DNA from: Peptococcaceae bacterium UBA5318
GTDB taxonomy: Bacteria > Bacillota > Peptococcia > DRI-13 > UBA5318
Assembly: GCA_002408285.1 (NCBI GenBank)
Contig: DHRG01000013.1
Coordinates: 4,536-68,535, forward strand
Length of the DNA stretch: 64,000 bases
Direction of reading: 5' to 3'
In this document: positions 1 to 64,000 of the stretch, piece by piece
Layout: the number at the start of each line of letters is the position of its first letter
Numbering within the stretch: position 1 is the first letter of the stretch
Program-made: the position numbers and the translations under genes
The notes under the pieces: model-generated
Database searches by the model: none
What the model was told of the DNA's origin: nothing
Seen by the model: the letters and a program-made list of their open reading frames with translations, nothing else

Positions 1-578
1 GCCGCCAATTTGTCCCCGTCCCGCTTGCTGTGGCTTCCCAGATAATCGAAGGTTTCCTTATATCTTTTATCCACAAGGTTTACGACAAAGCAGCCGGATC
101 CTTTGATCATCGGATAAGAATATCTTGTCGGGACAATCCCGACCATGACCATGGGCGGCGCATAGCTGCAATTGCCGCAATATCCCACCGCCAACACATT
201 GTTTTCTCCGTTTAAGCCCCGGCAGGAAACCAGAACCTTAGGCATGGGCTGGAGACAGGATTGCATATTTGCCTGTTGTTTCGCCGTTAAAGCGAATTCC
301 TCGGCGATTTTGTCGGCATTTCCCGATACGCCGGTTATAACGTTGATGTTTTTTTCAGCGAACGCCTGCCGGGTTTGTTCGTCCATCTCGCCGCAAAGAA
401 GCGCTCCGATTTTGAACTCTTCAAGAAAGCCGGGCAATAAATCCGGTTTATGTCCGGGATTATTAATGATCTGCCGCATGACGATCTTGCCGCGTTTTTC
501 CTCAAAGATTAAGAAGATATCGCAGCACCCGGTATTCTTTGACACATCCGCGCCCTTCACGGCAATCGAAAATTTCAT
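1..578 (-). CDS. Partial CDS (3' end lies beyond the window). An N-terminal NifX/NifB-C-like (FeMo-cofactor-binding family) domain is fused in frame to a flavin-reductase-like domain.
   Basis: My own minus-strand translation from the ATG at 578-576, with GAAAGGAG upstream: MKFSIAVKGADVSKNTGCCDIFLIFEEKRGKIV...GEMDEQTRQAFAEKNINVITGVSG, then PKVLVSCRGLNGENNVLAVGYCGNCSYAPPMVMVGIVPTRYSYPMIKGSGCFVVNLV. There is no stop before position 1. The ORF is missing from the track because it is open at the window edge. Confidence 0.6.
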   Translation of the reverse strand, partial: MKFSIAVKGADVSKNTGCCDIFLIFEEKRGKIVMRQIINNPGHKPDLLPGFLEEFKIGALLCGEMDEQTRQAFAEKNINVITGVSGNADKIAEEFALTAKQQANMQSCLQPMPKVLVSCRGLNGENNVLAVGYCGNCSYAPPMVMVGIVPTRYSYPMIKGSGCFVVNLVDKRYKETFDYLGSHSKRDGDKLA

Positions 579-696
579 TCTGCAAGACTCCTTTCAATAT
601 CAGTTCATCAGCGGTTATTACAGCCGCCGGTAAATACAAAAGAAGAAGTAAAGCGGCTTTGGGTAGCTTCACTGTATCGCCTCATCACGCAAAGCT

Positions 697-1179
697 TTAT
701 TCTTTCCTCCAGCCATGCCGACGGCAGTGTCCCCGGCAGAACCTACCCTTACGGCTCTGTACACAGGTAATTTTCTTTGAACCGCAGGCAGGACACGCAT
801 ACTCCCCGTTTTTGATGGATTCCATATTCTCGTAGCTCTCCATCCACTCCTTGCCGCAATCCAGGCATCTTACCGAGCAGATATTCCGGGTGAAATTACC
901 GCCCTCTATACGAATGATCTTTCCATTTACCAGACTGTCGGCAATTTTTTCTCTTGCCGACAAAAGAATACGTTGAAAGGTCGGGCGTGATACTTCCATC
1001 TTTTCCGCGCATTCGCTCTGCTCAAGTCCTTCCAGGTCCTTCAGACGGATGGCCTCCAGCTCCTCAAGCTTTAATATATTCTCCGGGATCTCGTCCACAT
1101 CTTTATCCGAGGGGATAAAGTAGGGGACGATAGGAACATTTTCAATCTTTCTCCATTTGGTCGGCCTTGCCACAGCCAT
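697..1179 (-). CDS. DUF134 (UPF0251) family predicted DNA-binding protein with a C-terminal Cys-rich zinc-ribbon-like tail
   Basis: MAVARPTKWRKIE...LKLEELEAIRLKDLEGLEQSECAEKMEVSRPTFQRILLSAREKIADSLVNGKIIRIEGG matches the DUF134 pattern. I prefer the ATG at 1179 over the TTG at 1197 used by the track. Confidence 0.7.
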   Translation of the reverse strand: MAVARPTKWRKIENVPIVPYFIPSDKDVDEIPENILKLEELEAIRLKDLEGLEQSECAEKMEVSRPTFQRILLSAREKIADSLVNGKIIRIEGGNFTRNICSVRCLDCGKEWMESYENMESIKNGEYACPACGSKKITCVQSRKGRFCRGHCRRHGWRKE

Positions 1180-1239
1180 CAACCCCGTTCCATCCAACTT
1201 GCCTAACGGCCTTCGCTCGTAATAGGGGACCCCCCAACA

Positions 1240-1870
1240 TTATTTTTGTTGATTGTACAATTTGCTCTTATAATAGCCGTCCGACAGATACAACGCCCCT
1301 ATAGGATTATGCGCTAAAACCCGATCCTTCACGGCAAATACGGTAATTGGCGCGTCGGAATATTTGATAAACAGGGAATCATGACCGACACACAATCCCA
1401 GAAGGATATTTAACTCTGTTTGCGCTTTGTTCAGGAAAACCGCCTGCCCGATGGGATTGCACATCGGCTCATATGTACCGGGACGGACCTTTTCGTTCTC
1501 TTTGATCCCTAAAAACTCTTTCGGGATACTTCCATTTTTGCATACGATGGAATGTACTTCAAAGCCGTTGTGCATCAGGATTTTGCAAAGGGCATTCGCT
1601 TCTTTTGCCAGTCCTATACAAAAAGCCAGCCCCAGCTTTTTATAGTTGCACTTGTTGGCAAATTCCATAATTTCTTCCAAGCCTTGTTTTTCTGCAATAG
1701 CCCCCTGCTTCCGTCAGCGCGGAATAGTAGGCCAGTTTTTTGTTGTCTTCATCTTGGTATAGTTCTTTGACTTTTTCTTGTTCTTCCTCATTACAGGGAC
1801 AATTCAACGGCGCTTTATCAAGTTCTGCCGTTCTACAGCTTCGATTACCGCACATCGCACATGTATACAT
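1240..1870 (-). pseudogene. DUF1847-family metal-binding protein split by a +1 frameshift (track ORFs 1640..1870 and 1240..1680)
   Basis: The N-terminal Cys-rich part (MYTCAMCGNRSC...ALTEAGGYCRKTRL) continues in another frame as EEIMEFANKCNYKKLGLAFCIGLAKEA...LGLCVGHDSLF. Removing one G from the GG at about 1676-1677 (minus-strand reading cttGGaagaa) restores ...KTRLEEIMEFA. Confidence 0.6.
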
Positions 1871-2043
1871 ATTCTCTCTTCTTTCTTTATTTTCTTATCG
1901 GTCACCCGGAACAAATGATATGACGATATTTATATGTTAATTAAATAATGAGCATATGTCAACATTGCTCGTTCATTGGACAACTATCCACCATGAGAAT
2001 AAGGCAGGGATTGCTGCCTGCCTTATTCTCGGGGGTCAAAGGA

Positions 2044-2379
2044 TTATTCGCCGTCTTCCTTCAAACGCGAAAGGCGCTTTTTTACCTGCTGAAGCTGTTT
2101 TTCCAGAAACTCCGCCTGACTGTTCAAAAACTCTCTTTCATCGGCGGCTTCTCCGTTTGCTTCGGCATACGCGGGGTATCCAAGACGCGCCCATCCCGGC
2201 AACCCGGTCGCATAGAACATTCTCCGGAATCCACGTCCTCTGCCGAATCCGCATCCAAAGCCTCCCGCAAATCCCATCGGATTCGCATAGCCTGGAGCTG
2301 CATAGCCTGCGCAGTAGCCCGCGCCTCTTCCCGTCATCCGGCCCATTCCCGCAGGACCTGTTCCGTTTCCTCTCGGCAT
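2044..2379 (-). CDS. DUF5320 family protein (Gly/Arg-rich N-terminus, C-terminal coiled coil)
   Basis: MPRGNGTGPAGMGRMTGRGAGYCAGY... followed by a heptad-like tail, EFLEKQLQQVKKRLSRLKE. AAGGAGGTGA lies 5 nt upstream of the ATG at 2379. Confidence 0.6.
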   Translation of the reverse strand: MPRGNGTGPAGMGRMTGRGAGYCAGYAAPGYANPMGFAGGFGCGFGRGRGFRRMFYATGLPGWARLGYPAYAEANGEAADEREFLNSQAEFLEKQLQQVKKRLSRLKEDGE

Positions 2380-2415
2380 CGTTCTCACCTCCTTAAATTT
2401 TAATTGCATCCCTGT

Positions 2416-2832
2416 TTATAGAAACTCTGTTCTATACTGATATTCGGACAATTCCTCAAGCTGTCGGTCAATACGATCCGCCGTTTCAGAACTGATTAAG
2501 TGTTCCATACGGCAGGCGTCCTCTGCGGCTATTCCGGCTTCCACTCCGAGAACATTATGAAGAAACCGCTTGAGCACTTCATATCTTCTTTTTATATTGA
2601 CAGCCACATTCTTTCCACTCTCCGTCAGGGTTACAACACCGTACTTTTCCTTGGTGACATACCCCTCGTCCCTGAGAACATTCATCATACTGCTCACGCT
2701 GGCTTTTGAAACGCCAAGAGCGTTGGCAATATCTACCGAACGAATGCCCTCTTCACCCGACAGCCCCAGCATGACCTTCAAATAATTCTCTTTGGACGGG
2801 GTCATTTTCCCTGTTTGGCTGTTTCCTCCCAT
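2416..2832 (-). CDS. DtxR/MntR family metal-dependent transcriptional repressor (short form without an SH3-like domain)
   Basis: ENYLKVMLGLSGEEGIRSVDIANALGVSKASVSSMMNVLRDEGYVTKEKYGVVTLTESG...RRYEVLKRFLHNVLGV is a typical DtxR winged-helix plus dimerisation region. The start could be the internal ATG at 2805. Confidence 0.8.
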   Translation of the reverse strand: MGGNSQTGKMTPSKENYLKVMLGLSGEEGIRSVDIANALGVSKASVSSMMNVLRDEGYVTKEKYGVVTLTESGKNVAVNIKRRYEVLKRFLHNVLGVEAGIAAEDACRMEHLISSETADRIDRQLEELSEYQYRTEFL

Positions 2833-2835
2833 TTT

Positions 2836-3048
2836 CTAAGAGCCTCTAATCATAGCCGCCCCGCACCTAGGGCATTTCATTGAAGTGCAGGGAACGCCTG
2901 CCGCATGCGCAGTTTTCTCACCGCATTTCGGGCAAATACAATATCCTGCCGGACCTGCGCCCATTGGCCCGCGTTGTCCCCTCCGCCCTATACCACGGCC
3001 CGATACAGGTCCTTGGCCCAGCGGCCCTGTTCCGTCTCTTCCAGGCAT
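2836..3048 (-). CDS. Small DUF5320-like Gly/Arg-rich protein with a CxxC...CxxC zinc ribbon
   Basis: MPGRDGTGPLGQGPVSGRGIGRRGQRG...CICPKCGEKTAHAAGVPCTSMKCPRCGAAM. GAGGAGA lies 7 nt upstream of the ATG at 3048. Confidence 0.5.
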   Translation of the reverse strand: MPGRDGTGPLGQGPVSGRGIGRRGQRGPMGAGPAGYCICPKCGEKTAHAAGVPCTSMKCPRCGAAMIRGS

Positions 3049-3228
3049 AATCATTCTCCTCTCTAAGCTGATAATCTTATTGCCTTAACCGGGCATTCTT
3101 CGACGCAAACGCTTCAATAGTTATTGTCGTATGCTCATAACTATAATACTGCTGTTTTGGGCATATGTCAATAACCTTGCGAAAAAACTTTCTTTTTATA
3201 AAACAAAAAAGGGAGCCTTCTGAAACGC

Positions 3229-3257
3229 TTGACAAAGCTCTCGAATATAAGTATATT
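3229..3257 (+). promoter_or_regulatory. Sigma-A-type promoter for the plus-strand ferredoxin/ArsR operon
   Basis: TTGACA (3229-3234), a 17-nt spacer, then TATATT (3252-3257). It is immediately followed by the perfect 10-bp palindrome AGTAATTACT (3258-3267). Confidence 0.4.
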
Positions 3258-3280
3258 AGTAATTACTTAAATACTGAAGG

Positions 3281-3499
3281 GTGGTCTTTATGGTAAGCAG
3301 AAAAAAAGCGGCTTTACTATCAAAAGAATGTGTCGCGTGCGGGTGTTGCGCGAAAAGCTGCCCGCTGGGTGCGATCTCCATATACAGGGGTCTGCATGCC
3401 TTAATCGATGGGAATAAATGTGCAGGGTGCGCAAGATGCGAGGCTGCCTGTCCTGCACAGGTCATATCCCTTGTTTTGGAGGAGATTGCCGCATGTTGA
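3281..3499 (+). CDS. 2x[4Fe-4S] ferredoxin
   Basis: Two CxxCxxCxxxCP motifs are present: CVACGCCAKSCP and CAGCARCEAACP. Confidence 0.7.
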   Translation: MVFMVSRKKAALLSKECVACGCCAKSCPLGAISIYRGLHALIDGNKCAGCARCEAACPAQVISLVLEEIAAC

Positions 3500-4101
3500 A
3501 ACAGAAGCGCTGGTATGACTATCTCTGGATTGCGTCGGCTATTTACCTGGCGCTTGGGTTTTTTAATATCCTGTTTGCGTGGCTTGGGCTGATCTGCTTT
3601 ATTACGCCGCTGCTTATCGCAATCATTAAGGGGAATAAAACCTATTGCAACAGGTATTGCGGTCGCGGCCAGTTGTTTGAGCTACTGGGCGGCCGGTTGG
3701 GATTTTCCCGAAAAAAAGCGCCGCCTAAATTCCTGCGTTCAAAATGGTTCCGGTATGGGTTTCTGGCCTTCTTTATGACGATGTTTGGAATGATGGTTTA
3801 CGCTACCTATGCTGTTTTTTGGGGCGCACCCCTTAAAAAAGCGGTAACGCTCTTATGGACGTTTAAGCTGCCATGGGACTGGGTTGATACGTCCATGGCG
3901 GCTCCTTGGATGGCTCAGTTTGCCTTTGGGTTTTACGGCGTTATGCTGACATCCACATTGCTCGGCCTATTGACGATGCTTCTGTGCAAACCCCGTTCAT
4001 GGTGCGTATATTGCCCGATGGGAACCATGACGCAGGGAATCTGCCAAATAAAATATAGAAAGGAGTTTTCAAATGGAACGCAGAGCAAAGCAAATTGCTG
4101 A
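3493..4101 (+). CDS. Integral membrane 4Fe-4S-binding-like protein
   Basis: From MLKQKRWYDYLWIASAIYLALGFFNILFAWLG there are several hydrophobic helices plus the Cys motifs CNRYCGRGQ and WCVYCPMG. I prefer the start at 3493, which overlaps the ferredoxin stop, over the track start at 3418. Confidence 0.5.
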   Translation: MLKQKRWYDYLWIASAIYLALGFFNILFAWLGLICFITPLLIAIIKGNKTYCNRYCGRGQLFELLGGRLGFSRKKAPPKFLRSKWFRYGFLAFFMTMFGMMVYATYAVFWGAPLKKAVTLLWTFKLPWDWVDTSMAAPWMAQFAFGFYGVMLTSTLLGLLTMLLCKPRSWCVYCPMGTMTQGICQIKYRKEFSNGTQSKANC

Positions 4102-4363
4102 ACTGCTGAAGGTCCTCGCCAATGAATACCGGTTGCTTATATTATGTGAGCTTAACAAAGGGCCAAAAACCGTGAGCGGTCTTGGAGAAAAGATGCCCAA
4201 TATCACACAATCGGCACTGTCTCAGCATCTGGCGCTGTTAAAGGCCCAAGGAATTCTGGATTTTTCAAAGTCGGGGCAGAGCGTTACCTATTCCATTGCC
4301 GATCACAGGGTGGAGGAGGTTATGTCCGTGCTTAAAAAACACTATTGCGATAAGGAGAATTGA
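4073..4363 (+). CDS. ArsR/SmtB family transcriptional regulator
   Basis: LLKVLANEYRLLILCELNKGPKTVSGLGEKMPNITQSALSQHLALLKAQGIL is a typical ArsR helix-turn-helix. Confidence 0.8.
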   Translation: MERRAKQIAELLKVLANEYRLLILCELNKGPKTVSGLGEKMPNITQSALSQHLALLKAQGILDFSKSGQSVTYSIADHRVEEVMSVLKKHYCDKEN

Positions 4364-4368
4364 TATAG

Positions 4369-4566
4369 ATGGAACTGATCATCAACAAGAATAAATGCCC
4401 GCAGAACCACAAGTGCCCGGCCATGGCCGTCTGTCCTAAGGATGCGATTGCACAGAAGGACATTTTCTCGCTGCCGGTCATCGACAAGGACAAATGCATC
4501 GTTTGTGGGAAGTGTATCCGATTCTGTCCGATGGGAGCGTTTGAAAAGCATGGCGCACAGGTTTGA
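4369..4566 (+). CDS. Small 4Fe-4S ferredoxin-like protein
   Basis: CPQNHKCPAMAVCP and CIVCGKCIRFCP motifs. Confidence 0.55.
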   Translation: MELIINKNKCPQNHKCPAMAVCPKDAIAQKDIFSLPVIDKDKCIVCGKCIRFCPMGAFEKHGAQV

Positions 4567-4828
4567 AAACCCGAAACGGGTGGAAGAATTAAATCCGAAA
4601 AAAAACCTGATAAAAATTGGACTTTTACGTCAGAGCGTGTTCTGCGATATAGGCGCCGGAACGGGTATCTTTACGTTTGCTGCCGCCGGAATAACTGAAA
4701 ACACAGTTTATGCCGTTGAAATATCGGGCGAAATGCAAGGGATATTGCGCTCAAAAAGCAATATTCGCGATGTCAACATAGTTCATAAAGCGGCAACGCC
4801 TATGGGTCCGCCTAATGAATCAAAGTAG
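4550..4828 (+). pseudogene. Truncated class I SAM-dependent methyltransferase (N-terminal ~90 aa only)
   Basis: MAHRFENPKRVEELNP...VFCDIGAGTGIFTFAAAG...VYAVEIS carries motif I (DIGAGTG). The frame ends at 4828, exactly where the composition drops to AT-rich DNA. The post-I and C-terminal motifs are absent. Confidence 0.5.
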
Positions 4829-4975
4829 TTATAATTTTCAAAAAGAAGATGCAATCTAAACATATTTTTGTAGGGTTTATTCCAGATTTTTATTTTATTA
4901 CAACCATCGCATGTATCTTGACAATCATAATTCCCAATTATTTTCCTGGGCCACCTAATTCTCTACTACTAACGA

Positions 4976-5003
4976 AAGAAAAGAGCCTGCGGGCTCTTTT
5001 TAT
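4976..5003. terminator. Bidirectional stem-loop terminator
   Basis: AAAAGAGCC-tgcg-GGCTCTTTT is flanked by T/A runs on both strands and abuts the stop of the 5009..5437 gene. Confidence 0.5.
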
Positions 5004-5008
5004 AGTAT

Positions 5009-5437
5009 CTATAGTAAACTTTTTAGTTTTTCAATAGACTTTCTATCCTTATGCAGTATCTCACCTGCAATATCTCTTGACCTCTCGTCCAAATCTCCCC
5101 TTAGAACTTTTTCCGCCATATTAACGCCTTGGGTTTCTCCTTCAATAGCTTTTCCTATAATTTCAGCTGTATTTGCATCAGAACCTAAATCCATGCTGAT
5201 TTTAATATCTCCCATTTTCCCCTTCATTCCAAGATTCTCTTCCGGCCGCCCGCCTATATCTTGAATATAGCTTGCTAGTTTGTCAATATTTTCCCTATGC
5301 TGTTTCTGTACTTCTTTAAAAGCTTGCTTTACCTTCCCATCTTTTAACTTAGATATAAAGTTATTGAAACTCTCAACTGCCATATATTCTCCCTGTAAAA
5401 GTTGGTTAAGTGATTCTATTGTTTTTGTGTTGGACAC
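5009..5437 (-). CDS. Four-helix-bundle, ferritin-like protein (DUF2383/PA2169-like)
   Basis: IESLNQLLQGEYMAVESFNNFISKLKDGKVKQAFKEVQKQHRENIDKLASYIQDIGGRPEE resembles the DUF2383 pattern. A good GGAGG ribosome-binding site lies upstream. Confidence 0.55.
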   Translation of the reverse strand: MSNTKTIESLNQLLQGEYMAVESFNNFISKLKDGKVKQAFKEVQKQHRENIDKLASYIQDIGGRPEENLGMKGKMGDIKISMDLGSDANTAEIIGKAIEGETQGVNMAEKVLRGDLDERSRDIAGEILHKDRKSIEKLKSLL

Positions 5438-5889
5438 TTTGCTTATTCCTCCTTAGATTTATACTGTTTTTTATTTTTTCACTAAAAACATACATTGATA
5501 CATCTAAATATAAAAAGAGGCCGGTTTCCCAGCCCCTATGCTTATACTGCTATTTCCAACGGTTTTCAAGTCGGCTGACAGGCTGTTGGTGTACATTGGG
5601 GAATATCGGCAAGGCTTGGTAAATCTAGATTTTTTAGTTTCTATGGTTTGTGTAAGTTGGTGAAAATATGGGGTCATTTTTAAAAAGTGTCACCAAAACT
5701 GTCACCGAAGTTCCCCTTTATTACAGTATCTCAAATAGAGCAAGAACTAAGAATTAACTATCATACTGCAAATAGATTGGTTGCAGCATTTGAAAAAGAA
5801 GGTATATTAAAAAATATCAGCGGCGCCTCAGAGCATTGCCCCATTGCTTTATCTCCTGAACTACTCTATTTTCCCTTTACTTCACTTAA

Positions 5890-6228
5890 TCAAACCAATA
5901 CGCAACATATATAAGTTATCATCTTGCATTTTACCATATAAATACTTTAAAACCCGCAGCCGCTATCGGACCTTTAAATAACCCCCATATTGTTGCCCAA
6001 AGAGGAGTTTTTACGGTATTCCCACATGTTAAGAATTTAACAGCACTGGAAAATTTTTTAGACGCTTCAGATTACTTATATAAAATATGTATTGCCTGGG
6101 AAAGCTTTGACATTATCCGTACTCAACTAACGCGTTATGGGATTACCAGATTTACCCTCTTCCCTGATATTACAGAAATCGTCCGAGAGATAAACCAGCA
6201 AGTTCAAGATGAAGTGATTATTCCCTAA
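5890..6228 (+). pseudogene. Start-less remnant of the C-terminus of an FRG-domain protein
   Basis: My own translation gives ...NNPHIVAQRGVFTVFPHVKNLTALENFLDASDYLYKICIAWESFDIIRTQLTRYGITRFTLFPDITEIVREINQQ*. There is no start codon. The preceding ORF (5687..5914, ...VSQIEQELRINYHTANRLVAAFEKEGILK) looks like a separate Fic-type wHTH fragment. Confidence 0.4.
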
Positions 6229-6252
6229 TTTAACAAAGAAAGCTGTCTATAC

Positions 6253-7179
6253 CTATGTTGAACCGATAGAAGGCTCCAGATACCTGCCTGCTTCCGCCAG
6301 GGGATAATCATGGTACCGTGCCTGGGAGGCCAGAGCTTCCCCGTCCCCACGGTACTTTTTGCGGAACTCCGAAGGTGTGCAGTGATAGCTTAGCTTGAAG
6401 TGTTTGATCAGGTATTTCGGGTCGGAAAACCCGCTTTCCGCTGAAATTTTGGCGATCCGTTTATCCGTACACAAGAGCAGTTTGGCCGCCTGTTCACCCC
6501 TGATGTGCTGCAGCAACCCCTGGAAGGTAAGGCCGAATTTGTCCTTAATGTCATGGGACAGATGATAAAGGCTGATGCCGGCTTCTCCCGCCAGATTTTT
6601 CAACCCCGGTTTTCCGGGAGGAAACTTCAAGATATCCTGATACATTTTTCTGTTTCTTTGTACCTGTTTTTCGTCAAAGGCTTTGCGCCCGGGTCCAAAG
6701 CGCAGGTAATCAAAGCTATAGGCCATATAGGAAAGCATTTTTCCCAGACACTCCCGGACGTTTTCTTCTTGATTTTTATGGGGCTTCTCATTGAACACAC
6801 CCAGCAAAGCAGCAAGATACCCCTTCAGCCTACGGTACTTTTCCGGCGCTTGTGTTTCGTAATACGGGGAACAGCAATAGATAACTGAATATTGATGATC
6901 CCGATGCAGCCCTCTATAGAAGGCGGCATCAATTTGCAGCAACAAAAGCTTATTATCCCGGCTGCCTCTATCAATCCGGTGTATCTCCTCCGGATTGATC
7001 ACCAGGATATCCTTCTCATTCAGCAGGTGGGTTGCGGCGCCTACCCCGACAGTTGCTTGTCCCTGCAAGACATAGACGATTTCCAAGGCACTGTGCCAGT
7101 GGTAGGGATAGCTGGTCACCTCCCGGACCATTGCCCTGAGCTGTCTGTCTGGCGGAAAGGTTATTACTTCCGGACGCAT
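6253..7179 (-). CDS. AraC family transcriptional regulator (N-terminal cupin, C-terminal HTH); paralog 1
   Basis: YPYHWHSALEIVYVLQG...INPEEIHRI is the cupin part and ...LAGEAGISLYHLSHDIKDKFGLTFQGLL...IAKISAESGFSDPKYLIKHFKLSYHCTPSEFRK is the AraC HTH. Confidence 0.85.
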   Translation of the reverse strand: MRPEVITFPPDRQLRAMVREVTSYPYHWHSALEIVYVLQGQATVGVGAATHLLNEKDILVINPEEIHRIDRGSRDNKLLLLQIDAAFYRGLHRDHQYSVIYCCSPYYETQAPEKYRRLKGYLAALLGVFNEKPHKNQEENVRECLGKMLSYMAYSFDYLRFGPGRKAFDEKQVQRNRKMYQDILKFPPGKPGLKNLAGEAGISLYHLSHDIKDKFGLTFQGLLQHIRGEQAAKLLLCTDKRIAKISAESGFSDPKYLIKHFKLSYHCTPSEFRKKYRGDGEALASQARYHDYPLAEAGRYLEPSIGST

Positions 7180-7236
7180 GCCTCTCTCAACTCCTCCTTT
7201 TATCCCTTTTCATTGTATTGCCCCGGTGGAAAAGAT

Positions 7237-7253
7237 TCATTGACAATTTTGCG
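7237..7253 (+). promoter_or_regulatory. 17-nt motif TCATTGACAATTTTGCG, copy A
   Basis: An identical 17-mer also occurs at 28214-28230 and 36578-36594. All three copies lie in 5' intergenic regions of island operons. Confidence 0.5.
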
Positions 7254-7254
7254 C

Positions 7255-7341
7255 ATAAACAGAGTTCTAACCTTCAGTGGGAGTTTTAACTCCCCACTGA
7301 AGGTTAGAACTCGTTATCCAGGAACTTAGCGCCGCTTAGCT
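7255..7341 (+). repeat. Structured intergenic repeat, copy 1 (short form, 87 nt)
   Basis: ATAAACAGAGTTCTAACCTTCAGTGGGAGTTTTAACTCCCCACTGAAGGTTAGAACTCGTTATCCAGGAACTTAGCGCCGCTTAGCTATCGGATA aligns with copies at 12042-12251 and, inverted, at 28050-28182. Confidence 0.85.
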
Positions 7342-7452
7342 ATCGGATAAAAAAACCTTTAAGAATTCTTAAAGGTTTTTGCCGTCCTATCTTTCTATGT
7401 GCCCTTTATTCTCCGGGTGAAAAAAGGAGCCTGCGCGTAGAGTGGACTGTCT

Positions 7453-8358
7453 TTATCCGCTGTATTTGTCCGCCTCGGAAAGAGGATAATCCTGATACCT
7501 TGCCTGCGCAGCCAGGGCCTTGCCGTCGGCCTGATGCGCTTTGCGGAACTTGGAAGGGGTGCATCCAAAGTTTAGTTTAAAATGCTTGATCAGATATTTC
7601 GGGTCGGAAAACCCGCATTCCATGGCGATGTCCATAATGCGTCTATCGCTGCTTAAAAGCAGCTTGGCCGCACGTTCTATCCTGCTGTAATACAACAATT
7701 CCTGAAAAGTGAAGCCGAACTTGTTTTTAATATCGTGACTCAGGTGGTGCAGGCTGACCTCAATCTCCGCGGCCAGTTCTTTAAGCCCAAGAGTCCGGTC
7801 GCAATTTTTGTTCGAATACAGAGCGATTTGTTTAAGCCTTTCTACCTGCCTTTCCTCAAAGGCTACCGTTCCATATCCCCAACGCAAAAGATCAAAGTTG
7901 TAGGTAAGATAATGGAGCATGGCCGTCACAAGGTTTTCAATATTTTTATGATGCCCCGCCTGAGGTTTGGCCTTTAAGGCCTCGATCAGCCGGGCCACAT
8001 ATCCCTTTAATTTTTTATACCTGTCGGGGGCCTTGGTCTCATGGTAGCTCGAGCAGCAGTAGAGAAACAAATACCTGTCGCCCAGGAGTTTCCGGTAGAA
8101 GCCGGAGTCGATTTGCATAATCAGGATTTGATTATCCTGCCGGCTTTTGACGATGCGGTGCAGCTCATTCATGTTAATGACGGCCAGATCGTTTTCATGC
8201 AAGAGAAGTTCGTCGTTACCCAAACTGATATGGACCGACCCTTTAAAGACCTGGACAATTTCCAGGGCTTCATGCCAGTGGTAGGGATATTCCTCCACAG
8301 ACCTGACGAAGGCCCTGACCGGCAGTTTATCCACGAATTCAATTATCTCCGGGCGCAT
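7453..8358 (-). CDS. AraC family transcriptional regulator (cupin plus HTH); paralog 2
   Basis: It is collinear with the 6253..7179 product, for example MRPEIIEF...YPYHWHEALEIVQVFKG against MRPEVITF...YPYHWHSALEIVYVLQG. Both share the tail ...GFSDPKYLIKHFKL..CTPS.FRK...DG.ALA.QARY.DYPL.EA. Confidence 0.85.
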   Translation of the reverse strand: MRPEIIEFVDKLPVRAFVRSVEEYPYHWHEALEIVQVFKGSVHISLGNDELLLHENDLAVINMNELHRIVKSRQDNQILIMQIDSGFYRKLLGDRYLFLYCCSSYHETKAPDRYKKLKGYVARLIEALKAKPQAGHHKNIENLVTAMLHYLTYNFDLLRWGYGTVAFEERQVERLKQIALYSNKNCDRTLGLKELAAEIEVSLHHLSHDIKNKFGFTFQELLYYSRIERAAKLLLSSDRRIMDIAMECGFSDPKYLIKHFKLNFGCTPSKFRKAHQADGKALAAQARYQDYPLSEADKYSG

Positions 8359-8526
8359 CTCCTCACCACCACCCGGCTGCCTCGCCTAAGGCGGCGCGCA
8401 GCGGAAAAATTCAAGATTGCGACATTTTAACTGTATCTATTATAATATTATATCCTTAAAACAGGAAAAACTGAATCCGAAAATCAACCGCTCACCCTGC
8501 CAGGGAGAGGAGGGTCTTGCCCTTGG

Positions 8527-8563
8527 GACAAAAATGCCGGCCTTGACCGTGGTCAAGGCCGGC
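8527..8563 (-). terminator. Rho-independent terminator downstream of the FecR-domain gene
   Basis: The GCCGGCCTTGACC/GGTCAAGGCCGGC inverted repeat is followed on the minus strand by ATTTTTG. Confidence 0.55.
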
Positions 8564-8637
8564 ACCTTCGTTGGCAGCGGTGAAACACGCCCAAAGCGTC
8601 GACCAGTCTGTCAATGAAGTAGCGAAAGAGCCGGGCT

Positions 8638-10467
8638 TCACGTAATCGGTATAAATATAAACTCGATAAGGTCTATCGGCTCTTCTCCCGGTCCTGGTAT
8701 GACGTTTATGGTGAAGCCGTCTTCCACACTTAAAGAACTTTCCTCAGGGATGGTGATCTGAAAGGTCACTTCTCCCTGTTCGTTCGTTGTGTTTTGCAGA
8801 GGAACACATTCATGACAGTCACCAGGCTCGTAAATACTACCGTCTATTGTATAGGTATACTCAGCTTCAGGAGCGGCGGCCCAGGTTTGAATCTCCAGAT
8901 AGAATTGGTGTCCCCCGATGGGGTTGCCGTAGCGGTCCCGTGCCGTCACCGTTATTGTGCTGGTCCGGTCGGGCTCCAGCAGCGATCCGACCGCCACGCC
9001 GCACTCAACCGGCTCCAAGGGGCCGGGCAGGATCACCTGCTCTACCTGGGAGGTTTCGTAGCCCGCCGCTTCCACCAGCACCGTCAGGGTCCCGGCTTTC
9101 TGCAAGCAGAGGCGCCCCTCGCCGGGCTCTCCGGGATACAAAGTAAGGCAGCCGCCAGACCCGTCCTCCATATTCTCTAAAACATAGTCTTCATCCTCGT
9201 CAAGTTCGAGTTCGCCCGCCAACTCGCTGTGACTGACTTTGACGCCTGTAACGGACTCCACCCACGCTTCGTCATAGGCAAAAGTTATTTCCAGTACATT
9301 GCCCGCCTCGTTCTCAGTGGTGTCGGCTGTCAGCGTGGCGGCCGGCAGCAGGGCAGCAACCCACTTGGCGTAAATGGTGATGTCGGCGGTGATCAGGGTA
9401 TTGGCAAAGTCAAATTCCGTCGTAAAGGCAATATCCGTATACCAGCCGGTAAAGGTATGCCCTGCCTTGGCCGGATCGGCCGGCCGGCCGGCTTTGCCGT
9501 TATTGTTCACAAGCTGGCTGGCGACCCCGCTTCCGCCGTCTACCTCAAAGCTTACAGTGAAGACGGGGGAAGGGGGCGGGCTGTCGTCTCCGCTTCCGCT
9601 GTCGTCCGTTCCGGAGTTGTCTTGCTGCACGTTTGAATCATACTCGATCAGGGGTTCAGGGTCTTCTTCCTCCTCTTCCTCCAACTGGCCGGCTTCTTCT
9701 CTTTTTTCCTCCATGACCTCATCCAGTTGTTCCAGGAAGCCGGGGTCAAAGGAGGCGGGGTCTGTCGCCGCCAGCTCTTTGATGATCTCCAGGACAAAAA
9801 GATCCAGGGAGCGGAGGGTAACTTCCTGGATGGGCACGGCATCAGGATCGCCGATGGTCCCCTTGGTCTCGATCTGCTGCTGCTGATCCAGGAGCAGTTC
9901 CACTTCCACTTGCCGGTAGCCGCCGCCGGGTTCCGGGATGTTTACGGTGGCGGACACATAGGCGGAACCGGCCAAGACGCTGTAAACTGTCTTGTCGCCC
10001 ACCTGGGAAACGTAGATTTTGGTGCCCCGGGCGCCCATTACGGCCGTGGACGTTTTGATTTCAAACCGGGAGCCGGAGGTCAGCTTTTTCTTGAGATCGG
10101 ACCAGATGCCGCCCGCCCAGAGACTGAAGCCGGACCTCTCTTCCTCTCCATCGGCCGACTCTACCAGTTCGCTGATGAGCAGGTTGGAATTTTCGGCGAT
10201 TTTTACGACCTTTTCCGCGCCGTCTATTTCCAGTGTCAGCGTAGAATTTTTGGCTGTGATGATCCGGTCCCCCTGCACCAGGCCCATGCCTTGAAAAGCG
10301 GGAAAAACCTTTTCTCCGCCGGCTTTCATGATCTTCACTTCACCGCTGAATTCGGCGATTCGCGCTACCCGCAAGGTTTCCCCGGCGTAAACCACGGCGG
10401 CCGTGGCCAGCAGCAGGAAACCCGTGATGATTGCCGCCGCCGCATACAAGCGCCCTTTCGCAGCCAT
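8638..10467 (-). CDS. Secreted or membrane-anchored multidomain protein: FecR domain, acidic linker, Listeria-Bacteroides (Flg_new) repeat, Ig-like (Big_1-like) domain
   Basis: An N-terminal TM/signal (LYAAAAIITGFLLLATAAVVYA) is followed by a FecR-like segment (GEVKIMKAGGEKVFPAFQGMGLVQGDRIITAKNSTLTLE). After an EEEEEED linker come GHTFTGWYTDIAFTTEFDF...ITIYAKW and ITVTARDRYGNPIGGHQFYLE. I prefer the start at 10467 (GGGGG ribosome-binding site). Confidence 0.7.
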   Translation of the reverse strand: MAAKGRLYAAAAIITGFLLLATAAVVYAGETLRVARIAEFSGEVKIMKAGGEKVFPAFQGMGLVQGDRIITAKNSTLTLEIDGAEKVVKIAENSNLLISELVESADGEEERSGFSLWAGGIWSDLKKKLTSGSRFEIKTSTAVMGARGTKIYVSQVGDKTVYSVLAGSAYVSATVNIPEPGGGYRQVEVELLLDQQQQIETKGTIGDPDAVPIQEVTLRSLDLFVLEIIKELAATDPASFDPGFLEQLDEVMEEKREEAGQLEEEEEEDPEPLIEYDSNVQQDNSGTDDSGSGDDSPPPSPVFTVSFEVDGGSGVASQLVNNNGKAGRPADPAKAGHTFTGWYTDIAFTTEFDFANTLITADITIYAKWVAALLPAATLTADTTENEAGNVLEITFAYDEAWVESVTGVKVSHSELAGELELDEDEDYVLENMEDGSGGCLTLYPGEPGEGRLCLQKAGTLTVLVEAAGYETSQVEQVILPGPLEPVECGVAVGSLLEPDRTSTITVTARDRYGNPIGGHQFYLEIQTWAAAPEAEYTYTIDGSIYEPGDCHECVPLQNTTNEQGEVTFQITIPEESSLSVEDGFTINVIPGPGEEPIDLIEFIFIPIT

Positions 10468-10492
10468 CTGCCGACCCCCTTTCAATTTCAAT

Positions 10493-11992
10493 TTATTGAT
10501 CACGGCTCTTTAGGAAAACCGCCCGCTCTTGTTCCACCCATTCCACCTGAAAACCCATGCGCTCGGCCAGGTAACGCAGGGGGATCATGGAGCGGTTCTC
10601 CCTGATTGTCAGGTAGGGCGCAGCAAAAGCCTGTTCCAGGGCCCCTTTTTTCACGATAGCCTTATGTTCATGAGGCAGCCACTGCACCTGGCCGCCCAGT
10701 TTCTCGCCGAGGGCCCGGAGAGGCAGGATGACCCGCCCCTGCTCGATATAGGGTTCCGCATCGGGGAAGGGCAACAGTTCTCCGTCCAGCCATACCCGGA
10801 TCCTTTCGGCAGCGGGGGCCGGGGTTAAAAGGCGGGGGAGGTTGTAGGGATCAAGGGGCAGAGCGCGCAAACCATTGTTCCACATGTCGGAAATATAGAG
10901 AACGCCATCATGATAGAGGAGATCCACAGGACCGTTCAGCATGGACGTGGAGGTCTCCGCGGTCCGGCCGGCTCTGCCGGTGCCGGCGATGGTGATTGCC
11001 TCGCCCTGGGGCGTCAGCGCTCTGACCCTGTGGTTCCAGGTATCGGCGATAAAGATGACGCCGTTGGGCGCAAGGTCTATTCCTTTGGGGAAATTAAACC
11101 TGGCCTCGGCCCAGGCGCCGTCCCGGTAGGCCCCCGGCGCATAATCGGTCTCCTCTTCCCTTAGATCCCGGAAACCGGCCAGTGTGGAAACCTGCAGGTC
11201 TTGGATTTTTCTGACCAACTGGTTGCCGCTGTCCAACACATAAAGCGCCCCGTTTCCGGCCAGGGCAAGCCCGGCCGGTTCGTTGAACCGAGCCCCGCCG
11301 ACCGGACCGTCCCGGTAGCCTCCGTTGGGGCCCGCTTGGCCGGCCAAGGTAGATACAAGTCCTTGGGGCGTTATTTTCCGGATCACATTGTTCAGGGTGT
11401 CGGAAACATAGAGATTGTCGTGTTCATCGATGGCCAACCCAGAAGGCGCGTTGAACCGGGCCTGGTTCCCCGTGCCGTCTTGATAGCCCGGCCGGCCGTT
11501 CCCCGCAAAAGTGCTGACTCTGCCGCCGGAAATTTTGCGGATGGCGTGGTTGCCGGTATCCGCCACATAAATCGTGTTGGCGGAATCCACGACTATACCC
11601 CGGGGATTTCTGAAACGGGCCTTTTCCGCCGCTCCGTCTACATACCCGCCGGCCGGAAACCCAAAAGCGTCAAAACTGTCGGAAAAGCCGGCCACCGTGG
11701 TAACCTGGTCGCCCGCAATCTTCCTGATCCGGTTATTGTGGGAATCTGCCACGATGATCTGGTTGTCCTTGTTGGCAGTCAGGCCGTAGGGAAAGCGGAA
11801 ATCCGCTTCCAGCCTGCTTCCGTCCTGGTAGCCAAATTCCCCGGAGCCCGCATAGAAGGTGGGGACAGAGCCGGAGGCCGGAAGGGAGAAGCCCGTCAAT
11901 ACCGCGATGAGCAGGAAAAGGGCCGGCCAGATGAATCTGCCGGGGGCAGCGCGGCGGAACCGGGCCTTGGGCAAGGGCTGGGCCGATGGCAT
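10493..11992 (-). CDS. NHL-repeat beta-propeller protein with a C-terminal copper-amine-oxidase-N-terminal-like (stalk) domain
   Basis: Six repeats of the type ADSHNNRIRKI / ADTGNHAIRKI / SDTLNNVIRKI / LDSGNQLVRKI / ADTWNHRVRAL / SDMWNNGLRAL are present. The C-terminus reads ILPLRALGEKLGGQVQW...MIPLRYLAERMGFQVEW. The start is at 11992 (GGGAGG 8 nt upstream). The track start at 12043 lies inside the repeat element. Confidence 0.8.
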   Translation of the reverse strand: MPSAQPLPKARFRRAAPGRFIWPALFLLIAVLTGFSLPASGSVPTFYAGSGEFGYQDGSRLEADFRFPYGLTANKDNQIIVADSHNNRIRKIAGDQVTTVAGFSDSFDAFGFPAGGYVDGAAEKARFRNPRGIVVDSANTIYVADTGNHAIRKISGGRVSTFAGNGRPGYQDGTGNQARFNAPSGLAIDEHDNLYVSDTLNNVIRKITPQGLVSTLAGQAGPNGGYRDGPVGGARFNEPAGLALAGNGALYVLDSGNQLVRKIQDLQVSTLAGFRDLREEETDYAPGAYRDGAWAEARFNFPKGIDLAPNGVIFIADTWNHRVRALTPQGEAITIAGTGRAGRTAETSTSMLNGPVDLLYHDGVLYISDMWNNGLRALPLDPYNLPRLLTPAPAAERIRVWLDGELLPFPDAEPYIEQGRVILPLRALGEKLGGQVQWLPHEHKAIVKKGALEQAFAAPYLTIRENRSMIPLRYLAERMGFQVEWVEQERAVFLKSRDQ

Positions 11993-12041
11993 ATGGCATT
12001 CCTCCCTGAAAAATTTACCGCAAAAGCGTGATCGTCCGTTC

Positions 12042-12251
12042 ATAAACAGAGTTCTTAGCTTCAGTGGGAGTTTTAACTCCCCACTGAAGGTTAGCCGCTC
12101 TCGGACATCCGTGTCCTCCGCGGCATTAGGCCGTCCGTGGCCGTTAGAAATCGTTATCCAGGAGCTTAGCGCCGCTTATCTCCCGCTTTTGGGTTATAGC
12201 TTCCAGCTCCAGAAAGAAGTGGGAGTATTAGCGACGGTTAGCTATCGGATA
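12042..12251 (+). repeat. Structured intergenic repeat, copy 2 (long form, 210 nt)
   Basis: It shares both termini and the hairpin core with copies 1 and 3 and carries about 50 nt of extra internal GC-rich sequence. Its right end (TTAGCTATCGGATAG) supplies the last codons and the stop of the MBL gene. Confidence 0.85.
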
Positions 12252-13092
12252 GAGAAAGGATCATTCCTTCCTTGGCCGCTAAACATTGAGGGAAGCGGGC
12301 CCGAGCCAATTGTTCGATCTCATCAAGTTCCTGATCGCTTCTCCGGGGGCTGTGGTGAAATAAGATAAGCCTCCCCACGCCCGCTTGGCCGGCCAGTTTA
12401 ACAGCCTCCTGCCAGGTTGAGTGCCCCCAGCCTTTTTGAGCGGGGCGTCCCGCCTGCCCCAGATACTCCTCGTCGGTGTAGGTGGCGTCGTAGATCAGCA
12501 GGTCGCAGTCCCGGCAGAACTCCGCTAAGTTTTTATCCGTCACGGCATGATGCTCATGGTCGCCAAGATAACAGACGGAATGTCCGTTAAGCTGCAGGCG
12601 GTAAGCGGTGTTTCCCATGGGATGGTTGGTGGGGGCGGTTTTGACCGTTATTCCCCCCTCCAGGCCGAACTCCTGCCCTGCCTCTATTTCCCGGAAAACC
12701 ACCTCTGCCTTCATTTGTTCTAGTCCAATGGGGAAGAAGGGGGCCTGCATCTGCCTGGCGAAGAGTTCCGTCAGGGGAAAACCCGGTTTGCCTTCCCCAT
12801 AAACAGTGAAATGGTTCCCCCGGACAAAGGCCGGCTCAAAAAAGGGAAACCCGTGAATATGGTCCCAATGGACATGGGAAATGAGGAGATGGGCTTTTGC
12901 CGCACCGGTCCTTTCCATCCATTCTTGGCCGAGATTGCAGAGCCCTGTCCCCGCGTCAAAAATCACCTGGGTTGCTCCTGCCTGCACCTGGATGCAGGCG
13001 GTATTCCCGCCATATTTCAGGGTGTTTTTGCCGGGAACCGGTCTGGAACCCCTTACCCCCCAAAAGGTGACGGAGATTTGCACCGGGTTCAT
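12238..13092 (-). CDS. MBL-fold metallo-hydrolase (possible cyclic-nucleotide phosphodiesterase)
   Basis: The metal-binding motif HLLISHVHWDHIHGFPFF is followed by ...YLGDHEH..., ...DATYTDEEY... and ...WGHST... The phosphodiesterase role is inferred only from the adjacent cyclase gene. Confidence 0.75.
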   Translation of the reverse strand: MNPVQISVTFWGVRGSRPVPGKNTLKYGGNTACIQVQAGATQVIFDAGTGLCNLGQEWMERTGAAKAHLLISHVHWDHIHGFPFFEPAFVRGNHFTVYGEGKPGFPLTELFARQMQAPFFPIGLEQMKAEVVFREIEAGQEFGLEGGITVKTAPTNHPMGNTAYRLQLNGHSVCYLGDHEHHAVTDKNLAEFCRDCDLLIYDATYTDEEYLGQAGRPAQKGWGHSTWQEAVKLAGQAGVGRLILFHHSPRRSDQELDEIEQLARARFPQCLAAKEGMILSLSDS

Positions 13093-13187
13093 CCCTGCTC
13101 CCTCCTCGCTATAAAGTGAATCCCTATGCGGAGAGCGGTTTAAGCTCCTCCGCCTATTATTGGTTTGAGCTAATCCCGGAGCGCCGG

Positions 13188-15032
13188 TTAATCTTCGGGC
13201 AAAATTCCCTCCAACTGGTAGACGGCCAGCCGCTGGCTCTTGCCTTTCACCGTTATTTCGCCGAGGCCGCTAACTTTTACCTGTTCTTTCACCCGTTCGT
13301 AAGTGGACTGGCTTAAGAGGATTTGCCCCGGCTTGGCATTGCTTTCCAGCCTGGCGGCGGTGTTGACCGTATCGCCGATGGCCGTATAATCCATGCGGAA
13401 CTGGGCCCCGATATTGCCGACGATGGCTTCGCCCGTATTGATGCCCACGCCGAAATCAACGGTGCGGCCGTATTTTGCCAGCAGCCGCTCCTTCATCTGT
13501 GCGCTCCCTTCCTGCATGACCCAGGCCGCCTGCGCCGCTTTCAGGGCATGGTCGGGCAAGTCAAGGGGCGCGTTGAACAGGGCCATGGCGGCGTCGCCGA
13601 TAAACTTATCCAGGGTCCCGCCATAGGCAAAGATGGCCCGGGCGCAAAGGTCCAGGTATTCATTGAGGACTTCTACAACTTCTTCGGGTTCGGCCTTTTC
13701 GGAAAAAGGCGTAAAACCACGAATGTCCGCAAACAGGACGGTTATTTCCCGACGCACCCCGCCCAGCTTGAGGCCGGCTTCGCCGGAGGTCAGGATTTCC
13801 TTGACCACCTGGGGCGCCACGTAGCGTCCGAAAACCGCGGTAACACGTTTGCGTTCCAGCAATTCTTCCAGGTAGTGATAAAAGAGGCCCAGCAGATAGC
13901 AGGCAACGGCCAGCCCCACCGGGTAGAGGAGGGACAACAGCCAACCTTTTTGATAGAGCAGCCTGGCCGTTGCTCCATAGCCGAGGATCAGGGCGGCGGC
14001 CACAAAGACAGCCCGCCCCGGGCTTAATTTGCGCAAGGCCCAGATGCTGACGCCGGTAAAAAGCAGCAGGACGGCCAGGATGGACCAATAGGGCGCCTGC
14101 TGTTTAAAGTCGCGGTATAACAGGTTCTGAATAATGTTGGCATGTATTTCTACGCCAAACATGGCGGTCTGGTGGTCCAGCGGCGTGGGATAGGAATCGT
14201 GGAGGCCGACGGCATAAGGCCCCACCAGGACGATCTTGTCTTCAAAATAGGCCGGAGGGATTTCGCCGTTCAAGACCTGGTAAAAGGAGAAGCGTTCATA
14301 ATCGCCGGGTCTTCCCTGGTAATTGATATGGATCCTGTTCCAGGGATCCGTGGGCACAAGGTCCGGGGAATAAGCCTGTCCCCTTGTCTGTAAATAGGCG
14401 TTGGCGATTTTCCAGGCAAAACTGGGGATGGTTTCTTCCTGGTAATCGTAAAAAAGAACCGTCTTTCGCACCACGCTGTCGGGGTCCGGGAAGGTATTGA
14501 CGTGCCCGCTGAGGGCCTGCGCCTTAAGCAGCGGTACGGCTTCCTTCAGGTCGGCGGGCTGCAGCTTGCTTCCGGTCCGGACTGTTCCGCTGAAATAACC
14601 CACCGCGGGCAAGACGGTATTTTCGGTTTTATCCAGGGCTTGGGCCAAGGCCAGATCCTCAGCCGGCTGGGGGTCCGGTTCGGAAAACAGGATGTCGATT
14701 CCCACCGCCGCAGGTTTCCCCTGCGCCAGCTTTTCCAGAAGTTCGGCATGGGTGCTGCGCGGCCACGGCCACCTGCCCAGTTTTTCCAGGCTGGGCTCAT
14801 CGGCGGCAATAATGACGATCCGGCTGTCCACCCGGCCTTTGCCCTGATAGAGCCAGTCCTGGGCCATATTGTCCATATTCTCCCCCACATTGGCATAGGA
14901 GAGGATGGCGAAAACAAGAAAGGCGACTGCCAGCAAGAAGGATAATTTTATTTTCAAAGGGGTTCCTGCCTTTCTCCGGCAATTTAAAAAACATGTTCCC
15001 ATTATCCTACCATTTTTTTCAGGACTTTTCAT
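13188..15032 (-). CDS. CHASE2 sensor domain-containing class III adenylate/guanylate cyclase
   Basis: The order is an N-terminal TM, a periplasmic CHASE2-like region (RIVIIAADEPSLEKLGRWPWPRSTHAELL...), three TM helices, then a cyclase domain: VTVLFADIRGFTPFSEK...GGTLDKFIGDAAMALFNAP...FGVGINTGEAIVGNIG...YTAIGDTVNTAARLES. The start could be the internal ATG at 15002. Confidence 0.85.
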   Translation of the reverse strand: MKSPEKNGRIMGTCFLNCRRKAGTPLKIKLSFLLAVAFLVFAILSYANVGENMDNMAQDWLYQGKGRVDSRIVIIAADEPSLEKLGRWPWPRSTHAELLEKLAQGKPAAVGIDILFSEPDPQPAEDLALAQALDKTENTVLPAVGYFSGTVRTGSKLQPADLKEAVPLLKAQALSGHVNTFPDPDSVVRKTVLFYDYQEETIPSFAWKIANAYLQTRGQAYSPDLVPTDPWNRIHINYQGRPGDYERFSFYQVLNGEIPPAYFEDKIVLVGPYAVGLHDSYPTPLDHQTAMFGVEIHANIIQNLLYRDFKQQAPYWSILAVLLLFTGVSIWALRKLSPGRAVFVAAALILGYGATARLLYQKGWLLSLLYPVGLAVACYLLGLFYHYLEELLERKRVTAVFGRYVAPQVVKEILTSGEAGLKLGGVRREITVLFADIRGFTPFSEKAEPEEVVEVLNEYLDLCARAIFAYGGTLDKFIGDAAMALFNAPLDLPDHALKAAQAAWVMQEGSAQMKERLLAKYGRTVDFGVGINTGEAIVGNIGAQFRMDYTAIGDTVNTAARLESNAKPGQILLSQSTYERVKEQVKVSGLGEITVKGKSQRLAVYQLEGILPED

Positions 15033-15062
15033 TGACTATTTTGTTGTGTTCAAGCCATCTCT

Positions 15063-16709
15063 TTACTCCTGGTTTGGCAACCTGTATTTTTTCGGCCCAT
15101 AATGGAAGGCTTCGGTCGGGATGGCCACGCCGCAGGCTCTCAACTGCTGGGCCCGGGAAACAACGGCAGCCCCTTCCAACAGGTTGAAGGCGATTTGAGC
15201 GACGGTGCGGTTCCCTGGGTCCTCCAGGAAAGAGCCCTTGGTCCAGGCATTAAAAGCCCCCATGGCCGGCCCGCAAAAAATCTGATAATCAAGCTCCCGC
15301 CCTTTTTCTCCGGTAATGGCCCATTGGCTGGCCTTTCCCAAATACCAGCGAAACACCAGGGCCATTTTATGCCTGGGGTCCCTGGCGGCCCGCTGGAGCT
15401 GGCCGGGGTCCCTTTCTTGAAAAAAGCGGGCCGTCTCCTCCCATATTTTCTCCCAAGAGTCCCTGAACACGGTGGCCTCCACCTTCCGGCGAATATCCGC
15501 GGGTATTTGCTCCAGGGAGGAATAGCGCCGATAGAGGTCATACAACTGCGCGGCCCGGGGAGCAAACAGGGCGCCCAGCTTGAGCACCTGCACCTTGGCG
15601 CCTTGCTCGAACATATCCGCCGACGGGGCCATGGCCACGTCACTGATGTCCGCTTGGGCCAGCAGGGCTTTCCCCGCCTGGGAAAGACCGGATTCCACAG
15701 CGGCCTGATGGATCGTCCCTACCACGATATAAGCGGCGCCGTGCGCAAAGGCCGCCGCCGCCGCCGCAGGCGTGCCGATCCCGCCGGCCGCACCCACACG
15801 GATAGGACGGCGGTATGAAAAACGCCGCATGCACGCCTCCCTGGCCTGCAATACCGTGGGGAAAAGCGCCCCCAGGGGCCGATTGTCCGTATGGCCGCCG
15901 GAATCCGCTTCCACGGTAATATCTTCCGCCAGCGCGATTTGGGCAGCGCATTGGGCCTCCGCAGGGGATAGTTTGCCCTGCTCCACCAACTGCTCCAGCA
16001 GCCTGGCCGGCGGCGGGGACATAAACTGCCCGGCCAGCTCGGGCCTGGAGATTTTGGCGAAAAGGTAATGCTTCCTGTGGATGGCGCCCTGGGCATCGCG
16101 CCATAAGCCCTTGGCCGCATACCTGACCAGAGCGGGGGTGATCCCCAGGAAGGCTGAGGCCGAAAGGCGCAAGACGTTGTAATGCAGAAACAGATCAACC
16201 AGCAATTCTTCCCTTTGCGGCTCCTGGGGGGAATGGATCAGGTTGATGCCCCAGGATTTGTCCCCCGCGCCCTGTTGGATGACCTGAATAGCTCGCTCCA
16301 CCCGCGGCAGGGGCAAGCCGGCCGCGCCGAAAAAGCCCAGCAGATGGCGCCTGGCCATTTCCAGGACCATTTCTTCCGAGGCAATGCCATGGGCCATTTC
16401 ACCGCCGATATAGGGGAATTGGACCCCGTGCACCTCCTGAAAGCTGCGGTCCCCCAGCCACTCGGGATATTGGGGCGCCAATACGGCCAGCACCGGATAG
16501 CTCTGGGGAGCGGCGGACTCAGGCCGGGCAGGGGCGAAATGCCCGCCGACGGCCATGCCGACCGCTCCGCTCCCTTCGTCTCTGATCACATAGGTTTGTT
16601 GTCTGATATCCTTGAGCAGCCCGCCTGTTTCCCAGGGGAAAAAAGCCGGCTTCCTGTCGCCTTCAAGCCAAAAACCAATGGTGGGACGGCTTGTATCTGC
16701 CTGACGCAT
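15063..16709 (-). CDS. pfaD: PfaD-family trans-acting enoyl reductase (nitronate monooxygenase fold) of a PUFA-synthase-like PKS
   Basis: The product is 548 aa. It has a PfaD-like N-terminus (IGFWLEGDRKPAFFPWETGG...YVIRDEGSGAVGMAVGG) and a TIM-barrel FMN region (...GMAHGIASEEMV..., ...ITVEADSGGHTDNRP..., ...RVGAAGGIGTPAAAAAAFAHGAAYIVVGT...). Confidence 0.85.
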   Translation of the reverse strand: MRQADTSRPTIGFWLEGDRKPAFFPWETGGLLKDIRQQTYVIRDEGSGAVGMAVGGHFAPARPESAAPQSYPVLAVLAPQYPEWLGDRSFQEVHGVQFPYIGGEMAHGIASEEMVLEMARRHLLGFFGAAGLPLPRVERAIQVIQQGAGDKSWGINLIHSPQEPQREELLVDLFLHYNVLRLSASAFLGITPALVRYAAKGLWRDAQGAIHRKHYLFAKISRPELAGQFMSPPPARLLEQLVEQGKLSPAEAQCAAQIALAEDITVEADSGGHTDNRPLGALFPTVLQAREACMRRFSYRRPIRVGAAGGIGTPAAAAAAFAHGAAYIVVGTIHQAAVESGLSQAGKALLAQADISDVAMAPSADMFEQGAKVQVLKLGALFAPRAAQLYDLYRRYSSLEQIPADIRRKVEATVFRDSWEKIWEETARFFQERDPGQLQRAARDPRHKMALVFRWYLGKASQWAITGEKGRELDYQIFCGPAMGAFNAWTKGSFLEDPGNRTVAQIAFNLLEGAAVVSRAQQLRACGVAIPTEAFHYGPKKYRLPNQE

Positions 16710-17052
16710 CGCTTATCGTTCCTTTCTGAAAATCCCGGTAATCCCGGTGCCAGTCCAGGAAGCAAAAGGGCTTCATTTCACCCTTGACCACCAAGGCGGC
16801 CAGGAAATCCTTCCCGACCAGCCAAGACGCCCTCTCCCCCCGGTGCTCCGGTTCATTTTCCCAATAAATAACCCTCCCTTTCAGCAAGAGGATGCGGTAG
16901 GCCGCAGCCCTTTCCTGTTCCCGCTCATCCAAAATCTCTTCCCAGGGTTCGCCGGGTTCACTAACCTGGTCCAAATTCGCCGACCACAGATGGATGGCCC
17001 GCTCCAGCCCCTTGGCGTCAATCCTTCCCTTGCTCTGTACTTCTTTACTCAC
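16663..17052 (-). CDS. Hypothetical 129-aa protein with faint resemblance to the N-terminal half of an Sfp-type phosphopantetheinyl transferase
   Basis: IHLWSANLDQVSEPGEPWEEILDEREQERAAAYR recalls the vhvW...L...E..Ra..f opening of Sfp/PfaE PPTases. It is only about half the length of one. It overlaps the pfaD start by 47 nt. Confidence 0.3.
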   Translation of the reverse strand: MSKEVQSKGRIDAKGLERAIHLWSANLDQVSEPGEPWEEILDEREQERAAAYRILLLKGRVIYWENEPEHRGERASWLVGKDFLAALVVKGEMKPFCFLDWHRDYRDFQKGTISDASGRYKPSHHWFLA

Positions 17053-17119
17053 TGAAATTCACCCCTCTCCCCTTGCTCTTTTCCAGGGGGGCGCCCCTCC
17101 TCCCCTGCGCTTCTCCATC

Positions 17120-19564
17120 TTATCCATGAAGCCACGCGGAAAACTCCTCCAGCCAGTTCTCCTTCGCGGCGTCTTCGTTGCCGGGCCGCCCGGCTCCAGC
17201 GTGATTTAACACCCGCAAGGTTTCCGAGGATTTATCATCCAGTTCCCTTAAGACCTGGAGAATGACGGCCCGAGCTTCATCTAAGGCCGCCTCCTGCCTG
17301 AGTTTTTCCACTTTGCCTTGGAACAGGCCATCGCCGGGAGAAGGGGTTTCGGCTGCCAAGGGCGGCCCGGTGGTATTTAAGGCCGTGAGAATTTTTTCCT
17401 TCCGTTGGGCATAGGGTAAAGCCGCCAACTCGGCGGGCCAAAGGGGTGGGCCGAGATGGACGGATTGCCTGCCGTAGCGATAGGGAAACTCCAATTTCTG
17501 CGCCAAAGGTTCCAGGGGCAATCCCCCGGCGAAACGCACCGGCACAAGGGGAAGCTGGAGTTCTAAGGCCAGGTCGATAAACACGGAACTGACTTTTTCC
17601 ACGGGTTTTCGGCATTGCAGGGCCCGTGTCCCTTCCGCATGGACGAGGAGGGAGAGGCCTTGCTCCCGTATTTTCTGCCTGATGTCTTGCAGCAGGTGAA
17701 GGAGGGAGGCTTGGTCCTGACGGTCGAAATAGAAGACATGGAGCAAACTGCCGTTGATCCCGGGGTATTGACCCATTTTCTCCAGCAGTTGGCCGATCCA
17801 GGTGCTTTTTTGATGCTCCTTTTTGGCAATGATGCCCACGGGCTGCCTGGCCAGCGCCGAGGTAAGATAGATAAAGAGGTGGGCTTCCACCGTCGTTTGG
17901 TGATTGGCCAGATAGAGCACAGGCCTGGCCTGCTCCAGCAGGGCCTGATAAACCGCCGCGTCTTCTACCTGGTACTCGCTGATGAATTGCCGGGCCAGCC
18001 CGGCGAAAATATCCTCCGCAACCCATTCCTGGAGGCCCAGCCGCTCTCTCCAGTATTGCCTGGCCTTAGCAATGTCCAGCTTCTCCGCGGCTCCCTTCAC
18101 CAAGATCCCTGCGCCCTTTTCCTGGCTGAACAGACGGTAGCGCCGCAGGGGGAATTCCGGATGGTACGCCTGGCAAAGGGATCCGCCTTCCTCCTCCAGG
18201 ATGATCTCGGCGGGATGTTTTTGCAACTGCGCGGCCACATACTCTTTGACGGCGATCCATGTGGTCTTCTTCTTCTCCGTCTGAGCCCCGGGGAGGGCAT
18301 AGACCTGTTCCAGGGCGCCGGGGAACCAATCCTGTTCTTTCACCCTGTCCAGGGGGAGAAAAAAGCCGTCCTCCCCTTGGTCGCCCAAGCTTGCCCCCGG
18401 AAGATAGTCTTCCTTCAGCAGAAAGCGTTTGCGGTCTCTCCTGGATAGTGCGCCCCATCTCCCTTGGGGAAAACAAATCCCCACCAGTTTCAGGGCCAGA
18501 ATGCTTTGCTCTCCCGCCGACATCGCAATGTCAAATTGCGGGAAACGCCTGTTTTCCTCGCGAAAACCGGCAAATCTCACCTCGCAGCGGACCTCGCCCG
18601 TCCTGGGAACAGGCGCATAAAATTCCACCCAGGGAACTTGCCGGGGATAACAAAAAAATTGTTCCATCGCAGGATCGGTCCACAGGGACAATTCATCATA
18701 GGGGATGGTCTGCAGCAGGCCGTCCAGCAGCCTGGGGTTTAAAATTCCGCCGGGCGCCGGACCGGGCATGGCGCTTGTTGCGGCGCTCGGCGCGGCGCTT
18801 AGTTGGGCGCGGGAGCCGTTGGCGCCGTAAAACAGCCGTTTGATAACCCGCAGCCGCGGTCCATGGAAGCAGAGATCCTGTCCGTAGGGATCTTCGATGG
18901 GCTGCGGCTCCTCGAGTTCCGGAAGGGCCGAAGGACGGGGCTTCTGGTAGTCATCACGGATTTCCACGTCGGCCGTCATCAGTGGTTCAAAGCGGGAGAG
19001 AGCAGCCGTTCCGGCTTCCCGCCAATACAAAAGGGTTGCTTTGATCCGGTGGGGGGCCAAAGCCGCAAGCTCCGTTTTGATCAGCTGCCGCTGCCCGCAC
19101 ACCAACCAGCGGTGCACCTGTACATCCCGCATGACGGTAATGACCTGCCGGGGATAGCTTTTTTGCACCTGTTGGGCTATTTTATCCAGCATGAACATAA
19201 AGGGGTAAGCCGGCAGGGTGTAGGTCGGGCAATGATCCCAGAGCCACTCCTCCCTTTTCGGGTCAATCCACACCGCCTCCCCCTCGCCGGCTGCGGCGGC
19301 AAAGGGAAGCCTTGTCAAGTCGGCAGCCTCCAGCAGGGAAGACATGGTGCGCACATAGGCTTGCCAGGCCGCGCTCATCTGCCGGACATGGTGCCGGTGA
19401 ACCGCGCTGAGTCCTTCATATAAATCAAGGATCTGCCGCGACCGCCCGTCTGCGGGATCTTCCCCGCTCCGGGCCGGGGCTGCCGGCCTTTTCGCCTCAT
19501 ACATGGCCATCACACCCGGAAGCTGGGGCGCAGGCTCCAAGGTCTGGACCTCACAGGAATTCAT
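17120..19564 (-). CDS. PKS-type dehydratase (double hot-dog) fused to a C-terminal PlsC/LPLAT (AGPAT-like) acyltransferase
   Basis: The N-terminal part carries WLWDHCPTYTLPAYPFMFMLD and a later LLDGLLQ (DxxxQ-like) motif. The C-terminus carries acyltransferase blocks: LANHQTTVEAHLF (an NHxxxxD-like block with E), HAEGTR (FPEGTR-like) and LPLVPVRF. I prefer the start at 19564 (GGGAGG 8 nt upstream, 14-nt overlap with psd) over 19603. Confidence 0.75.
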   Translation of the reverse strand: MNSCEVQTLEPAPQLPGVMAMYEAKRPAAPARSGEDPADGRSRQILDLYEGLSAVHRHHVRQMSAAWQAYVRTMSSLLEAADLTRLPFAAAAGEGEAVWIDPKREEWLWDHCPTYTLPAYPFMFMLDKIAQQVQKSYPRQVITVMRDVQVHRWLVCGQRQLIKTELAALAPHRIKATLLYWREAGTAALSRFEPLMTADVEIRDDYQKPRPSALPELEEPQPIEDPYGQDLCFHGPRLRVIKRLFYGANGSRAQLSAAPSAATSAMPGPAPGGILNPRLLDGLLQTIPYDELSLWTDPAMEQFFCYPRQVPWVEFYAPVPRTGEVRCEVRFAGFREENRRFPQFDIAMSAGEQSILALKLVGICFPQGRWGALSRRDRKRFLLKEDYLPGASLGDQGEDGFFLPLDRVKEQDWFPGALEQVYALPGAQTEKKKTTWIAVKEYVAAQLQKHPAEIILEEEGGSLCQAYHPEFPLRRYRLFSQEKGAGILVKGAAEKLDIAKARQYWRERLGLQEWVAEDIFAGLARQFISEYQVEDAAVYQALLEQARPVLYLANHQTTVEAHLFIYLTSALARQPVGIIAKKEHQKSTWIGQLLEKMGQYPGINGSLLHVFYFDRQDQASLLHLLQDIRQKIREQGLSLLVHAEGTRALQCRKPVEKVSSVFIDLALELQLPLVPVRFAGGLPLEPLAQKLEFPYRYGRQSVHLGPPLWPAELAALPYAQRKEKILTALNTTGPPLAAETPSPGDGLFQGKVEKLRQEAALDEARAVILQVLRELDDKSSETLRVLNHAGAGRPGNEDAAKENWLEEFSAWLHG

Positions 19565-20483
19565 CAAGATTCGCCTCCCTATCCTTTCGGGCTTGGCGGC
19601 CAACAGCCTCTCCCGCCAATACCTTCACCTCATAACCCTTTTCGGTCTGCAGCAGGATATCTTCATCAACCGCAGCCGTCCCTTTCTCCAAAAACAGCAG
19701 GATGGTCGAGCCGCCCAGCTTGAAGTAGCCTTTTTCCTCTCCCCTGGCAACGATGGCGTCCGGCCGATAGATTTGCACGATGGAACCCACAAAAGCGGCG
19801 CCGATCTCCACGTAGGCGATGTCCCGGAAGTTCGCGGACCGCAGGATGCTGACTGCCCTCTTGTTCCGGCAAAAAAGCGCCGGGATGGCCTGCAAGGCCA
19901 GGGGATTCACGGAATAGTAACAGCCTTTGAGGCCTTTGCTGGCGGTGCACCTTCCGCTGTCGATGAAATGGAAGCGATGGTAGTCGGCCAGCCCAAGGCG
20001 CAAGGCCAGGCATACCCCGCCTTGATACTTGCGGGCCAGCCCCCTGTCCCCCAGAAGCTCTTCCAGGGTGTAAGAAAAACCTTTGACCTGGATCACGCGC
20101 TCAATGTCGATATTGGCCCAGGCCCGCATCTTCCCGTCCCCGGGCGATACGAGGAGACGGGGATCCGCCGCAAACTTGCGGGCTTCCGGTTTGAGCTTCC
20201 GGGCAAAGAAGGCGTTAAAATTGGGGAAATCTTGGGGCTCCTGGAGGCACTCCGACAGATCGAGGCCGTGCTCTTCCGCAAAGCCTTTGATTTTACGGGC
20301 GCTGAAGGGAAAATCATGCAGCTTGCCAAGGATAAAGGGGTAAATCTTCCGTTTCAACAGCAGTTCAAGCCCCAGCCGGCCCAGGGCCGTATGGTAGATG
20401 CGCCTGATCGCCTCTTCGCCCGCCACCTTCTCGGTTTCATAGCCCTTCGTTTTTCTGTTGTAAATTTGATAGCTTTTGCTCAT
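19551..20483 (-). CDS. psd: Phosphatidylserine decarboxylase proenzyme
   Basis: Family-typical segments are present: ...FFARKLKPEARKF..., ...LADYHRFHF... and the self-cleavage region GYFKLGGSTILLF. Confidence 0.85.
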   Translation of the reverse strand: MSKSYQIYNRKTKGYETEKVAGEEAIRRIYHTALGRLGLELLLKRKIYPFILGKLHDFPFSARKIKGFAEEHGLDLSECLQEPQDFPNFNAFFARKLKPEARKFAADPRLLVSPGDGKMRAWANIDIERVIQVKGFSYTLEELLGDRGLARKYQGGVCLALRLGLADYHRFHFIDSGRCTASKGLKGCYYSVNPLALQAIPALFCRNKRAVSILRSANFRDIAYVEIGAAFVGSIVQIYRPDAIVARGEEKGYFKLGGSTILLFLEKGTAAVDEDILLQTEKGYEVKVLAGEAVGRQARKDREANLDEFL

Positions 20484-20539
20484 GCGGCCTCCCCCCTCTC
20501 ATCTTCTCAGCTTCTCACCGTCTTCTATCTTCTGATATC

Positions 20540-21151
20540 TTATATTCTGAGCAAGCCCGTGATGATGGCCGCCGGAATGAGTACATACAACGACTTGGTA
20601 AACCAGCCGTTCTTATCATAGCGGAAGGAGGAATTCATCAGGAGGGCCAAGAGGATAAACAAAGGATAGCAAAAAGAGAGGGGTCCTCCCCGGAAAAAAG
20701 CCAGGTACAGGATGAGGGCCAGGAAGACCAGGGCGCCGGCGTGGGTCGTACAGAGCCCTGTAAAGCAGTTTTTGCCCCGAACCTTGACCAAGCCTTCCAG
20801 GTTATAATTGGCCAGCCGCCACAGGCCCGACAGGGCGTAGAGATAAAGGGCCCCTCCGGCCGGCAGGCCCTTAAAACCCAGGGAATAGGCCATGAGGGCC
20901 GGAAGGACGGCAAAATTAACAACATCGGCCAGGCTGTCCAGTTCCCTGCCAAACTCCGTTTCCAACTGAAGTCTGCGGGCCGCCATTCCGTCCAGCCGAT
21001 CGGACAGCAAAGCCAGGGCATAAAGGACCAAGGCCGGCTGATAACTTTCTTGTGAAAATAGCAGGTAGGCGCTAAGCCCCGCGCCTAGGGAAAAGGCCGT
21101 GATGAGATTGGGAAGATTGAGATGTTTCAGGGTGGGAAAAATTTTAAGCAT
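20540..21151 (-). CDS. pssA: CDP-alcohol phosphatidyltransferase, most likely CDP-diacylglycerol--serine O-phosphatidyltransferase
   Basis: The motif DRLDGMAARRLQLETEFGRELDSLAD fits D-G-x2-A-R-x8-G-x3-D-x3-D. The protein is polytopic. The PssA assignment is supported by the adjacent psd. Confidence 0.75.
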   Translation of the reverse strand: MLKIFPTLKHLNLPNLITAFSLGAGLSAYLLFSQESYQPALVLYALALLSDRLDGMAARRLQLETEFGRELDSLADVVNFAVLPALMAYSLGFKGLPAGGALYLYALSGLWRLANYNLEGLVKVRGKNCFTGLCTTHAGALVFLALILYLAFFRGGPLSFCYPLFILLALLMNSSFRYDKNGWFTKSLYVLIPAAIITGLLRI

Positions 21152-22877
21152 GTTGCACCTCCGCGAAGTGCCTTTTCATATAGAAGTATTCCTCGGAGAA
21201 CCCATGCACGCCCTGGCGCCTGAGGATTTTTTTCCCGATCAGGGGATGGCCGTACAGCGAATTTACCAGGGCCAAGGCCTCTTCGTAGCCGATCCCCTCC
21301 TTGATCCCATAGGTGGAGGGTTCGTCCGCCACAACGCGCCCTTCCTTGGCAACGATGCCGTACTGCTCCAGATGCCTGTCGATATGGCTGCCCTTGGCCA
21401 AAACCCAGGGGTTGGCGCTGATCACGGCTATTTTGTCATGGTTCCTTTCCAGAAAAGCAATGGTCTCCTGGGCCTCCTCCCTGGTTTCCGAGGGGAACCC
21501 AAACATCACATGCAATTCCACGGCAATGCCGTTTTCAGCGCACTTATCCAGCGTAAGCTGGGCGGTTTCCCGGCTGTAGCCCTTGCGCATCGCCGAGACA
21601 ATCCGCCGGCACCCTGATTCAAAACCGAGGGAAAGAAAGCGGCAGCCGGCTTGGGCCGCCAGTCCGATACTATCCGGCAGCCCTTTTTCAAAACGCATCA
21701 TCGTGCCGAAACGGATGTTGATTCCCTCCTGCAAAATCCGCTCCGCTAAAAACCGCAGGGTTGCAGGGGCCATGGCTTCATCGGCAAAGACGATAAAATC
21801 TATGCCGTAGTCCTCGCGATACAACCGAATATTCCGGATGATCCTTTCCGGGGGCAGCGGGCGCCACTTGCTCCCAATCGTTTCGGCCAGCGCGCAAAAG
21901 GCGCATTTGTTCCAATAGCAGCCGCGGGAAGACATCAGCGGCGCAAAGACCAGGGGCGTCAGATATTTTTTGCCTACCGGCAGACCCTTTAAGTCCAGCA
22001 GGGGCAATTTAGCAGGCTCCATGGTTTTCGCCTGGCGATTGATTTTCAGGACCTCCCCCTTCCGGTCGTAGTAGAGGAGCCGGGGGAGCCCCCCAGGCTG
22101 TTCCTTCTTCTCCAGGCAGCGGCACAAGGCCAGCAGCGGTTCTTCGCCTTCCCCGTAAATACCGAAGGGCTGTAACAGCCGGCGCAGGCCCTCTTCCTGT
22201 TTGTTCCCGGCGCAGCCCGTACCGCTCCCGTCTTGGACGGCATCGCACAGGAGGGAAAAAAACGAGCCCCCGCATACCATCGGAACTTTCAAGGCGCTTC
22301 TTATTTCCGCGGTCAGCGCCAAGCCGGGGTACAACTGGCTCTCGTAATTATAGGAGAGGCCGATCAAGTCCGGCTGAAATGCGGCGATCTGCGGGATCAG
22401 CTTTTTTTGATAGTAGGCCAGGAAGGGGTTTTCCCCTGCGTTCTCCAGCATGCCTTCCCTTGAATAAAGACAGTTCAGCGTATAGATGGTGGGCAAATTC
22501 GCCAAGGACGTAAACAGCAGGACATTGTTGACGGCTGCGGTCGCTCTCTCGAAGTTATCCTTGGTGACGGCGAAGCCTTCTTCGCGCCACACCTCTTGGA
22601 CAACGGCAAAATCCTCCTCGATCCCGCCGCTGACTTTACTTATCTCTTCTTTTTGCGGATAAGAGCATGCCGGACCCACGGAGGCTAAGAAGCCCTTGGC
22701 CTCTTGAATTTTATCCCGCAGCCTTTCCGGAAACAGCTGAAAATGCAGGAACTCTATGGAAGCGTCAATCGTGGCCACCTCGAGGCCCTCCTGGCGCAAA
22801 TAGGAGGATAAGGCCATGATACTGAGTGGGGGTGTAAAAGGCGCCAAACCGGGAGGGCTTAATAAAACAACTTTCAT
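21144..22877 (-). CDS. B12-binding-domain-type radical SAM enzyme
   Basis: The N-terminus is Rossmann-like ([34 protein letters not shown]...DLIGLS). The cluster motif is SSRGCYWNKCAFCAL, and FLSLGFESG and later barrel strands follow. The three Cys are spaced Cx4Cx2C. Confidence 0.8.
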   Translation of the reverse strand: MKVVLLSPPGLAPFTPPLSIMALSSYLRQEGLEVATIDASIEFLHFQLFPERLRDKIQEAKGFLASVGPACSYPQKEEISKVSGGIEEDFAVVQEVWREEGFAVTKDNFERATAAVNNVLLFTSLANLPTIYTLNCLYSREGMLENAGENPFLAYYQKKLIPQIAAFQPDLIGLSYNYESQLYPGLALTAEIRSALKVPMVCGGSFFSLLCDAVQDGSGTGCAGNKQEEGLRRLLQPFGIYGEGEEPLLALCRCLEKKEQPGGLPRLLYYDRKGEVLKINRQAKTMEPAKLPLLDLKGLPVGKKYLTPLVFAPLMSSRGCYWNKCAFCALAETIGSKWRPLPPERIIRNIRLYREDYGIDFIVFADEAMAPATLRFLAERILQEGINIRFGTMMRFEKGLPDSIGLAAQAGCRFLSLGFESGCRRIVSAMRKGYSRETAQLTLDKCAENGIAVELHVMFGFPSETREEAQETIAFLERNHDKIAVISANPWVLAKGSHIDRHLEQYGIVAKEGRVVADEPSTYGIKEGIGYEEALALVNSLYGHPLIGKKILRRQGVHGFSEEYFYMKRHFAEVQHA

Positions 22878-25800
22878 CAGGTGTTGCTCCTTTCCTCAAA
22901 GGCAACCGCCAGCATCAGCTTGATCCTGTTTAACTGGTTTACCTCGCTCGCGCCCGCATCATAATCCACCGGAATGATATTGGCCTGGGGATACCTTCTT
23001 TTCAACTCCTTCATCATTCCTTTCCCCGTTATTTGGTTGGCCAGGCAGGCAAAAGGCTGGACGCACACGATATTCCCGACGCCGCTCTCCAACTGCTCCA
23101 GCATCTCGCCCGTCAAGTACCAGCCTTCGCCGGCCTGATGGCCCAAAGACAGGAGCTCGCCGGCCCTTGCGGCCATGTCCCTCAGCGTGGGAGGCGCTGT
23201 AAACTTGCGGCTGCCTCGCAGCGCCTTTTTCATGTCTTGGCGGTAGTACTCCAGCACTTCTATGACAATTTTATCCGCCCACAGCTTCCTTTTGCTCCAG
23301 GAAAGCTTCTTGTATTTGAAGTCGGAGTCAGAGGCATTATAGAGGAGATAATTCATGAGGCCGGGGAGTATGACTTCCACCCCGCTGTCCTCCAGGATTT
23401 CCACGATATTGTTATTCCCCAGGGGATGGTACTTGACAAAGATCTCGCCCACCACCGCCACCTTGGGTTTGCTGATCTCCCGGGTTTCCAGGGCGTCGAA
23501 GTCCTCCACAATCCCGTAGAGGTTCTTGGAAAACTCGGCCTGACTGCCGCTGCCCACGGACTCCCTGCACCTTTCCACCCATTGTTCATACAGGCGCTTG
23601 GCAGCCCCCGGAATTTTTTCATAAGGCCTCACCTGGTGCAATACCTGCAGCAACAGGTCGCCGTAAACAATGCTCATGATAAACCTCTTGAGCAGGCCCG
23701 GAGTCATGTGGACGGCCTGAGGGCCGCCGCCCAGGGCCGTAGGAACGAAGGGGATTACCGGTATGGCCGCCAAGCCGGCGGCCGCCAGTCCTTTCTTCAT
23801 AAAGCCGAGGTAATTGGTGGCCCGGCACATCCCCCCCGTCTTATAGACGGCCACGGCGATATTATCCAGGTCATACCGGCCGGAGCGCAAAGCCTTGATG
23901 CACTGGCCGATGAGAACCACGGCGGGGTAGCAGGCCTCCTGAGTGACATATTTCAGGCCCTCCTCCAGCACATCCCTGGCTTCGGCCGGCCCTGCGGCCA
24001 AGACCTCCAGATCGTAGCCGCAAGCCTGGAAGGCCGCCTCAAAAAACTGGTCGTGGAAAGGGGACAACTGGTAGAGCAAAATTTTAGGCTTTGCGGCCTT
24101 TGCTCTTGGGGGCAATTGCGCGTTCCCGGACTGGGCCGCCTGCAACAAGGGGGGCGCGGTCTTTCTCTCCTCAAGGGCCGCTTGCAAAGAGCGGAGCCGG
24201 ACCCTGAAGATGCCCTTTTGACTCATTTCATCGATTTTAATGGCGGTATGGATCTTCCGGCCCTTTTTCAAGAGCTCCCTGACCTGTTCCAGGGCGATGG
24301 CATCAAGACCGCAGCCGAAGGAATTGAGCTGAACCAACTCCAGGTTGTCACGAGCGCTCACCAGGGCGGCGGCCGCGTAAAGCCTGGACTGGTACATCCA
24401 CTGGTCGACGAAGAGAAGAGGCCTTTCGATCCGGCCCAAGTGGGCAAGGGACTGGACGGAGAGCACGGCCATCCCTAGATCCAGGATCATCTCGTCAATC
24501 CTGTGATTGACCTCAGGGTCCAGGTGATAGGGTTTGCCCGCCAGCACGATCCCCGTTGTTCCCGTTCGTTCCAGGTACTCCAGGGTTTCCTCGCCTTTTT
24601 TCCGCAGATCCTCCTTGACCTGCCCAACCTCTTCCCGGCCCCGCGCCACCGCGGCGGCTATTTCTTTTTTGGTGACGCCGAACTCTTGCAATTCCTCAAA
24701 GAGCCTTTGCGCCAGCCTTCCTTCGTCATGGTACGGTAAAAAGGGGCTTAAGAAGCGAACCTGCCCGTCCCGCAGGATGTCCATATTATTCCGGATGACC
24801 TCGGGATAGGAGGTCACAATGGGGCAGTTGTAGTGGTCGTCGGCTCCCGCCATCTCCTTTTGCTCATAGGGAAGGCAAGGATAAAAAATCGTTTTGATCC
24901 CCCGGCGAACCAGGGAGGCGATATGCCCGTGGACCAATTTCGCAGGATAACACAGCGTTTCCGAAGGGATGGTGTCCATGCCCTCTTCATAAATGGCCCG
25001 GGAGGAAAGGGGGGACAGTTCTACCCTGAACCCCAGGCTGGTAAAGAACACGAACCAGAAGGGATAGTTCTCGTACATATTGAGTACCCGGGGCAGGCCG
25101 ACGGCGCCCCGGGGGGCTTGCTCCAGGGGTAAGGGGATGTAGGAAAACTTCCTTTGCAATTCATAAGCGAAGAGATTGGGGATCTCCTTGTTTTTGCGGT
25201 TATCACCGGCCCCCCGCCGGCATTGATGGCCCGAGACAATCCTGGCGCAGTGGTTAAAGGTATGGATGGCGACGGCGCAGTGATTCGGGCATTTCTCACA
25301 CCTTTGCAAGGTTTGCAGGACCCGCAGTTCCCGCAACTGCCCCTCTTGGAGCAAGGTGCTCTCCTGCCCTTCCCGGTACCCCTCCCGGGCGGCCAGGGCC
25401 GCCCCCAACGCCCCCATCAGGCCCGCCAGCGCGGGTCTGACCACCTTTCTTCCCGCCAGGAGTTCAAAACAACGCAAGACGGCGTCGTTTAGAAAGGTCC
25501 CGCCCTGGACGACGATGTTCTCACCCAGATCCGCGGGGTTTCTGACGTTGATCACCTTTATCAGCGCGTTTTTGATCACCGCGTAGGATAAGCCTGCGGC
25601 GATGTCCGCCAGGGAAGCGCCCTCCTTCTGGGCTTGTTTGACTCTGGAATTCATAAAAACGGTGCACCTGGTGCCCAGATCAACGGGCTGCTGCGCCGCC
25701 AAGGCGGCGGTGGCGAATTGCCCGATATCCATGTTCAAGGATTTAGCAAATGTTTCCAGGAAGGACCCACAACCGGCCGAACAGGCCTCGTTCACGAGAA

Positions 25801-27136
25801 TGCCGGCGATGGCGCCCTCCCGTATTTTCAGGCACTTCATATCCTGCCCGCCGATATCCAGGATGAAATCAACCCCGGGCAGAAATTTGCGGGCGGCCTT
25901 GTAGTGGGCGATGGTTTCTACCACGCCGAGATCGAGGCCCAGGGCGGTTTTCAACAGCCCTTCCCCATAGCCTGTTACCGCCGAATTGGCGATGACCGCC
26001 TGTGCCGGCAGACGCCGGTAGATCTGGCCCAGGATTTCCCGGGCTTTCTCCAAAGGCCTTCCTTCATGATTGGCGTAGTAGGAATAGCGTATCTCCTCTT
26101 CTTCATCGATCAGCACGGCTTTGATGGTGGTAGAGCCCGCGTCGATTCCCAGAAAGCAGCGGCCTTGCCAAGGGCCCTGCTCCTTGGTCTTCCCTGTTGC
26201 AGCCTGATGCCTCCTGTAAAAATCGGCTTTCTCCTGCTGATCCCTGAACAAGGGTGTCAGCCGCTTAACCTCCTCGGCCTCCATCTCGCCTGTGGACAAC
26301 ACTTTTTCCCGGAAAGCCGCAAAAGGCCTGCTTGCTTCCCCGCCGGCCGCCAGGGCCGCCCCGGCGGCCGCCAAAACAAGGGAATTCTCGGGCAGAATAG
26401 CAGCCTGCTCCGCCAGGCGCAAGGTTTCCTTGAATCTTTGCCGCAGGGCGGGCAAATAGGTAAGGGGGCCGCCCAAAAACAGCACCTTGCCTTGGATGGG
26501 CTTGCCGCAGGAAAGGCCGCTGACAATCTGGTTGACCACCGCCTGCAAAACGGAGGCGGCGATATCCTCCCTGCCGACGCCCTCGTTGATCAGCGGCAGG
26601 ATGTCCGTCTTGGCGAACACACCGCAACGGGAGGCGATGGGGTAGATGGTCGTATACCCGGCGGCAAGCTTGTCAAGGCCTGCCGGGTCCGTGTTCAGCA
26701 GCGCGGCCATCTGGTCGATGAAAGCCCCGGTCCCCCCGGCACAGATCCCGTTCATTCTCTGGTCGATGCCCGTTTTTTCAAAATAAAGGATTTTAGCGTC
26801 TTCGCCCCCCAGTTCAATAGCTACGTCCGCTTTTTCCCCGAGGGTCCTCAGGGCCTTGGCGGTGGCCGCCACTTCCTGGACATAGGCGGCTTCCAGCCAG
26901 CGGGCCAGGAGCACGCCCCCGGAACCCGTGAGGGCGAGGGTGATGTCCGCCCCCCCCAGGGCCGGCGTGGCTTGCTCCACCAACTCCGCCAGGGTCTCTT
27001 TTATCCTGGAAAAATGCCGCCTGTAGCTGCCGTACAAAAGCGTCTTGCCCTCCAACGCCACCAGTTTTATGGTAGTGGAGCCTATATCCAGCCCCACCTG
27101 CAACAATCTTTTTTCTTTGCCCATGCCCTTTACCAT
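22877..27136 (-). CDS. 1419-aa fused BCR/HAD-family protein: two BcrAD/BadFG-type activase ATPase domains plus 2-hydroxyacyl-CoA-dehydratase-like domains (PlsA/PlsR- or Ger-like candidate)
   Basis: There are two acetate/sugar-kinase-fold ATPase modules ([15 protein letters not shown]... and [15 protein letters not shown]...). A Cys-rich segment follows ([27 protein letters not shown]). The C-terminal half is HgdB/D-component-like and ends ...[38 protein letters not shown]. Confidence 0.8.
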
Positions 27137-35900: not shown

Positions 35901-36515
35901 AATGCGCCCAGCCACCACACTTCCCAACAGCCCGGGGAAAGAGCTTTCCCGCCAGGGCAGGTGGTTGCCGGCAATCCGGTCGCAAACCTCCTCTATCTTC
36001 TGCTCCGGCAGCCCGCTTTCTCTCAGCCCTTGCGCCCAAAGGGACCTTTGCACACTGCTGCCCAAATGGATGGCAAGCTCCGTACCGGAAGTCACGCCCA
36101 GGATAACGCTGGTTTTTTCTTTGTTCAGGTTTTTAAATTGGAAGCGGCAAGCCTCCTCCAGAACTCTTTGGGCCACGACTAAGGCTAAAAGCTGGCAAGT
36201 ATCCGTCGCCTTTAAATTATGGGGCGGAATGGCAAACTCCAGGGGATCAAAAACTATGTCCGGGAGAAAGGCGCCCCTTTTGCAATAGGTTTTATCGGGA
36301 GCCGCGGGATCAGGATGATAGTAATCGTCTATCAGCCAGTGAGAGCAGGGAACATCCGTGATGAGGTCCTTTCCTTCAAGAATGTTTTTCCAGCAAGCTC
36401 CCCGGTTGTCTCCTCCGGGCAATAAAGCGCTGATCCCCACAACGGCGATGGGTTGACAAGGTTCCACCAGGATTTTCACCTTCCTCCGGTCGGTTATGCC
36501 TGATTGGTCCAGCAC
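32916..36515 (-). CDS. PfaA-like type I PKS/FAS: ketosynthase - acyltransferase - single acyl carrier protein
   Basis: The KS shows TIVDAACGSSL, EAHGTGT and IGHTKAAAG, plus the Pfa-type segment SHWLIDDYYHPDPAAPDKTYCKRGAFLP. The AT shows FPGQGSQY, LAGHSYGE and TAFHS. The ACP shows [16 protein letters not shown]. Confidence 0.9.
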   Translation of the reverse strand: MLDQSGITDRRKVKILVEPCQPIAVVGISALLPGGDNRGACWKNILEGKDLITDVPCSHWLIDDYYHPDPAAPDKTYCKRGAFLPDIVFDPLEFAIPPHNLKATDTCQLLALVVAQRVLEEACRFQFKNLNKEKTSVILGVTSGTELAIHLGSSVQRSLWAQGLRESGLPEQKIEEVCDRIAGNHLPWRESSFPGLLGSVVAGRIANHFDLQGTNTIVDAACGSSLCAVSMAILELQSGKADLVITGGADTQNDIFMYLCFSNILALSPTGDCRPFSRQADGTVLGEGIAMVALKRLADAEKDGDPIYAVITGLGSSSDGRAKSIYAPRAEGQVLAVRRAYEAAGYGPDTVELVEAHGTGTRAGDAAEFAGLARVFPGEGKKQWCALGSIKSQIGHTKAAAGAVGLFKAVMALHHQVLPATIKVDQPNPNLKIEDSPFYLNTQSRPWIRGLDHPRRAAVSAFGFGGSNFHVTLEEYRKPGNRPAKLRTMPYELFLLAGRSPEELLRQGQGLLEEISACPSGSWTPSVRNGWHVALAKQAQAQYDPERAYRLALVSSNLDDLAAKIKQSLERIGTKPEQALDLSAGIYYATKRMTGKIAFLFPGQGSQYLNMGRDLALHFDCAREVWDRAAELAAGPQGEKLHDFVFPRPAFDGETRKLQEDCLTDTRIAQPAIGAMSLSLLAVLKQLGLQADLLAGHSYGEITALAAAGVFSEDAMLHVAKKRGELMQETSGNKGAMTSVFLPPAEAEALLKRLNLSVVVANINSPEQVVVSGPEEEIRQLEAACKQQGLPFIRLPVSTAFHSALVEPSVKPFRQYLQGVAFQKSAVPVYANLAAKPYPEEPESMKDLLARQIANPVRFAELIGRMAGEGVGLFIEVGPGGVLTGLAKQCLTGQDVKAVATDGKGQHGILSLLQAVACLSVLGVKLDYSCLWSGYGSLQDPRDEKKPAYPVKINGANYGKPYPQKNKSIDRQVSTMNQKERQQREQTGREHTREQEVSSVSLDLIQKQMTEAHLAFQKALTESHQAYLGFSEKLLAALTGQRPAAIPEKDGPAGEEQGLWQQAEHSLLELAHADQAGLIAGKSAAPPLPAEIPGYSGQEPVAGRGSGDGGKPSLSVRETVLEVVSEKTGYPVELLDLDSDLEAGLGIDSIKRVEILATVQERLAESLDAEPPDPDNSLPLALHTLKEIIAFLEQRVKKN

Positions 36516-36577
36516 AACCTGCCCTAAAGATGGAATTTTTCACATTGCCTTTATTTTATTTTCTTTGCCCCAAAATT

Positions 36578-36594
36578 TCATTGACAATTTTGCG
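36578..36594 (+). promoter_or_regulatory. 17-nt motif TCATTGACAATTTTGCG, copy C
   Basis: It lies about 63 nt upstream of the PKS gene start, on the opposite strand. Confidence 0.5.
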
Positions 36595-36897
36595 GTTTGA
36601 AAAAATTCCTTCCCGCCGCTCCAAACCGCCGGATATGTATATATCCCACAGCTTATAAGGAATGGAGCAGGGGCTAATGATCCTATTTTTTCAAATGCAT
36701 CTATGGAAAAACAAAAGAAGCCGACTGTATCATCAATCGGCTTCTTTCGACAAAATATTTTGAGAAGTTTGGTGAATATAGATGCCATCGGCGCGTGGAC
36801 TGAAAAACACCTTTTTCGACGCAAACCGAGAGCGAGGGATTGCCTGCGCGGTCTACCACGCTGAAAAAGTCGCTCAAATACATTTATGCCGTTTTGT

Positions 36898-37113
36898 TCA
36901 CATAATATGGAGCGCTCTTTTGTAGAGCGGATCAAATTCACATCCGCAGCTACCACATTCTTTATCCGCCTGCTTTATAGCAGCAATCAATTGATCTTTG
37001 TTTCCATTACCCTCAAGCCATGCTTTTGATGGAGCGGCAATGAAGTCCCATCCTGATTCAGCAAATTTCGTTATGATTTGAATCAATTCTTCGCGGTTTT
37101 TGTTTTCCATCAT
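36898..37113 (-). CDS. Hypothetical small protein (71 aa)
   Basis: A strong GGAGG ribosome-binding site lies 4 nt upstream of the ATGATG start. The composition is plausible (MMENKNREELIQIITKFAESGWDF...CGSCGCEFDPLYKRAL). I do not recognise the family. Confidence 0.4.
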   Translation of the reverse strand: MMENKNREELIQIITKFAESGWDFIAAPSKAWLEGNGNKDQLIAAIKQADKECGSCGCEFDPLYKRALHIM

Positions 37114-37475
37114 CTTTCCTCCTCAGATATTTTTTGATTTTTTCATACTTTCCATTGGATTCAAGTTTAATTTTAATCGCTCGATAATAGAGTTAAGCCT
37201 TTTTTCTCTTCCTTCCCCGGTCTTTGCGCCAGTATGTGATCATATAGCGCGTCCATATTGGAGGGTTGTAGAAAAACAACCTAACCTACAACATCAAAAT
37301 AATAAGCCCCCACATAGGCGCAGGGCTTCGTTAGCTAGGAGATTATTTGGTGAGGAGGCGTATCTCACATCTCTTTATAGACCGCTTGACGCGGTAGCGG
37401 CAGCTGCCTGTTCTGCCCTCAAATAACCCCCTTTGGCTAGCTTATTCATTTGTACGTCTTCAATAGGTAACCAAC

Positions 37476-37780
37476 TTAAAAGATGTACTTTTTTAATTCC
37501 TTGTAGAAATTCTCCCTTGTACCTGCGAGAACAACAACTACTGTTTGCCCGTTAACCGTTTCAATGTAATAGGCTATTTCATAGTTAATACCGGCATGAA
37601 ATAGATCATAGCCGAAGAAACCAGCTAAATCGCCAGTTTTCCTCTCTCCTTTTTCCTCTCTCCTATATACGGATTTTCCCTTATCGTCAAGATTGCGGCT
37701 TCAAAGGCTCTTTTAAGCTGTTTATCTTTAATCTTCCTAAGATATTTTTCCGCAGGAGGGCTTAATCGCACAGGCAACAA
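37476..37780 (-). pseudogene. RelE/ParE-family toxin gene disrupted by a 14-bp tandem duplication
   Basis: The minus strand reads TTG-LPVRLSPPAEKYLRKIKDKQLKRAFEAAILTIRENPYIGERK, then two adjacent 14-nt units (plus-strand 37636-37649 and 37650-37663, 13/14 identical). The frame shifts to ...GDLAGFFGYDLFHAGINYEIAYYIETVNGQTVVVVLAGTRENFYKELKK*. Deleting one unit restores a single 96-aa frame. Confidence 0.65.
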
Positions 37781-37783
37781 TAT

Positions 37784-38185
37784 TCAGTCCTCCCGATCAT
37801 TGAAGATATCCGAAAAAACCTGATCCGGATCACGGGTATCTTTCATGACCGCAGCAAGAGCATCCTGGCGAATCCTCTGAGCGGCTGTTTTCATTTTCCC
37901 TTTTGCTTCCGCGAAAGCTTTAACTAATTCATCGCCCTGGAGTCCTTTGTCGACTAGATCTTTTAGTATCAGATCGCTATAATCATCGAAGCTGTCATTT
38001 GGTTTGACTAACCGGCGTATCACAATTTCATTATCTTTGAGGATGCATTCAACCTGCTTGGATAATCCCAGGGTTTCCGCAAACTTCTGGGGAATCGTGA
38101 TTTGGTTTTTGGATGATACGTTTATAACACGGCTTTCTTCACTCATCCCGCGTAGTCCTTTCATCTTTTCGAGTGCTATTGCCAT
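37784..38185 (-). CDS. AbrB/MazE/SpoVT-family antitoxin
   Basis: INVSSKNQITIPQKFAETLGLSKQVECILKDNEIVIRRL is a SpoVT-AbrB swapped-hairpin motif. Its stop lies 3 nt before the toxin TTG start. Confidence 0.7.
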   Translation of the reverse strand: MAIALEKMKGLRGMSEESRVINVSSKNQITIPQKFAETLGLSKQVECILKDNEIVIRRLVKPNDSFDDYSDLILKDLVDKGLQGDELVKAFAEAKGKMKTAAQRIRQDALAAVMKDTRDPDQVFSDIFNDRED

Positions 38186-38583
38186 ATTATATCCCTCCCC
38201 GTTAAAAAATAGACCTATTTCCTAGAAGCATGCAAAGTAATATTTCTGTACTTCTTTACTTGTGTATTTCCATCATAGCTTAACCTATATTAAAAGTCAT
38301 TAAAATAATTTAAAAATCTTATCACTCCGCAACTTTGCGGAGTCAGTTTATATCAATGAGCATGGCTGCCGGCAGAAAAGAAATGGTTTCCCTGCTGAAA
38401 AGAACGGACTGCGAGGATGCCCTGTCGAGTCATCAGAATAATGTAAAGTTTCTTCTTGTGCAAAATAAAAGGCCCCTTATGGAGCATTAAAAAGAGTAAT
38501 ATTGATTTTAAATTAATTATATATTTGTCATACCCTGGAGTAGATGCTAATTCATTTAAGTTAATACGCCTTGCTTCTGGACC

Positions 38584-38800
38584 ATCTTCTTTAATGCAGG
38601 GTGTGATGCTGTCTGTTTTGCTGTCAGGAAATTAGCTGGGCATAAAAAAGACATCATCCCCAAAAACCCAATGATAAAGGCAGAAACGGTTTCAGTAGAT
38701 ACCAAGGAGCCGGAATCTTATGATATTGCCTCGATATCTGAGCGATTAGGGCATAGCGATAAAACACACAACCTGGAGAATATTTATGCTTCTGATGTCA
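38584..38800 (+). pseudogene. Heavily deleted tyrosine-recombinase (phage integrase) remnant
   Basis: One frame reads ...AVRKLAGHKKDIIPKNPMIKAETVSVDTKEPESYDIASISERLGHSDKTHNLENIYAS. This joins an N-terminal-domain-like segment (..g.I..NP) directly to the C-terminal LGHS....Y motif. There is no catalytic core and no proper start. Confidence 0.45.
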
Positions 38801-38894
38801 CCTTTTCAAGCAGGTGTCACCAAATTGTCGCTTTTTCCTTTGAAGACCATATAAAAAAGCTCCAGGGAGAAAACCCAAGAGCCTTACTCTCATA

Positions 38895-38984
38895 TGGCGG
38901 AGGGGGTGGGATTCGAACCCACGGAACCCGCAAGGATCCAACGGTTTTCAAGACCGCCTCCTTCAACCGCTCGGACACCCCTCC
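38895..38984 (-). tRNA. tRNA-Ser (anticodon UGA), with encoded CCA
   Basis: The minus strand reads GGAGGGGTGTCCGAGCGGTTGAAGGAGGCGGTCTTGAAAACCGTTGGATCCTTGCGGGTTCCGTGGGTTCGAATCCCACCCCCTCCGCCA. It has a 7-bp acceptor stem, a CT-TGA-AA anticodon loop, a long variable arm and GGTTCGAATCC in the T-loop. Confidence 0.9.
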
Positions 38985-39080
38985 CGCCTTAAGCAAACAC
39001 TTGCCTGTTTAACAGACAAACTATAATATAGCATGTTAAGGCTTAGCGTGTCAATATCTTATTCTGCCGCTCTCCCAGCC

Positions 39081-41977
<2,897 letters not shown>

Positions 41978-42045
41978 GATTTCCCCTTTCAAATCCACTT
42001 TTTTGTTTATCATCCTGAGTAACGTATTATTCTTTGGGGGATTGG

Positions 42046-42300
42046 GGAAAAAACAAAACTCCCGTCCCTAACCTTTAAGGTTAGGGACGGGAGTTATTCC
42101 CGCGTTGCCACCCATATTGGCCTTTGACAGACCCGCTCATTCATGCATAACGGACATGACCGTCAGGTTTTTCCTGACGCTCCGGGGCGGAATTCAACAA
42201 AGCGCCCGTTGGTTTGCACCACCCACCAACTCTCTGACACAGTTCTTTGTTTACTTTTCCCCTTCATAGCTTTTTAAGTATGACTTTGCTTTTTTAAGTA
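42046..42300 (-). ncRNA. T-box riboswitch leader (probable Ser specifier) controlling serA-serS
   Basis: The minus strand carries a Stem I AG-bulge (CAGAGAG), a distal hairpin GTTGGTgggtggtgcaaACCAAC and the specifier region TTGAATTCCGCC. The T-box sequence is AATATGGGTGGCAACGCGGG. The terminator is CTCCCGTCCCTAACC-ttaaa-GGTTAGGGACGGGAG followed by TTTTGTTTTTT. Confidence 0.8.
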
Positions 42301-42307
42301 TGCCCTT

Positions 42308-42336
42308 ATTCTACAGCGAATGCCCTCATAATGCAA
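42308..42336 (-). promoter_or_regulatory. Sigma-A-type promoter of the T-box/serA/serS unit
   Basis: The minus strand reads TTGCAT (42336-42331), a 17-nt spacer, then TAGAAT (42313-42308). Confidence 0.5.
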
Positions 42337-42342
42337 GCTGCT

Positions 42343-43551
42343 TTACAGCTTTTCTTTGCCGCTTTTGACGATTTCGTTTGTATCACGGGCAATCATGAGC
42401 TCCTCATTGGTGGGGATCACTAAAACGTGCGTTTTAGACTTAGCCGTCGATATATCCACTTCTTCTCCCCGGATTTTATTTTTCACCGGGTCGATTTCGA
42501 CCCCCAAATAACCTAAGCCGCTGCAAATCTTCTCCCGCATGAAGGCCGAATTTTCTCCCAATCCGGCGGTAAATACAATCGCGTCAACCCCGTCTAAAAC
42601 GGCTGCGTAAGAACCGATATACTTCTTCACCGTGTAAGCGAAGCGGTCCAGAGCGACCTGTGCCTGCGGGTTGCCTTGCCCGGCGGCCTCCTCAATATCC
42701 CGGAAGTCGCTGCTGACCCCGGAAAGGCCCAAAACTCCGCATGATTTATTTAAAAATGTATTTGTTTTATCCGCACTCCAATTTTCTTTATTCATGAGAT
42801 AGAAAACAATATAAGGATCCAAGTCGCCTGAACGGGTTCCCATAACCACGCCTTCCAGCGGGGTAAAGCCCATACTGGTATCAATGCTTTTGCCGCCTTT
42901 TACTGCAGCAATACTGGCGCCGTTCCCCAAATGGCAGGTAATAATTTTTGTTTCCTCCAAAGGCCGGTTTAGCATAGCCGCAGCCCTTTCGGAAACATAT
43001 TTATGGGAAGTGCCGTGAAAACCGTACCTGCGGATCTTATATTTCTTATATAACTCATAGGGAATTCCATATAAATAGGCTTCCGGAGGCATAGACTGAT
43101 GAAACGCCGTATCGAAAACACCGGCTTGCGGCACACCGTGCATCAGTTTCTGACAAGCCTCGATCCCCATAATATTGGGCGGATTATGTAAAGGGGCTAA
43201 TTCCGTATTTCGTCTAAGCGCTTCCATTACCGCCTCGGTAATTAAAACGGAGCCTGAAAAATCTTCCCCGGCATGAACTACGCGGTGACCAATGGCCGAT
43301 ATTTCACTCATCGAACCCAACACCCCTTGAACCGGGTCGACCAGGGCCTGCACCACCAAGGCGATAGCCTTTTCATGATTAGGAATTTCTTCTTCGATAA
43401 TATATTTTTCGGATCCGCGGCGATGTGTCAGGACAGAACCTTTTAAGCCGATTCGTTCTACAAGGCCTTTAGCTAAAACACTTTCGTCGGTCATGTCAAA
43501 GAGTTGGTATTTAAGCGAAGAACTCCCACAATTAACAACTAAAACTTTCAA
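42343..43551 (-). CDS. ackA: Acetate kinase
   Basis: [20 protein letters not shown]..., ...HRVVHAGE..., ...GFHGTSH..., ...[10 protein letters not shown]... Confidence 0.95.
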
Positions 43552-43640
43552 CTTCTTAATCCCTCCATCTAAAATTATAGAAATAAAACCGGATATCGTC
43601 TGTATCTTACACTAACCTCTGACGGTTGACAACCCTCAAT

Positions 43641-46076
43641 TTACTCTTCATCCCGGTTTGCTACACGGGCAATGGCTACCACCTGATCGTTATCCGTCAT
43701 GCGCATGGTGGTGACGCCTTGCGTGGCCCGGCCCATTTCGGAAATATCATCCACAAAAACACGGATCATGATCCCGTCAAGAGTAATCATCATAATCTCA
43801 TCTCCTTCAGAGATCATCATGATCCCTACCACGGAACCGTTGCGGGGTGTGATTTTTAGGGCAATGACTCCTTTGCCCCCGCGTTTTTGGGTACGAAACT
43901 CATCAATTTTAGTACGTTTGCTGAATCCCTTTTCCGTGACGATCAATATATCAGCCCCGTCTTTAAAGGTATCCATGCCTACAACCTTATCATCATCCCC
44001 CAGATTAATGCCTTTAACCCCCCTGGCCGTTCGTCCCATAGTCCTTACGTCTGTTTCCTCGAAACGGATACCCAGCCCCTTTTTCGTAGCCATAATAATT
44101 TCATCCTGTCCATGGGTCAAGTTTACGCCGATCAGCTCGTCGCCCTCATCCATGGTCAAGGCAATAATCCCATCTTTCCTCGAAGAATCGTACTCGGTGA
44201 GAGGGGTTTTTTTCACAATGCCGTTTCTTGTGCCGGTCAACAGGTATTCTCCTGCTTCAAACCGCCGGATAGGTATCACCGCCGTGATTTTATCCTCCCC
44301 GGTGATCTGGAGTAAATTGACAATGGCCGTTCCTTTGGCCTGACGGCTTGCCTCGGGGATCTCATATACTTTAAGCCGGTAAACCTTCCCGCGGTTCGTA
44401 AAAAACAGCAGGTAATGGTGGGTCGTGGTAATAAACAGGTGTTCCACAAAATCTTCTTCCTTGGTGGTGATAGCTGAAACACCCCGGCCGCCCCGTTTTT
44501 GGTTGCGATAGGTAGTGATCGGCTGGCGCTTGATATACCCGCCATGAGTTATCGCAATCACCACGTCCTCTTCCGCAATCAAATCTTCCCTTTGCAGGTT
44601 TTCCTCCGCCATGGCGATTTGCGTCCGCCGTTCATCGCCATATTTTTTCCTGACCTCCAACAACTCCTCTTTGATAATCTTCAGCACCAGTTTTTCATCC
44701 GCTAATATATTTCTAAAATAGGCGATCCGGCTAATTAGATCCCGGTACTCCTCTTCCAGCTTTTCTCTTTCTAGGCCGGAAAGCTTACCCAGCCGCATCT
44801 CTACAATCGCCTGGGCCTGTTTATCAGACAGAGCGAAACGGTCCATCAAATTATTTCTGGCTGTTTCTATATCCTTAGACTGCCGGATGGTACGAACCAC
44901 TTCATCAATATGATCAATGGCTATCTTGAGGCCTTCGACAATATGGAGCCGCTCCTCGGCCTTTTTGAGATCATAGCGGGTCCGCCGGACGATAACCTCT
45001 TTCTGATGATCCAAATAACAAGAAAGTACTTCCCGCAGGTTCAGCACCTTGGGCACTCCTGCGGTTATCGCCAGCATGATAACCCCGAAAGTATCCTGTA
45101 ATTGGGTTTGCTTATATAATTGATTGAGGATGATTTGCGCGTTAACATCCCGTCTTAACTCTATAACGATCCGCATCCCTGTACGATCGGATTCATCCCG
45201 CAAATCAGTAATCCCGTCGATCTTTTTATCCCGCACCAGTTCGGCGATCTTTTCCACCAGCTTAGCTTTATTGACCTGATAGGGCAACTCCGTAATCATG
45301 ACCCGCATTTTCCCATTGTTCATCTTTTCAATACGGGACACGCCCCGCATTACGATACTTCCGCGCCCGGTTTCATAGGCCTGCCTAATGCCATCCCGGC
45401 CCATAATCAAACCGGCTGTAGGAAAATCCGGCCCTTTGATGATATCCATCAGTTCAGCGACGGTTGCTTCAGGCCGGTCAATAAGACAAATCACCCCGTC
45501 TATGACCTCTGTTAAATTATGGGGCGGTATGTTGGTAGCCATTCCTACCGCAATACCCGAAGACCCATTCACCAAAAGATTGGGGATCCGGGAAGGAAGG
45601 ACGGACGGTTCCTCCAGAGATTCATCATAGTTGGGGGTAAAATCCACTGTTTCTTTTTCCAAATCCCTTAGCATTTCCTGGGCAATTTTAGACATACGGG
45701 CTTCCGTATAACGCATGGCCGCCGCAGAATCCCCGTCAATAGACCCAAAGTTGCCATGGCCGTCAATTAATGGATAACGTATCGAAAAATCCTGAGCTAA
45801 GCGAACCATCGCGTCATAAACGGACGCATCACCGTGGGGATGATACTTACCTAAAACATCTCCGACCACACGGGCTGATTTTTTATGAGGTTTGTCAGGC
45901 CCCATGCCTGATTCATGCATGGCATACAAAATACGGCGATGGACCGGCTTCAAGCCGTCCCGGACATCAGGAAGAGCCCGTCCGATAATTACGCTCATCG
46001 CATAGTCGATATATGATTTTCTCATCTCATCTTCTAAACGAATAGGCACAATTTTTCCTTCAATGAATGTTTCCAT
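43641..46076 (-). CDS. gyrA: DNA gyrase subunit A
   Basis: ...[29 protein letters not shown]...[20 protein letters not shown]... plus C-terminal beta-pinwheel repeats. Confidence 0.97.
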
Positions 46077-46127
46077 TCTCTCACCTCACAATGATGATAC
46101 TGCTGTTCCTATCTATGTTTTTTCATA

Positions 46128-46493
46128 CTACGCTTTTTTGCACTCTTGAAAAAAACTGATTAAATCATTTAGCTTGGAAAATTGGAAAGGCTTTTCCAGA
46201 ATACCCTGGGCTCCGACTCTACTTGCAACCTCCGCTAATTTCTCATGGGCTGAGAAGAGAATAATAGGGATTTCCTTAGTTTTAATATTGCTTTTTAATA
46301 CTTTGGCTACCTCTTCTCCGCTCATTTCCGGCATCCTCATATCTAAGATAATTAGATCCACCTTGTCCTGGGTTATTTCTCGGAGTGCTTCTAACGGTGA
46401 CGAAAACGCTAACACCAGATGGCCTTCAATTTCTAAATACAGGCGCAAAGAAAGTAAAATCCCTTTTTCATCATCAATTACGGCAATCCTCAA
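46128..46493 (-). CDS. Stand-alone receiver-domain response regulator (CheY-like)
   Basis: LRIAVIDDEKGILLSLRLYLE...VDLIILDMRMPEMSGEEV...IPIILFSAH; there is no output domain. The TTG start at 46493 has GAGGTGG 6 nt upstream. Confidence 0.8.
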   Translation of the reverse strand: MRIAVIDDEKGILLSLRLYLEIEGHLVLAFSSPLEALREITQDKVDLIILDMRMPEMSGEEVAKVLKSNIKTKEIPIILFSAHEKLAEVASRVGAQGILEKPFQFSKLNDLISFFQECKKA

Positions 46494-46614
46494 TACTTTC
46501 CACCTCTTACGACACAAAAGTATATCTTACTGCTTATATTTTAGCGGATATCGCCATTATTTACAATATGTGTAAAATGTTATTAATTTAGTTTATTTTT
46601 GACAAAATAACGCT

Positions 46615-48525
<1,911 letters not shown>

Positions 48526-48565
48526 TCAATTTGGGCTCTGCTTCCTCTTCGCTTAACTTACTTCT

Positions 48566-48808
48566 CTAAAAACCAACGCTTCTTTTTTGTAAAGTACCCG
48601 AAGAAATGGGCGACAAATAAACTTTATCCCCCACTAAAATAAAGCTCTTATTTTTCTCAGTTAAAGAAACCTTGATAATCGTTTTTTCTCCTTCAGCAAC
48701 TTCCATAAATTCCTTGGAAATTGTACTTTTATAAGTGGAAAAAATATCAAAAATACCAATAATATCCTTTCGCAGCACAGATACATCCCCTCCTAAATGT
48801 AAAAACAC
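48566..48808 (-). CDS. remB: DUF370 family protein (RemB/YaaB-like)
   Basis: An 80-aa ORF (MFLHLGGDVSVLRKDIIGIFD...) sits in the conserved recF-gyrB position. The GTG start is preceded by AAGGAGGG. Confidence 0.7.
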   Translation of the reverse strand: MFLHLGGDVSVLRKDIIGIFDIFSTYKSTISKEFMEVAEGEKTIIKVSLTEKNKSFILVGDKVYLSPISSGTLQKRSVGF

Positions 48809-48825
48809 GCCATTCCCTCCTTGCT

Positions 48826-49944
48826 CTAATCATTTAAAACACCTTGCTCAATATAAAATTTTTGGGTTGTTGTTTTTTCACTCCAAGGATAGGCCAGATC
48901 CTCCGTCGTTGTAATAAAACATTGGATCGCTTTCTCCTGGATGGTTTGTATCAATTGTTCCCTTCTCTTTTGATCCAATTCGGACATTACGTCATCCAGC
49001 AGAAGAATAGGATATTCTCCCGATTCGGCTTTAAAATATTCCAGTTCCGCCAGTTTGATCGCTAACACTGCAGTCCGGTGCTGTCCCTGAGATCCGAAAT
49101 ACTTTAAATCATTGCCGTTCAACACGATCAGCAGATCATCACGGTGAGGACCCCAGAGCGTCATGCCCCGTTTTAATTCTTCTTTTTGAGTCTTTTTTAA
49201 ATCCTCTAACAGCAACGATCTTATATTATCATTTTTTTTGATTTCTTTTTGTCTGTTGAGAAGATACCTAATATCAAGATTCTCTTTTCCTTCCGTCAGT
49301 TTCCTTTGTATCAGCCTGGTTAAAGGTATCAACTTTTCTAGAACCTGCAGCCGTTTGGCGATAATTTCCTCACTCAGCAAGATAAACTGTTCATTCCAGA
49401 CCAGCAGTTCACCGGTTATTTTTTCGGACCCGGAAAGCCTTTTCAACAAATGGTTGCGTTGAGCTAAGATACGGTTATAACGTTGTAAATTTATGAAATA
49501 AGAGGGATTCACCTGGGAAATATCATTATCAAGAAGACTTCTCCGTTCCGCGGGGGCTCCTTTGACGATATTTAGATCTTCCGGAGCAAATAACACCACA
49601 GTTAAGTTTCCCAATATCTCAGAAATTTTTCTTATTTTCAACCCGTTGATTTTTATTTCTTTCCCGCCGGTTTCTTTATTACGGTACACAACCTCGATCT
49701 TGAGATCACCGGCTTTACTTCTAACGGCCCCGGAAATCGCAAAAGCGTTTGTGTTGGCTTTTATTAATTGTGAATCTTGAGCCGGACGGTATGTTTTAAA
49801 CATAGAAAGATAATAGATTGCCTCAATGAGGTTAGTTTTACCTTGGGCGTTTTGTCCGGTAATAATATTTACTTGGGAAGAAAAATCTTGTTGTAAAACG
49901 CTATAGTTGCGGAATTGGTTTAAAAAAAGTCTTTGTAAATACAA
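48826..49944 (-). CDS. recF: DNA replication and repair protein RecF
   Basis: LFLNQFRNY..., Walker A GQNAQGKTNLIEAI, signature ...GSQGQHRT... and ...LLLDDVMSELD. Confidence 0.95.
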   Translation of the reverse strand: MYLQRLFLNQFRNYSVLQQDFSSQVNIITGQNAQGKTNLIEAIYYLSMFKTYRPAQDSQLIKANTNAFAISGAVRSKAGDLKIEVVYRNKETGGKEIKINGLKIRKISEILGNLTVVLFAPEDLNIVKGAPAERRSLLDNDISQVNPSYFINLQRYNRILAQRNHLLKRLSGSEKITGELLVWNEQFILLSEEIIAKRLQVLEKLIPLTRLIQRKLTEGKENLDIRYLLNRQKEIKKNDNIRSLLLEDLKKTQKEELKRGMTLWGPHRDDLLIVLNGNDLKYFGSQGQHRTAVLAIKLAELEYFKAESGEYPILLLDDVMSELDQKRREQLIQTIQEKAIQCFITTTEDLAYPWSEKTTTQKFYIEQGVLND

Positions 49945-49960
49945 GGGGACGCCCCCTTTT

Positions 49961-51067
49961 TCATGTTCTGACAGGAAGTATCAGGTAAAACAGATTTTCA
50001 GTTTCGCCAGGCCTCATAATACAAGGACTTAAAGGCCCTGTAAATTCTATAACAACCTTTTCTGCTTCAATGGTCTTGAAAGCGTCCAGCAAATAGCGGG
50101 CATTAAAAGATATGATCACCGCTTCTCCTTCGTTTTCAACGGGCAGTTGCTCATATCCCTGCCCTAATTCGGACTGTGAGGAAATAGTCATGATGGTGTC
50201 ATTGATACTCAGTTGAATTGTATTACTATTATCGCTGCCGATAGTAAAAAGGGAAATCCTCTCAACCGCCTCTAAAATACTTTTTGTTTTTACTTCCAAC
50301 TTTGATTTGTACTGATTGGGTATAACCTGCCGGTAGTTGGGAAATTGACCGTCTAACAACCGGCAAATAACGACGATATTGGAGATAGTGAAAACACATA
50401 CGTTTTTTGTCAGAGAAAGACGGCATATTTCCTCTTCATCATAGATCAGACGTGCAATCTCTGATAACATTTTGGCGGGAATGATAAAGCTTTGGGGGCT
50501 CTCCGGCTGACTTTTAGGCACACCCTGGCGCAGAGCTAGGCGATGCGTATCAGTTGCGATCATCCTTATTTTGTCATTTTCCGTTTCAAATAGTATACCC
50601 GTAAATAAGGGCCTTCCTTCATCCGTTCCGGCGGAAAAAGCTGTCTGTTTGATCATTTGCTTAAAAAGTGACGCTTGAATATGTACTTCATAATCCCCCG
50701 AAACTTCAGGAAGTGCCGGGAAATCCGCAGAAGACAGGGTCCTAAGTGTCAGTTGGGAATTTTCATATTGGATGGACAACTCATTTTCACTTGCTAAGTG
50801 CAAGGTAATCAAAGAAGACGGCAGCTTGCGGACAATTTCAATAAAATGCCTGGCCGGCACTACCGTAACACCCTCAAAAATAACTTCGGCGGGAACATGG
50901 ATTTGGATTCCCATTTCGAGATCAGTGCCAAAAAAATATAACATATTATTTTTCGCTTCTATCTTGATGCAGGTGAGGATCGGTAAGGTGTTTTTGGTGC
51001 TTACCGCTTTTTGAACGGCGGAAACACCCATTAAAAGATTATCTTTTAAGGCCGTTATCTTCATCAT
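49961..51067 (-). CDS. dnaN: DNA polymerase III beta sliding clamp
   Basis: MKITALKDNLLMGVSAVQKAVSTKNTLPILTCIKIEA... shows the three-domain clamp pattern. AAGGAGG lies 5 nt upstream of the ATG at 51067. Confidence 0.95.
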   Translation of the reverse strand: MMKITALKDNLLMGVSAVQKAVSTKNTLPILTCIKIEAKNNMLYFFGTDLEMGIQIHVPAEVIFEGVTVVPARHFIEIVRKLPSSLITLHLASENELSIQYENSQLTLRTLSSADFPALPEVSGDYEVHIQASLFKQMIKQTAFSAGTDEGRPLFTGILFETENDKIRMIATDTHRLALRQGVPKSQPESPQSFIIPAKMLSEIARLIYDEEEICRLSLTKNVCVFTISNIVVICRLLDGQFPNYRQVIPNQYKSKLEVKTKSILEAVERISLFTIGSDNSNTIQLSINDTIMTISSQSELGQGYEQLPVENEGEAVIISFNARYLLDAFKTIEAEKVVIEFTGPLSPCIMRPGETENLFYLILPVRT

Positions 51068-51103
51068 AAAATCCTCCTTAAAAAAAATAATTAATAATAA
51101 CAA

Positions 51104-51297
51104 TTAAAATAATAGTATTAATAGTAGGGACTGTGAATATGTGGATAAGCGACGGCGCCCTTTTTAGAACAAGCTTTCAACTGTCTAATAAAATGTGGAC
51201 AAGTAGTTCAGCCTGTCCACATTTTGTCTTTAGTTATTAACAGTATTATTTTTAATACACAGGCTACTAACATTTTATCACAAGGTTTTTCCACAAA
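51104..51297. promoter_or_regulatory. oriC, dnaA-dnaN intergenic part: DnaA boxes plus an AT-rich unwinding region
   Basis: TGTGGATAA at 51140-51148, TGTGGACAA at 51194-51202, CTGTCCACA at 51213-51221 and TTTTCCACA near 51287-51295. An almost pure A/T stretch lies at 51080-51127. Confidence 0.7.
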
Positions 51298-52647
51298 TTA
51301 AGGGTTCTGAATTTTTTCAATCAAAATTCTGATCGTAGATTCTAATTGTGGGTCCTTATTAATTTCAGTGGAAATTTTTTCATGGGCGTGAATTACTGTC
51401 GAGTGGTCACGCCCTCCAAATTCCTCGCCGATTTTGGGTAAAGAAAAATCAGTGAATTCCCGACAAAGATACATGGCTACCTGGCGAGGAAAGGCTACAT
51501 TACGGGGCCTTTTTTTTGATTTAAAATCCTCAAGCCGAAGGTTATAATAATCAGACACAACGTTTTGGATCGAATTTATTGTAATAGGCTTGGGACGGCT
51601 GTCAGGAAGAAGGTCTTTTAAAGCCTCCATACATAATTCCATAGTTATTTCTTTATTGCTTAAAGAAGCGTAGGCAACCACTCTAATCAAAGCGCCTTCC
51701 AGTTCCCTGATGTTTGAAGGAATTTTAGTGGCAATATAAAGCATAATTTCATTAGGGACATCTAAATTTTCTGTTTCTGATTTTTTTCTCAGGATAGCTA
51801 TCCTAGTTTCCAGATCAGGAGGTTGGATATCGGTGATCAAACCCCATTCAAAACGGGAACGAAGCCTGTCCTCCAGAGTTGGAATATTTTTAGGCGGTCT
51901 GTCGCTCGAAATAATGATTTGCTTATTTGCTTCATGCAGAGCGTTGAAAGTATGAAAAAACTCTTCCTGCGTTTGTTCTTTACCGGCCAGAAACTGGATA
52001 TCATCAATCAATAAGACGTCAACCTTGCGGTATTTATTCTGGAAATCTACTGTTTTACCATCCTTAATAGCGTTAATAAATTCATTCGTGAATTTTTCTG
52101 AAGCAACATAAATAACACGCAAATTATTATGATGTTCAATAACATAATGACCGATAGCATGCATGAGGTGGGTCTTTCCCAGACCAACGCCGCCGTAAAT
52201 AAACAAAGGGTTATAGGCTTTTGCTATTGCTTCCGATACGGCCAGGGCGGCTGCATGAGCGAAGCGGTTGCCGTTGCCGATCACAAAAGAATCGAAAACA
52301 TATTTAGGATTTAAGGCTGTAGCGCCATACTCCTCTATATTATAGGTATTCAGCTTCACTTTTTTATTTGCGGGGATTTTGGCTGCATGTTCTTGTCCGG
52401 GAATCACAAAATGGAGGGTGACATCTTTTTTTAAGACCTGTTTGGCTTTTTCCTGAATCAGATTATAATATCTTTTTTCCAGCCAATCTTTGGCAAAATC
52501 ATTGGGAACGATAACGGTAACTTGATCATTGTCGAGCGATAATAAGTTTGTGGATTTTAACCATGTTTCAAAACTTGGTTTAGAGAGTTCTTTTTCTAAC
52601 TGCTCCAAAATACTTTGCCAAATTTTGAAATACTTTTCGTTTACCAT
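51298..52647 (-). CDS. dnaA: Chromosomal replication initiator protein DnaA
   Basis: ...[21 protein letters not shown]..., ...LLIDDIQFL..., ...[10 protein letters not shown]... and the C-terminal DNA-binding region ...[14 protein letters not shown]...[11 protein letters not shown]. The ATG at 52647 has a GGGAGG ribosome-binding site. Confidence 0.97.
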
Positions 52648-52759
52648 CTTTAAAAAGCCTCCCAATAGATTCGAGGATATTATCCGAATACATATAACAA
52701 AAAAAGAAACCCGACTAAAAAGGGTTTTATAATATAAAATGTCCTCGGGGTTTTGGAAA

Positions 52760-52910
52760 AGAATAAGTTATACACAACATTATCCACATGATGTGGATAA
52801 TGTTAGCTACAATATCTCTTACATATGTATAATCATACCAAAACAGACCATACTTATCAACAAAAAAGTTAATTTAATTAAATGCAAAATAGGGTTATCC
52901 ACAGAAAAAC
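52760..52910. promoter_or_regulatory. oriC / dnaA promoter region: upstream DnaA-box cluster
   Basis: TTATACACA at 52768-52776, TTATCCACA at 52780-52788, TGTGGATAA at 52792-52800 and TTATCCACA at 52895-52903. Confidence 0.7.
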
Positions 52911-53025
52911 ACAAAACTGGTTTGCTCTTCCTTGACATCTTTCCCCGGCTGACTTATACTTTTTATATCTTTGGTGATATGATTGGATGAGCATGAGGGT
53001 TACCTGATGACAGGAGGTGTTGATA

Positions 53026-53160
53026 ATGAAAATGACTTATAATCCTAAGAGCCGTAAACATAAAAGGGTTCATGGATTCTTAAAAAGAATGCATACAAAG
53101 GGTGGGCGTACAGTTTTACAGCGTAGACGTGTAAAGGGCAGAAAAAAGTTGTCAGCTTAA
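53026..53160 (+). CDS. rpmH: 50S ribosomal protein L34
   Basis: My own translation gives [50 protein letters not shown] ribosome-binding site lies upstream. The ORF is below the size cut-off of the track. Confidence 0.95.
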
Positions 53161-53182
53161 GGCCACTGCGTGTGGCCTTAAG
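53156..53182 (+). terminator. Stem-loop overlapping the rpmH stop (attenuator or terminator)
   Basis: CTTAAGGCCAC-tgcgt-GTGGCCTTAAG. The downstream T tract is weak (TTGTATAGTTT). Confidence 0.4.
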
Positions 53183-53244
53183 TTGTATAGTTTATATTAT
53201 AGGTTGTATAGTTTATATTATAGGTTGTATAGTTTATATTATAG
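53182..53244 (+). repeat. Perfect tandem repeat, 3 x 21 bp (GTTGTATAGTTTATATTATAG)
   Basis: The units are 53182-53202, 53203-53223 and 53224-53244. They are identical and lie between the rpmH hairpin and the rnpA ribosome-binding site. Confidence 0.95.
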
Positions 53245-53254
53245 GGGGATCGCC

Positions 53255-53611
53255 TTGCTGGCAAGAACTTACCGCCTTATTAAAAAGGAGGATTTCCGTA
53301 AGACTTATGCAAATAGAAAATCCCTTGCCAATCCTTTGCTGGTTCTGTATCATTTTAAAAAATCCAATCAGTATGCCCCAAGAATTGGGATATCAGTATC
53401 TAAAAAAATTGGAAACGCAGTGATCCGCAATAAAGTTAAAAGAAGGATAAGGGAAGCAATGCGGTCTTACTTACCTAAAATAAAGACCGAATATGATTTA
53501 ATATTTGTAGCAAGGATAAAAATAGGGAAAGCGTCTTTTAAGGAAATAGAAAAAAGCGTAGAAGACCTTTTGATAAGAGCGAAAATGATCCGCAAGATGA
53601 GTAAAACATGA
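53255..53611 (+). CDS. rnpA: Ribonuclease P protein component
   Basis: [18 protein letters not shown]...[26 protein letters not shown]. The TTG start at 53255 has AGGGGGA 5 nt upstream. The track start at 53183 would translate the tandem repeat. Confidence 0.9.
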
Positions 53612-53817
53612 AAAACATAATTTTACTACTGGTAAAATTTTATCAGCGTTTCCTATCACCTTTAAAAGGTGCGCGGTGTAGGTTTTACCCCTCTTGCTCA
53701 GAATATACATATCAAGCTGTTAAGAAATATGGCGTTTTGAAGGGCGGATTATTATCTTGTAAAAGGATACTTAAATGTCATCCTTTTCATCCTGGAGGAT
53801 ATGATCCTGTAGAGTAA
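53608..53817 (+). CDS. yidD: Membrane protein insertion efficiency factor YidD
   Basis: [61 protein letters not shown]. Confidence 0.9.
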
Positions 53818-53854
53818 TTAATAGGGAGGTGAACCTGTTACAAAATTATTATTT

Positions 53855-54544
53855 GTGACAGGATCTAATTTGTGGCAAGCTTTAGTTAATGGGGTCGCGT
53901 CAATTTTGGTGCTTTGCTATGACCTTACCGTATCGTTAGGAATACCGAGTTACGCACTTGCTATTGTTATGTTGACGTTATTTATAAAAATTATTACATA
54001 CCCGCTGACTTATAAACAAACGCATTCCATGAGAAGTATGCAGGAATTGCAGCCCAAAATCAAAGCGCTGCAAGAAAAATACCGCAAGAACCCTGAGAAG
54101 CTCAACCAGGCAACCATGGAACTCTATAAAGATAATAAAGTAAACCCGATGGCAGGATGTTTTCCCTTACTGATACAGATGCCGATCCTGATCGCTTTGT
54201 TTCAGGCGCTGCAGAAATTTCAGTATAATGATATTGGATCTGCGTTTTTATGGATTCCCCATTTAAAGGACCCGGATCCGACCTATATTGTACCGTTATT
54301 AGTAGCGGTTACGACATTTCTGCAGACAAAATTCACAACGCCGAATACGAATGTAGAAGGGCAAGCGGCCATGACCCAAAAGATGATGTTATATACAATG
54401 CCTATATTTATTGGCTATATTAGTATTAAATTTCCGGCGGGGCTGGGCATATATTGGATCTTCTTTAGTATTTTTGGGACGCTACAAATGCTTTATATTT
54501 ATAGACACCCCACCATGAAAAAAGGGGAAGTGGGTAGAAAATGA
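53855..54544 (+). CDS. yidC: YidC/Oxa1-family membrane insertase (short Firmicute form)
   Basis: ...LAIVMLTLFIKIITYPLTYKQTHSMRSMQELQPKIKALQEKY...GCFPLLIQMPILIALF... The exact start is uncertain. Confidence 0.9.
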   Translation: MTGSNLWQALVNGVASILVLCYDLTVSLGIPSYALAIVMLTLFIKIITYPLTYKQTHSMRSMQELQPKIKALQEKYRKNPEKLNQATMELYKDNKVNPMAGCFPLLIQMPILIALFQALQKFQYNDIGSAFLWIPHLKDPDPTYIVPLLVAVTTFLQTKFTTPNTNVEGQAAMTQKMMLYTMPIFIGYISIKFPAGLGIYWIFFSIFGTLQMLYIYRHPTMKKGEVGRK

Positions 54545-55161
54545 AAAGTATCGAAATAACCGCAAATTCCGTTGAGGAAGCGATTAAACAAGCGTTAGAC
54601 CAACTGAAATTGGAACGCGAGCAGATCGGTATTGAGATCCTTGAAGAAGGCAACAAGGGATTCTTGGGGTTTTTCCGGACCAAACAAGCCCGGGTTAGGG
54701 TTACGGAAAAAGCCGACGCCGTATTTCCAGCCAAAGATTTTTTGGAAGAAATCACCCGGCGCATGGGTGTAAAAACGAACGTACAGATCCAAGAAGAGGA
54801 CGAATATATCAAAATGACCATTAACGGCGGCAATAACTTAGGCGTACTGATAGGACGGCGCGGCGAAACGCTGGATGCTCTTCAATATCTGACCAATTTG
54901 GTTGCTAATAAACACAGTCAGGAACGTAAAAGGATTATTATTGATGCCGAAGGATACCGCAAAAGGCGCGAAGAAACATTAATCAGACTGGCGGCACGTA
55001 TGGCCGACAGGGTAAAAAGGACGGGACATCGTGTTGTTCTTGAACCAATGAACCCTCAGGAGAGAAGGATAATTCATACTGCGCTGCAAAATGACTTGTC
55101 TATACAAACTTTAAGCGAAGGGGAAGAACCCTTTAGAAAGGTCGTTATTTCTCTTCGCTGA
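54541..55161 (+). CDS. jag: Jag/KhpB RNA-binding protein (Jag_N, KH, R3H)
   Basis: MKSIEITANSVEEAIKQALDQL..., ...IGRRGETLDALQYL... and the R3H tail ...LEPMNPQERRIIHTAL. Confidence 0.85.
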   Translation: MKSIEITANSVEEAIKQALDQLKLEREQIGIEILEEGNKGFLGFFRTKQARVRVTEKADAVFPAKDFLEEITRRMGVKTNVQIQEEDEYIKMTINGGNNLGVLIGRRGETLDALQYLTNLVANKHSQERKRIIIDAEGYRKRREETLIRLAARMADRVKRTGHRVVLEPMNPQERRIIHTALQNDLSIQTLSEGEEPFRKVVISLR

Positions 55162-55293
55162 TAAGTCATGAACCTGCAAATATAATGAACAGTCCGGCAG
55201 CGGCCTGTTCATTTTTATATCTGCGCCACGCAAGGGCGGCCCGTCCGGATAATAATGGAAGATAAGGTATATTTATATATAGAGGTGAAAAGT

Positions 55294-56676
55294 GTGATCG
55301 AAGATACAATAGCAGCCATTGCAACTGCTTTAGGCGCTTCCGGGGTCGGGATCATCAGGATCTCAGGACCTGATGCCGCCAAAATTGCAGATCAGGTATT
55401 CGAGGGTAAAAATAAAATTAAATTGCGGGAGCGGCCTAAATATACCATAAGCTATGGAACGGTCTATGATGAAAATAAAACAATGATTGATGAGGCTCTT
55501 GCTTTGGTCATGTGGAAGCCCCATAGCTTCACAGGGGAAGATGTAATCGAGCTGCAGTGTCATGGCGGTACAGTGGTCCTCAAAAAGGTACTGGAGCTTA
55601 TCCTAAAGGCGGGGGCCAGACTTGCGGAGCCTGGAGAATTCAGCAAAAGGGCCTTTCTTAACGGCCGGCTCGACTTGGCACAGGCTGAGTCCATTATGGA
55701 TATTATTACGGCTAAGACTGAAACGGCAGTGAAGATGGCTATGGGGAATCTTAAAGGCGATGTTTCCAAACATATAAAAAGTATCTCCGGTGATGTCTTA
55801 GAGCTAATTGCCTACCTTGAGGCCGACATTGATTTTCCGGAGGAAGATTTTATAAGGCTTAACGAAGAAGAAATAATGCGGCGTCTGACGCGCATTGAAA
55901 CGCAAATAAAGACGGTACTGCAGACTTATCAAGGAGGGCGTATTATCCGGGAGGGGTTAAAAACAGCGCTGGTAGGCAGACCGAATGCCGGAAAATCGAG
56001 TCTATTGAATGCGTTTTTGCAAGAAGAAAGGGCGATCGTGACTGATATCCCGGGAACAACAAGGGATACTATCGAGGAGTGCTATAATTTAGGAGGAATC
56101 CCGCTGATTCTGATAGATACGGCTGGAATCAGGGAAACCCATGACAAAATTGAACGGTTAGGCGTCGCCAGAACGAAAGAAATTGTGATGGCCGCGGATA
56201 TTATACTTTACGTCATTGATATAAAAGAAGGGGTTAAGGAAGAGGATAACGCTTTTTTAAGCGGGTTGCCCCCAAATAAAGTAATCGTGCTCCTTAATAA
56301 AATAGATGTATATGACAATAAAGTAAAAGAACAAAAAATCCGCGGACAATTGACAGGATATAAGGTCCTATTTGTTTCCGCCCAGGAAAATACAGGCATC
56401 AAACAATTAGAACAAGTAATATCCCAATTGTTTTTTGAAAATGGTTCGATCAATACTGATAAGCTTTATTTGACAAACGCAAGACAAAAAGAGAAAATCG
56501 AAAAAGCCCTGGAAGCCTTAACGAGTGCCAAAACAGGTTTATTGAGGCATATCCCGACCGACCTGATCGAGATAGATATGAAACAAGCCTGGATTTATCT
56601 AGGAGAGGTAACCGGTGAATCCGTAAGCGAAGATGTAATAGATGAAGTGTTTTCGAGATTTTGTCTGGGCAAATAA
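55294..56676 (+). CDS. mnmE: tRNA modification GTPase MnmE
   Basis: [25 protein letters not shown]..., G domain [12 protein letters not shown]...DTAGIRET...NKID and the C-terminal FCLGK. The GTG start at 55294 has GAGGTGA upstream. Confidence 0.95.
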
Positions 56677-56693
56677 GTGGGAGGTCACAAAAA

Positions 56694-58586
56694 ATGACAT
56701 ACGAAGCAGGAAGTTATGACTGTATCGTTGTTGGGACCGGGCATGCCGGCTGTGAAGCGGCCTTAGCGGCAGCCCGGATGGGCTGTAAGACCCTGATAAC
56801 AACTCTTAATATGGATAATATCGGACTCATGCCCTGCAACCCTTCTATCGGGGGTCCGGCCAAGGGTCATTTAGTGCGGGAAATCGACGCCCTGGGAGGA
56901 GAAATGGCGCACAATATTGACGCCTCTTATATTCAAATAAAGACGTTAAATACGGGTAAAGGGCCGGCGGTGCGCGCATTAAGGGCTCAGGCCGATAAAC
57001 GCGCTTATCAGCAGAAAATGACCGAAACACTTCAAGGGCAAAAGAACCTGGATGTCAAACAAATTTTGGTTGAAAAAATCATTGTCGGTCAAAACTCGGA
57101 AATTATGGGGGTTGAATCAGAAACGGGGGCCTTTTATCGGGCTACGACGGTTATTCTTTGCACCGGAACTTATTTACGGGGCAAAATCATTATCGGGGAA
57201 GTCACATATTCGGCGGGTCCCAATGGACAGCGGGCCGCTCAAAAGCTTTCGCAGAGTCTTGCTGAAAACGGAATCGAATTAGGACGCTTTAAAACCGGCA
57301 CGCCTGCCAGAGTCGATAAAAGAAGCATTGATTTTGCGCAGACAGAAGTCCAACCCGGTGATGAGGAAAGCGCCTATTTTTCGTTTTTAACAAAGAGCGG
57401 CACAAATGTGAATATACCCTGTTATCTTACTTATACCAACGAAAATACACATCAGGTGATTCGTGATAATATACACCGCTCTCCATTGTTTACAGGGAAA
57501 ATAGAAGGCGTCGGGCCGCGGTATTGTCCTTCCATAGAGGATAAAGTAGTAAGATTTGCGGATAAAGAAAAACACCAAGTGTTTTTGGAGCCGGAAGGAC
57601 GGCATACACATGAAATATATCTTCAGGGCTTGTCTTCCAGTCTGCCCGAAGAGGTGCAGCGGGAATTTCTGAGAACGGTCCGGGGGCTGGAAACAGCCGA
57701 AGTCATGAAAACAGGTTATGCCATTGAGTATGATTATGTTATACCGACCCAGCTTCGCCTAACTCTCGAAACAAAAAAGATAGCGGGCCTTTTTACCGCC
57801 GGGCAGATCAACGGTTCCTCCGGATATGAAGAGGCTGCCGCCCAAGGGCTCATGGCCGGAATCAATGCCGCGTTAAAAATACAAAAAAAGCCGCCCTTTC
57901 TCCTAAAGCGGTCGGAAGCCTACATTGGCGTTTTAATAGATGATTTGGTCATTAAGGGCACGAATGAACCTTATCGCATGATGACCACCAGGGCTGAATA
58001 CCGGCTCCTCTTGAGGCAGGACAACGCCGATCTAAGACTGACGGAAAAAGGCTGGGAAATCGGTTTGGCGGATGAAGACAGGCATGAGAAATTCTTAAAA
58101 AAGAAAGAAATATTAGATGGTGAACTGCAAAGACTAAAAGACCGCATCGTCACACCTGCGGACACAAGGTTACTCGTGGTAATGGAAAAAAAAGGAAGCA
58201 CACCTATCCGGAACGGGATCCATTTATACGACCTGTTAAGAAGAGAAGAAATTACTTATGACGATTTGTTGGAGGCCGGATTGGGGATAGATCTGCCAAG
58301 AGAGGTCAAGGAACAGATTGAAATACAGATCAAATACGAAGGTTATATTGAAAGACAGATGAATCAGGTAAAACGCTTTGAAAGACTGGAAAGAAGAATG
58401 ATCCCCCAGGAGATTGATTATTCATCGGTCAGCGGATTATGTGTGGAAGCCCAGCAAAAGCTGATGAAGATCAGACCGGAATCATTCGGCCAGGCTTCCA
58501 GGATTTCCGGCGTATCCCCGGCTGATCTTTCGGTATTGTTGATTTACTTGGAAAAGATGCGGCGCGGGAGAGAAAAAAATGAATAA
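56694..58586 (+). CDS. mnmG: tRNA uridine 5-carboxymethylaminomethyl modification enzyme MnmG
   Basis: [30 protein letters not shown]...[21 protein letters not shown]... A GGGAGG ribosome-binding site precedes the ATG at 56694. Confidence 0.95.
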
Positions 58587-59289
58587 AGAGCTTTTACAAG
58601 AAATGTTGGTTAAGAGCGGGATCGCCTACACAAAGGAGCAAATTGAAAAATACGAGAAGTATGAACGCGAGTTGTTAGAATATAACCAGAAAGTTAATTT
58701 AACAGCTATTGAAGAAGATGAGGAAATCATTATCAAACATTTTTATGATTCCTTATTAGGGATGATGACGAAGACCTGGACAGGCGGCGGAAAAATAATT
58801 GATTTAGGTACGGGGGCAGGATTCCCCGGCATTCCCCTAAAAATCATGAATCCTCAACTGGATGTGACGCTTGTAGACGCCTTACAAAAGAGGATCACAT
58901 TTTTAGAGCTCCTTATCCAACGGCTTGAACTAAAGCAGATCAGAGCTGTACACGCTCGCGCCGAAGAGATAGGGCAAGATCTGAAACATCGTGAAAAGTA
59001 TGATTTGATTGTATCCAGGGCTGTAGCAAAGCTTCCGGTTTTGGCGGAATATTGTCTTCCGCTGATTAAAAAAGGCGGCTCTATGATTGCCTACAAAGGG
59101 CCGGAAGGGGAGCAAGAGGTTGAGCTTGCCGAAAGGGCCCTGGCCATATTAGGGGGCCAAATCAAAGAAATATTAAGGCGGCAGCTTCCGGACGGCAGCG
59201 AAAGAAGACTTGTGGTGATAGAGAAAATAGCCTTAACTCCCGGAGAATACCCCCGGCGTCCCGGCGCACCGGGAAAAAAGCCCCTCTGA
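58579..59289 (+). CDS. rsmG: 16S rRNA (guanine527-N7)-methyltransferase RsmG
   Basis: ...[10 protein letters not shown]...IKHFYDSL...[17 protein letters not shown]...VSRAVA... Confidence 0.9.
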
Positions 59290-59379
59290 AATGGAAAAAA
59301 AAGTAAAACAATAGCAGGAATATTTAAATAAAGCAAGAATTATATTAAGCAAACGGTTGGAGAGAGGGGGGCAAAAAGC

Positions 59380-64000: not shown

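Follow-up and report, generated by a model that had tools for sequence, protein, structure and literature searches.

The pfaA genes of iterative lipid synthases are generally richer in GC than the genomes in which they reside, and this has been attributed to the amino-acid composition of their products (Shulse and Allen, PMC3098273). Another described system relevant to the present locus is the PlsA/Ger type of enzyme, for which a domain architecture with two BcrAD_BadFG activase domains and a DUF2229 domain has been reported (PMC13159169). Homologues of both are encoded in a GC-rich block of the DNA examined here, a stretch of 64,000 nucleotides from an anaerobic Firmicute that has not been cultured, which will be referred to as the window.

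The PfaA-like synthase of the block is a protein of 1199 aa with domains KS-AT-ACP (32916..36515, minus strand; Pfam ketoacyl-synt, Ketoacyl-synt_C, Acyl_transf_1 and PP-binding), which matches the PfaA model TIGR02813 with E = 1e-287, under the full-length cut-off. The KR-DH protein encoded next to it (777 aa; 30571..32904, minus; Pfam KR and PKS_DH_N) aligns to positions 1877-2567 of the same model, i.e. to the C-terminal part of PfaA, and in a metagenomic relative of the locus it forms one fused gene with the upstream synthase (2011 aa). Also present are a PfaD-family enoyl reductase (15063..16709, minus; TIGR02814 617 bits, cut-off 449; Pfam NMO and FabD_helical_ins) and a fusion of a dehydratase with a 1-acylglycerol-3-phosphate acyltransferase (DH-AGPAT; 17120..19603, minus; Pfam PS-DH and Acyltransferase), the acyltransferase domain of which is matched by TIGR00530. 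Neither a PfaC-type KS-CLF nor a phosphopantetheinyl transferase is encoded within the window.

Three genes of phospholipid head-group metabolism lie among those of the synthase, namely a CdsA-like CDP-diglyceride synthase (27130..27972, minus; PF01148, E = 3e-44), a PssA-like CDP-alcohol phosphatidyltransferase (20540..21151, minus; PF01066; TIGR00473 pssA E = 1e-22, under the cut-off) and a phosphatidylserine decarboxylase (19551..20483, minus; PF02666 E = 1e-53; NF001941 373.6 bits, cut-off 371). The PlsA/Ger-type enzyme (22877..27136, minus; 1415 aa in database records) has the two activase domains and the DUF2229 domain of the published architecture according to Pfam, and its nearest homologues are found in the metagenomic relative (90% identity), in Desulfamplus (63%) and in Clostridia (55-58%). 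Its gene abuts with zero gap that of a radical SAM enzyme with a B12-binding-like domain (21144..22877, minus; Pfam Radical_SAM, with a weak B12-binding match), position 22877 being common to both ORFs. For the latter enzyme every NCBIfam match falls under its cut-off, and only the distant relatives OxsB and AprD4 were found in the PDB. On the plus strand, an ABC exporter composed of a TM domain, an ATPase and a C-terminal cNMP-binding domain is encoded (28341..30515; ABC_membrane, ABC_tran and cNMP_binding, the last with E = 3e-24); it resembles exporters of the MsbA, HlyB and HepA types and scores under their cut-offs.

The left part of the block holds a cNMP/surface module (8507..15056, minus), whose Pfam domains identify a CHASE2 adenylate/guanylate cyclase (13188-15032), an MBL-fold hydrolase (12238-13092; a weak Apyc1 family match is on record), an NHL and Cu-amine-oxidase-N protein (10493-12043) and a FecR/Flg_new/Shr-HID protein (8638-10503), all on the minus strand. 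The module is missing from the closest relative of the island, which has 115 bp in its place; in a distant second cluster the cyclase, NHL and MBL genes are likewise linked to lipid genes. Two AraC-family regulators (6253-7179 and 7453-8358, minus; Pfam HTH_18 and AraC_binding), which have island-like codon usage and occupy the same place in the metagenomic relative, form the left end of the shared block.

In 1-kb bins, the mean GC of positions 9001-36000 is 0.577 (sd 0.027, n = 27) against 0.438 in the bins outside them (sd 0.042, maximum 0.523, n = 33; Mann-Whitney p = 3e-11). An earlier note on this DNA had reported such a block from hand counts of 60-nt lines, and all seven counts are exact (63, 57 and 60% in the block; 47, 40 and 45% in the origin region; 37% in line 5101). 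The right edge is sharp, as the note had stated in placing an abrupt switch at about 36.5 kb: between 36.0 and 36.6 kb, GC in 200-nt intervals drops from 0.55-0.61 to 0.41-0.45. The left limit that it gave, 6240, agrees with a homology boundary at 6248 (see below) but not with the GC edge, which lies at about 8.6 kb, the AraC genes (6253-8358) having an intermediate GC of 0.49-0.50. Over the whole unit, 6248-36628, GC is 0.568.

The block differs from its host in more than GC, within the 71 kb of sequence that the comparison covers. GC3 is 0.64-0.74 in each gene from 8638 to 36515 and 0.37-0.53 in serS through dnaA and in the genes to the right of oriC, so that the block genes, including the non-PKS enzymes, the transporter and the surface proteins, stand about 20 points higher. 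Relative synonymous codon usage (RSCU) correlates at 0.96 within the island and at 0.55 with host genes; taking the lipid genes as reference, r is 0.96 for the cNMP module and 0.82 for the AraC genes. The tetranucleotide correlation with the host is 0.32-0.48 in the block as opposed to 0.77-0.95 outside, and the GC skew of the block is -0.050 versus -0.144 in the adjacent replichore, a value weak for its position, which counts against a native block. The synonymous codon usage and the tetranucleotide signature of the block are thus foreign.

Part of the GC excess has a different source. In view of amino-acid composition alone, the expected GC is 0.502 and not 0.446, the former being the value obtained when the island proteins are recoded with host synonymous preferences, against an observed 0.579; about 5.6 of the 13.3 excess points (some 40%) are accounted for in this way, and the remainder by synonymous codon usage. 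The higher-GC donor proposed earlier is no more than plausible. The block exceeds its flanks in GC in all three hosts in which it was found, and this elevation could in part be an intrinsic property and not a donor signature; the nearest named homologues of the island proteins (Pelotomaculum, Paenibacillus/Cohnella and Desulfamplus) point to no donor.

To the right of the block lies tRNA-Ser(TGA) (38895-38984, minus; ARAGORN and Rfam), whose 3' end faces it, as had been claimed. A conserved tRNA array begins with this gene. In relatives, tRNA-Ser(GCT) and tRNA-Arg(ACG) come 14-170 nt after it. Thermanaerosceptrum, Desulfovirgula and a number of metagenome-assembled genomes have such an array unbroken, the order serS, tRNA-Ser(TGA), tRNA-Ser(GCT), tRNA-Arg(ACG) being ancestral. 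On the source contig, the last two are found in the same orientation 4.3 kb to the left of the window and, since they adjoin tRNA-Ser(TGA) in relatives, about 43 kb must have been inserted. This insertion of about 43.2 kb, directly 3' of tRNA-Ser(TGA), which is its right border, splits the array; it is absent in relatives, and one with an 81%-identical SerS has in its place an empty site of 98 nt with a conserved tRNA-Ser(GCT) promoter. Because no closer relative with an empty site is available, the insertion can be dated only loosely. Host-like composition extends over about 10.5 kb on the left and 2.3 kb on the right, so that the insertion is composite and foreign composition is limited to the lipid block. 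The tRNA-Ser gene thus stands by synteny as the site suggested in the earlier note, with an insertion that is larger, running past the left end of the window, and composite. The proximity to oriC also held: matches to the DnaA box (23, with 11.6 expected) are concentrated in two clusters (51140-51295 and 52768-53026) around dnaA (51298-52665, minus), and the cumulative GC-skew minimum falls at these clusters, which places oriC (51140..53026) 12-14 kb from tRNA-Ser(TGA).

Homology and codon usage together delimit a transferable unit of 30.4 kb (6248..36628, minus), which has the PKS promoter at one end and the stop of the second AraC gene at the other and is shared with other genomes. The metagenomic relative (ENA scaffold_38) carries it collinearly at about 90% nucleotide identity from window position 36628 to 6248, and Pelotomaculum terephthalicicum JT carries it at 80-84% from position 36617; in both, homology starts about 110 bp upstream of the PKS gene. 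The neighbours upstream are JetC/JetD, a GGDEF protein, a flavin reductase and LigD in the former, and a ParE/Phd pair, a MerR regulator and a flavodoxin in the latter, and comparison of the flanks of the three carriers revealed no homology among them. The block is therefore a discrete unit with the same right end point in three genomes and unrelated neighbourhoods.

Horizontal acquisition of the lipid block, which the earlier note had inferred, is well supported by its foreign codon and tetranucleotide signature, by the unrelated neighbourhoods in two other anaerobe genomes and by the absence of the insertion in relatives. We consider it probable that the 30.4-kb cluster, a set of lipid genes, reached its place within the larger insertion by way of an integration hot spot. 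Foreign DNA would have accumulated at the 3' flank of tRNA-Ser(TGA), with the lipid block as the latest addition, in which amelioration has gone least far. The block may have been brought in by an integrative element that later decayed, or it may have inserted secondarily into mobile-element debris that was there before.

A possible, less favoured explanation, which follows the earlier note, is that one integrative element, about 33 kb in length (~5571-38936), entered at tRNA-Ser(TGA) with integrase, toxin-antitoxin pair, accessory genes and lipid cluster, and later lost its integrase by decay. Synteny does break exactly at the 3' end of the tRNA, and both ends of the high-GC block are marked by debris. 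On the right, the low-GC junction (36629..38894; GC 0.406) contains an intact antitoxin (37784-38185, minus) and a frameshifted ParE-like toxin (~37450-37780, minus; PF15781 E = 2e-20 once repaired), which confirms the broken pair noted before, as well as a skipping-rope RNA (37342-37427, minus) and a 71-aa ORF (36898-37113, minus). On the left, a host-like stretch (1..6247, host-like also in tetranucleotide signature), which continues 4.3 kb past the window to tRNA-Ser(GCT), encodes DUF134, DUF1847, a DtxR-like repressor, ferredoxins, an ArsR-family regulator, DUF2383 and a methyltransferase fragment (Pfam). That this last is a truncated methyltransferase is weakly supported; truncated-gene debris lies at 5687-6235, the 'FRG' piece reported there is a C-terminal fragment of the phage-associated family phrog_4962 (E = 1.4e-9), and the 'Fic' piece found no confirmation.

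Two further features would speak for a single element. A motif like the C-terminus of an integrase (ISERLGHSD..NIY, ~38730-38800, plus) adjoins the tRNA, but this putative remnant, taken as an integrase earlier, gave no match in Pfam, PHROGs, phage tblastn or PDB phmmer searches. The left debris is bordered on its outside by an exact 16-nt direct copy (5555..5570, plus), in the right orientation, of tRNA-Ser positions 38937-38952 (anticodon loop, 3' side of the anticodon stem and start of the variable arm), and any 16-mer match to the tRNA region occurs in just 0.5% of block shuffles. However, an att duplication should reach the 3' end of the tRNA, and this match does not continue in that direction; it also overlaps the promoter-like TTGAAA-N17-TATAAG of the DUF2383 gene; an att scar and a chance match are both possible. 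No repeat of the tRNA-Ser 3' end was found, this isolated copy being one of the anticodon-loop region, and neither an integrase nor a transposase nor an att repeat could be confirmed, so that integrase-mediated targeting of tRNA-Ser followed by decay remains inferential. Moreover, the debris is host-like in composition and the cargo is not, the insertion between the tRNAs measures 43 kb and not 33 kb, and the junction has no homology to the block flanks in the other two genomes. As these carry the block without the toxin-antitoxin and junction DNA, it need not have come with the debris.

An ancient acquisition followed by vertical inheritance from an ancestor shared with the 90% carrier, the neighbourhoods having been changed later by turnover of mobile DNA around an operon under selection, appears unlikely. 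It would account for the collinearity with that carrier over 24 kb with a single 6.5-kb indel, and for homology ends that coincide in the boundary alignments with the operon limits, promoter and last stop codon, as selection combined with flank turnover would give. On the other hand, the island proteins reach 88-90% identity, whereas the best SerS match in 5.8 billion proteins is 82% identical, leaving aside a 99%-identical cluster in which the query itself is evidently included. The Pelotomaculum PKS shares 78% identity with that of the block, yet no Pelotomaculum SerS is among the 120 best SerS matches, all with at least 69% identity. Composition and GC skew are also unameliorated, and the relative with 81% SerS identity has nothing inserted at the tRNA site.

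That the block is native and owes its GC to the amino acids which Pfa-type lipid genes encode and to a codon bias linked with their expression accords with the elevated GC of pfaA homologues (PMC3098273), the amino-acid contribution calculated above and the elevation in all three carriers, but is very improbable and largely refuted by the rise of GC3 in all block genes, the distinct tetranucleotide signature, the differing flanks, the empty site and the weak GC skew.

As to the hot-spot reading preferred here, the domain content of the cargo suggests a gene cluster for a special membrane lipid. An acyl chain would be built by the Pfa-type iterative synthase (KS-AT-ACP, KR-DH, the DH-AGPAT fusion and the PfaD enoyl reductase) and placed by the AGPAT domain straight onto the glycerol phosphate backbone, from which CdsA, the PssA-type transferase and the decarboxylase would lead to a phosphatidylethanolamine-type lipid. 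The PlsA/Ger-type enzyme may convert the sn-1 ester into a vinyl or alkyl ether, and the adjoining B12-type radical SAM enzyme may methylate the chain or act on it by C-C chemistry. Transport of the lipid could fall to the ABC exporter, whose cNMP-binding domain would respond to a cNMP signal that would be made by the CHASE2 cyclase and probably degraded by the MBL hydrolase, with transcription presumably regulated by the two AraC proteins. As a genomic island the locus is clear but fairly ordinary; its cargo is unusual.

The window contains one long stretch whose base composition departs from that of its surroundings. The 27 consecutive 1-kb bins of 9001-36000 have a mean GC content of 0.577, the lowest (0.482) lying at one divergent promoter region at about 28-29 kb, against a mean of 0.438 for the bins outside the block, none of which exceeds 0.523 (Mann-Whitney p = 3e-11). 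Likewise, GC3 is 0.64-0.74 in all the genes between 8638 and 36515, and 0.37-0.53 in serS, serA, ackA, gyrA, gyrB, recF, dnaN, dnaA and the genes to the right of the origin. The earlier note had recognized this high-GC block from seven hand counts of 60-nt lines, all of which reproduce to the percent on recount, and had placed an abrupt switch on the right at about 36.5 kb; both claims hold, the GC drop at this edge being abrupt at 36.0-36.6 kb. Its left boundary, at 6240, holds in part: homology with a metagenomic relative ends at 6248, but the GC edge lies at about 8.6 kb, and the AraC genes in between (6253-8358) are intermediate in GC.

Codon usage, tetranucleotides and GC skew, which the same note had named as checks, all deviate over 6.2/8.6-36.6 kb. 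The relative synonymous codon usage (RSCU) of the lipid genes correlates at 0.96 with that of the cNMP module, at 0.82 with that of the AraC pair and at 0.55 with that of the host. In 3-kb segments between 7.4 and 37.3 kb, tetranucleotide frequencies correlate with the island reference at r = 0.86-0.96 and with the host reference, which consists of 71 kb of sequence only, at r = 0.32-0.48 (0.65 in the right-edge segment); outside these limits, and also in the 4.6 kb past the left end of the window, the relation is the other way round. The GC skew of the block is -0.050, compared with -0.144 in the adjacent replichore, with the same gene orientation. It should be noted that Shulse and Allen (PMC3098273) found pfaA genes to be generally GC-richer than their own genomes and ascribed this to amino-acid composition. 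Encoding the island proteins with the synonymous preferences of the host gives a GC content of 0.502, while 0.579 is observed and host genes have 0.446; thus, about 5.6 of the 13.3 excess GC points come from amino-acid composition and the rest reflects synonymous usage.

The same block was found in two further genomes. On a 252-kb metagenomic scaffold (ENA scaffold_38, hereafter the 90% relative), homologues with 88-90% identity are encoded for both the PlsA-like protein and the PKS, and the scaffold is collinear with the window from 36628 to 6248 at about 90% nucleotide identity, except for 8507-15056; divergence begins immediately after the AraC stop codon. In Pelotomaculum terephthalicicum JT, the PKS is 78% identical in amino acids and 80-84% in nucleotides, with homology from window position 36617. 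In a three-way alignment, alignability starts at the same point in all, about 110 bp before the start codon of the PKS gene, and no protein-level similarity was found among the flanks of the three carriers. Upstream of the PKS, the 90% relative has JetC/JetD, an AAA_14 protein, a GGDEF protein, a flavin reductase and LigD, with neither a tRNA nor serS, while Pelotomaculum JT has a Fic fragment, a MerR regulator, a ParE/Phd pair and a flavodoxin. No tRNA was present near the cargo in the readable upstream DNA (up to 10 kb) of these other carriers, and a search of both ends of the 30.4-kb unit revealed no terminal repeats. The block exceeds its flanks in GC content in each of the three genomes. 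The immediate neighbours in the other two carriers are the Wadjet genes jetC/jetD (L085 1-3254) or ParE/Phd and the Fic fragment (L087 6716-8713), defence or addiction genes whose presence suggests that the cluster tends toward variable, defence-island-like regions.

The relatedness of the hosts was judged from the seryl-tRNA synthetase SerS. Among 5.8 billion proteins, no other SerS is more than 82% identical to that of the window, barring a cluster at 99% that is evidently its own sequence. The named matches are from Thermanaerosceptrum (77%), Peptococcia metagenome-assembled genomes (75-76%) and Desulfotomaculum-type taxa (70-73%). SerS from Pelotomaculum is missing from the best 120 matches, all at least 69% identical, and the 78% identity of the Pelotomaculum PKS is therefore discordant with host relatedness; the two genera belong to different families in the NCBI taxonomy. 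A link between an 81% SerS match and the sample of the 90% relative was rejected, the two samples being different. A SerS search of the species-representative genome collection gave a best match of 70% identity; the island was present in none of the 80 SerS loci obtained, which did reveal the organization of the tRNA array.

The right-hand neighbour of the block is a tRNA-Ser(TGA) gene (38895-38984, minus strand) whose 3' end faces it. DnaA-box clusters at 51140-51295 and 52768-53026 flank dnaA at the turning point of the cumulative GC skew, which places this tRNA 12-14 kb from oriC, in agreement with the earlier estimate of about 15 kb at most. An isolated perfect DnaA box, TTATCCACA, occurs far from oriC at 67-75 and is probably fortuitous. 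A T-box leader scoring 126.8 bits (42080-42276, minus strand) precedes serA and is accompanied by a 39-nt inverted self-match at 42057-42095; in Thermanaerosceptrum, a similar leader occurs twice in the serC/serA region.

The source contig (ENA ERZ922858, SRR1561950, 'fermentation metagenome', 71,441 bp) reaches 4.6 kb past the left end of the window, and this extension carries tRNA-Ser(GCT) and tRNA-Arg(ACG), both in the orientation of tRNA-Ser(TGA). In Thermanaerosceptrum, Desulfovirgula and several metagenome-assembled genomes, serS and tRNA-Ser(TGA) are followed after only 14-170 nt by tRNA-Ser(GCT)/tRNA-Arg(ACG). The relative with the 81% identical SerS (L096) has serS, tRNA-Ser(TGA), 98 nt, tRNA-Ser(GCT), 5 nt and tRNA-Arg(ACG), i.e. 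an empty site, and its promoter upstream of tRNA-Ser(GCT) can be aligned with that of the source contig. The tight array of the relatives, compared with the split array of the source contig, indicates that about 43.2 kb were inserted immediately 3' of tRNA-Ser(TGA). Read from the far side, the insertion comprises DUF4015, polysaccharide deacetylase, SAICAR-synthase-like and NifB-like/flavin reductase genes, followed by DUF134, DUF1847, a DtxR-like repressor, ferredoxins, an ArsR-family regulator, a methyltransferase fragment and DUF2383, all of them host-like in composition; then come truncated-gene debris, the lipid island and a 2.3-kb low-GC junction.

Three independent Logan assemblies, from this organism or relatives of it, end within tRNA-Ser(TGA) or precisely at its end (L001 and L089 at window position 38955, L092 at the CCA of tRNA-Ser). 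Presence/absence polymorphism was rejected as an explanation, because sequence shared by isoacceptors would break an assembly after the first 30 nt of the tRNA; the breaks in L001 and L089 are probably de Bruijn graph branches with other tRNA-Ser isoacceptors, and strain variation downstream of tRNA-Ser would fit that in L092.

The horizontal acquisition of the block proposed earlier is thus well supported by its foreign codon usage and tetranucleotides, by its unrelated contexts in other genomes and by the site being empty in a relative. The tRNA-Ser site is real and is best regarded as a hot spot whose 43-kb insertion is composite; within it, the lipid block is the layer with a foreign composition and probably the youngest one.

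As the mechanism of insertion, the earlier note had proposed integration targeted to tRNA-Ser followed by decay of the mobility genes. The insertion at the tRNA 3' end speaks in favour of this, but the integrase remnant and the attachment-site repeat that would accompany it were not found. The supposed remnant amounts to a short ISERLGHSD motif, which was negative in Pfam, PHROGs, phage tblastn and PDB phmmer searches and in tblastn against the 81 fetched loci. No ORF scanned with Pfam contained a recombinase domain, no tRNA fragment was present upstream of tRNA-Ser(GCT), and no match was obtained for the junction DNA in plasmids or for the antitoxin in viral contigs. A direct repeat of the tRNA-Ser 3' end was likewise absent; the only copy is of 16 nt of the anticodon-loop region (5555-5570, corresponding to 38937-38952). 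Such a match is statistically unusual (a 16-mer was obtained in 0.5% of shuffles), but it stops short of the tRNA 3' end and coincides in part with TTGAAA-N17-TATAAG, a promoter-like site of the DUF2383 gene. A second 16-nt direct match, not used as evidence, extends to about 70 nt at 73% identity (5303-5369 vs 38243-38305); the two matches have the same order and orientation in the two junction regions with different spacing, and an ancient duplication, a remnant of att or a chance occurrence in AT-rich DNA could each account for them.

The broken toxin-antitoxin pair described earlier is indeed present in the low-GC junction, the AbrB/MazE-like antitoxin being intact and the ParE-like toxin carrying one frameshift. 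The broken ParE gene adjoins a skipping-rope RNA (RF02924; 37342-37427, minus strand; 65.1 bits, gathering score 36.7), with a terminator-like hairpin just downstream (37325-37308) and then a Cys-rich 71-aa ORF without family match (36898-37113, minus strand). Weinberg et al. 2017 describe this RNA as associated with a protein-coding gene in its vicinity. One piece of the debris is a C-terminal fragment of phrog_4962 (E = 1.4e-9). Since the other carriers lack the junction DNA, debris and lipid block need not have arrived together. Integrase-mediated targeting is plausible overall, and its single-element version is doubtful.

Islands associated with tRNA genes typically start from the tRNA 3' end, contain toxin-antitoxin and truncated accessory genes, have an empty counterpart in relatives and are built of composite layers. 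The present insertion shares all these features, but it shows no recombinase gene and no duplication of the tRNA 3' end, and its foreign cargo is separable from the debris, occurring elsewhere without a tRNA in the readable upstream DNA.

As an island, the locus is ordinary; its cargo, whose function is deduced from domains only, is the more interesting part. Except for the exporter, all its genes lie on the minus strand. The first encodes a PfaA-like KS-AT-ACP protein (32916-36515; TIGR02813 E = 1e-287) and the second a KR-DH protein corresponding to the C-terminal part of PfaA (30571-32904; TIGR02813 E = 1e-88); as the protein is split, neither reaches the full-length cut-off. The KS-AT-ACP-KR-DH order of a PfaA-like synthase is thus distributed over two adjacent genes (1199 and 777 aa, 11 nt apart). 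They are split also in Pelotomaculum JT and form a single 2011-aa gene in the 90% relative (L082 667-6702 vs window 30571-36515). An ABC exporter with a C-terminal cNMP-binding domain (28341-30515, plus strand) is followed by CdsA (27130-27972) and by a 1419-aa PlsA/Ger-type protein (22877-27136) with two BcrAD_BadFG domains and DUF2229; no HGD-D (PF06050) match was reported in its C-terminal approximately 520 residues. Next are a radical SAM protein with a weak B12-binding domain match (21144-22877), for which PDB and NCBIfam gave distant class-B-like relatives only, a PssA-type CDP-alcohol phosphatidyltransferase (20540-21151), a phosphatidylserine decarboxylase exceeding the NCBIfam cut-off (19551-20483), a dehydratase-AGPAT fusion (PS-DH + AGPAT, 17120-19603) and a PfaD-family enoyl reductase (15063-16709; TIGR02814 617 bits, cut-off 449). 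No second KS or CLF was found in a search for a PfaC-type KS-CLF protein with tandem FabA dehydratases, the only candidate being the PS-DH + AGPAT protein. No phosphopantetheinyl transferase (PfaE) was detected among the window ORFs scanned with Pfam, and one could be encoded elsewhere in the genome. The cargo combines a reduced Pfa-type synthase with head-group enzymes, a PlsA/Ger-type protein, a radical SAM protein and a putatively cNMP-controlled ABC exporter, a combination of which a literature search on cluster architecture returned no description.

Like the pfa island of Vibrio splendidus 12B01 (Shulse and Allen 2011, PMC3098273), the block carries a PfaA/PfaD-type iterative synthase as a clean insertion relative to related genomes, and horizontal transfer is deduced by comparative genomics in both cases. 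That survey obtained no conclusive compositional signal, whereas GC3, RSCU and tetranucleotides all give a strong one here. In addition, the present cluster lacks PfaC (KS-CLF) and PfaE and adds a full head-group pathway, the PlsA/Ger-type protein, radical SAM and the cNMP module; its architecture matches none of the Types in the text of PMC3098273, in a comparison that leaves out a direct one with Type T (Clostridium thermocellum).

The plasmalogen synthase PlsA/PlsR of anaerobes and a variant of it, the glycerol ester reductase Ger (PMC13159169; PMC12838417), convert the sn-1 ester into a vinyl or alkyl ether under anoxic conditions. The island protein has the domain architecture described in PMC13159169 (two BcrAD_BadFG and DUF2229) and is 55-58% identical to Clostridia proteins of this family, a likeness in sequence that does not distinguish a vinyl from an alkyl product. 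Elsewhere a stand-alone housekeeping gene, it is here part of a mobile cluster with a PKS-type acyl-chain synthase and head-group enzymes.

The dehydratase-AGPAT fusion has a parallel outside the Firmicutes. PUFA synthases with a terminal AGPAT domain occur in myxobacteria. They are mentioned in PMC8436480. The shared fusion suggests that the synthase product may be passed directly onto the glycerolipid backbone. In contrast to the myxobacterial enzymes, the present synthase belongs to an anaerobic Firmicute, is strongly reduced (a single KS, no CLF) and is coupled to a putative anaerobic ether-bond enzyme.

The left part of the block contains a CHASE2 adenylate/guanylate cyclase (13188-15032), an MBL-fold hydrolase with a weak Apyc1 match on record (12238-13092), an NHL + Cu-amine-oxidase-N protein (10493-12043), a FecR/Flg_new/Shr-HID protein (8638-10503) and two AraC regulators (7453-8358 and 6253-7179), all on the minus strand. 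In the 90% relative, the 6.5 kb encoding the cyclase, MBL, NHL and FecR proteins (8507-15056) is replaced by 115 bp (L082 21774-21889). In a more distant cluster (L095), with a 70% identical PlsA-like protein, CHASE2 cyclase, NHL and MBL genes stand directly upstream of CdsA-PlsA-PssA-Psd-FabA/AGPAT, which makes the cNMP module an old companion of the lipid genes; from this comparison, the 90% relative has probably lost it. As that relative keeps the cNMP-binding ABC exporter, the latter would there be an orphan receptor.

A further reading is that the block is a self-sufficient, recombinase-free lipid cassette circulating among anaerobic Firmicutes, which would move as a unit and give its recipient a complete polyketide-derived ether phospholipid route with cNMP-gated export or flipping. 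The circuit would consist of the CHASE2 cyclase, the Apyc1-like MBL phosphodiesterase and the cNMP-binding ABC exporter. We regard this reading as unlikely; if it were true, the cluster would represent a second-messenger-controlled membrane-remodelling module, of which no description was found in the literature.

The locus is a well-documented case of the horizontal movement of an entire membrane-lipid pathway between strictly anaerobic Firmicutes, into a tRNA-array hot spot near the origin. The association of a Pfa-type synthase with a PlsA/Ger-type protein, a B12-type radical SAM protein and a putatively cNMP-controlled exporter bears on which organisms make unusual ether lipids under anoxic conditions, and if such pathways are mobile, lipid biomarkers would not be tied to lineages.

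Follow-up and report, generated by a model that had tools for sequence, protein, structure and literature searches.

What do the four genes that follow pfaD, the last gene of a lipid operon, do together on the minus strand of the 64-kb window (the whole stretch of DNA analysed here)? They encode a CHASE2 class III cyclase, a hydrolase of the MBL fold, an NHL propeller and a surface protein with a FecR domain, and open reading frames and domain matches bear out the co-oriented arrangement given in the preliminary description (Table 1). The best explanation of the whole is that these genes probably form a self-contained operon for making and breaking cAMP, of a type conserved across spore-forming Gram-positive Bacillota.

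The unit is closed by an intrinsic terminator with stem arms GCCGGCCTTGACC and GGTCAAGGCCGGC followed by U5. The preliminary description had placed this terminator at 8527-8563; it is real and strong (8527-8564, MFE -35.8 kcal/mol), and is absent from the list of a consensus scanner. The 30-nt gap described between pfaD and the cyclase holds for the longest ORF only. The public gene call (589 aa) and the N-termini of orthologues (consensus MKxK...) point to TTG 14957 as the likely cyclase start, and thus the gap is 105 nt long. As had been stated, a search of this gap found no terminator-like hairpin; its MFE is only -15.5 kcal/mol. The gap of about 245 nt between the MBL and NHL genes is occupied by a repeat element that includes a perfect hairpin of 31 nt. 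Alignment of three gaps revealed a common MITE-like element, with three copies in the window (two besides the one in the MBL-NHL gap) versus 0 expected; it is not present in the orthologous Pelotomaculum intergenic region and matched no family in an Rfam search.

Table 1. Window coordinates of the four-gene module, its candidate regulatory elements and the associated lipid-island genes
Feature	Position	Strand	Evidence
Intrinsic terminator closing the four-gene unit	8527..8564	-	20-bp GC-rich stem, U5, MFE -35.8 kcal/mol
FecR-domain surface protein	8638..10503	-	FecR 40.6 bits, Flg_new 66 bits, Shr-like_HID 46 bits (Pfam)
Secreted NHL beta-propeller (NHL x4) with C-terminal Cu_amine_oxidN1	10493..12043	-	Pfam NHL 124.8 bits, Cu_amine_oxidN1 64 bits
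MITE-like repeat copy filling the MBL-NHL gap	12041..12237	-	perfect 31-nt hairpin at 12059-12089
Candidate cAMP phosphodiesterase, cytoplasmic MBL fold, atypical class II type	12238..13092	-	Lactamase_B_2 81 bits
CHASE2 receptor adenylate cyclase (predicted)	13188..15032	-	CHASE2 223 bits, Guanylate_cyc 105 bits; likely start TTG 14957
Promoter-like element, pfaD-cyclase gap	15004..15043	-	CAAAATAGTCAATGA, 19 nt, then TAGGAT
pfaD-family enoyl reductase, final lipid-operon gene	15063..16709	-	TIGR02814, 617 bits (cut-off 449)
Promoter-like copy upstream of CdsA-to-pfaD operon	28189..28228	-	motif match
Promoter-like copy upstream of KS-AT-ACP / KR-DH operon	36553..36592	-	motif match
Promoter-like copy upstream of AraC-family gene at 6253-7179	7212..7251	-	motif match, AraC domains
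ABCB-type exporter, C-terminal cyclic-nucleotide-binding (CNB) domain	28341..30515	+	ABC_membrane, ABC_tran, cNMP_binding 85 bits

The cyclase is composed of TM1, an extracytoplasmic CHASE2 domain, three TMs and a class IIIb catalytic domain. Residues D411/D455, K451/T525 and N532/R536 (P0004 numbering) are invariant across 29 orthologues, and the Lys/Thr pair is that of the adenylate cyclases CyaB and CyaC, whereas the guanylate cyclase Cya2 has Glu/Gly. The predicted product is cAMP, the synthesis of which would fall to a membrane receptor cyclase with its CHASE2 domain outside the cytoplasm.

Degradation of cAMP would be carried out by the MBL protein, a putative cytoplasmic phosphodiesterase of the YhfI/Rv1339 'atypical class II' kind. 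The HVHWDH motif noted earlier (residues 73-78) is part of SHVHWDH, the signature of this class ([T/S]HXHXDH), and 30 homologues show no variation in the signature or in any metal ligand. A Foldseek search with the AF2 model (pLDDT 88.8) gave YhfI (6KNS), RNase Z and BA1088 as top matches, the closest being Bacillus subtilis YhfI, which is reported to prefer cAMP/cGMP (PMC9293780, PMC9117128). YhfI, Rv1339 of Mycobacterium tuberculosis and CpdA of Corynebacterium glutamicum resemble the window MBL in fold, signature and kinship to RNase Z (PMC9293780, PMC9117128). The MBL differs from YhfI in that the two are only about 20-22% identical in sequence and in the N-terminal FWGVRGS motif, which is invariant in and specific to the MBL family, and its activity is a prediction; against the NCBIfam cyclic-nucleotide phosphodiesterase model it scores 44 bits, far under the curated cut-off of 400. 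Orthologous MBL genes adjoin CHASE2 cyclases at 20-22 of 86 loci; the closest cyclase orthologue is accompanied in its module by an MBL that is 46% identical to the one here. The YhfI fold, the signature, the linkage to cyclases and the lack of the RNase Z arm (that region is about 40 residues shorter) support the earlier view of the MBL as a plausible cNMP phosphodiesterase; its substrate would be cAMP.

It is improbable that the MBL is instead an RNase Z- or PhnP-like enzyme whose substrate is an RNA 3' end, a 2',3'-cyclic phosphate or some other phosphodiester. By sequence, RNase Z models do give its top scores (TIGR02651, 84 bits; PDB 1y44, E 1e-11 to 3e-16), JGI annotates its homologues as phosphoribosyl 1,2-cyclic phosphodiesterase, and one orthologue lies near pilus genes without any cyclase. 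However, no RNase Z or PhnP model comes near its cut-off, and the shortened arm region, the top structural match to YhfI and the repeated adjacency to cyclases all argue for the phosphodiesterase, as does the GAF-HD gene that the MBL adjoins in 18 of the 19 loci having both. Far more improbable still is a Pycsar-like anti-phage system, in which infection would cause the cyclase to produce a cyclic nucleotide, a CNB protein would be the effector and the MBL an Apyc1-like regulator. The PADLOC matches in its favour, of PycC models to the cyclase catalytic domain (104 bits) and of PycTIR models to the CNB domain of the exporter, reflect generic domain homology, on par with the Pfam Guanylate_cyc score, and PADLOC has no match for the other three module proteins. 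A weak Apyc1 match on the MBL in precomputed Pfam annotations is not reported by the current Pfam scan, and the adenylate cyclase-type Lys/Thr pair, the extracytoplasmic CHASE2 sensor and the secreted partners also speak against anti-phage defence.

The comparison set for the cAMP operon consists of 86 other, independent Bacillota CHASE2-cyclase loci (57 clusters at 70% identity), in which partner genes were counted within 6 kb of the cyclase; 27 of the 86 are well flanked, having 5 kb or more on either side. A FecR gene is present in 25 of the 27 well-flanked loci and in 48 of 86 overall. In 48 of 49 loci it points the same way as the cyclase, and a median of 32 nt separates the two genes; a Pfam recheck of 10 randomly chosen FecR calls confirmed 9. 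Other partners among the 86 loci are NHL (24), MBL (20), GAF-HD (40) and CNB proteins (12). The same triad occurs in Petroclostridium, Natranaerofaba, Aneurinibacillus, Paenibacillus and Clostridia MAGs, according to precomputed annotations. The adjacency of FecR and CHASE2 genes that the preliminary description had mentioned is thus real and strong in these counts and is also published for other phyla, and the association of NHL genes with CHASE2 cyclases is recurrent.

In Campylobacterota, a gene cluster encodes a CHASE2 adenylate cyclase, a cAMP phosphodiesterase, a FecR-domain protein and a TPR protein (mBio 2022, PMC9239204); its authors propose one pathway for the four genes and spread of the cluster by horizontal gene transfer. 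That cluster and the present module have in common a CHASE2 cyclase, a putative cAMP-degrading enzyme, an extracytoplasmic FecR protein and one repeat protein. However, the fourth gene here encodes an NHL propeller with Cu_amine_oxidN1 rather than a TPR protein, and the FecR protein here is of the Gram-positive surface type, with Ig-like repeats, rather than an outer-membrane protein. Sinorhizobium meliloti has the CHASE2 cyclases CyaD1, CyaD2 and CyaK and a cyaD1-clr-smc02178-smc02177 locus, and cAMP from its receptor cyclases governs functions of the envelope and surface (PMC5498481). There too a CHASE2 adenylate cyclase lies beside an extracytoplasmic FecR-domain protein and a cAMP receiver; the receiver is the Crp-type transcription factor Clr, whereas the candidate here is a CNB-ABC exporter, and the locus as described contains neither an MBL phosphodiesterase nor an NHL gene. 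The BiofilmReg operon of Burkholderia contaminans encodes a response regulator, a LysM-FecR protein and a CHASE2 histidine kinase, and the adjacency of periplasmic FecR-domain proteins and CHASE2 sensors is conserved across Beta- and Gammaproteobacteria (PMC5192318). A FecR-domain protein adjoins a CHASE2 sensor in both cases, but the output of BiofilmReg is a histidine kinase with a response regulator instead of a cyclase, its partner protein carries LysM, and it has no phosphodiesterase. Given the published clusters of Campylobacterota and Sinorhizobium, the module is thus a Bacillota version of a described kind.

The NHL and FecR/Ig-like proteins would be exported and would share a pathway with the CHASE2 domain, acting outside the membrane. 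The NHL gene has a likely start at 11992 preceded by the Shine-Dalgarno sequence GGGAGGA, and its product has a signal-peptide-like N-terminus; the NHL/Cu_amine_oxidN1 architecture is also found beside CHASE2 cyclases at five other loci (L003, L005, L007, L009 and L010). The likely start of the FecR gene is ATG 10467 (M13), with AAGGGGG ahead. The FecR protein is ordered as FecR, Listeria-Bacteroides repeat (Flg_new), Shr-like HID and Ig-like tail, and has one hydrophobic segment (residues 18-43), the N-terminus being a signal anchor or signal peptide. Most likely, the two proteins capture or present the CHASE2 signal. Of the earlier proposal that they are extracytoplasmic CHASE2 partners, the gene linkage recurs, but a co-sensor role is not established because the FecR-domain neighbour of CyaD1 in S. 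meliloti is dispensable for signal perception (PMC5498481). That they are cAMP-controlled outputs rather than co-receptors is possible, if on the doubtful side. The model for this is S. meliloti SMc02177, the FecR-domain protein activated through Clr and cAMP, whose mutant phenocopies the cyclase mutant and still perceives the signal; the large, variable adhesin-like extensions of Bacillota FecR proteins (RCC1, cadherin-like, CARDB, Flg_new) also fit. Against it stands the tight operonic coupling of FecR and cyclase genes, in which stop and start codons often overlap and which persists across effectors in 25 of 27 loci, a pattern commoner for subunits of one machine than for regulatory targets.

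The cAMP module lies inside a 28-kb horizontally acquired island, directly behind the gene that ends a PKS/phospholipid operon. The motif CAAAATnGTCAATGA-N19-TAnnAT has four exact matches in the window versus 0 in 100 shuffles. The copy upstream of the CdsA-to-pfaD operon is kept in Pelotomaculum terephthalicicum JT (L091 9867-9881), with 19-nt spacing to TAAAAT. The element has no canonical -35 hexamer, and the cyclase copy, with TAGGAT at -10, is the most diverged of the four. Being a diverged copy of the element of both lipid operons, it indicates that the module is probably co-regulated with lipid synthesis. The preliminary description had proposed read-through from the lipid operon instead, and it is unlikely that the cyclase and MBL genes are transcribed chiefly from the CdsA-to-pfaD operon, as its tail, with cAMP capacity tracking lipid-operon transcription. 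Co-orientation, a gap free of terminator-like structures and a first strong terminator only after the FecR gene are in keeping with read-through, but the AT-rich gap (38% GC, against 58% in the island) contains a promoter-like element of its own, spaced by 19 nt exactly as at three other promoter regions, and the module must be transcribed independently in every other genome. Co-regulation through a common promoter is the better supported of the two, and read-through and transcription from an own promoter are not mutually exclusive.

The earlier identification of a cNMP-binding ABC exporter in the island stands. Its CNB domain is canonical, with the phosphate-binding cassette FGEIALLRNIPRTATV. 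The exporter is also integral to the island of a second genome, that of Pelotomaculum terephthalicicum, which matches the island here at 72-89% identity (the exporter at 84-89%). Conservation of the pfaD-module neighbourhood in related islands was not borne out. The module adjoins a lipid island in this genome only, pfaD lies beside it at 0 of the 86 other Bacillota loci, and a search of a 5.8-billion-protein database found no cyclase closer than 56% and no close orthologue of the cyclase or the MBL to go with the Pelotomaculum island. These absences favour an incidental juxtaposition, in which an autonomous CHASE2 cAMP module landed or was carried next to the lipid genes, its cAMP acting on receivers from other parts of the genome and having no bearing on lipid synthesis or export. 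So do the varied CNB effectors that the module accompanies elsewhere (a Crp-like transcription factor, a CNB-Rce1-like protein, a CNB-transporter), the retention of the Pelotomaculum exporter without a closely related cyclase, and the unrelated contexts of exporter homologues in Sporomusa and another MAG. Such a coincidence is nevertheless somewhat unlikely: the promoter-like motif is common to the module and both lipid operons, module and island are indistinguishable in codon usage (r=0.96, versus 0.54 between module and core genes), and the exporter was the only match in a CNB HMM search of the 64-kb window. The CNB-ABC exporter would be the nearest plausible cAMP receiver, and cAMP may here gate the exporter and, through it, lipid export, a link to lipids confined to this genome.

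Downstream of pfaD, the UBA5318 window carries four minus-strand genes that encode a CHASE2 cyclase, an MBL hydrolase, an NHL propeller protein and a FecR-domain protein. ORFs and domain matches, including the HVHWDH motif, bear out this gene set as read in the preliminary description, which also rightly placed a closing terminator behind the FecR-domain gene. The 30-nt gap reported there between pfaD and the cyclase had to be revised: TTG 14957 is the most likely start of the cyclase (orthologue N-termini of the form MKxK; public gene call of 589 aa), so that the gap is 105 nt long with 38% GC. The NHL and FecR genes probably start at 11992 and 10467, each with a good Shine-Dalgarno sequence just before the start. 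A 129-aa ORF (16663-17052, minus strand) that lies in the DH-AGPAT/pfaD interval and overlaps the pfaD start is a gene in the public assembly and has no Pfam match.

Features of the module and of its surroundings in the window
Feature	Position	Strand	Basis
pfaD	15063-16709	-	TIGR02814, 617 bits
CHASE2 and class-III cyclase	13188-15032	-	ORF and domain matches
MBL hydrolase with HVHWDH	12238-13092	-	ORF and domain matches
NHL propeller, C-terminal Cu_amine_oxidN1 domain	10493-12043	-	ORF and domain matches
FecR-domain protein with Listeria-Bacteroides and Shr-like repeats	8638-10503	-	ORF and domain matches
Terminator-type hairpin	8527-8564		20-bp hairpin, then U5; -35.8 kcal/mol
Promoter-like motif copies	7212-7251, 15004-15043, 28189-28228, 36553-36592	-	Pattern search
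MITE-like repeat, perfect 31-nt hairpin CTTCAGTGGGGAGTTAAAACTCCCACTGAAG and second inverted repeat	7272-7302, 12059-12089, 28135-28165	-, -, +	

A two-hairpin repeat element occupies the gap between the MBL and NHL genes. The element extends over about 120-190 nt around each hairpin and occurs in three intergenic regions; of the other two copies, one separates the AraC genes and one separates CdsA from the ABC gene. All three point the same way as their downstream gene. Because the element is absent from the orthologous CdsA-ABC spacer of Pelotomaculum terephthalicicum JT, the copies are recent insertions. With the insertion removed, the four module genes would be tightly spaced. The hairpin in the MBL-NHL gap has no U-tract, and since Rfam searches of 8300-15200 gave no match at the gathering threshold or at E up to 1, the gap is not a known riboswitch or leader.

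The cyclase has an N-terminal transmembrane (TM) segment, an extracytoplasmic CHASE2 domain (PF05226 in Pfam, 223 bits, residues 37-328), three more TM segments and a cytoplasmic catalytic domain. Hydrophobic segments at residues 22-51, 313-336, 341-360 and 363-386 place CHASE2 between TM1 and the C-terminal TM bundle, as expected of an extracytoplasmic receptor. To our knowledge, no CHASE2 ligand has been defined. In class III cyclases, ATP is specified by a Lys plus Thr/Asp pair and GTP by Glu plus Gly/Cys/Ser. The metal-binding D411 and D455 and the transition-state residues N532 and R536 (P0004 numbering, that is, residues of the cyclase ORF) are invariant among 29 orthologues and line up with PDB cyclases. 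The substrate-specifying K451 and T525 are also invariant in this set; aligned to PDB cyclases, the window protein reads ldKfiGD and mdyTaiGD, and the K/T pair recurs in CyaB (3r5g) and CyaC (1wc1), whereas the guanylate cyclase Cya2 (2w01) has E/G in the same columns. By its metal-binding, transition-state and substrate residues the protein is a predicted class III (IIIb) adenylate cyclase, and given the match of its Lys/Thr pair to CyaB and CyaC, cAMP is the expected product. Thousands of full-length homologues with about 50-56% identity are present in Clostridia, Paenibacillus, Aneurinibacillus, Natranaerofaba and other Bacillota. A contig scan with the cyclase alone returned only one match, a distant Deltaproteobacteria cyclase domain.

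The MBL protein has no predicted TM segments, and its metal ligands are all invariant in 30 homologues. The sequence SHVHWDH at residues 72-78 (PF12706, 81 bits) fits the [T/S]HXHXDH signature of the atypical class-II phosphodiesterases, which include YhfI, Rv1339 and C. glutamicum CpdA (PMC9293780). In a Foldseek search with the AlphaFold model (pLDDT 88.8), Bacillus subtilis YhfI ranked first (6KNS; E 3e-15, TM 0.70/0.82), an enzyme with a reported preference for cAMP/cGMP (PMC9117128); RNase Z and BA1088 came next, and yeast PDE1 and Apyc1 ranked lower. The score against NF041851 (cyclic nucleotide-degrading phosphodiesterase) is 44 bits, short of the cut-off of 400. Since the protein falls below the cut-off of every curated RNase Z, PhnP and cyclic-nucleotide-phosphodiesterase model, it represents a separate family on the same branch of the superfamily.

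Identity as an RNase Z is unlikely. RNase Z is close in structure, and its model TIGR02651 gives 84 bits against a cut-off of 293; the flexible-arm exosite is missing, the tRNA-binding arm site comprising 23 residues versus 63 in B. subtilis RNase Z, about 40 shorter. A lipid hydrolase is unlikely, as none is found among the top 50 structural neighbours of the model, these being phosphodiesterases with nucleotide or RNA substrates. For Apyc1 (PF23023), the results are mixed: a precomputed match is labelled weak in the window protein and unmarked in some orthologues, a current Pfam scan returns no match even with E up to 10, a profile search against the PDB gives E 1e-3 for Apyc1, and Apyc1 takes Foldseek ranks 44-45. 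A role in Pycsar defence is unlikely, the PADLOC matches being generic domain homology. The preliminary description had proposed a cNMP phosphodiesterase, and this prediction remains plausible on account of the nearest fold, the class-II signature and the recurrent linkage to the cyclase. The module of the closest cyclase orthologue contains an MBL protein with 46% identity over its full length; an MBL orthologue can also stand alone, without the cyclase module. Sequence, structure prediction and gene context together give good support to a putative make-and-break pair of cyclase and MBL phosphodiesterase.

The NHL and FecR proteins each begin with a sequence resembling a signal peptide or anchor and lack further TM segments, which places both outside the cytoplasm. 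Signalling of the FecI/FecR/FecA type was not apparent: the FecR domain is preceded only by a signal anchor, without an anti-sigma domain, and a Pfam scan of window neighbours found no sigma-70 r2/r4 gene.

Conservation of the module was assessed in the annotated neighbourhoods of seven orthologues and in 80 metagenome loci fetched with a 29-orthologue alignment and scored by tblastn and by iterated HMMs built from the window domains, giving a final set of 86 non-redundant cyclase loci (57 clusters at 70% identity). Within 6 kb of the cyclase, a FecR domain was found in 48 of the 86 loci, a GAF-HD (HD-GYP-like) protein in 40, an NHL propeller in 24, the window-type MBL family in 20 and a cNMP-binding protein in 12. 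Where the cyclase is flanked by 5 kb or more on either side (27 loci), a FecR gene is present in 25, which upholds the co-occurrence of FecR and CHASE2 genes mentioned in the preliminary description and published in three systems. The FecR gene and the cyclase share the same orientation in 48/49 loci and lie a median of 32 nt apart, and nine of ten randomly picked FecR calls exceed the Pfam gathering score. The module set recurs across loci and its gene order varies. The window module belongs to a minority with an MBL gene only and no GAF-HD gene; the idea that MBL replaces the GAF-HD enzyme was rejected, because 19 loci have both genes, adjacent in 18 of them. Pairs of MBL with a GAF plus HD_5 (HD-GYP-like) gene stand beside the CHASE2 cyclase at loci L007, L012, L036, L045, L048, L049, L061, L066-L068, L072, L081, L082, L087, L089 and L095, and the GYP motif is changed to GYC in some GAF plus HD_5 copies. 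The cNMP-binding effectors near the module vary by genome; those at two loci (L009 8600-9283 and 15118-19095; L010 7357-9975) include a Crp-like regulator, a CNB-Rce1-like protease, a CNB-periplasmic-binding-protein fusion and a CNB-Na/sulfate-symporter fusion. It seems that the CHASE2 sensor module can be carried as an input from genome to genome and wired to different outputs.

Related arrangements are known from other phyla. In Campylobacterota, the gene cluster of the CHASE2 cyclases also encodes a cAMP phosphodiesterase, a FecR-domain protein and a TPR protein (PMC9239204). The window shares with this cluster the CHASE2 cyclase, the FecR-domain protein and a predicted cAMP phosphodiesterase; however, its fourth gene encodes an NHL plus Cu_amine_oxidN1 protein with no TPR match. 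In Sinorhizobium meliloti, cyaD1 adjoins clr, smc02178 and the FecR-domain gene smc02177, whose product is a target of cAMP/Clr and dispensable for perceiving the signal (PMC5498481). In the Burkholderia BiofilmReg operon, a CHASE2 histidine kinase is found together with a LysM-FecR protein, and the signal sensed by CHASE2 domains was described as unknown (PMC5192318). A literature search found no description of a Bacillota (Firmicutes) version with an NHL/Cu_amine_oxidN1 partner. The module is a Bacillota version of the already published CHASE2-cyclase/FecR/phosphodiesterase module. Linkage supports the FecR and NHL proteins as partners of the cyclase, as inputs or outputs; the dispensability of the S. 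meliloti FecR protein for signal perception cautions against assuming a co-sensor role.

The module lies within a 28-kb stretch (about 8.4-36.5 kb) of 55-60% GC, with flanks of about 45% GC. The right flank is the replication-origin region (serS, serA, ackA, gyrA, gyrB, recF, dnaN and dnaA), and the GC skew switches sign near 50-52 kb. The core flank just outside the island contains a skipping-rope RNA (37342-37427), a tRNA (38898-38984) and a T-box leader upstream of serA (42080-42276), all on the minus strand. The order of the island genes is KS-AT-ACP, KR-DH, an ABCB-type exporter with a C-terminal CNB domain (plus strand), CdsA, a fused PlsA-like BcrAD_BadFG plus DUF2229 protein, a B12-radical SAM enzyme, a CDP-alcohol phosphatidyltransferase, Psd, DH-AGPAT and PfaD. 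From 15063 to 36515, a pfa-like PKS (KS-AT-ACP, KR-DH, PfaD, DH-AGPAT) is joined with CdsA, Pss and Psd, together with the B12-radical SAM enzyme and the fused PlsA-like (plasmalogen-synthase-type) protein of 1419 aa. This combination of PKS, CdsA/Pss/Psd, PlsA-like and B12-radical SAM proteins points to a phosphatidylethanolamine lipid of the ether or plasmalogen type as the dedicated product. The exporter has the only CNB domain in the 64-kb window, with a canonical FGE...PRTA cassette. The JT island, read up to the DH-acyltransferase gene, is syntenic, and its proteins, the ABC and CNB parts among them, have 72-89% identity to those of the window; gene calls in JT split both the PlsA-like and the ABC-CNB gene into two ORFs.

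For a promoter-like motif, CAAAATnGTCAATGA-N19-TAnnAT, the window has exactly four matches, all of them on the minus strand, and 100 shuffles have none. Each copy precedes a transcription unit, namely the PKS operon, the CdsA-to-pfaD operon, the cyclase and an AraC-family gene, at 32-216 nt from the start codon; the copy of the CdsA operon is kept in the JT island with the same spacing (9867-9881 of the JT locus, L091). Judged by its motif copy, the cyclase seems to be served by a promoter of its own that is related to those of the island. The motif has no canonical -35, which implies that an activator or alternative sigma factor would act there. By eye, there was no convincing fit to sigma-E, -G or -H sites or to a Crp-type palindrome. 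Candidates for the regulator are two AraC paralogues encoded nearby (6253-7179 and 7453-8358). A sigma-70 consensus scan found no minus-strand promoter in the pfaD-cyclase gap; it also overlooked the true terminator, and its outcome carries no weight in either direction. Since no terminator follows pfaD, read-through from pfaD into the cyclase may occur.

The relation of module and island looks different within the UBA5318 genome and beyond it. Within it, the module is tied to the island by codon usage and by the promoter-like motif: the pooled RSCU correlation of the module is 0.96 with the island and 0.54 with core genes, and GC3 is 0.68-0.70 in module and island and 0.47 in core genes, the two AraC genes being intermediate (0.60). 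Module and lipid island form a single compositional island (8400-36500, GC3 about 0.69), and its insertion site in this genome of about 45% GC is some 15 kb away from the dnaA/dnaN/recF/gyrB/gyrA origin region. Elsewhere the association dissolves. A conserved neighbourhood of pfaD and the module was not recovered, since pfaD was found at 0/86 cyclase loci within 6 kb and likewise within 10 kb. In a collection of 5.8 billion proteins, the best non-self matches of the cyclase and the MBL protein have 56% and 53% identity, with no close relative of either versus 72-89% for the island proteins, and other CNB-ABC homologues sit in unrelated contexts. This evidence argues against the module being an ancestral island member or an integral part of pfa-type lipid operons. 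We hypothesize a coupling of the module to lipid export, specific to the UBA5318 genome; the promoter motif and codon usage common to module and island speak for it, and the lack of conservation elsewhere weakens it.

In its fullest form, the coupling would make the horizontally acquired 28-kb island a complete sense-synthesise-export circuit: CHASE2, FecR and NHL, as a receptor facing the envelope, would set the cAMP level, MBL would reset it, and cAMP would directly gate the CNB-ABC exporter of the island's PKS-derived ether or plasmalogen-type phospholipid, with all units on one promoter motif. We consider this complete scheme improbable. If true, it would represent the first ligand-gated lipid exporter under a bacterial second messenger and would give cAMP, whose role in most Gram-positive anaerobes is obscure, a defined physiological role in Clostridia-type Bacillota. 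More generally, the Bacillota CHASE2 adenylate cyclase is almost always accompanied by a FecR-domain surface protein, and often also by an NHL propeller, an MBL or HD-GYP-like phosphodiesterase and a local cNMP-binding effector. These recurrent companions are concrete candidates for ligand capture and cyclase control, and with an ABC exporter inside a lipid-synthesis island as the candidate effector, second-messenger control of membrane-lipid export becomes testable.

Follow-up and report, generated by a model that had tools for sequence, protein, structure and literature searches.

A candidate accessory island for one specialised ether glycerophospholipid in Peptococcaceae bacterium UBA5318

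The window analysed here, 64,000 nucleotides of contig DHRG01000013.1 from the Pelotomaculum-like anaerobe Peptococcaceae bacterium UBA5318, carries an island that is probably accessory and acquired horizontally, and we consider it rather likely that its genes serve one specialised ether glycerophospholipid, in a scheme that runs from synthase to exporter. If true, a fatty-acid-type megasynthase is linked in one island to every enzyme for an ether-linked phosphatidylethanolamine, together with an unusual radical enzyme and an exporter under cyclic-nucleotide control. A preliminary description of this DNA had already proposed a dedicated glycerophospholipid island; the enzyme families and their conserved linkage bear it out in part, and the product is still a prediction. 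No description of this cluster or gene combination was found in the literature searched, in agreement with the same source, which knew of no cluster combining all these functions.

In the proposed pathway, the KS-AT-ACP and KR-DH subunits and PfaD would form a minimal, fully reducing iterative synthase that assembles the acyl chain on an ACP of its own, primed in this genome by a phosphopantetheinyl transferase (PPTase) encoded elsewhere. The PlsC-type domain of a hot-dog fusion protein (DH-AT) would pass the chain to lysophosphatidate, and the resulting phosphatidate would be converted by CdsA to CDP-diacylglycerol, by Pss to phosphatidylserine and by Psd to phosphatidylethanolamine. A PlsA-type reductase would turn the sn-1 ester into a vinyl (or alkyl) ether, and a class-B radical SAM enzyme, whose gene is coupled in translation to those of PlsA and Pss on either side, would modify the lipid further, most likely by C-methylation. 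Finally, an ABC half-transporter would flip or export the lipid upon binding of cAMP to its cyclic-nucleotide-binding (cNMP) domain, the cAMP being supplied by a CHASE2 cyclase and removed by an MBL-fold hydrolase, and transcription would be under two AraC regulators. We infer all substrates and products, the molecule that accepts the acyl chain, the type of ether formed, the radical SAM reaction, the cargo of the exporter and the identity of the nucleotide. Against the scheme stand the decay of the PPTase in the window and in L002, the serine specificity of Pss, which is below the cut-off, and the HX4E motif of the acyltransferase. Further counter-evidence, described below, comes from the plsA deletion and apparent ABC frameshift of strain JT, from the cysteine motif, family placement and non-lipid relatives of the radical SAM enzyme, and from the loci in which the cyclase does not adjoin the cluster.

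Extent and occurrence of the island

The island spans approximately 6.3-36.5 kb of the window, with its low-coordinate limit at about 6253, and its GC-rich core (about 8.6-36.5 kb) has 58% GC against about 45% outside. The open reading frames sit at the coordinates given previously, and Pfam and NCBIfam searches agreed with the domains and upheld all the family assignments made for nine genes. Beyond these, the unit includes the ABC exporter, the CHASE2 cyclase, the MBL-fold hydrolase, two surface proteins and two AraC regulators (Table 1).

Table 1. Features of the island, in window coordinates
Feature	Position	Strand	Basis
Two AraC-family regulators (7453-8358, 6253-7179)	6253-8358	-	Pfam
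Surface protein with FecR, Flg_new and Shr-like HID domains	8638-10503	-	Pfam
Secreted NHL-repeat protein with Cu_amine_oxidN1 domains	10493-12043	-	Pfam; N-terminal hydrophobic segment
MBL-fold hydrolase, candidate cyclic-nucleotide phosphodiesterase	12238-13092	-	Lactamase_B_2 1e-22
Membrane CHASE2 sensor + class III nucleotide cyclase, probable adenylate cyclase	13188-15032	-	CHASE2 5e-66, Guanylate_cyc 5e-30
PfaD-type enoyl reductase	15063-16709	-	TIGR02814, 617 bits (cut-off 449)
PfaE/Sfp-type PPTase remnant (129-aa ORF)	16663-17052	-	Alignment to 272-aa P. terephthalicicum ORF
Hot-dog (PS-DH-like) domain + PlsC-type acyltransferase fusion (DH-AT)	17120-19564 (ORF 17120-19603)	-	Pfam
Phosphatidylserine decarboxylase (Psd)	19551-20483	-	Pfam 1e-53
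CDP-alcohol phosphatidyltransferase, probable phosphatidylserine synthase (Pss)	20540-21151	-	Pfam 4e-20
Class-B-type (B12-domain) radical SAM enzyme, putative reaction	21144-22877	-	Pfam Radical_SAM 3.9e-16
Single-chain PlsA/PlsR- or Ger-type ester-to-ether reductase, 1419 aa	22877-27136	-	Two BcrAD_BadFG + DUF2229
CdsA, phosphatidate cytidylyltransferase	27130-27972	-	Pfam CTP_transf_1 3e-44
Divergent control region, CdsA operon and ABC gene	27973-28340	.	Promoter-like site + invariant blocks
MsbA/HepA-like ABC half-transporter with C-terminal cNMP-binding domain	28341-30515	+	Pfam
GC-rich hairpin, candidate bidirectional terminator, between convergent ABC and KR-DH stop codons	30519-30547	.	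11-bp stem, 9 GC pairs
KR + PKS-type DH subunit (C-terminal half of PfaA)	30571-32904	-	Pfam KR 1.9e-32
KS-AT-ACP subunit of iterative synthase (N-terminal half of PfaA)	32916-36515	-	Pfam, TIGR02813

The gene order recurs in five further independent loci, an identity of arrangement that chance is unlikely to account for. L002, Pelotomaculum terephthalicicum JT (L011) and related metagenome contigs (L013/L015) contain the same cluster. Two variants lack the radical SAM gene: a Firmicute-like contig (L007) with a CdsA-PlsA-Pss-Psd-acyltransferase block, and Desulfamplus magnetovallimortis, in which CdsA-PlsA-Pss lie beside a full PfaA/PfaC-acyltransferase synthase. Linkage of synthase, acyltransferase, CdsA, PlsA and Pss (plus Psd) is kept across two phyla. 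The combination is specific and rare, because related DH-acyltransferase synthases at 29 metagenome loci are accompanied by neither head-group nor PlsA genes.

Such a distribution bears on the alternative that CdsA, Pss, Psd and PlsA are ordinary membrane-lipid genes co-located by chance with a type I fatty-acid-like synthase and serve no product of their own. None of the four enzymes is of an unusual kind, and PlsA homologues occur widely in Clostridia as solitary genes in housekeeping surroundings. However, the block moves with the synthase across phyla together with a PlsA clade of its own, is compositionally foreign in three genomes, in which the GC content of the island exceeds that of its flanks, and consists of genes that overlap each other. 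Moreover, it was found in only 2 of 185,579 species representatives, so that other species, presumably including the remaining Pelotomaculum, would use other genes. We therefore regard mere co-location as quite unlikely.

The synthase and its acyltransferase

The KS-AT-ACP subunit matches the Pfam families ketoacyl-synt (1e-57), Acyl_transf_1 (1.5e-46) and PP-binding (3.5e-7), scores 957 bits against the TIGR02813 PfaA model and has intact active-site residues (C222/H358/H396, GHSYG, GIDS). KR-DH matches positions 1877-2567 of the PfaA model and contains the YxxxN, H523...P, YxxxHGPSF and D700xxxQ motifs; in L002 both subunits are joined as a single 2011-aa protein. The term Pfa-like, applied earlier to the synthase, proved too strong, as there are one KS and one ACP, and no CLF or FabA dehydratase was detected even at E<=0.5. 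With one KS and without CLF or a FabA-type dehydratase, a polyunsaturated product is unlikely.

PUFA synthases with an AGPAT domain at the C-terminus have been described in type L clusters (PMC4882568), the myxobacterial type whose Pfa3 carries a 1-acylglycerol-3-phosphate O-acyltransferase domain at its end (PMC3098273, PMC4882568). The window likewise has a PfaA-like KS-AT-ACP-KR-DH, PfaD and a PlsC-type acyltransferase behind dehydratase-type domains, and the Desulfamplus relative retains a full KS-CLF-FabA-acyltransferase protein comparable to type L. In contrast to type L, the window lacks CLF and the FabA dehydratase/isomerase, and no type L cluster has been described with CdsA, Pss, Psd, PlsA, a radical SAM enzyme or a cNMP-gated exporter. 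Nor do these accompany the acyltransferase protein in its 29 metagenome relatives.

DH-AT matches PS-DH (2e-5) and Acyltransferase (3.5e-11) in Pfam, with no FabA match at E<=0.5. Its motifs NHQTTVE and EGTR are invariant, and the acyltransferase motif is HX4E, not HX4D. Residues 1-76 and 87-812 match the two ends of a 1660-aa FabA-rich protein of L007, an alignment which indicates that DH-AT derives from such a protein by deletion. From its domains, DH-AT is predicted to be the chain off-loading enzyme, with lysophosphatidate as its putative acyl acceptor.

What had been listed as a small ORF between DH-AT and PfaD is a decayed PPTase gene, judging from its alignment: residues 3-62 and 58-128 match the start and the end of a 272-aa ORF of P. 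terephthalicicum that is intact and has an ACPS domain, whereas in the window the ACPS core is deleted. L002 retains just the last 31 codons of this gene. One might then ask if the whole island is a decaying, non-functional relic, all the more as the FabA region was lost relative to L007, DH-AT is split in L013 and repeat elements are inserted between genes. In addition, the plsA-like gene of JT, the type strain, has a 715-bp frame-shifting deletion and its ABC gene is apparently frameshifted, so that the island is dispensable and perhaps decaying in some lineages. Nevertheless, the remaining reading frames of the window are intact and keep their catalytic motifs, and there is precedent for PPTases encoded outside the pfa cluster (PMC4882568). 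Furthermore, dN/dS ranges from 0.14 to 0.34 over all eight genes for which the window was set against L002, its 87-94% relative, after loss of the PPTase in both; these genes are under purifying selection, and a relic seems very unlikely.

Head-group enzymes and the PlsA-type reductase

CdsA has a complete PROSITE-type signature (27 residues). Pss keeps the motif D51xxDGxxAR...GxxxDxxxD, and its top NCBIfam match is pssA (80.9 bits, under the cut-off of 107); from these features it is probably a phosphatidylserine synthase. Psd scores 373.6 bits against NF001941 (cut-off 371) and contains the LGGST cleavage-site motif.

The 1419-aa protein had been described as PlsA/PlsR-like, and its place as a full-length, single-chain member of the PlsA/Ger type is corroborated by DUF2229 (7e-90) together with its two BcrAD_BadFG domains and by 55-57% identity to clostridial homologues of about 1430 aa over 99% of its length. 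The same domains, followed by a C-terminal region, make up PlsA-PlsR of C. perfringens and the single-gene PlsA of Enterococcus, Lactococcus and Bifidobacterium (PMC12838417, PMC9702350). The length of the window protein agrees with PlsA of E. faecalis, encoded as a single gene (PMC12838417), and the PlsA/Ger architecture, in a single chain of about 1415 aa, is shared with Ger of Thermotoga maritima and Desulfatibacillum (PMC13159169). PlsA proteins linked to the cluster form a separate clade confined to these clusters, with 63-90% identity within it and 55-60% to generic clostridial PlsA. While generic PlsA genes are solitary, that of the window sits in an operon with head-group enzymes. The route from phosphatidate through CDP-diacylglycerol, phosphatidylserine and phosphatidylethanolamine to plasmenyl-phosphatidylethanolamine is established for clostridia (PMC9702350), and by analogy CdsA, Pss, Psd and PlsA would cover exactly these steps. 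The window PlsA may form a vinyl or an alkyl ether.

The radical SAM enzyme

The earlier assignment of a B12-type radical SAM enzyme stood as regards the radical SAM domain, whose cysteines (C320-x4-C325-x2-C328) are invariant, but the Pfam B12-binding match is sub-threshold (25 bits). The protein reached no NCBIfam cut-off and matched no curated family (87 against 600; 82 against 360). Outside the cluster, the closest relatives of the enzyme are 48% identical and lie in a non-lipid gene context. The gene is a lineage-specific addition, missing from the L007 and Desulfamplus versions. An AF2 model (pLDDT 84) gave TsrM (6e-18), OxsB, AprD4, MgmA and TokK as best Foldseek matches. With these class B enzymes, of which AprD4 is cobalamin-free, and with PhpK and TIGR04072, a family of lipid biosynthesis B12-binding/radical SAM proteins, it shares a Rossmann-type domain at the N-terminus and, after it, a radical SAM barrel. 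Identity to all the solved class B structures is only 12-17%, and the CX4CX2C motif and an insertion of about 110 residues in the N-terminal domain set it apart from the class B families compared.

Exporter, signalling genes and regulators

The ABC gene had been seen as a mere separator of two operons, its C-terminal cNMP-binding domain (3.3e-24, residues 618-704) being overlooked; we consider it part of the system. The protein matches ABC_membrane and ABC_tran in Pfam, contains the phosphate-binding cassette FGE...RTA and, with 94% identity in L002, is the best conserved product of the cluster; the gene is also present in L011 and L013. The cyclase has metal-binding aspartates (D436/D480), a K477/T551 pair and four hydrophobic segments, residues from which it is probably an adenylate cyclase. 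Its orthologue adjoins the cluster in L007 (53% identity), whereas in L002, L011 and L013 the cyclase is not next to the cluster. L007 also has orthologues of the MBL-fold hydrolase (49%), the NHL-repeat protein (51%) and the FecR/Flg_new/HID surface protein (45%), so that the four genes of the signal module accompany the cluster in both the window and L007, but at two different positions. The AraC pair directly follows PfaD in L002, L011 and L013.

These genes could also fit an exported, non-membrane lipid (a signal, a surfactant or an envelope-layer lipid, as with heterocyst glycolipids) whose release would be set off by an outside cue that CHASE2 senses. The heterocyst glycolipid system of cyanobacteria (type F of Shulse and Allen) pairs a Pfa-type synthase with a dedicated HepA/MsbA-kind exporter, as in the window, where the exporter, best conserved of all and bearing a cNMP-binding domain, has NCBIfam similarity to HepA- and MsbA-type proteins, and the cluster is accompanied, in two arrangements, by the sensor cyclase, the hydrolase and both surface proteins. 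Unlike that system, however, the island would make a phospholipid, has an exporter with a cNMP domain and contains no glycosyltransferase or outer-layer assembly genes. The pathway would end in an ordinary bilayer lipid class (phosphatidylethanolamine or plasmenyl-phosphatidylethanolamine), and MsbA-type proteins are also known as intramembrane flippases. An exported lipid is possible, if unlikely.

A Pycsar-like anti-phage module, composed of cyclase, cNMP effector and MBL-fold hydrolase and separate from the lipid genes, appears highly improbable. PADLOC did match PycC on the cyclase domain (1.8e-30) and, at the C-terminus of the ABC protein, the cNMP domains of Pycsar effectors (3e-14), and the hydrolase weakly resembles both Apyc1 and NF041851, a cyclic-nucleotide-degrading phosphodiesterase. 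Nonetheless, the PADLOC matches extend only over the cyclase and cNMP domains, which are generic; the cyclase, a CHASE2 sensor of the membrane, carries a purine-type Lys/Thr pair, and the supposed effector is a complete ABC exporter, kept where no cyclase adjoins the cluster.

Junctions and control regions

Junctions from CdsA to DH-AT are tight or overlapping throughout, and the overlaps reported previously were all recovered: 7 nt between CdsA and PlsA, base 22877 common to PlsA and the radical SAM gene (ATGA), 8 nt between the latter and Pss, and 14 nt between Psd and DH-AT, provided that DH-AT begins at ATG 19564, which has a good GGAGG site and was the start picked by gene callers (814 aa). 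KS-AT-ACP and KR-DH are 11 nt apart. The ABC gene is convergent with this first operon and divergent from the CdsA operon. A promoter-like site for the ABC gene (11/12 matches) lies at 28287-28316, and two blocks of the control region (about 28283-28294 and 28208-28235) are invariant in four genomes. An insertion of about 120 nt, made of a hairpin repeat, interrupts this region in the window only.

Gene content and extent of the island

All open reading frames that the preliminary description had placed in this region were recovered at the same coordinates in our ORF list (table below), and Pfam and NCBIfam profile searches upheld the families to which it had assigned them. The overlaps of 7, 1 and 8 nt between successive genes were also confirmed, as was that of 14 nt between Psd and the dehydratase-acyltransferase fusion (DH-AT), given a DH-AT start at the ATG at 19564. 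The unit had been delimited at 15063-36515; its genes, one small ORF apart (see below), were as described, but its extent was larger, since four further genes on the same strand lie directly downstream of PfaD. GC content is approximately 0.58 across ~8.6-36.5 kb, compared with approximately 0.45 on either flank.

An ORF of 138 aa upstream of the KS gene (orf138) was considered as an additional operon member and rejected. It matches no family and contains both a terminator-like hairpin and a promoter-like site of the KS operon, and for these reasons it is probably not a gene.

Features of the island and its flanks, from high to low coordinates
Feature	Position	Strand	Match or remark
Chromosomal origin region	43641-62213
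T-box leader	42080-42276	-	127 bits; upstream of the D-3-phosphoglycerate dehydrogenase gene
D-3-phosphoglycerate dehydrogenase	40391-42013
Seryl-tRNA synthetase	39081-40361
tRNA-Ser(TGA)	38895-38984	-	just beyond the high-GC island edge
Skipping-rope sRNA	37342-37427	-	Rfam RF02924, 65 bits; just beyond the high-GC island edge
orf138	36540-36956	-	probably not a gene
Terminator-like hairpin, 16 bp	36749-36712		within orf138
KS-operon promoter-like site	36587-36553		within orf138
KS-AT-ACP	32916-36515	-	TIGR02813 (PfaA) 957.6 bits, model positions 8-954
KR + PKS-type DH	30571-32904	-	TIGR02813 297 bits, model positions 1877-2567
ABC exporter	28341-30515	+	C-terminal cNMP-binding domain, 3e-24
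Two-hairpin repeat	28040-28185	-	in the leader of the CdsA operon
CdsA	27130-27972	-	CTP_transf_1, 3e-44
PlsA-type protein, 1419 aa	22877-27136	-	two BcrAD_BadFG stretches (PF01869, 4e-50) and DUF2229 (PF09989, 7e-90)
Radical SAM protein	21144-22877	-	PF04055 60 bits (cut-off 29.5); B12-binding PF02310 25.2 bits, under the cut-off of 32.1
CDP-alcohol phosphatidyltransferase	20540-21151	-	best match pssA, 80.9 bits (cut-off 107)
Psd	19551-20483	-	NF001941 373.6 bits (cut-off 371)
DH-AT (PS-DH + PlsC-type acyltransferase)	17120-19564	-	PS-DH 2e-5; PF01553 3.5e-11, residues 543-678
PfaD	15063-16709	-	TIGR02814 617 bits (cut-off 449)
CHASE2-class III cyclase, membrane	13188-15032	-	directly downstream of PfaD; metal-binding Asp and Lys/Thr pair
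MBL-fold hydrolase		-	downstream of PfaD; weak cyclic-nucleotide phosphodiesterase matches
NHL-repeat/Cu_amine_oxidN1 protein		-	downstream of PfaD; domain matches
FecR/Flg_new/Shr-like protein		-	downstream of PfaD; domain matches
Two-hairpin repeat	12042-12230	+
Two-hairpin repeat	7255-7330	+
Ferritin-like DUF2383 protein	5009-5437	-	low-coordinate flank
Short ORF, possibly truncated	4442-4828	+	start of a methyltransferase domain only; low-coordinate flank
DtxR-type iron-dependent repressor	2416-2832	-	low-coordinate flank

Related loci and selection

The same cluster was found on a 252-kb ENA scaffold (L002; 84-94% protein identity, with the two synthase genes fused), in the type strain JT of P. 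terephthalicicum (L011; 72-84% protein identity) and on a metagenome contig with 95-97% nucleotide identity to the latter (L013/L015), where PlsA and the phosphopantetheinyl transferase (PPTase) are intact. Two other loci are without the radical SAM gene. A Firmicute-like contig (L007) carries CdsA-PlsA-Pss-Psd followed by an acyltransferase with four FabA stretches, and Desulfamplus magnetovallimortis (L008/L012) has a PfaA-like gene, a 2295-aa KS...FabA...acyltransferase protein, CdsA, PlsA and a CDP-alcohol transferase. Where the FabA block is present (L007 and Desulfamplus) the radical SAM gene is absent, and the reverse holds in Pelotomaculum; this mutual exclusion, seen in very few lineages, is suggestive of functional replacement.

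When an alignment of DH-AT was used to scan one genome per species (185,579 species), only P. terephthalicicum and Desulfamplus matched. The corresponding metagenome scan returned 29 loci, two of them the P. terephthalicicum-like cluster itself. The remaining 27 hold 30-44% relatives with PfaA-like genes upstream, and no CdsA, PlsA, Pss, Psd or radical SAM gene was present at any of them, indicating that the acyltransferase-terminated synthase belongs to the wider, known type L (PMC4882568). The addition of a head-group and ether module to such a synthase is rare. The preliminary description knew of no cluster that combines these functions, and we likewise found none in the literature searched, most subscription journals lying outside that search; searches of the same literature for lipids of the two named hosts found nothing either. 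Every part belongs to a known family, and as far as this search goes it is the combination that is new.

Between the window and L002, dN/dS was 0.14-0.34 in all eight genes compared. As the PPTase was lost in both lineages (see below), selection went on after that loss. The plsA-like gene of JT (L011 2833-6364) lacks 715 bp relative to the 96%-identical contig L013, a deletion that shifts the frame and leaves little of the second ATPase domain, and the ABC gene of the same strain (L011 3-1780) appears frameshifted. In L013, DH-AT is split. It follows that the island is dispensable and not intact everywhere.

The iterative synthase and its acyltransferase

The synthase had been called Pfa-like, which holds for its PfaA-type KS-MAT-ACP-KR-DH set and its PfaD-family enoyl reductase, but not for the CLF, FabA, tandem ACP and intact PfaE-type PPTase. 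Since the PfaA-like gene is split in two, neither TIGR02813 score reaches 1010, the cut-off for the whole protein. The catalytic residues are intact (KS C222/H358/H396, AT GHSYG, ACP GIDS, KR YxxxN), and H523 and D700 of the DH are present. Profile searches of the island proteins revealed one KS in the whole cluster, without a second, PfaC-like KS/CLF, and one PP-binding domain (residues 1119-1169) in place of tandem ACPs. The synthase, with a single KS and a single ACP and with neither CLF nor FabA dehydratase/isomerase, resembles a minimal iterative system of the fully reducing kind. From the established roles of FabA-type and PKS-type dehydratases in PUFA synthases we infer that a polyunsaturated product is unlikely.

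In DH-AT, a PlsC-family domain stands behind a dehydratase-type domain, and the motifs NHQTTVE and EGTR are invariant in four of four sequences; TIGR00530 gives 41 bits against a cut-off of 103. No FabA signal was detected in the protein by profile search, even at E<=0.5. Residues 1-76 and 87-812 of its 814 aa align to both ends of a 1660-aa protein of L007, whose central ~820 residues hold four FabA stretches; FabA domains are also kept in the KS...FabA protein of Desulfamplus. An AF2 model of DH-AT, built on a shallow alignment, had a pLDDT of 42, too low for use. A PlsC-family (AGPAT) domain fused behind dehydratase-type domains is a feature shared with the type L Pfa cluster, and these acyltransferase-terminated PUFA synthases have been proposed to supply phosphatidate with a special sn-2 chain (PMC4882568). 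By analogy, DH-AT is a putative transferase of the ACP-bound chain to 1-acyl-glycerol-3-phosphate.

The "small ORF" reported between DH-AT and PfaD was rejected as a gene. Of a 272-aa ORF that is intact in P. terephthalicicum (L011) and has an ACPS (4'-phosphopantetheinyl transferase) domain, its 129 aa match the two ends only; with the catalytic core gone, it is a remnant of a PfaE-type PPTase. The gene is intact in L013 as well, and only its final 31 codons are left in L002. Intact copies in some relatives and remnants in the window and L002 indicate that the ancestral cluster carried its own PfaE-type PPTase; having lost the core, the window genome must use another.

Head-group and predicted ether-forming enzymes

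CdsA matches its PROSITE-type signature in full (residues 238-264), the CDP-alcohol transferase has an intact motif, and Psd retains its GST site. The transferase may be specific for serine: pssA is its best model, though under the cut-off, and the adjacent Psd favours serine by context.

The PlsA-type protein has two BcrAD_BadFG stretches and DUF2229, the conserved core (BBD) of PlsA/Ger proteins (PMC13159169), and is 55-57% identical, over 99% coverage, to hundreds of ~1430-aa clostridial proteins, which are unnamed or automatically named homologues. The plsA and plsR genes of C. perfringens together span 4.2 kb, and plsA of E. faecalis is a single gene of 4,248 bp (PMC12838417). The full-length alignment and these gene lengths indicate that the 1419-aa protein unites the equivalents of PlsA and PlsR in one chain. 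Copies within the cluster, Desulfamplus included, are 63-90% identical to one another; generic clostridial homologues, which stand alone amid housekeeping genes, are 72-78% identical among themselves and 55-60% to the cluster copies. By this split, cluster PlsA forms a clade of its own and has moved along with the cluster. Since no settled sequence rule separates makers of vinyl ethers (PlsA) from those of alkyl ethers (Ger) (PMC13159169, PMC13274423), the predicted product would be either a vinyl or an alkyl ether. An apparent CdsA-PlsA fusion of 1692 aa (P0046) proved to be an internally duplicated PlsA of the generic kind, surrounded by unrelated genes.

The radical SAM protein

The cysteines C320, C325 and C328 of the radical SAM core are invariant, with the spacing CX4CX2C, not CX3CX2C, and the N-terminal Rossmann-type domain is split by an insertion of ~110 residues. 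The AF2 model (pLDDT 84) matched TsrM best (E 6e-18), followed by OxsB, AprD4, MgmA and TokK, and the architecture it predicts is that of class B. TsrM, OxsB, TokK and MgmA are cobalamin enzymes and AprD4 is cobalamin-free; with AprD4 among the matches, the fold is no guarantee of cobalamin use or of methylation. Most characterised class-B enzymes are methylases, and only for this reason would methylation be the most likely reaction.

None of the curated NCBIfam families scored, which include PhpK (87 vs 600 bits), TIGR04072 (82 vs 360 bits), HpnJ, rSAM_ocin_1 and BchE, came near its cut-off, and none of nine relatives tested reached a curated cut-off. A word-index search returned approximately seven relatives, as if the family were rare, but an exhaustive search recovered 843 representatives at E<=1e-30, which makes this a large yet unannotated branch. 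A homologue with 76% identity occurs in Pelotomaculum sp. PtaB.Bin104 (P0003), and the nearest relatives outside the cluster are 48% identical. The latter adjoin genes for a PLP decarboxylase, an AMP-ligase, GNAT-like proteins, hexapeptide transferases and GT4, a non-lipid neighbourhood that offered no usable lead for the transfer of function. Five distant relatives (P0177, P0186, P0190, P0191 and P0193), of 1.8-2.3 thousand residues and with 4-7 matched stretches, apparently consist of tandem radical SAM modules. For the bacterial membrane-spanning lipid synthase Mss, the paper on that enzyme does not describe a B12 domain.

Exporter, signalling genes and regulators

The cNMP-binding domain of the ABC exporter has the canonical FGE...RTA cassette. 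The divergent control region has blocks that do not vary among four genomes, and these take in the -35 box of a strong promoter-like site of the ABC gene. The cyclase residues suggest ATP as substrate. In the window, two AraC regulators come after the four signalling and surface genes; in L002, L011 and L013 the pair follows PfaD directly, which indicates that the four genes were inserted between PfaD and the regulators. In L007 the four genes lie upstream of CdsA instead and are 45-53% identical to those of the window. Their linkage to the cluster in both of these arrangements is an argument for a joint function with it.

Pycsar models of PADLOC match the cyclase domain (1.8e-30) and the cNMP domain of the exporter (3e-14), raising the alternative of an anti-phage system. 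Pycsar pairs a soluble pyrimidine cyclase with a cNMP-activated TM/TIR effector; here the cyclase has CHASE2, transmembrane segments and Lys/Thr, and the "effector" is an ABC exporter. We rejected this reading, as the likeness is one of shared domains, which could mislead automatic defence-system annotation.

Proposed pathway

In clostridia, phosphatidate is converted to CDP-diacylglycerol, PS, PE and plasmenyl-PE, the ether being formed last (PMC9702350). Judged by its gene products, the island matches this route step by step. The rest goes further than what gene content, motifs, linkage and selection show: we infer that the synthase and fused acyltransferase would feed this route phosphatidate carrying a special chain at sn-2, in line with the proposal for type L (PMC4882568). 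Around the transport step, exporter, cyclase and hydrolase would close a complete second-messenger loop.

A FabA-type dehydratase/isomerase block installs cis double bonds. According to a bolder joint reading, which we consider improbable, the Pelotomaculum lineage would have exchanged one means of disordering acyl chains for another, with the FabA block out and the radical SAM protein in. The latter would act on the saturated chain or on the ether lipid, for instance through methylation of an unactivated carbon, giving a modified plasmenyl- or alkyl-ether PE not seen before; the extracellular CHASE2 sensor would turn on flipping or export, with cAMP binding the ABC transporter directly. If true, this radical SAM branch would have its first lipid-modifying member, and the transporter would be the first lipid exporter that is both gated by a cyclic nucleotide and linked to a dedicated synthesis line.

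To our knowledge, ether-lipid enzymes of the PlsA type have until now been regarded as products of solitary genes that work on the bulk lipid of the membrane. An operon that joins PlsA to a dedicated chain synthase, an off-loading acyltransferase and a full head-group route predicts one defined ether phospholipid, which makes the island a natural setting in which to study recognition by PlsA. It also points to a lipid exporter under the direct control of a cyclic nucleotide, and provides a genetic handle, in a lipid setting, on an uncharacterised B12-type radical SAM branch, which bears on how the branched and ether lipids used as environmental proxies arise in anaerobes. The host P. terephthalicicum is cultured, so these predictions are testable; the plsA copy of the type strain appears damaged.

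Genomic surroundings

The origin region contains dnaA, dnaN, recF, gyrB and gyrA on the minus strand and yidC, mnmE, mnmG and a parA-like gene on the plus strand. The GC skew changes sign at ~50-53 kb, and the island lies ~15 kb from dnaA. No integrase was seen near the tRNA-Ser gene at the island edge; tRNA-linked insertion of the island is only a possibility. The D-3-phosphoglycerate dehydrogenase and seryl-tRNA synthetase genes are ordinary serine housekeeping genes, located beside an island with a PS synthase by coincidence.

A two-hairpin repeat of ~125 nt occurs in three copies, always intergenic within the island, and folds far better than shuffled sequences (z = -7.5). With no match in Rfam and no copy in any of the 44 related loci, it resembles a REP/MITE-like element specific to this genome.

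Follow-up and report, generated by a model that had tools for sequence, protein, structure and literature searches.

To our knowledge, every characterised polyunsaturated fatty acid (PUFA) synthase contains KS-CLF and FabA modules, and the AGPAT domain has been studied only inside megasynthases of about 3,000 aa. The function of this domain in myxobacteria is only presumed (PMC4882568): accounts of how the PUFA-synthase product reaches membrane lipids still call this transfer "presumably" AGPAT-mediated, and PUFAs are placed at the sn-2 position (PMC6731297). The closest described system is Pfa3 of Minicystis rosea, part of an AA/DTA-type myxobacterial PUFA synthase (Gemperlein et al. 2019, PMC6731297), in which a DH4-AGPAT module ends a KS-CLF-AT-FabA-FabA-DH4-AGPAT protein of about 2950 aa. 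Mutation of the active-site residue H2270 in its DH4 domain alters the product spectrum (PMC6731297).

We analysed a stretch of 64,000 nucleotides of Peptococcaceae bacterium UBA5318 (hereafter, the window). It harbors a gene, DH4-AT, whose product contains the C-terminal DH4-AGPAT module of Pfa3/PfaC as an independent protein of 814 aa that has a leader of its own. The host, in contrast to M. rosea, is an anaerobic member of the Bacillota, and the gene cluster additionally encodes CdsA, PssA and Psd, a Ger/PlsA-like enzyme and a radical-SAM enzyme.

RESULTS

Gene model and layout of DH4-AT

Translation of DH4-AT was assigned to start at the ATG at position 19564, which is preceded by a GGGAGG Shine-Dalgarno sequence about 9 nt upstream. 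The orthologues P0005 and P0008 begin with the same MxSxEVQTLEPAP sequence. An upstream TTG at 19603 was discarded as a start codon on the basis of the ribosome-binding site and of the orthologue N termini. The protein is composed of a leader, the DH4 dehydratase, an inter-domain region, an acyltransferase of the LPLAT type and a helical tail (Table 1), and its AlphaFold model has a pLDDT of 85.4 and a pTM of 0.80. No transmembrane segment was found in the whole protein (hydropathy maximum, 1.56), which is consistent with docking on the ACP of a soluble megasynthase. The inter-domain region contains invariant W413, G416 and H450-P451 residues, with the HP pair present in 151 of 152 aligned family members.

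An earlier note, based on the DNA sequence alone, had proposed a dehydratase in the N-terminal 500 or so residues followed by an LPLAT of roughly 250 residues. Both domain assignments were borne out by profile searches, in which PS-DH and PF01553 scored above the Pfam cut-offs, and the motifs that it had listed (WDHCPTYTLPAYP, LLDGLLQ, NHQTTVE, HAEGTR and PLVPVRF) are all present where it had placed them. The lengths had to be revised, as the dehydratase spans only the segment between the leader and the inter-domain region and the acyltransferase core ends before the 114-residue tail.

Table 1 Features of DH4-AT and of the neighboring cluster (positions in the window)
Feature	Position	Strand	Basis or remarks
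DH4-AT gene (whole)	17120..19564	-	Single ORF, 814 aa + stop
N-terminal leader, aa 1-86	19307..19564	-	Helical, low-confidence; pLDDT 27-65 (AlphaFold)
PKS-type double-hotdog dehydratase DH4, aa ~95-400	18365..19282	-	Pfam PS-DH, PDB profile matches, Foldseek
Inter-domain region, aa 401-495 (~95 aa)	18080..18364	-	Conserved; pLDDT about 83-95
LPLAT/PlsC-superfamily acyltransferase domain, aa ~496-700	17465..18079	-	PF01553, four blocks
C-terminal helical extension, aa 701-814 (114 aa)	17123..17464	-	Family-conserved; predicted secondary structure and alignment
PfaD-family trans enoyl reductase	15063..16709	-	TIGR02814, 617 bits vs cut-off 449
Sfp-type PPTase (PfaE) remnant	16663..17052	-	Internal deletion of ~125 aa, catalytic motifs lost
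Phosphatidylserine decarboxylase Psd	19551..20483	-	PF02666, E=1e-53; NF001941, 373.6 bits, above cut-off
CDP-alcohol phosphatidyltransferase, PssA-like	20540..21151	-	PF01066; TIGR00473 pssA, E=1e-22, below cut-off
B12-binding radical-SAM enzyme, putative lipid modifier	21144..22877	-	Pfam; weak matches to PhpK-type methylase and TIGR04072 "lipid biosynthesis B12/rSAM"
Ger/PlsA-like ether-lipid enzyme	22877..27136	-	Two BcrAD_BadFG activase domains + DUF2229 ("BBD"); Pfam, TIGR00241
CDP-diglyceride synthase CdsA, phosphatidic acid consumer	27130..27972	-	PF01148, E=3e-44
MsbA-like ABC exporter with C-terminal cyclic-nucleotide-binding domain	28341..30515	+	Pfam; kept with the cluster in P. 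terephthalicicum
PfaA-like KR-DH (DH1), second half of split PfaA	30571..32904	-	Pfam KR; TIGR02813 positions 1877-2567; DH motifs
PfaA-like KS-AT-ACP, single ACP	32916..36515	-	Pfam; TIGR02813, E=1e-287

DH4 is a double-hotdog dehydratase

The score of DH4 with the Pfam PS-DH profile only just passed the cut-off (E=2.2e-5; 24.5 bits versus 23.7). Profile searches of the PDB matched it to CurK, CurF and CurH with E values of about 1e-6 (8e-7 for CurK), and its model (pLDDT of about 90) superposes on the dehydratases of CurH, MlnB, CurK and PpsC, with Foldseek TM(target) values of 0.70 to 0.76 and E values of about 1e-13 to 1e-11. The catalytic pair is formed by His111 in the N-terminal hotdog, within WDHCPTYTLPAYP (aa 109-121; His codon at 19232-19234), and by Asp281 of the DxxxQ motif (Asp281-x3-Gln285) in the C-terminal hotdog, within LLDGLLQ (aa 279-285; Asp codon at 18722-18724). 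The His and the Asp are present in all family members aligned at these positions (127/127 and 146/146, respectively), and His111 aligns exactly with H2270 of M. rosea Pfa3. By its fold, catalytic His and Asp, and profile score, DH4 is thus a dehydratase of the PKS type. It shares the fold, the catalytic His and the DxxxQ Asp with the dehydratases of modular PKSs (CurH, CurK, CurF, MlnB and PpsC) but differs from them in its His motif, HxPTxxxPAxP instead of HxxxGxxxxP, and in the GYxYGPxF motif, which appears as xFHGPxF (FHGP at aa 233-236).

The acyltransferase carries a family-wide HX4E motif

PF01553 matched residues 543 to 678 with an E value of 3.5e-11 (43.5 bits versus a gathering cut-off of 23). 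Four blocks were recognized, NHQTTVE at aa 554-560 (block I, with H555 and E560; 17885-17902), FYFDRQD at aa 611-617 (block II, which the earlier note had not listed), HAEGTR at aa 642-647 (block III) and PLVPVRF at aa 672-678 (block IV). The profile score, block I in its HX4E form and blocks II to IV place the domain in the LPLAT superfamily.

The note had rightly remarked on a Glu at the position where the Asp of HX4D is expected: the sequence is H555-x4-E560, strictly without an Asp. Among the family representatives aligned, the His is found in 154 of 155 and the Glu in all 155, and blocks II to IV are conserved. Because the Glu is invariant, HX4E represents a signature of the family rather than a lesion. 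In Acinetobacter baumannii LpxM, E127 of the HX4E motif is critical for activity (PMC6286764). An inactivating effect of the Glu was therefore ruled out, given its invariance and the activity of HX4E in LpxM. The late acyltransferases of lipid A, LpxM and LpxL, belong to the same superfamily and have a natural HX4E like DH4-AT, but they are membrane-anchored and use lipid A as the acceptor; no specific similarity of the DH4-AT acyltransferase to these enzymes was detectable.

By sequence, the domain is nearest to the PlsC subfamily. The best and sole NCBIfam acyltransferase match was TIGR00530, an AGPAT subfamily (E=1.3e-10); as its score of 41.1 bits is below the cut-off of 102.95, the domain is a divergent relative rather than a canonical PlsC. 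The single match obtained in a PDB sequence-profile search with the acyltransferase part, Thermotoga maritima PlsC (5KYM), was marginal (E=0.076). By fold, the nearest solved structures to the AF2 model of the domain (pLDDT, 90.5) are glycerol-3-phosphate (G3P) acyltransferases, namely human GPAT1 (8E4Y, E=1.2e-6), the plastidial GPAT of the alga Myrmecia (8IA1, 4e-6) and squash GPAT (1K30/1IUQ, 2e-5), according to Foldseek. These matches are modest, with TM-scores of 0.41 to 0.44 and sequence identities of 13 to 16%.

DH4-AT has in common with the PlsC proteins of Escherichia coli and T. maritima the PF01553 superfamily, the four blocks and phosphatidic acid as presumed product. It differs from them in having HX4E instead of HX4D, in being soluble and fused to a dehydratase, in its helical extension and in its donor, presumably the ACP of the megasynthase. 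Plastidial and mitochondrial GPATs, unlike DH4-AT, have an HX4D motif and no dehydratase partner; the plastidial enzymes are soluble and use acyl-ACP.

DH4-AT arose by deletion of two FabA modules

Residues 100 to 814 of DH4-AT are collinear with the DH4-AGPAT C terminus of M. rosea Pfa3 (37% identity, E=4e-118). The order of dehydratase, inter-domain region, acyltransferase and tail is the same, and both proteins have the NHQxxxE, EGTR and PxVPV blocks. The kinship with the myxobacterial AGPAT domain, to which the note had pointed, can thus be stated as direct homology. The KS-CLF didomain and the two FabA modules of Pfa3 are absent from DH4-AT, whose leader runs straight into DH4. It is thus a derivative of the Pfa3 C terminus rather than a Pfa3.

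A word-index homology search with DH4-AT returned four matches only, and an exhaustive HMMER search was needed to delineate the family. The latter yielded 478 cluster representatives at E<1e-30. Relatives are present in the genomes of at least 477 species. Nearly all of them are fused to KS-CLF-AT-FabA-FabA, and the collinear matches include Pfa3-like proteins of 2400 to 3000 aa. The fusion of the dehydratase and the acyltransferase is therefore a known, widespread module, not a new one. Several apparently stand-alone matches of about 700 to 800 aa have the tail of a FabA domain at their N terminus and were set aside as fragments or split genes. Only the proteins of a Pelotomaculum pair, to which DH4-AT belongs, and P0071 look genuinely free-standing, leaving out those of loci L028, L030 and L039.

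The origin of this form is apparent from P0008, a metagenomic protein of 1660 aa (locus L082) with a leader-FabA-FabA-DH4-AT architecture and 58% identity over aa 87-812 of DH4-AT. The DH4-AT leader is homologous to aa 1-120 of P0008 (second BLASTP HSP, E=2e-10), and DH4-AT corresponds to P0008 minus residues ~121-941 (BLASTP), i.e., without the two FabA-like dehydratase/isomerase modules (about 820 aa) that P0008 keeps. What is new is the status of the Pelotomaculum DH4-AT, an in-frame deletion derivative of a leader-FabA-FabA-DH4-AT ancestor, which has kept the leader and DH4-AT but lost both FabA modules. The deleted architecture is common to the two Pelotomaculum species (72% identity). 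The dN/dS ratio between DH4-AT and its P. terephthalicicum counterpart is 0.32 for the whole gene and 0.23 for each of the two catalytic cores, indicating continued purifying selection after the deletion.

A reduced pfa cluster adjoins phospholipid synthesis genes

DH4-AT lies in one operon-like array with CdsA, PssA and Psd, and the end of the psd gene directly upstream overlaps its start by 14 nt. The BBD architecture of the Ger/PlsA-like enzyme has been described (PMC13159169 and PMC13274423). The island that contains these genes is compositionally foreign (57.6% versus 44.0% GC), and ten-gene synteny is kept between the window and P. terephthalicicum. The L082 locus has the same neighbors (CdsA, BBD enzyme, PssA, Psd, MBL, NHL and CHASE2 cyclase) but no radical-SAM gene between those of the BBD enzyme and PssA. 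CdsA, PssA and Psd also adjoin pfa genes with DH4-AT in three Cohnella species and three Sericytochromatia MAGs. This recurrence in Cohnella, Sericytochromatia and the metagenomic relative strengthens the hand-over to CdsA/PssA/Psd that the note had proposed.

The pfa genes themselves do not form a complete cluster. PfaA is split and has one ACP, although the KS-AT-ACP protein retains its active-site Cys, GHSYG and DSI motifs; PfaD is present, the core of PfaC is absent, and PfaE is internally deleted. Searches by tblastn with the KS-CLF and FabA regions found nothing else in the window, and PUFA production is unlikely since the cluster lacks both. The PPTase deletion was recognized by comparison with the full-length gene of P. 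terephthalicicum L002 (about 255 aa), and the remnant had no family match in Pfam or NCBIfam searches. Synthase activity must hence depend on an unlinked PPTase.

In agreement with the earlier note, no thioesterase or reductase release domain was found by Pfam and NCBIfam searches in any large ORF of the 8.6- to 36.5-kb island. One caveat is an MBL-fold hydrolase (12238-13092), which matched RNase Z and cyclic-nucleotide phosphodiesterase/Apyc1 best and whose gene adjoins that of a CHASE2 adenylate/guanylate cyclase. In view of these matches and of the cyclase neighbor, it was judged unlikely to be a hidden thioesterase.

DISCUSSION

We propose that DH4-AT represents the free-standing termination module of an iterative fatty-acid synthase of the PUFA-synthase (Pfa) type. 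The PfaA-like KS-AT-ACP protein would carry the growing chain on its single ACP, the KR-DH half of the split PfaA and the enoyl reductase PfaD would supply the reductive steps, and DH4 would act on 3-hydroxyacyl-ACP intermediates through His111 and Asp281, like its myxobacterial homologue. The soluble acyltransferase, with its His555/Glu560 dyad and blocks II to IV, would then take the finished chain straight off the ACP thioester and esterify it to a G3P-based acceptor, preferably 1-acyl-G3P but possibly G3P. CdsA, PssA and Psd, encoded in the same cluster, would convert the resulting phosphatidic acid to phosphatidylserine and then phosphatidylethanolamine (PE), and the adjacent Ger/PlsA-like reductase and B12 radical-SAM enzyme might modify the product further.

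From these features we infer an acyl-ACP as the donor, a G3P-based molecule as the acceptor and the passage of the product into PE or ether lipids, and release by acyl transfer, most likely to 1-acyl-G3P, that feeds CdsA/PssA/Psd is their probable, and best, explanation. The proposal of such off-loading in the earlier note gained support from the domains themselves, including the LPLAT profile match, from the lack of a release domain and from the homology with Pfa3; the transfer and its acceptor stay at the level of inference. Several observations count against it, as the TIGR00530 score lies far below its cut-off, the 5KYM match is marginal and the nearest folds are those of GPATs. The same is true of a cluster devoid of KS-CLF and FabA, with one ACP and an internally deleted PPTase.

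The nature of the acceptor deserves consideration. A soluble acyl-ACP:G3P acyltransferase active at sn-1, like the plastidial GPAT, rather than an enzyme of lyso-PA (sn-2), would fit the solved structures, as only G3P acyltransferases were confident neighbors of the model, and the absence of a transmembrane segment. Characterised relatives of the Ger/PlsA-like enzyme act on sn-1 ester bonds (PMC13274423), which would suit a cluster-made chain at that position. We nevertheless regard this assignment as rather unlikely, because both sequence matches of the domain, TIGR00530 and 5KYM, point to AGPAT/PlsC, the TM-scores to GPATs are modest and the myxobacterial PUFAs are found at sn-2. Release might also be hydrolytic, by the AT domain of the PfaA type or by the MBL-fold protein, with the acyltransferase acting as an ordinary PlsC on the general acyl-CoA/acyl-ACP pool. 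For marine PUFA synthases, off-loading by hydrolysis has been reported, MBL-fold thioesterases occur in some fungal PKS systems, and the MBL gene accompanies the lipid genes both in the window and in L082. This scenario is very improbable, as the 22.4-kb locus of P. terephthalicicum yielded no such gene, the MBL-fold protein resembles RNase Z and phosphodiesterases and its gene has a cyclase gene for a neighbor, and the covalent linkage of the acyltransferase to a synthase dehydratase, seen in at least 477 species, speaks for an enzyme coupled directly to the synthase.

DH4-AT could lastly be a useless remnant, formed by loss of the FabA modules in a decaying PUFA-synthase cluster whose KS-CLF is gone and whose PPTase is broken. 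The correspondence with a truncated P0008, the absence of FabA and CLF within 64 kb, the loss of the PPTase catalytic core relative to P. terephthalicicum and the foreign composition of the island would all agree with decay. However, all of the remaining ORFs are intact, lie close together and keep their active-site motifs, two species share the deleted architecture, the synteny is preserved, and the dN/dS values of 0.23 to 0.32 weaken the case for a pseudogene or relic, leaving the PPTase deletion to sustain it for this strain. We thus hold decay to be improbable.

The discovery does not lie in the fusion, given its distribution, but a naturally free-standing, soluble protein of this size offers workable material to address which donor and acceptor are used and what the invariant HX4E dyad does. 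The cluster joins a PKS-like fatty-acid synthase, complete synthesis of the PE head group and ether-bond formation of the Ger/PlsA type in a syntrophic anaerobe. This combination points to a route dedicated to a specialised membrane lipid, and it bears on current efforts to find bacteria that make ether and membrane-spanning lipids. More speculatively, and with considerable doubt, the island may by itself encode every step needed to turn malonyl-CoA into a specialised ether phospholipid. A minimal Pfa synthase without KS-CLF and FabA would make a saturated or unusual long chain, DH4-AT would load it, CdsA/PssA/Psd would lead to PE, and the BBD and radical-SAM enzymes would generate alkyl- or vinyl-ether, methylated or membrane-spanning lipids, with the MsbA-like exporter and the CHASE2 cyclase providing cyclic-nucleotide control. 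In that case, the naturally excised DH4-AT would provide, for the first time, a tractable stand-alone protein with which to establish the off-loading of Pfa3-type synthases into lipids.

The dehydratase-acyltransferase and its gene

The 814-residue dehydratase-acyltransferase is encoded by a single minus-strand ORF in a tightly packed cluster, whose genes were called by Pfam and NCBIfam scans and are tabulated in order of minus-strand transcription. The ATG at 19564 is the correct start, because it is preceded, at a distance of about 9 nt, by the ribosome-binding site GGGAGG and because the N-terminal sequence MxSxEVQTLEPAP is common to this protein, its Pelotomaculum terephthalicicum orthologue (P0005) and a metagenomic relative (P0008). 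The first 14 nt of the gene coincide with the end of Psd, its upstream neighbor.

Features of the lipid cluster, of the dehydratase-acyltransferase protein and of the surrounding window
Feature	Window position (nt)	Strand	Protein position (aa)	Basis or remark
PfaA-like KS-AT-ACP	32916-36515	-		Pfam/NCBIfam
PfaA-like KR-DH	30571-32904	-		Pfam/NCBIfam
PfaA split	32904-32916	-
MsbA-like ABC exporter with cNMP-binding domain	28341-30515	+		Pfam/NCBIfam; divergent; cyclic-nucleotide module
CdsA	27130-27972	-		Pfam/NCBIfam
1419-aa protein, two BcrAD_BadFG activase domains + DUF2229	22877-27136	-		Pfam/NCBIfam
B12 radical-SAM enzyme	21144-22877	-		Pfam/NCBIfam
PssA-like	20540-21151	-		Pfam/NCBIfam
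Psd	19551-20483	-		Pfam/NCBIfam
DH4-acyltransferase	17120-19564	-		Pfam/NCBIfam
129-aa ORF (PPTase remnant)	16663-17052	-		between DH4-acyltransferase and PfaD
PfaD enoyl reductase	15063-16709	-		Pfam/NCBIfam
CHASE2 cyclase	13188-15032	-		Pfam/NCBIfam; cyclic-nucleotide module
MBL-fold hydrolase	12238-13092	-		Pfam/NCBIfam; cyclic-nucleotide module
Further interval of cyclic-nucleotide module	10493-12043	-
Leader			1-86
Double-hotdog dehydratase			~95-400
WDHCPTYTLPAYP			109-121	motif
LLDGLLQ			279-285	motif
Conserved inter-domain region	18080-18364	-	401-495
H450-P451	18212-18217	-	450-451
Acyltransferase			~496-700
NHQTTVE			554-560	motif
FYFDRQD			611-617	motif, acyltransferase block II
HAEGTR			642-647	motif
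PLVPVRF			672-678	motif
Helical tail			701-814
Lipid island	~8600-36515
Small genes	36540-38185
AbrB/MazE-like ORF	37784-38185			judged by eye from translation
tRNA-Ser(TGA)	38895-38984	-
dnaA, dnaN, recF, gyrB, gyrA	~50000-53900	-		origin region
mnmE, mnmG (trmE/gidA)	~50000-53900	+		origin region

The earlier note had read this gene as a dehydratase fused to an acyltransferase. All the motifs that it quoted were found in the protein and both domain calls were borne out by Pfam, with PS-DH just over its gathering score and Acyltransferase (PF01553) well over it (E=3.5e-11). The only NCBIfam acyltransferase match was to an AGPAT subfamily model, far below the cut-off (41 versus 103 bits). No transmembrane segment was found in the 814 residues. 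AlphaFold, run with 16 family members, gave a confident model (pLDDT 85.4, pTM 0.80), in which the N-terminal domain superposed on the solved PKS dehydratases CurH, MlnB, CurK and PpsC (TM 0.70-0.76), and the family profile matched CurK, CurF and CurH in sequence (E about 1e-6).

Conservation was counted over 155 family sequences. The dehydratase His and Asp are kept in 127/127 and 146/146 sequences, respectively, and the acyltransferase His in 154/155; acyltransferase blocks II to IV are well conserved. The Glu found where HX4D would have Asp is present in all 155 sequences, showing that NHQxxxE is a family signature and ruling out a defect. LpxM, of the same superfamily, provides a functional precedent, as its E127 is critical for activity (PMC6286764). 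Compared with the P. terephthalicicum orthologue, the whole gene has a dN/dS of 0.32 and each catalytic core one of 0.23.

Between the two domains, about 95 confidently folded residues match no known domain. The H450-P451 pair in this region is near-invariant (151/152 family members), as are W413 and G416. ACP docking and acyl hand-over are possible roles.

A free-standing, FabA-less form of a known module

With E<1e-30 as the limit, an exhaustive HMMER search returned 478 cluster representatives. Nearly all are proteins of 2400 to 3000 residues whose C terminus aligns, as one block, with residues ~90-814 of our protein; ahead of this module Pfam identified KS-CLF-AT-FabA-FabA. When each species was represented by one genome, relatives turned up in 477 species, mostly Myxobacteria, and also in Rhodocyclaceae, Acidobacteriota, Sericytochromatia, Paenibacillus and Cohnella. 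The fusion belongs to a described module, since the myxobacterial subunit Pfa3 has exactly this arrangement, with a PKS-like "DH4" directly ahead of an AGPAT domain (Gemperlein et al. 2019, PMC6731297); the novelty that the earlier note gave it was thus overstated. Minicystis rosea Pfa3 shares 37% identity with residues 100-814 (E=4e-118). The product spectrum of another synthase shifts when DH4 is put into it, and the mutation H2270A undoes this change (PMC6731297); in M. rosea Pfa3 numbered from its GTG start, the His aligned with our His111 is residue 2270.

The closest relative is that of P. terephthalicicum (72-74% identity). The closest outside Pelotomaculum, P0008 (58% identity), differs in its length of 1660 residues and its two FabA-like modules ahead of DH4-AT. 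Residues 1-76 of our protein align to residues 1-120 of P0008, and residues 87-812 to residues 942-1655. The Pelotomaculum gene therefore codes for the same protein minus about 820 residues, lost in frame, which make up both FabA dehydratase/isomerase modules. Both Pelotomaculum species have this FabA-less form, and no FabA-like or CLF sequence was found anywhere in the 64-kb window. The PfaA homologue is in two pieces, KS-AT-ACP of 1199 residues and KR-DH of 777, with an intergenic gap of about 11 nt, and has a single ACP, whereas Pfa2/PfaA-type proteins have several in tandem. The expected products of a synthase that has KS, AT, ACP, KR, DH, ER and DH4 but lacks an isomerising dehydratase would be saturated chains, not PUFAs.

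Among the 80 best genomic loci, the free-standing form is clear only in the Pelotomaculum pair; short upstream frames at three loci (L028, L030 and L039) may represent frameshifts. P0052 was ruled out as a free-standing form, being part of a Pfa3 broken into several ORFs. A metagenomic protein of 823 residues (P0071; L083 2367-4838) is a genuine free-standing leader-DH4-AT. Within 15 kb of it there is no PKS, and its neighbors code for an MFS transporter, a PlsC-like acyltransferase of 259 residues and a patatin/NTE-like phospholipase that binds cNMP. The DH4-AT module may thus also take part in remodelling phospholipids without any Pfa synthase. What is new in our protein is its form, that of a free-standing, FabA-less variant of a known module.

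Chain release and acceptor

The earlier note had proposed that the PKS product is off-loaded onto a lysophospholipid, in a cluster devoid of other release domains. The latter point holds, as Pfam and NCBIfam scans detected no thioesterase or terminal reductase domain in any cluster gene listed. The MBL-fold hydrolase is unlikely to act as a hydrolytic release factor: it lies in the cluster, but it most resembles RNase Z and cyclic-nucleotide phosphodiesterases, and it travels with the CHASE2 cyclase, which fits a signalling role. The best-supported interpretation is that the chain is probably off-loaded into phospholipid by acyl transfer. The acyltransferase would generate phosphatidic acid, to be consumed by CdsA.

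The best available support for off-loading is recurrent synteny: in independent lineages, pfa genes that carry DH4-AT have the same head-group genes beside them. In full-length, Pfa3-type clusters of three Cohnella species (L017, L025 and L052; ~12200-15330), PfaD is directly followed by CdsA and PssA; Psd and a weak CdsA match lie 1.5-3 kb downstream in three Sericytochromatia MAGs (L027, L037 and L047); and CdsA, a BBD enzyme, PssA and Psd are directly upstream of P0008 (L082). No mention of a linkage between AGPAT-bearing PUFA-type synthases and head-group genes was found in the literature searched.

In the Pfa3 literature, the acyl chain "presumably" acylates 1-acylglycerol-3-phosphate (PMC6731297), and the biochemical function of the DH4-AGPAT module is still an inferred one. 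For our protein the indications of the acceptor point both ways. By sequence the acyltransferase domain is nearest to the AGPAT subfamily and to PlsC 5KYM, whereas the C-terminal 325 residues, modelled separately (pLDDT 90.5), have only G3P acyltransferases as confident solved neighbors, namely human GPAT1 and the plastidial GPATs of an alga and of squash (E 1e-6 to 2e-5, TM 0.41-0.44).

The 129-aa ORF is an Sfp-type PPTase with an in-frame internal deletion. The P. terephthalicicum enzyme (L002 12430-13200) is full, with about 255 residues and FNLSHS and WTVKEA motifs; the window ORF lacks the central ~125 residues, with loss of the FNLSHS, GxD and WTVKEA catalytic motifs. ACP activation, if it occurs at all, would therefore need an unlinked PPTase.

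Possible further modification and genomic setting

Two PF01869 activation domains and a PF09989 domain give the 1419-aa protein the "BBD" architecture. This is reported to be shared by organisms that make saturated alkyl ether lipids (Sahonero-Canavesi et al. 2022) and to be the architecture of the validated glycerol ester reductase Ger, of which the PlsA plasmalogen synthases are close relatives (PMC13159169; PMC13274423). The B12 radical-SAM enzyme matches PhpK-type methylases and TIGR04072 'lipid biosynthesis B12/rSAM' only weakly. The presence of both proteins in the cluster suggests that its phospholipid may be turned into an ether lipid or one modified in another way. The P. terephthalicicum orthologue of the 1419-aa protein lacks residues ~427-664, roughly the second activase domain.

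A cyclic-nucleotide module, comprising the CHASE2 adenylate/guanylate cyclase, the MBL-fold hydrolase and the cNMP-binding MsbA-like exporter, lies beside the lipid genes; similarity of the hydrolase to Apyc1/cNMP-phosphodiesterase is weak. The related cluster of P0008 also has a cyclase, an NHL-repeat protein and an MBL gene linked to it (L082 1-3211), in a different order.

The window covers the replication origin region. GC skew changes sign near 50-52 kb, and a stretch of 35.6% GC at 52-54 kb probably contains oriC. The lipid island has 57.6% GC versus 44.0% in the remaining window, and about 2.4 kb of small genes separate it from a tRNA-Ser gene, suggesting horizontal acquisition about 15 kb from dnaA. 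The orthologous P. terephthalicicum cluster is likewise GC-richer than its flank.

The cluster is unusual in that a reduced Pfa-type synthase occurs in it together with enzymes for PE and ether lipids. The dehydratase-acyltransferase is of value chiefly as a tractable protein with which the off-loading chemistry could be proved, and the cluster hints that syntrophic Peptococcaceae-type anaerobes may make a specialised lipid.

Follow-up and report, generated by a model that had tools for sequence, protein, structure and literature searches.

The proteins of ~1430 aa to which the gene described here is related are known in the literature as single-gene plsA (plasmalogen synthase), with Ger, which forms alkyl ethers, as a homologue. 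Single-gene plsA of 4248-4920 bp gives rise to plasmalogen in E. coli (PMC12838417), and expression in this host of the single-gene plsA of E. faecalis, L. cremoris and B. longum, of C. perfringens plsA together with plsR, or of Ger led to the formation of plasmalogen or alkyl ether (PMC12838417; PMC13159169). Ger homologues, represented by those of T. maritima and D. alkenivorans, produce 1-alkyl glycerol ethers (PMC13159169), target membrane lipids at the sn-1 ester and are active only under anaerobic conditions. By sequence, PlsA and Ger cannot be separated (PMC13274423). In facultative anaerobes, a TetR regulator has been described next to ordinary plsA.

Here, we analysed a stretch of 64,000 nucleotides of Peptococcaceae bacterium UBA5318 (contig DHRG01000013.1, positions 4,536 to 68,535; "the window"). 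From our point of view, the locus is likely explained by a PlsA-type ester-to-ether reductase that is embedded in a lipid-building operon, and what is new about it is the genomic context of PlsA rather than the kind of enzyme, which is known and oxygen-sensitive.

A fused protein with activase and catalytic modules

The central open reading frame and its modules are the following:

22877-27136, minus strand: predicted glycerolipid ester reductase of the PlsA/Ger family, fused PlsA/PlsR type, 1419 aa (ORF, translation, Pfam/NCBIfam)
26237-27100, minus strand: activase module 1, aa ~13-300 (first BcrAD_BadFG stretch and motif positions)
25388-26152, minus strand: activase module 2, aa 329-583 (Pfam and PDB sequence matches)
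25220-25300, minus strand: Cys4 motif C613-x2-C616-x3-C620...C639 (invariant in 32 homologues)
24149-25174, minus strand: catalytic module 1, aa ~655-996 (DUF2229, AF2 model, Foldseek)
22880-24085, minus strand: catalytic module 2, aa ~1018-1419 (fold matches and invariant Cys)

The first-pass annotation had described two BcrAD/BadFG ATPase modules and a Cys cluster within one 1419-aa ORF; both are seen in the translation, and Pfam and NCBIfam place two BcrAD_BadFG/CoA_E_activ stretches there (171 and 238 bits). Activase module 1 carries DIGSTTIK at aa 17, GGEDAK at aa 110 and the cluster residues Cys132 and Cys171, and module 2 carries DAGSTTIK at aa 332, GGQDMK at aa 429, Cys452/456 and Cys491. 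The PDB sequence matches of the latter module are the HadI activator, HgdC, MbdQ/P and DCCP-R, with HgdC and HadI being matched by the activase domains at E 1e-25 to 1e-30. CEKCPNHC starts at aa 613 and is followed by C630 and C639, the Cys4 motif being carried on a small beta-hairpin unit in the secondary structure of the model.

In the AF2 model of aa 601-1419 (pLDDT 80), two modules of the BCR/HAD fold are divided by a low-confidence linker (aa 997-1012). Catalytic module 1 contains DUF2229 (Pfam; aa 679-896, 301 bits) and the invariant Cys729, Cys771 and Cys942, while catalytic module 2, which we infer to be the part encoded separately as PlsR in C. perfringens, contains the invariant Cys1069, Cys1104, Cys1358 and Cys1364; altogether 11 cysteines of the ORF are invariant in the alignment of 32 homologues. 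The best PDB matches of this model in Foldseek were BzdNO, DCCP, HadBC and MbdON (probability 1.0, 11-13% identity), each spanning about half of it. The earlier description of the C-terminal domains as HgdB/D-like hence holds at the level of the fold (AF2/Foldseek) and not by Pfam, where HGD-D (PF06050) gave no match even at E<=5; likewise, no hydroxyacyl-CoA dehydratase subunit was detectable by PDB sequence search or Pfam.

Family membership and the nature of the ether

With >8000 full-length homologues, the family is large, and the window protein is collinear over its full length with ~1430-aa Clostridial proteins, of which there are thousands, at 55-58% identity. Its Pfam architecture ("BB-D") recurs in the counterparts from C. 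kluyveri and C. tyrobutyricum. PlsA is commonly encoded as a single polypeptide, a form that is as such no novelty. Judged from its sequence, the ORF very probably belongs to the PlsA/Ger family, and the link to the characterised Q8XL48/Q8XL47, Q835P9, AGL49404 and SHJ90043 runs through this membership. In the first-pass annotation, a glycerolipid was favoured as substrate over a 2-hydroxyacyl-CoA, by comparison with PlsA/PlsR or Ger; homology and synteny independently support this proposal, since family members make ether lipids and since all relatives within the subclade keep the order cdsA-plsA-(rSAM)-pssA-psd. The clade of the window protein is, however, marked by 40 fixed substitutions, and because some of these adjoin invariant cysteines (G1103M, P1366A, H1368Q), its chemistry or substrate could differ from that of ordinary PlsA.

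With regard to the product, we lean towards a vinyl rather than an alkyl ether. Clostridia are classic plasmalogen producers, and among the 120 best matches it is Clostridial proteins, not those of Desulfobacterota or Thermotoga, that are closest to the clade without belonging to it. Validated Ger enzymes are absent among the 120 best matches of both the window protein and its Desulfamplus relative. A Ger-type glycerol ester reductase, which would form saturated sn-1 (possibly sn-2) alkyl ethers and thereby alkyl-ether PE, is possible but appears the less probable reading. Besides belonging to one family with PlsA from which sequence does not distinguish it (PMC13274423), Ger could be suggested by the clade's fixed substitutions near Cys ligands and by Desulfamplus, a clade member that shares its phylum (Thermodesulfobacteriota) with the alkyl-ether producer D. 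alkenivorans. Validated Ger enzymes have likewise been described with two activase stretches plus DUF2229; since this architecture also occurs in the ordinary proteins of C. kluyveri and C. tyrobutyricum, it has no discriminating value.

Gene junctions and lipid-assembly partners

Four genes lie around plsA:

27130-27972, minus strand: dedicated CDP-diacylglycerol synthase, a cdsA paralogue (Pfam CTP_transf_1, 152 bits)
21144-22877, minus strand: class-B-like radical SAM (rSAM) protein, 577 aa (Pfam)
20540-21151, minus strand: CDP-alcohol phosphatidyltransferase, pssA-like (Pfam, NCBIfam)
19551-20483, minus strand: phosphatidylserine decarboxylase, psd (NF001941, 373.6 bits against a 371-bit cut-off)

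The stop codon of cdsA (TAA, 27132-27130) sits inside ATGGTAA, which bears out the 7-nt overlap with the plsA start that had been noted before; in public gene calls (P0001, 1415 aa), plsA starts at Met5 (27124), which leaves a 5-nt gap after cdsA. The sharing of a base between the plsA stop and the rSAM start (TGATG at 22875-22879) could be confirmed as well. A strong AGGAAAGGAG Shine-Dalgarno sequence lies inside the 3' end of plsA, and 8 nt are shared between the end of rSAM and the start of pssA. Since the same tight junctions, including plsA|rSAM|pssA, recur in relatives of 76-90% identity (L001/L002, L089), they are not due to chance, and their geometry suggests translational coupling of plsA with both cdsA and rSAM. 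CdsA carries the signature S-x2-KR...PGHGGVLDR, the PssA motif D-x2-DG-x2-AR...G-x3-D-x3-D is intact, and Psd contains the GGST self-cleavage motif.

A rare subclade with conserved synteny

In a neighbour-joining tree, the window protein and P0002, P0003, P0004 and P0005 are set apart from ordinary PlsA. This subclade comprises five 90%-identity clusters among 5.8 billion; three further loci are partial or come from metagenomes. A survey of homologue neighbourhoods for cdsA, pssA, psd and rSAM, as suggested by the first-pass annotation, revealed a conserved cdsA-plsA-pssA core within the subclade, with rSAM between plsA and pssA in one sublineage only (window, L001/2, L089, L091, L092). A dedicated cdsA directly precedes plsA in all loci that cover this junction, and L001, L002, L003, L088, L091 and L092 keep the complete cdsA-plsA-pssA order. 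In all subclade loci pssA follows plsA, usually with psd behind it, as in L089 (plsA-rSAM-pssA-psd), and Pfa-type PKS/AGPAT genes occur in all loci long enough to show them. The cdsA/pssA/psd synteny holds across phyla; one member of the clade, Desulfamplus, belongs to the Desulfobacterota. By comparison, none of 80 ordinary plsA loci had cdsA, pssA, psd, rSAM or PKS within 10 kb, and no published description of a cdsA-plsA-pssA/PKS cluster was found in the literature. The operon is probably a rare, horizontally transferred one that brings its own lipid-assembly genes, fatty-chain synthase and radical enzyme, with a specialised, as yet undescribed ether lipid as its product.

Polyketide synthase, exporter and regulators

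The remaining genes of the island are these:

30571-36515, minus strand: PfaA-like iterative PKS (Pfam, NCBIfam)
28341-30515, plus strand: MsbA/HlyB-type ABC exporter with C-terminal cyclic-nucleotide-binding domain (Pfam, NCBIfam)
17120-19603, minus strand: PKS dehydratase-like region fused to an AGPAT/PlsC-type acyltransferase (Pfam PS-DH, Acyltransferase)
15063-16709, minus strand: PfaD-family enoyl reductase (TIGR02814, 617 bits against a 449-bit cut-off)
13188-15032, minus strand: CHASE2-adenylate/guanylate cyclase (Pfam)
12238-13092, minus strand: MBL-fold hydrolase (Pfam)
6253-8358, minus strand: two AraC-family regulators (Pfam)

The PKS consists of a KS-AT-ACP part (32916-36515) and a KR-DH' part (30571-32904), and displays the KS Cys, AT GHSYG and ACP LGIDS motifs. 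According to the junction alignment, the two parts are split by a 1-nt deletion beside an A9 run (~32921-32929); the counterpart in L001 is a single 2011-aa ORF. Because of this frameshift, the cluster is possibly impaired here, or the split represents a sequencing error. In the AGPAT domain, EGTR is present and motif I reads NHQTTVE, i.e. HX4E where HX4D is expected. Judged by their intact motifs, the partners CdsA, PssA, Psd, KS, AT, ACP and AGPAT look functional. The homologue of the DH-AGPAT protein in L088, which lacks rSAM, has an additional FabA-FabA didomain that is absent from the rSAM-bearing clusters.

The exporter gene, which is divergent from cdsA and conserved in L001, L091 and L092, is accompanied by a hairpin terminator (30519-30547; terminator scan). 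Cyclase and MBL-fold hydrolase (12238-15032) form a putative cNMP module that travels with the cluster; in L088, both genes lie upstream of cdsA. The pair of AraC-family regulators flanks PfaD also in L001 and L092 (81-93% DNA identity). The GC content of the island is 0.58 versus 0.45 in the flanks.

The radical SAM protein

The cluster motif of the rSAM protein is of the unusual CX4CX2C type (C320, C325 and C328; alignment). Its AF2 model (pLDDT 89) is matched in Foldseek by TsrM, OxsB, MgmA, AprD4, CysS and TokK, with OxsB in second place. Among these, OxsB is not known to act as a methylase, and AprD4, a diol dehydratase, is not known to depend on B12. Among the curated NCBIfam families, the protein stays below every cut-off, the nearest ones being methyltransferases (PhpK family, RiPP C-methyltransferase). 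Of the B12-rSAM label given to the gene before, the Pfam evidence is sub-threshold (25.2 vs 32.1 bits for the B12-binding match), and B12 dependence would thus rest mainly on the similarity in fold to TsrM and OxsB.

Relatives of the protein are found in RiPP clusters, whose rSAM enzymes are usually C-methylases, and in lipid-like clusters. Most likely, the enzyme tailors the hydrocarbon tail, for which C-methylation is our leading, albeit tentative, guess. One could also imagine, with still more reserve, that it is no methylase and instead cyclises, desaturates or cross-links the tails (GrsA/B-like; functionally Gms/Mss-like), or that it acts on the vinyl-ether bond, e.g. by methylating C2' or by aiding the conversion of vinyl to alkyl ether. 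Its position directly after plsA with TGATG coupling would fit such a role, class-B-like rSAM proteins acting on ether lipids include ring synthases besides methylases (PMC13459092), and the vinyl-to-alkyl ether enzyme is explicitly listed as missing (PMC13274423). However, methyltransferases are the best NCBIfam similarities, the RiPP-cluster relatives point the same way, and the protein does not resemble Tes, Mss or GDGT-MAS. The earlier idea that it methylates, cyclises or couples the tails remains a guess, and the evidence speaks against Tes/Mss-like C-C coupling.

Proposed pathway

Taken as a whole, the locus would represent a Pfa-type "secondary lipid" cluster that is mobile, rich in GC and equipped with a KS-AT-ACP-KR-DH PKS, PfaD, an off-loading DH-AGPAT acyltransferase and a cNMP-gated, MsbA-like exporter. 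The AGPAT domain would move the PKS chain onto lyso-phosphatidate, and the resulting PA could proceed via CDP-DAG (CdsA) and PS (PssA) to PE (Psd), with the sn-1 ether being made by PlsA somewhere along this route. PlsA itself would belong to the BCR/HAD superfamily and act as an ATP-driven, Fe-S-dependent reductase on a glycerophospholipid, whose sn-1 acyl ester it would turn into the vinyl ether of a plasmalogen or, possibly, into an alkyl ether as with Ger. By analogy to the family, the two activase modules may pair as a pseudo-dimer around a [4Fe-4S] cluster (Cys132/171, Cys452/491); driven by ATP hydrolysis, an electron of low potential could be passed on to the Fe-S clusters in both C-terminal BCR/HAD-fold modules, where the ester carbonyl would be reduced via a ketyl-type radical and then dehydrated. 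The rSAM gene would have been inserted between plsA and pssA in one sublineage. We consider a dedicated PKS-to-ether-PE pathway of this kind reasonably probable.

It is improbable that the PlsA-type enzyme instead reduces or dehydrates a PKS thioester or ACP-bound intermediate, e.g. to release an aldehyde or enol-ether precursor prior to assembly, an alternative raised in the first-pass annotation that our data do not support. A Pfa-type PKS does accompany the gene wherever the locus is long enough, and the clade is distinct in sequence from ordinary PlsA; plsA, however, never adjoins the PKS genes, being always wedged between cdsA and pssA, this core is constant where the PKS architecture varies, and the 55-58% full-length identity is to enzymes whose plsA loci have no PKS. 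A fused (R)-2-hydroxyacyl-CoA dehydratase and activator of amino-acid fermentation, placed among lipid genes by coincidence, is very unlikely despite the source annotations ("2-hydroxyacyl-CoA dehydratase", "activator of 2-hydroxyglutaryl-CoA dehydratase"), the HgdC and HadI matches and the HadBC-like fold, as PF06050 and any dehydratase subunit are missing from the Pfam and PDB sequence searches, the 11-13% identical fold matches score BzdNO and DCCP at least equally, family members are experimentally plasmalogen/ether-lipid synthases, and the operon has no CoA-transferase or 2-hydroxyacid dehydrogenase gene, whereas its cdsA/pssA/psd synteny extends across phyla.

Comparison with known systems

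With single-gene PlsA (E. faecalis EF1327/Q835P9, L. cremoris, B. longum) and C. perfringens PlsA+PlsR, the window protein shares the length of ~1415-1430 aa, the module order Act1-Act2-Cys4-Red1-Red2, the Pfam architecture and the invariant cysteines. It differs from ordinary PlsA by the 40 fixed substitutions of its rare and distinct clade and by its PKS-linked position between a dedicated cdsA and pssA-psd, neighbours seen in 0/80 ordinary loci. Ger (T. maritima Tmari_0479; D. alkenivorans SHJ90043) has the superfamily and the "BB-D..." core in common with it, whereas its product is an alkyl and not a vinyl ether; the accessible part of the Ger literature mentions no operon with cdsA or PKS.

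The PfaA-like KS-AT-ACP-KR-DH protein and PfaD are shared with the Pfa-type "secondary lipid" clusters, which, as far as the accessible part of the source describes them, have a patchy distribution that suggests horizontal gene transfer, as is the case here (Shulse and Allen, 2011). In contrast to these clusters, the window has only a single KS and a single ACP, and a KS-CLF (PfaC) gene is absent. Off-loading via an AGPAT domain also occurs in the terrestrial PUFA synthases of myxobacteria. The full PA-to-PE head-group pathway, the ester reductase and the rSAM gene are additions that the accessible part of that source describes for none of the 20 published Pfa types.

Compared with the class B rSAM lipid tailoring enzymes (Gmm, GrsA/B, HpnP/HpnR), the rSAM protein of the window has CX4CX2C instead of CX3CX2C and falls far short of the cut-offs for HpnR, HpnJ and "ladderane" TIGR04072. 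It further combines a bacterial host with a putative substrate class, fatty-acyl/ether glycerophospholipid, that is absent from the 2026 review. Nevertheless, it shares with these enzymes the N-terminal Rossmann-like domain followed by the rSAM barrel, and its gene, like theirs, resides in a lipid operon beside that of an ether-lipid-making enzyme.

Gene order and junctions around plsA

The first-pass annotation had described a large activase/dehydratase-like ORF between cdsA and a radical SAM gene at 21144-27136, and this gene set was borne out:

21144..22877, radical SAM gene (rSAM), 577 aa, downstream of plsA
22877..27136, minus strand, plsA ORF, 1419 aa
27130..27972, cdsA, 280 aa (CTP_transf_1), upstream of plsA

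In the plsA translation, the Cys cluster CEKCPNHC is located at aa 613 and the two further motifs cited by that annotation at aa 17 and aa 332. The 7-nt overlap claimed for cdsA and plsA is present when plsA is read from the ATG of ATGGTAA, which also holds the cdsA stop, whereas the public gene call for the same protein (P0001, 1415 aa) starts at Met5 and leaves a 5-nt gap instead; the junction is tight under either start choice. At the other end, the TGATG overlap is confirmed, its A being common to the stop codon of plsA and the start codon of rSAM. Within the 3' end of plsA, ahead of the rSAM start, there is a strong Shine-Dalgarno sequence, and the rSAM stop overlaps the pssA start by 8 nt. 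Identical junctions are found in relatives at 76-90% identity.

The large protein belongs to the PlsA/Ger family

A homologue search in 5.8 billion proteins returned at least 8000 matches, the best of which, after a few close relatives, are ~1430-aa Clostridial proteins that align collinearly with 99% of the query at 55-58% identity; in those of C. kluyveri and C. tyrobutyricum, Pfam shows exactly the same domains as in the window protein. The literature assigns such proteins to the PlsA (plasmalogen synthase)/Ger (glycerol ester reductase) family, of which the window protein is a new member; the link to the validated enzymes (Q8XL48/47, Q835P9, AGL49404 and SHJ90043) runs via the Clostridial family members.

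According to Pfam and NCBIfam, the N-terminal part comprises two activase stretches (BcrAD_BadFG/TIGR00241), each module with DxGSTTxK and GG(E/Q)DxK motifs and with cluster-bridging Cys132/171 and Cys452/491, respectively, followed by a DUF2229 'reduction' domain (PF09989, aa 679-896, 300.8 bits). The activase half alone matches solved structures in a PDB sequence search (HadI, HgdC, MbdQ/P, DCCP-R). An AlphaFold model of aa 601-1419 (pLDDT 80, 32-sequence alignment) consists of a small Cys4 hairpin unit and two modules (aa ~655-996 and aa ~1018-1419) separated by a disordered linker (aa 997-1012). Foldseek matches this model to BzdNO and MbdON (catalytic subunits of benzoyl-CoA reductase), to DCCP, the double-cubane cluster protein, and to HadBC, with a probability of 1.0 yet at an identity of just 11-13%. 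Eleven Cys residues are invariant (613/616/620/639, 729/771/942 and 1069/1104/1358/1364), and the last four lie in the second C-terminal BCR/HAD-fold module, the equivalent of PlsR. With two activases, a Cys4 unit and two BCR/HAD-fold modules, the anatomy initially proposed is therefore right, the dehydratase-like character of the C-terminal modules being visible at the level of the fold. The emphasis on a single polypeptide holds insofar as there is one fused ORF; since this is the standard fused PlsA-PlsR form, however, it is not an unusual feature.

A kinship with (R)-2-hydroxyacyl-CoA dehydratases of the HgdAB/HgdC or HadBC/HadI type, which the first-pass annotation had named as the finding that would speak against a lipid substrate, is suggested by the HadBC-type fold match, but at only 11-12% identity, and neither an HGD-D match (PF06050, even at E<=5) nor a dehydratase chain in the PDB sequence search (E<=0.01) was found. 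An operon for amino-acid fermentation (CoA-transferase and 2-hydroxyacid dehydrogenase) was likewise not seen, the neighbours being cdsA, rSAM, pssA, psd, AGPAT and PfaD. Database names such as '2-hydroxyacyl-CoA dehydratase' mislead for the very large family and should be read as PlsA/Ger.

The Ger homologues of T. maritima and D. alkenivorans form 1-O-alkyl glycerol ethers, and do so anaerobically only (PMC13159169), and a 2026 paper concludes that primary structure cannot currently separate PlsA from Ger (PMC13274423). The Pfam architecture is unusable for this distinction because ordinary Clostridial proteins share it. We also rejected the relative from Desulfamplus as a bridge between the window protein and D. 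alkenivorans Ger, as its next-best matches are Clostridial.

A rare clade in which plsA is linked to cdsA

Among the matches listed, the window protein clusters with only four other 90%-identity clusters, namely P0002 (90% identical), P0003 and P0004 (70%), and P0005 from Desulfamplus magnetovallimortis (63%). A neighbour-joining tree sets these proteins apart from ordinary PlsA. With the Desulfamplus protein as query, the clade came first and Clostridial proteins followed, and no further protein from Desulfobacterota was among the matches listed. Compared with residues that are nearly invariant in ordinary PlsA, 40 substitutions are fixed in the clade, including G1103M, P1366A and H1368Q, each of which lies beside an invariant Cys.

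Every clade member with enough flanking DNA has one common core. The order in the related loci L001/L002 is PKS (2011 aa), ABC-cNMP (opposite strand), cdsA, plsA, rSAM, pssA, psd, DH/AGPAT and PfaD, and the metagenomic loci L091 and L092 follow it as far as the contigs extend, L092 beginning inside the KR-DH part of the PKS. Pelotomaculum sp. PtaB.Bin104 (L089) has plsA, rSAM, pssA and psd; terephthalate reactors rich in Pelotomaculum are carriers of the rSAM version. Two loci are without rSAM: L088, with the order CHASE2-cyclase, NHL, MBL, cdsA, plsA, pssA, psd and FabA-FabA-AGPAT, and that of Desulfamplus magnetovallimortis (L003), a bacterium that is probably in culture, with a PKS, a 2295-aa protein ending in DH/AGPAT, cdsA, plsA and a pssA-like gene. 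The first-pass annotation had proposed such a survey of homologue neighbourhoods, and its outcome is that cdsA-plsA-pssA recurs in the clade, while homologues of cdsA, pssA, psd, PKS or rSAM occur at none of the 80 ordinary Clostridial plsA loci listed from genomes in GTDB (identity 49-55%, flanks of <=10 kb in each direction; the source genome and Desulfamplus are outside this set). The shared core and this baseline together argue that the coupling of cdsA and plsA is specific to a rare subclade, and is conserved there across two phyla.

The plsA homologue of L091 (2931-6453) is without a counterpart of window positions 25145-25859, a stretch of ~240 aa that includes the end of activase 2 as well as the Cys4 motif. 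Either the gene has undergone a deletion or the contig was misassembled.

The radical SAM protein as an accessory partner

The rSAM core matches PF04055 (60 bits), with C320, C325 and C328 invariant in 31 homologues. Its cluster motif is CX4CX2C (CYWNKCAFC, aa 320-328) rather than the canonical CX3CX2C; this form is shared by homologues with as little as ~21% identity, among them copies in RiPP clusters, while remoter ones have CX3CX2C. The cobalamin-binding domain scores below its cut-off (PF02310, 25.2 against 32.1 bits). The AlphaFold2 model (pLDDT 89) is nearest to TsrM, OxsB, MgmA, AprD4, CysS and TokK, in agreement with a PDB profile search, and spans both domains in the alignments with TsrM and OxsB (TM 0.56-0.59) and likewise with AprD4. 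None of the curated NCBIfam rSAM families was reached, the scores (bits, with cut-off) being 87 (600) for PhpK, 81.7 (360) for TIGR04072 ('lipid biosynthesis B12-rSAM'), 27 (650) for HpnR, 67 (578) for HpnJ and 71.5 (282) for the RiPP C-methyltransferase.

A structure of GDGT-MAS exists in the PDB. Enzymes of the Tes/GDGT-MAS type were absent from the best 50 Foldseek PDB matches and from the PDB profile search at E<=1, and membership in the Tes/Mss membrane-spanning lipid synthases was rejected as these searches gave neither sequence nor fold similarity.

A HMMER scan of 1.84 billion representatives yielded 843 relatives at E<=1e-30, of which just about two dozen reach >=35% identity. The closer relatives are found in mixed contexts: L004 is a fatty-acyl-AMP ligase/glycosyltransferase cluster, L093 has a lipid-A-type acyltransferase and an ABC exporter, L097 is a LanM cluster and L006 a YcaO RiPP cluster. 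Linkage to plsA is limited to copies at 76-100% identity, which points to rSAM being an accessory insertion in one sublineage. From our point of view, C-methylation is the leading guess for its function, while ring formation, desaturation or vinyl-ether chemistry may be considered as alternatives.

Partner genes, polyketide synthase and cyclic-nucleotide module

Judged by their motifs, the remaining genes of the operon look functional. CdsA keeps the S-x2-KR...PGHGGxxDR signature and PssA the CDP-alcohol motif, Psd has the GGST site and an NCBIfam score above the cut-off, and the PfaD enoyl reductase reaches 617 bits against a cut-off of 449 (TIGR02814). The AGPAT domain has EGTR, with NHQTTVE where HX4D is expected. 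In the PKS, the KS Cys (DAACGSS), the AT motif GHSYG and a single ACP (LGIDS) are present; the PfaA-like KS-AT-ACP-KR part scores 958 and 297 bits with TIGR02813, slightly below the cut-off of 1010 bits owing to the split gene and the single ACP.

The split of the PKS gene (30571-36515) results from a 1-nt deletion just 5' of an A9 homopolymer (junction ~32921-32929), leaving a KS-AT-ACP half of 1199 aa and a KR-DH half of 777 aa, where the 90%-identical relative L001 has one 2011-aa ORF. Possible explanations are a sequencing error, decay to a pseudogene, a site prone to slippage, and a break in the ACP-KR linker that is tolerated.

The FabA-FabA-AGPAT protein of the rSAM-less locus L088 (11821-16803) has 1660 aa, compared to ~825 aa for the version in the rSAM clusters (window 17120-19603), and the presence of the FabA didomain and that of rSAM appear to be inversely related. 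As the rSAM clusters are without this didomain, there are hints that an rSAM modification, e.g., methyl branching, replaces unsaturation. A 129-aa ORF without a Pfam match (16663-17052) lies between the DH-AGPAT gene and PfaD and is ~70% conserved in L092, where two segments matching this region (15789-16553) are ~380 nt further apart.

Genes accompanying the cluster code for a cyclase with a CHASE2 sensor, a hydrolase of the MBL fold and an MsbA-type ABC exporter whose C-terminus holds a cNMP-binding domain:

12238-15032 and 28341-30515, putative cNMP module in the window
851-5031, putative cNMP module in L088

The predicted cNMP-gated exporter is found with the cluster in the window, L001, L091 and L092, and the MBL-fold hydrolase homologue in L088 has a weak Apyc1-like match. 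It is possible that cyclase, hydrolase and exporter represent a self-contained cyclic-nucleotide module that travels with the cluster.

Genomic setting

The cluster is part of an island (~8.5-36.5 kb) with a GC content of 0.58 compared to 0.45 in the flanks, which lies ~15 kb from dnaA/dnaN/recF/gyrBA. In this origin region (43641-58586), dnaA, dnaN, recF, gyrB and gyrA are minus-strand genes and mnmE and mnmG plus-strand genes, and the GC skew changes sign near 50-53 kb. In L001 (21775-21888) and L092 (~18234-18309), the two AraC regulators (window 6253-8358) directly follow PfaD; in the window, an extra high-GC insert of ~6.5 kb (8508-15055) lies in between and carries the CHASE2 cyclase and MBL hydrolase genes as well as genes for an NHL/Cu-amine-oxidase-N protein and a surface protein of the FecR/Flg_new/Shr type. 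At the right edge, the GC content falls at ~36.5 kb, and just outside there are, the first upstream of a serA-like gene and serS:

42080-42276, minus strand, T-box leader
37342-37427, minus strand, skipping-rope sRNA
38898-38984, minus strand, tRNA

The leader of 368 nt that separates cdsA from the divergent ABC gene contains two near-perfect hairpins (28076-28165, minus strand), CTTCAGTGGGAG...CTCCCCACTGAAG and CTCCCGCTT-AAAG-AAGCGGGAG, neither of which has an Rfam family; a riboswitch, e.g., of the cobalamin type, was sought in this leader and not found. The sole informative output of the promoter and terminator scans was a hairpin located where the ABC and PKS genes converge.

Proposed pathway and comparison with known systems

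By analogy with the family, the double activase would use ATP to drive electrons to the Fe-S clusters in both catalytic modules, where the sn-1 ester would then be reduced and dehydrated to an ether. The gene content suggests that the AGPAT domain off-loads a PKS chain onto lyso-PA, that the dedicated CdsA, PssA and Psd take the unusual lipid to PE, and that ether formation by PlsA occurs at some point between lyso-PA and PE. The MsbA-like exporter with its cNMP-binding domain would move the product under the control of the CHASE2 cyclase, with the MBL hydrolase possibly serving as phosphodiesterase. One could speculate, with considerable reserve, that the operon encodes a self-contained production line for a 'secondary' ether phospholipid not yet described, a reading that we consider possible but would not bet on: AGPAT would load the PKS-made chain, CdsA, PssA and Psd would build the PE head group, the specialised PlsA clade would introduce an sn-1 vinyl or alkyl ether, rSAM would modify the tail, and a cyclic nucleotide would gate export. 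If true, rSAM would become the first radical SAM enzyme of the cobalamin type in bacteria to tailor the fatty-acyl or ether tails of glycerophospholipids and would be a model for the enzymes behind the methylation of brGDGTs and other bacterial ether lipids, and the fixed order cdsA-plsA-pssA would mirror ester reduction at the CDP-diacylglycerol stage, which would show at what step of the pathway ethers form anaerobically.

The PlsA/Ger route to anaerobic ether lipids was discovered only in 2021-2022. The cluster bears on which lipid intermediate undergoes ester reduction, on what sets the vinyl or alkyl ether outcome, and on which enzymes methylate bacterial ether lipids or introduce rings into them, modifications on which the brGDGT palaeoclimate proxies are based. 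With a PlsA subclade between CdsA and PssA, with or without an rSAM partner and with or without FabA-type desaturating domains, it represents a natural experiment, and at ~20 kb it is compact enough for expression as a unit.

The cluster is not mentioned in the PlsA/Ger papers examined or in a 2026 review of lipid-modifying radical SAM enzymes, is absent from the examined passages of a catalogue of 20 secondary-lipid cluster types, and a search of an open-access full-text library for a PKS-cdsA-plsA cluster returned nothing relevant. With the Pfa-type secondary lipid synthases, the window shares PfaD and the PfaA-like KS-AT-ACP-KR, whereas it contains no PfaC-type KS-CLF or other second KS, and neither tandem FabA DH domains nor a single FabA domain; the L088 homologue does have FabA-FabA. 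The novelty lies in the combination of a Pfa-type PKS with AGPAT off-loading, a full PA-to-PE pathway and PlsA, joined in some copies by rSAM, which extends the Pfa-like 'secondary lipid' clusters to one with a whole head-group pathway and a predicted cNMP-controlled exporter.
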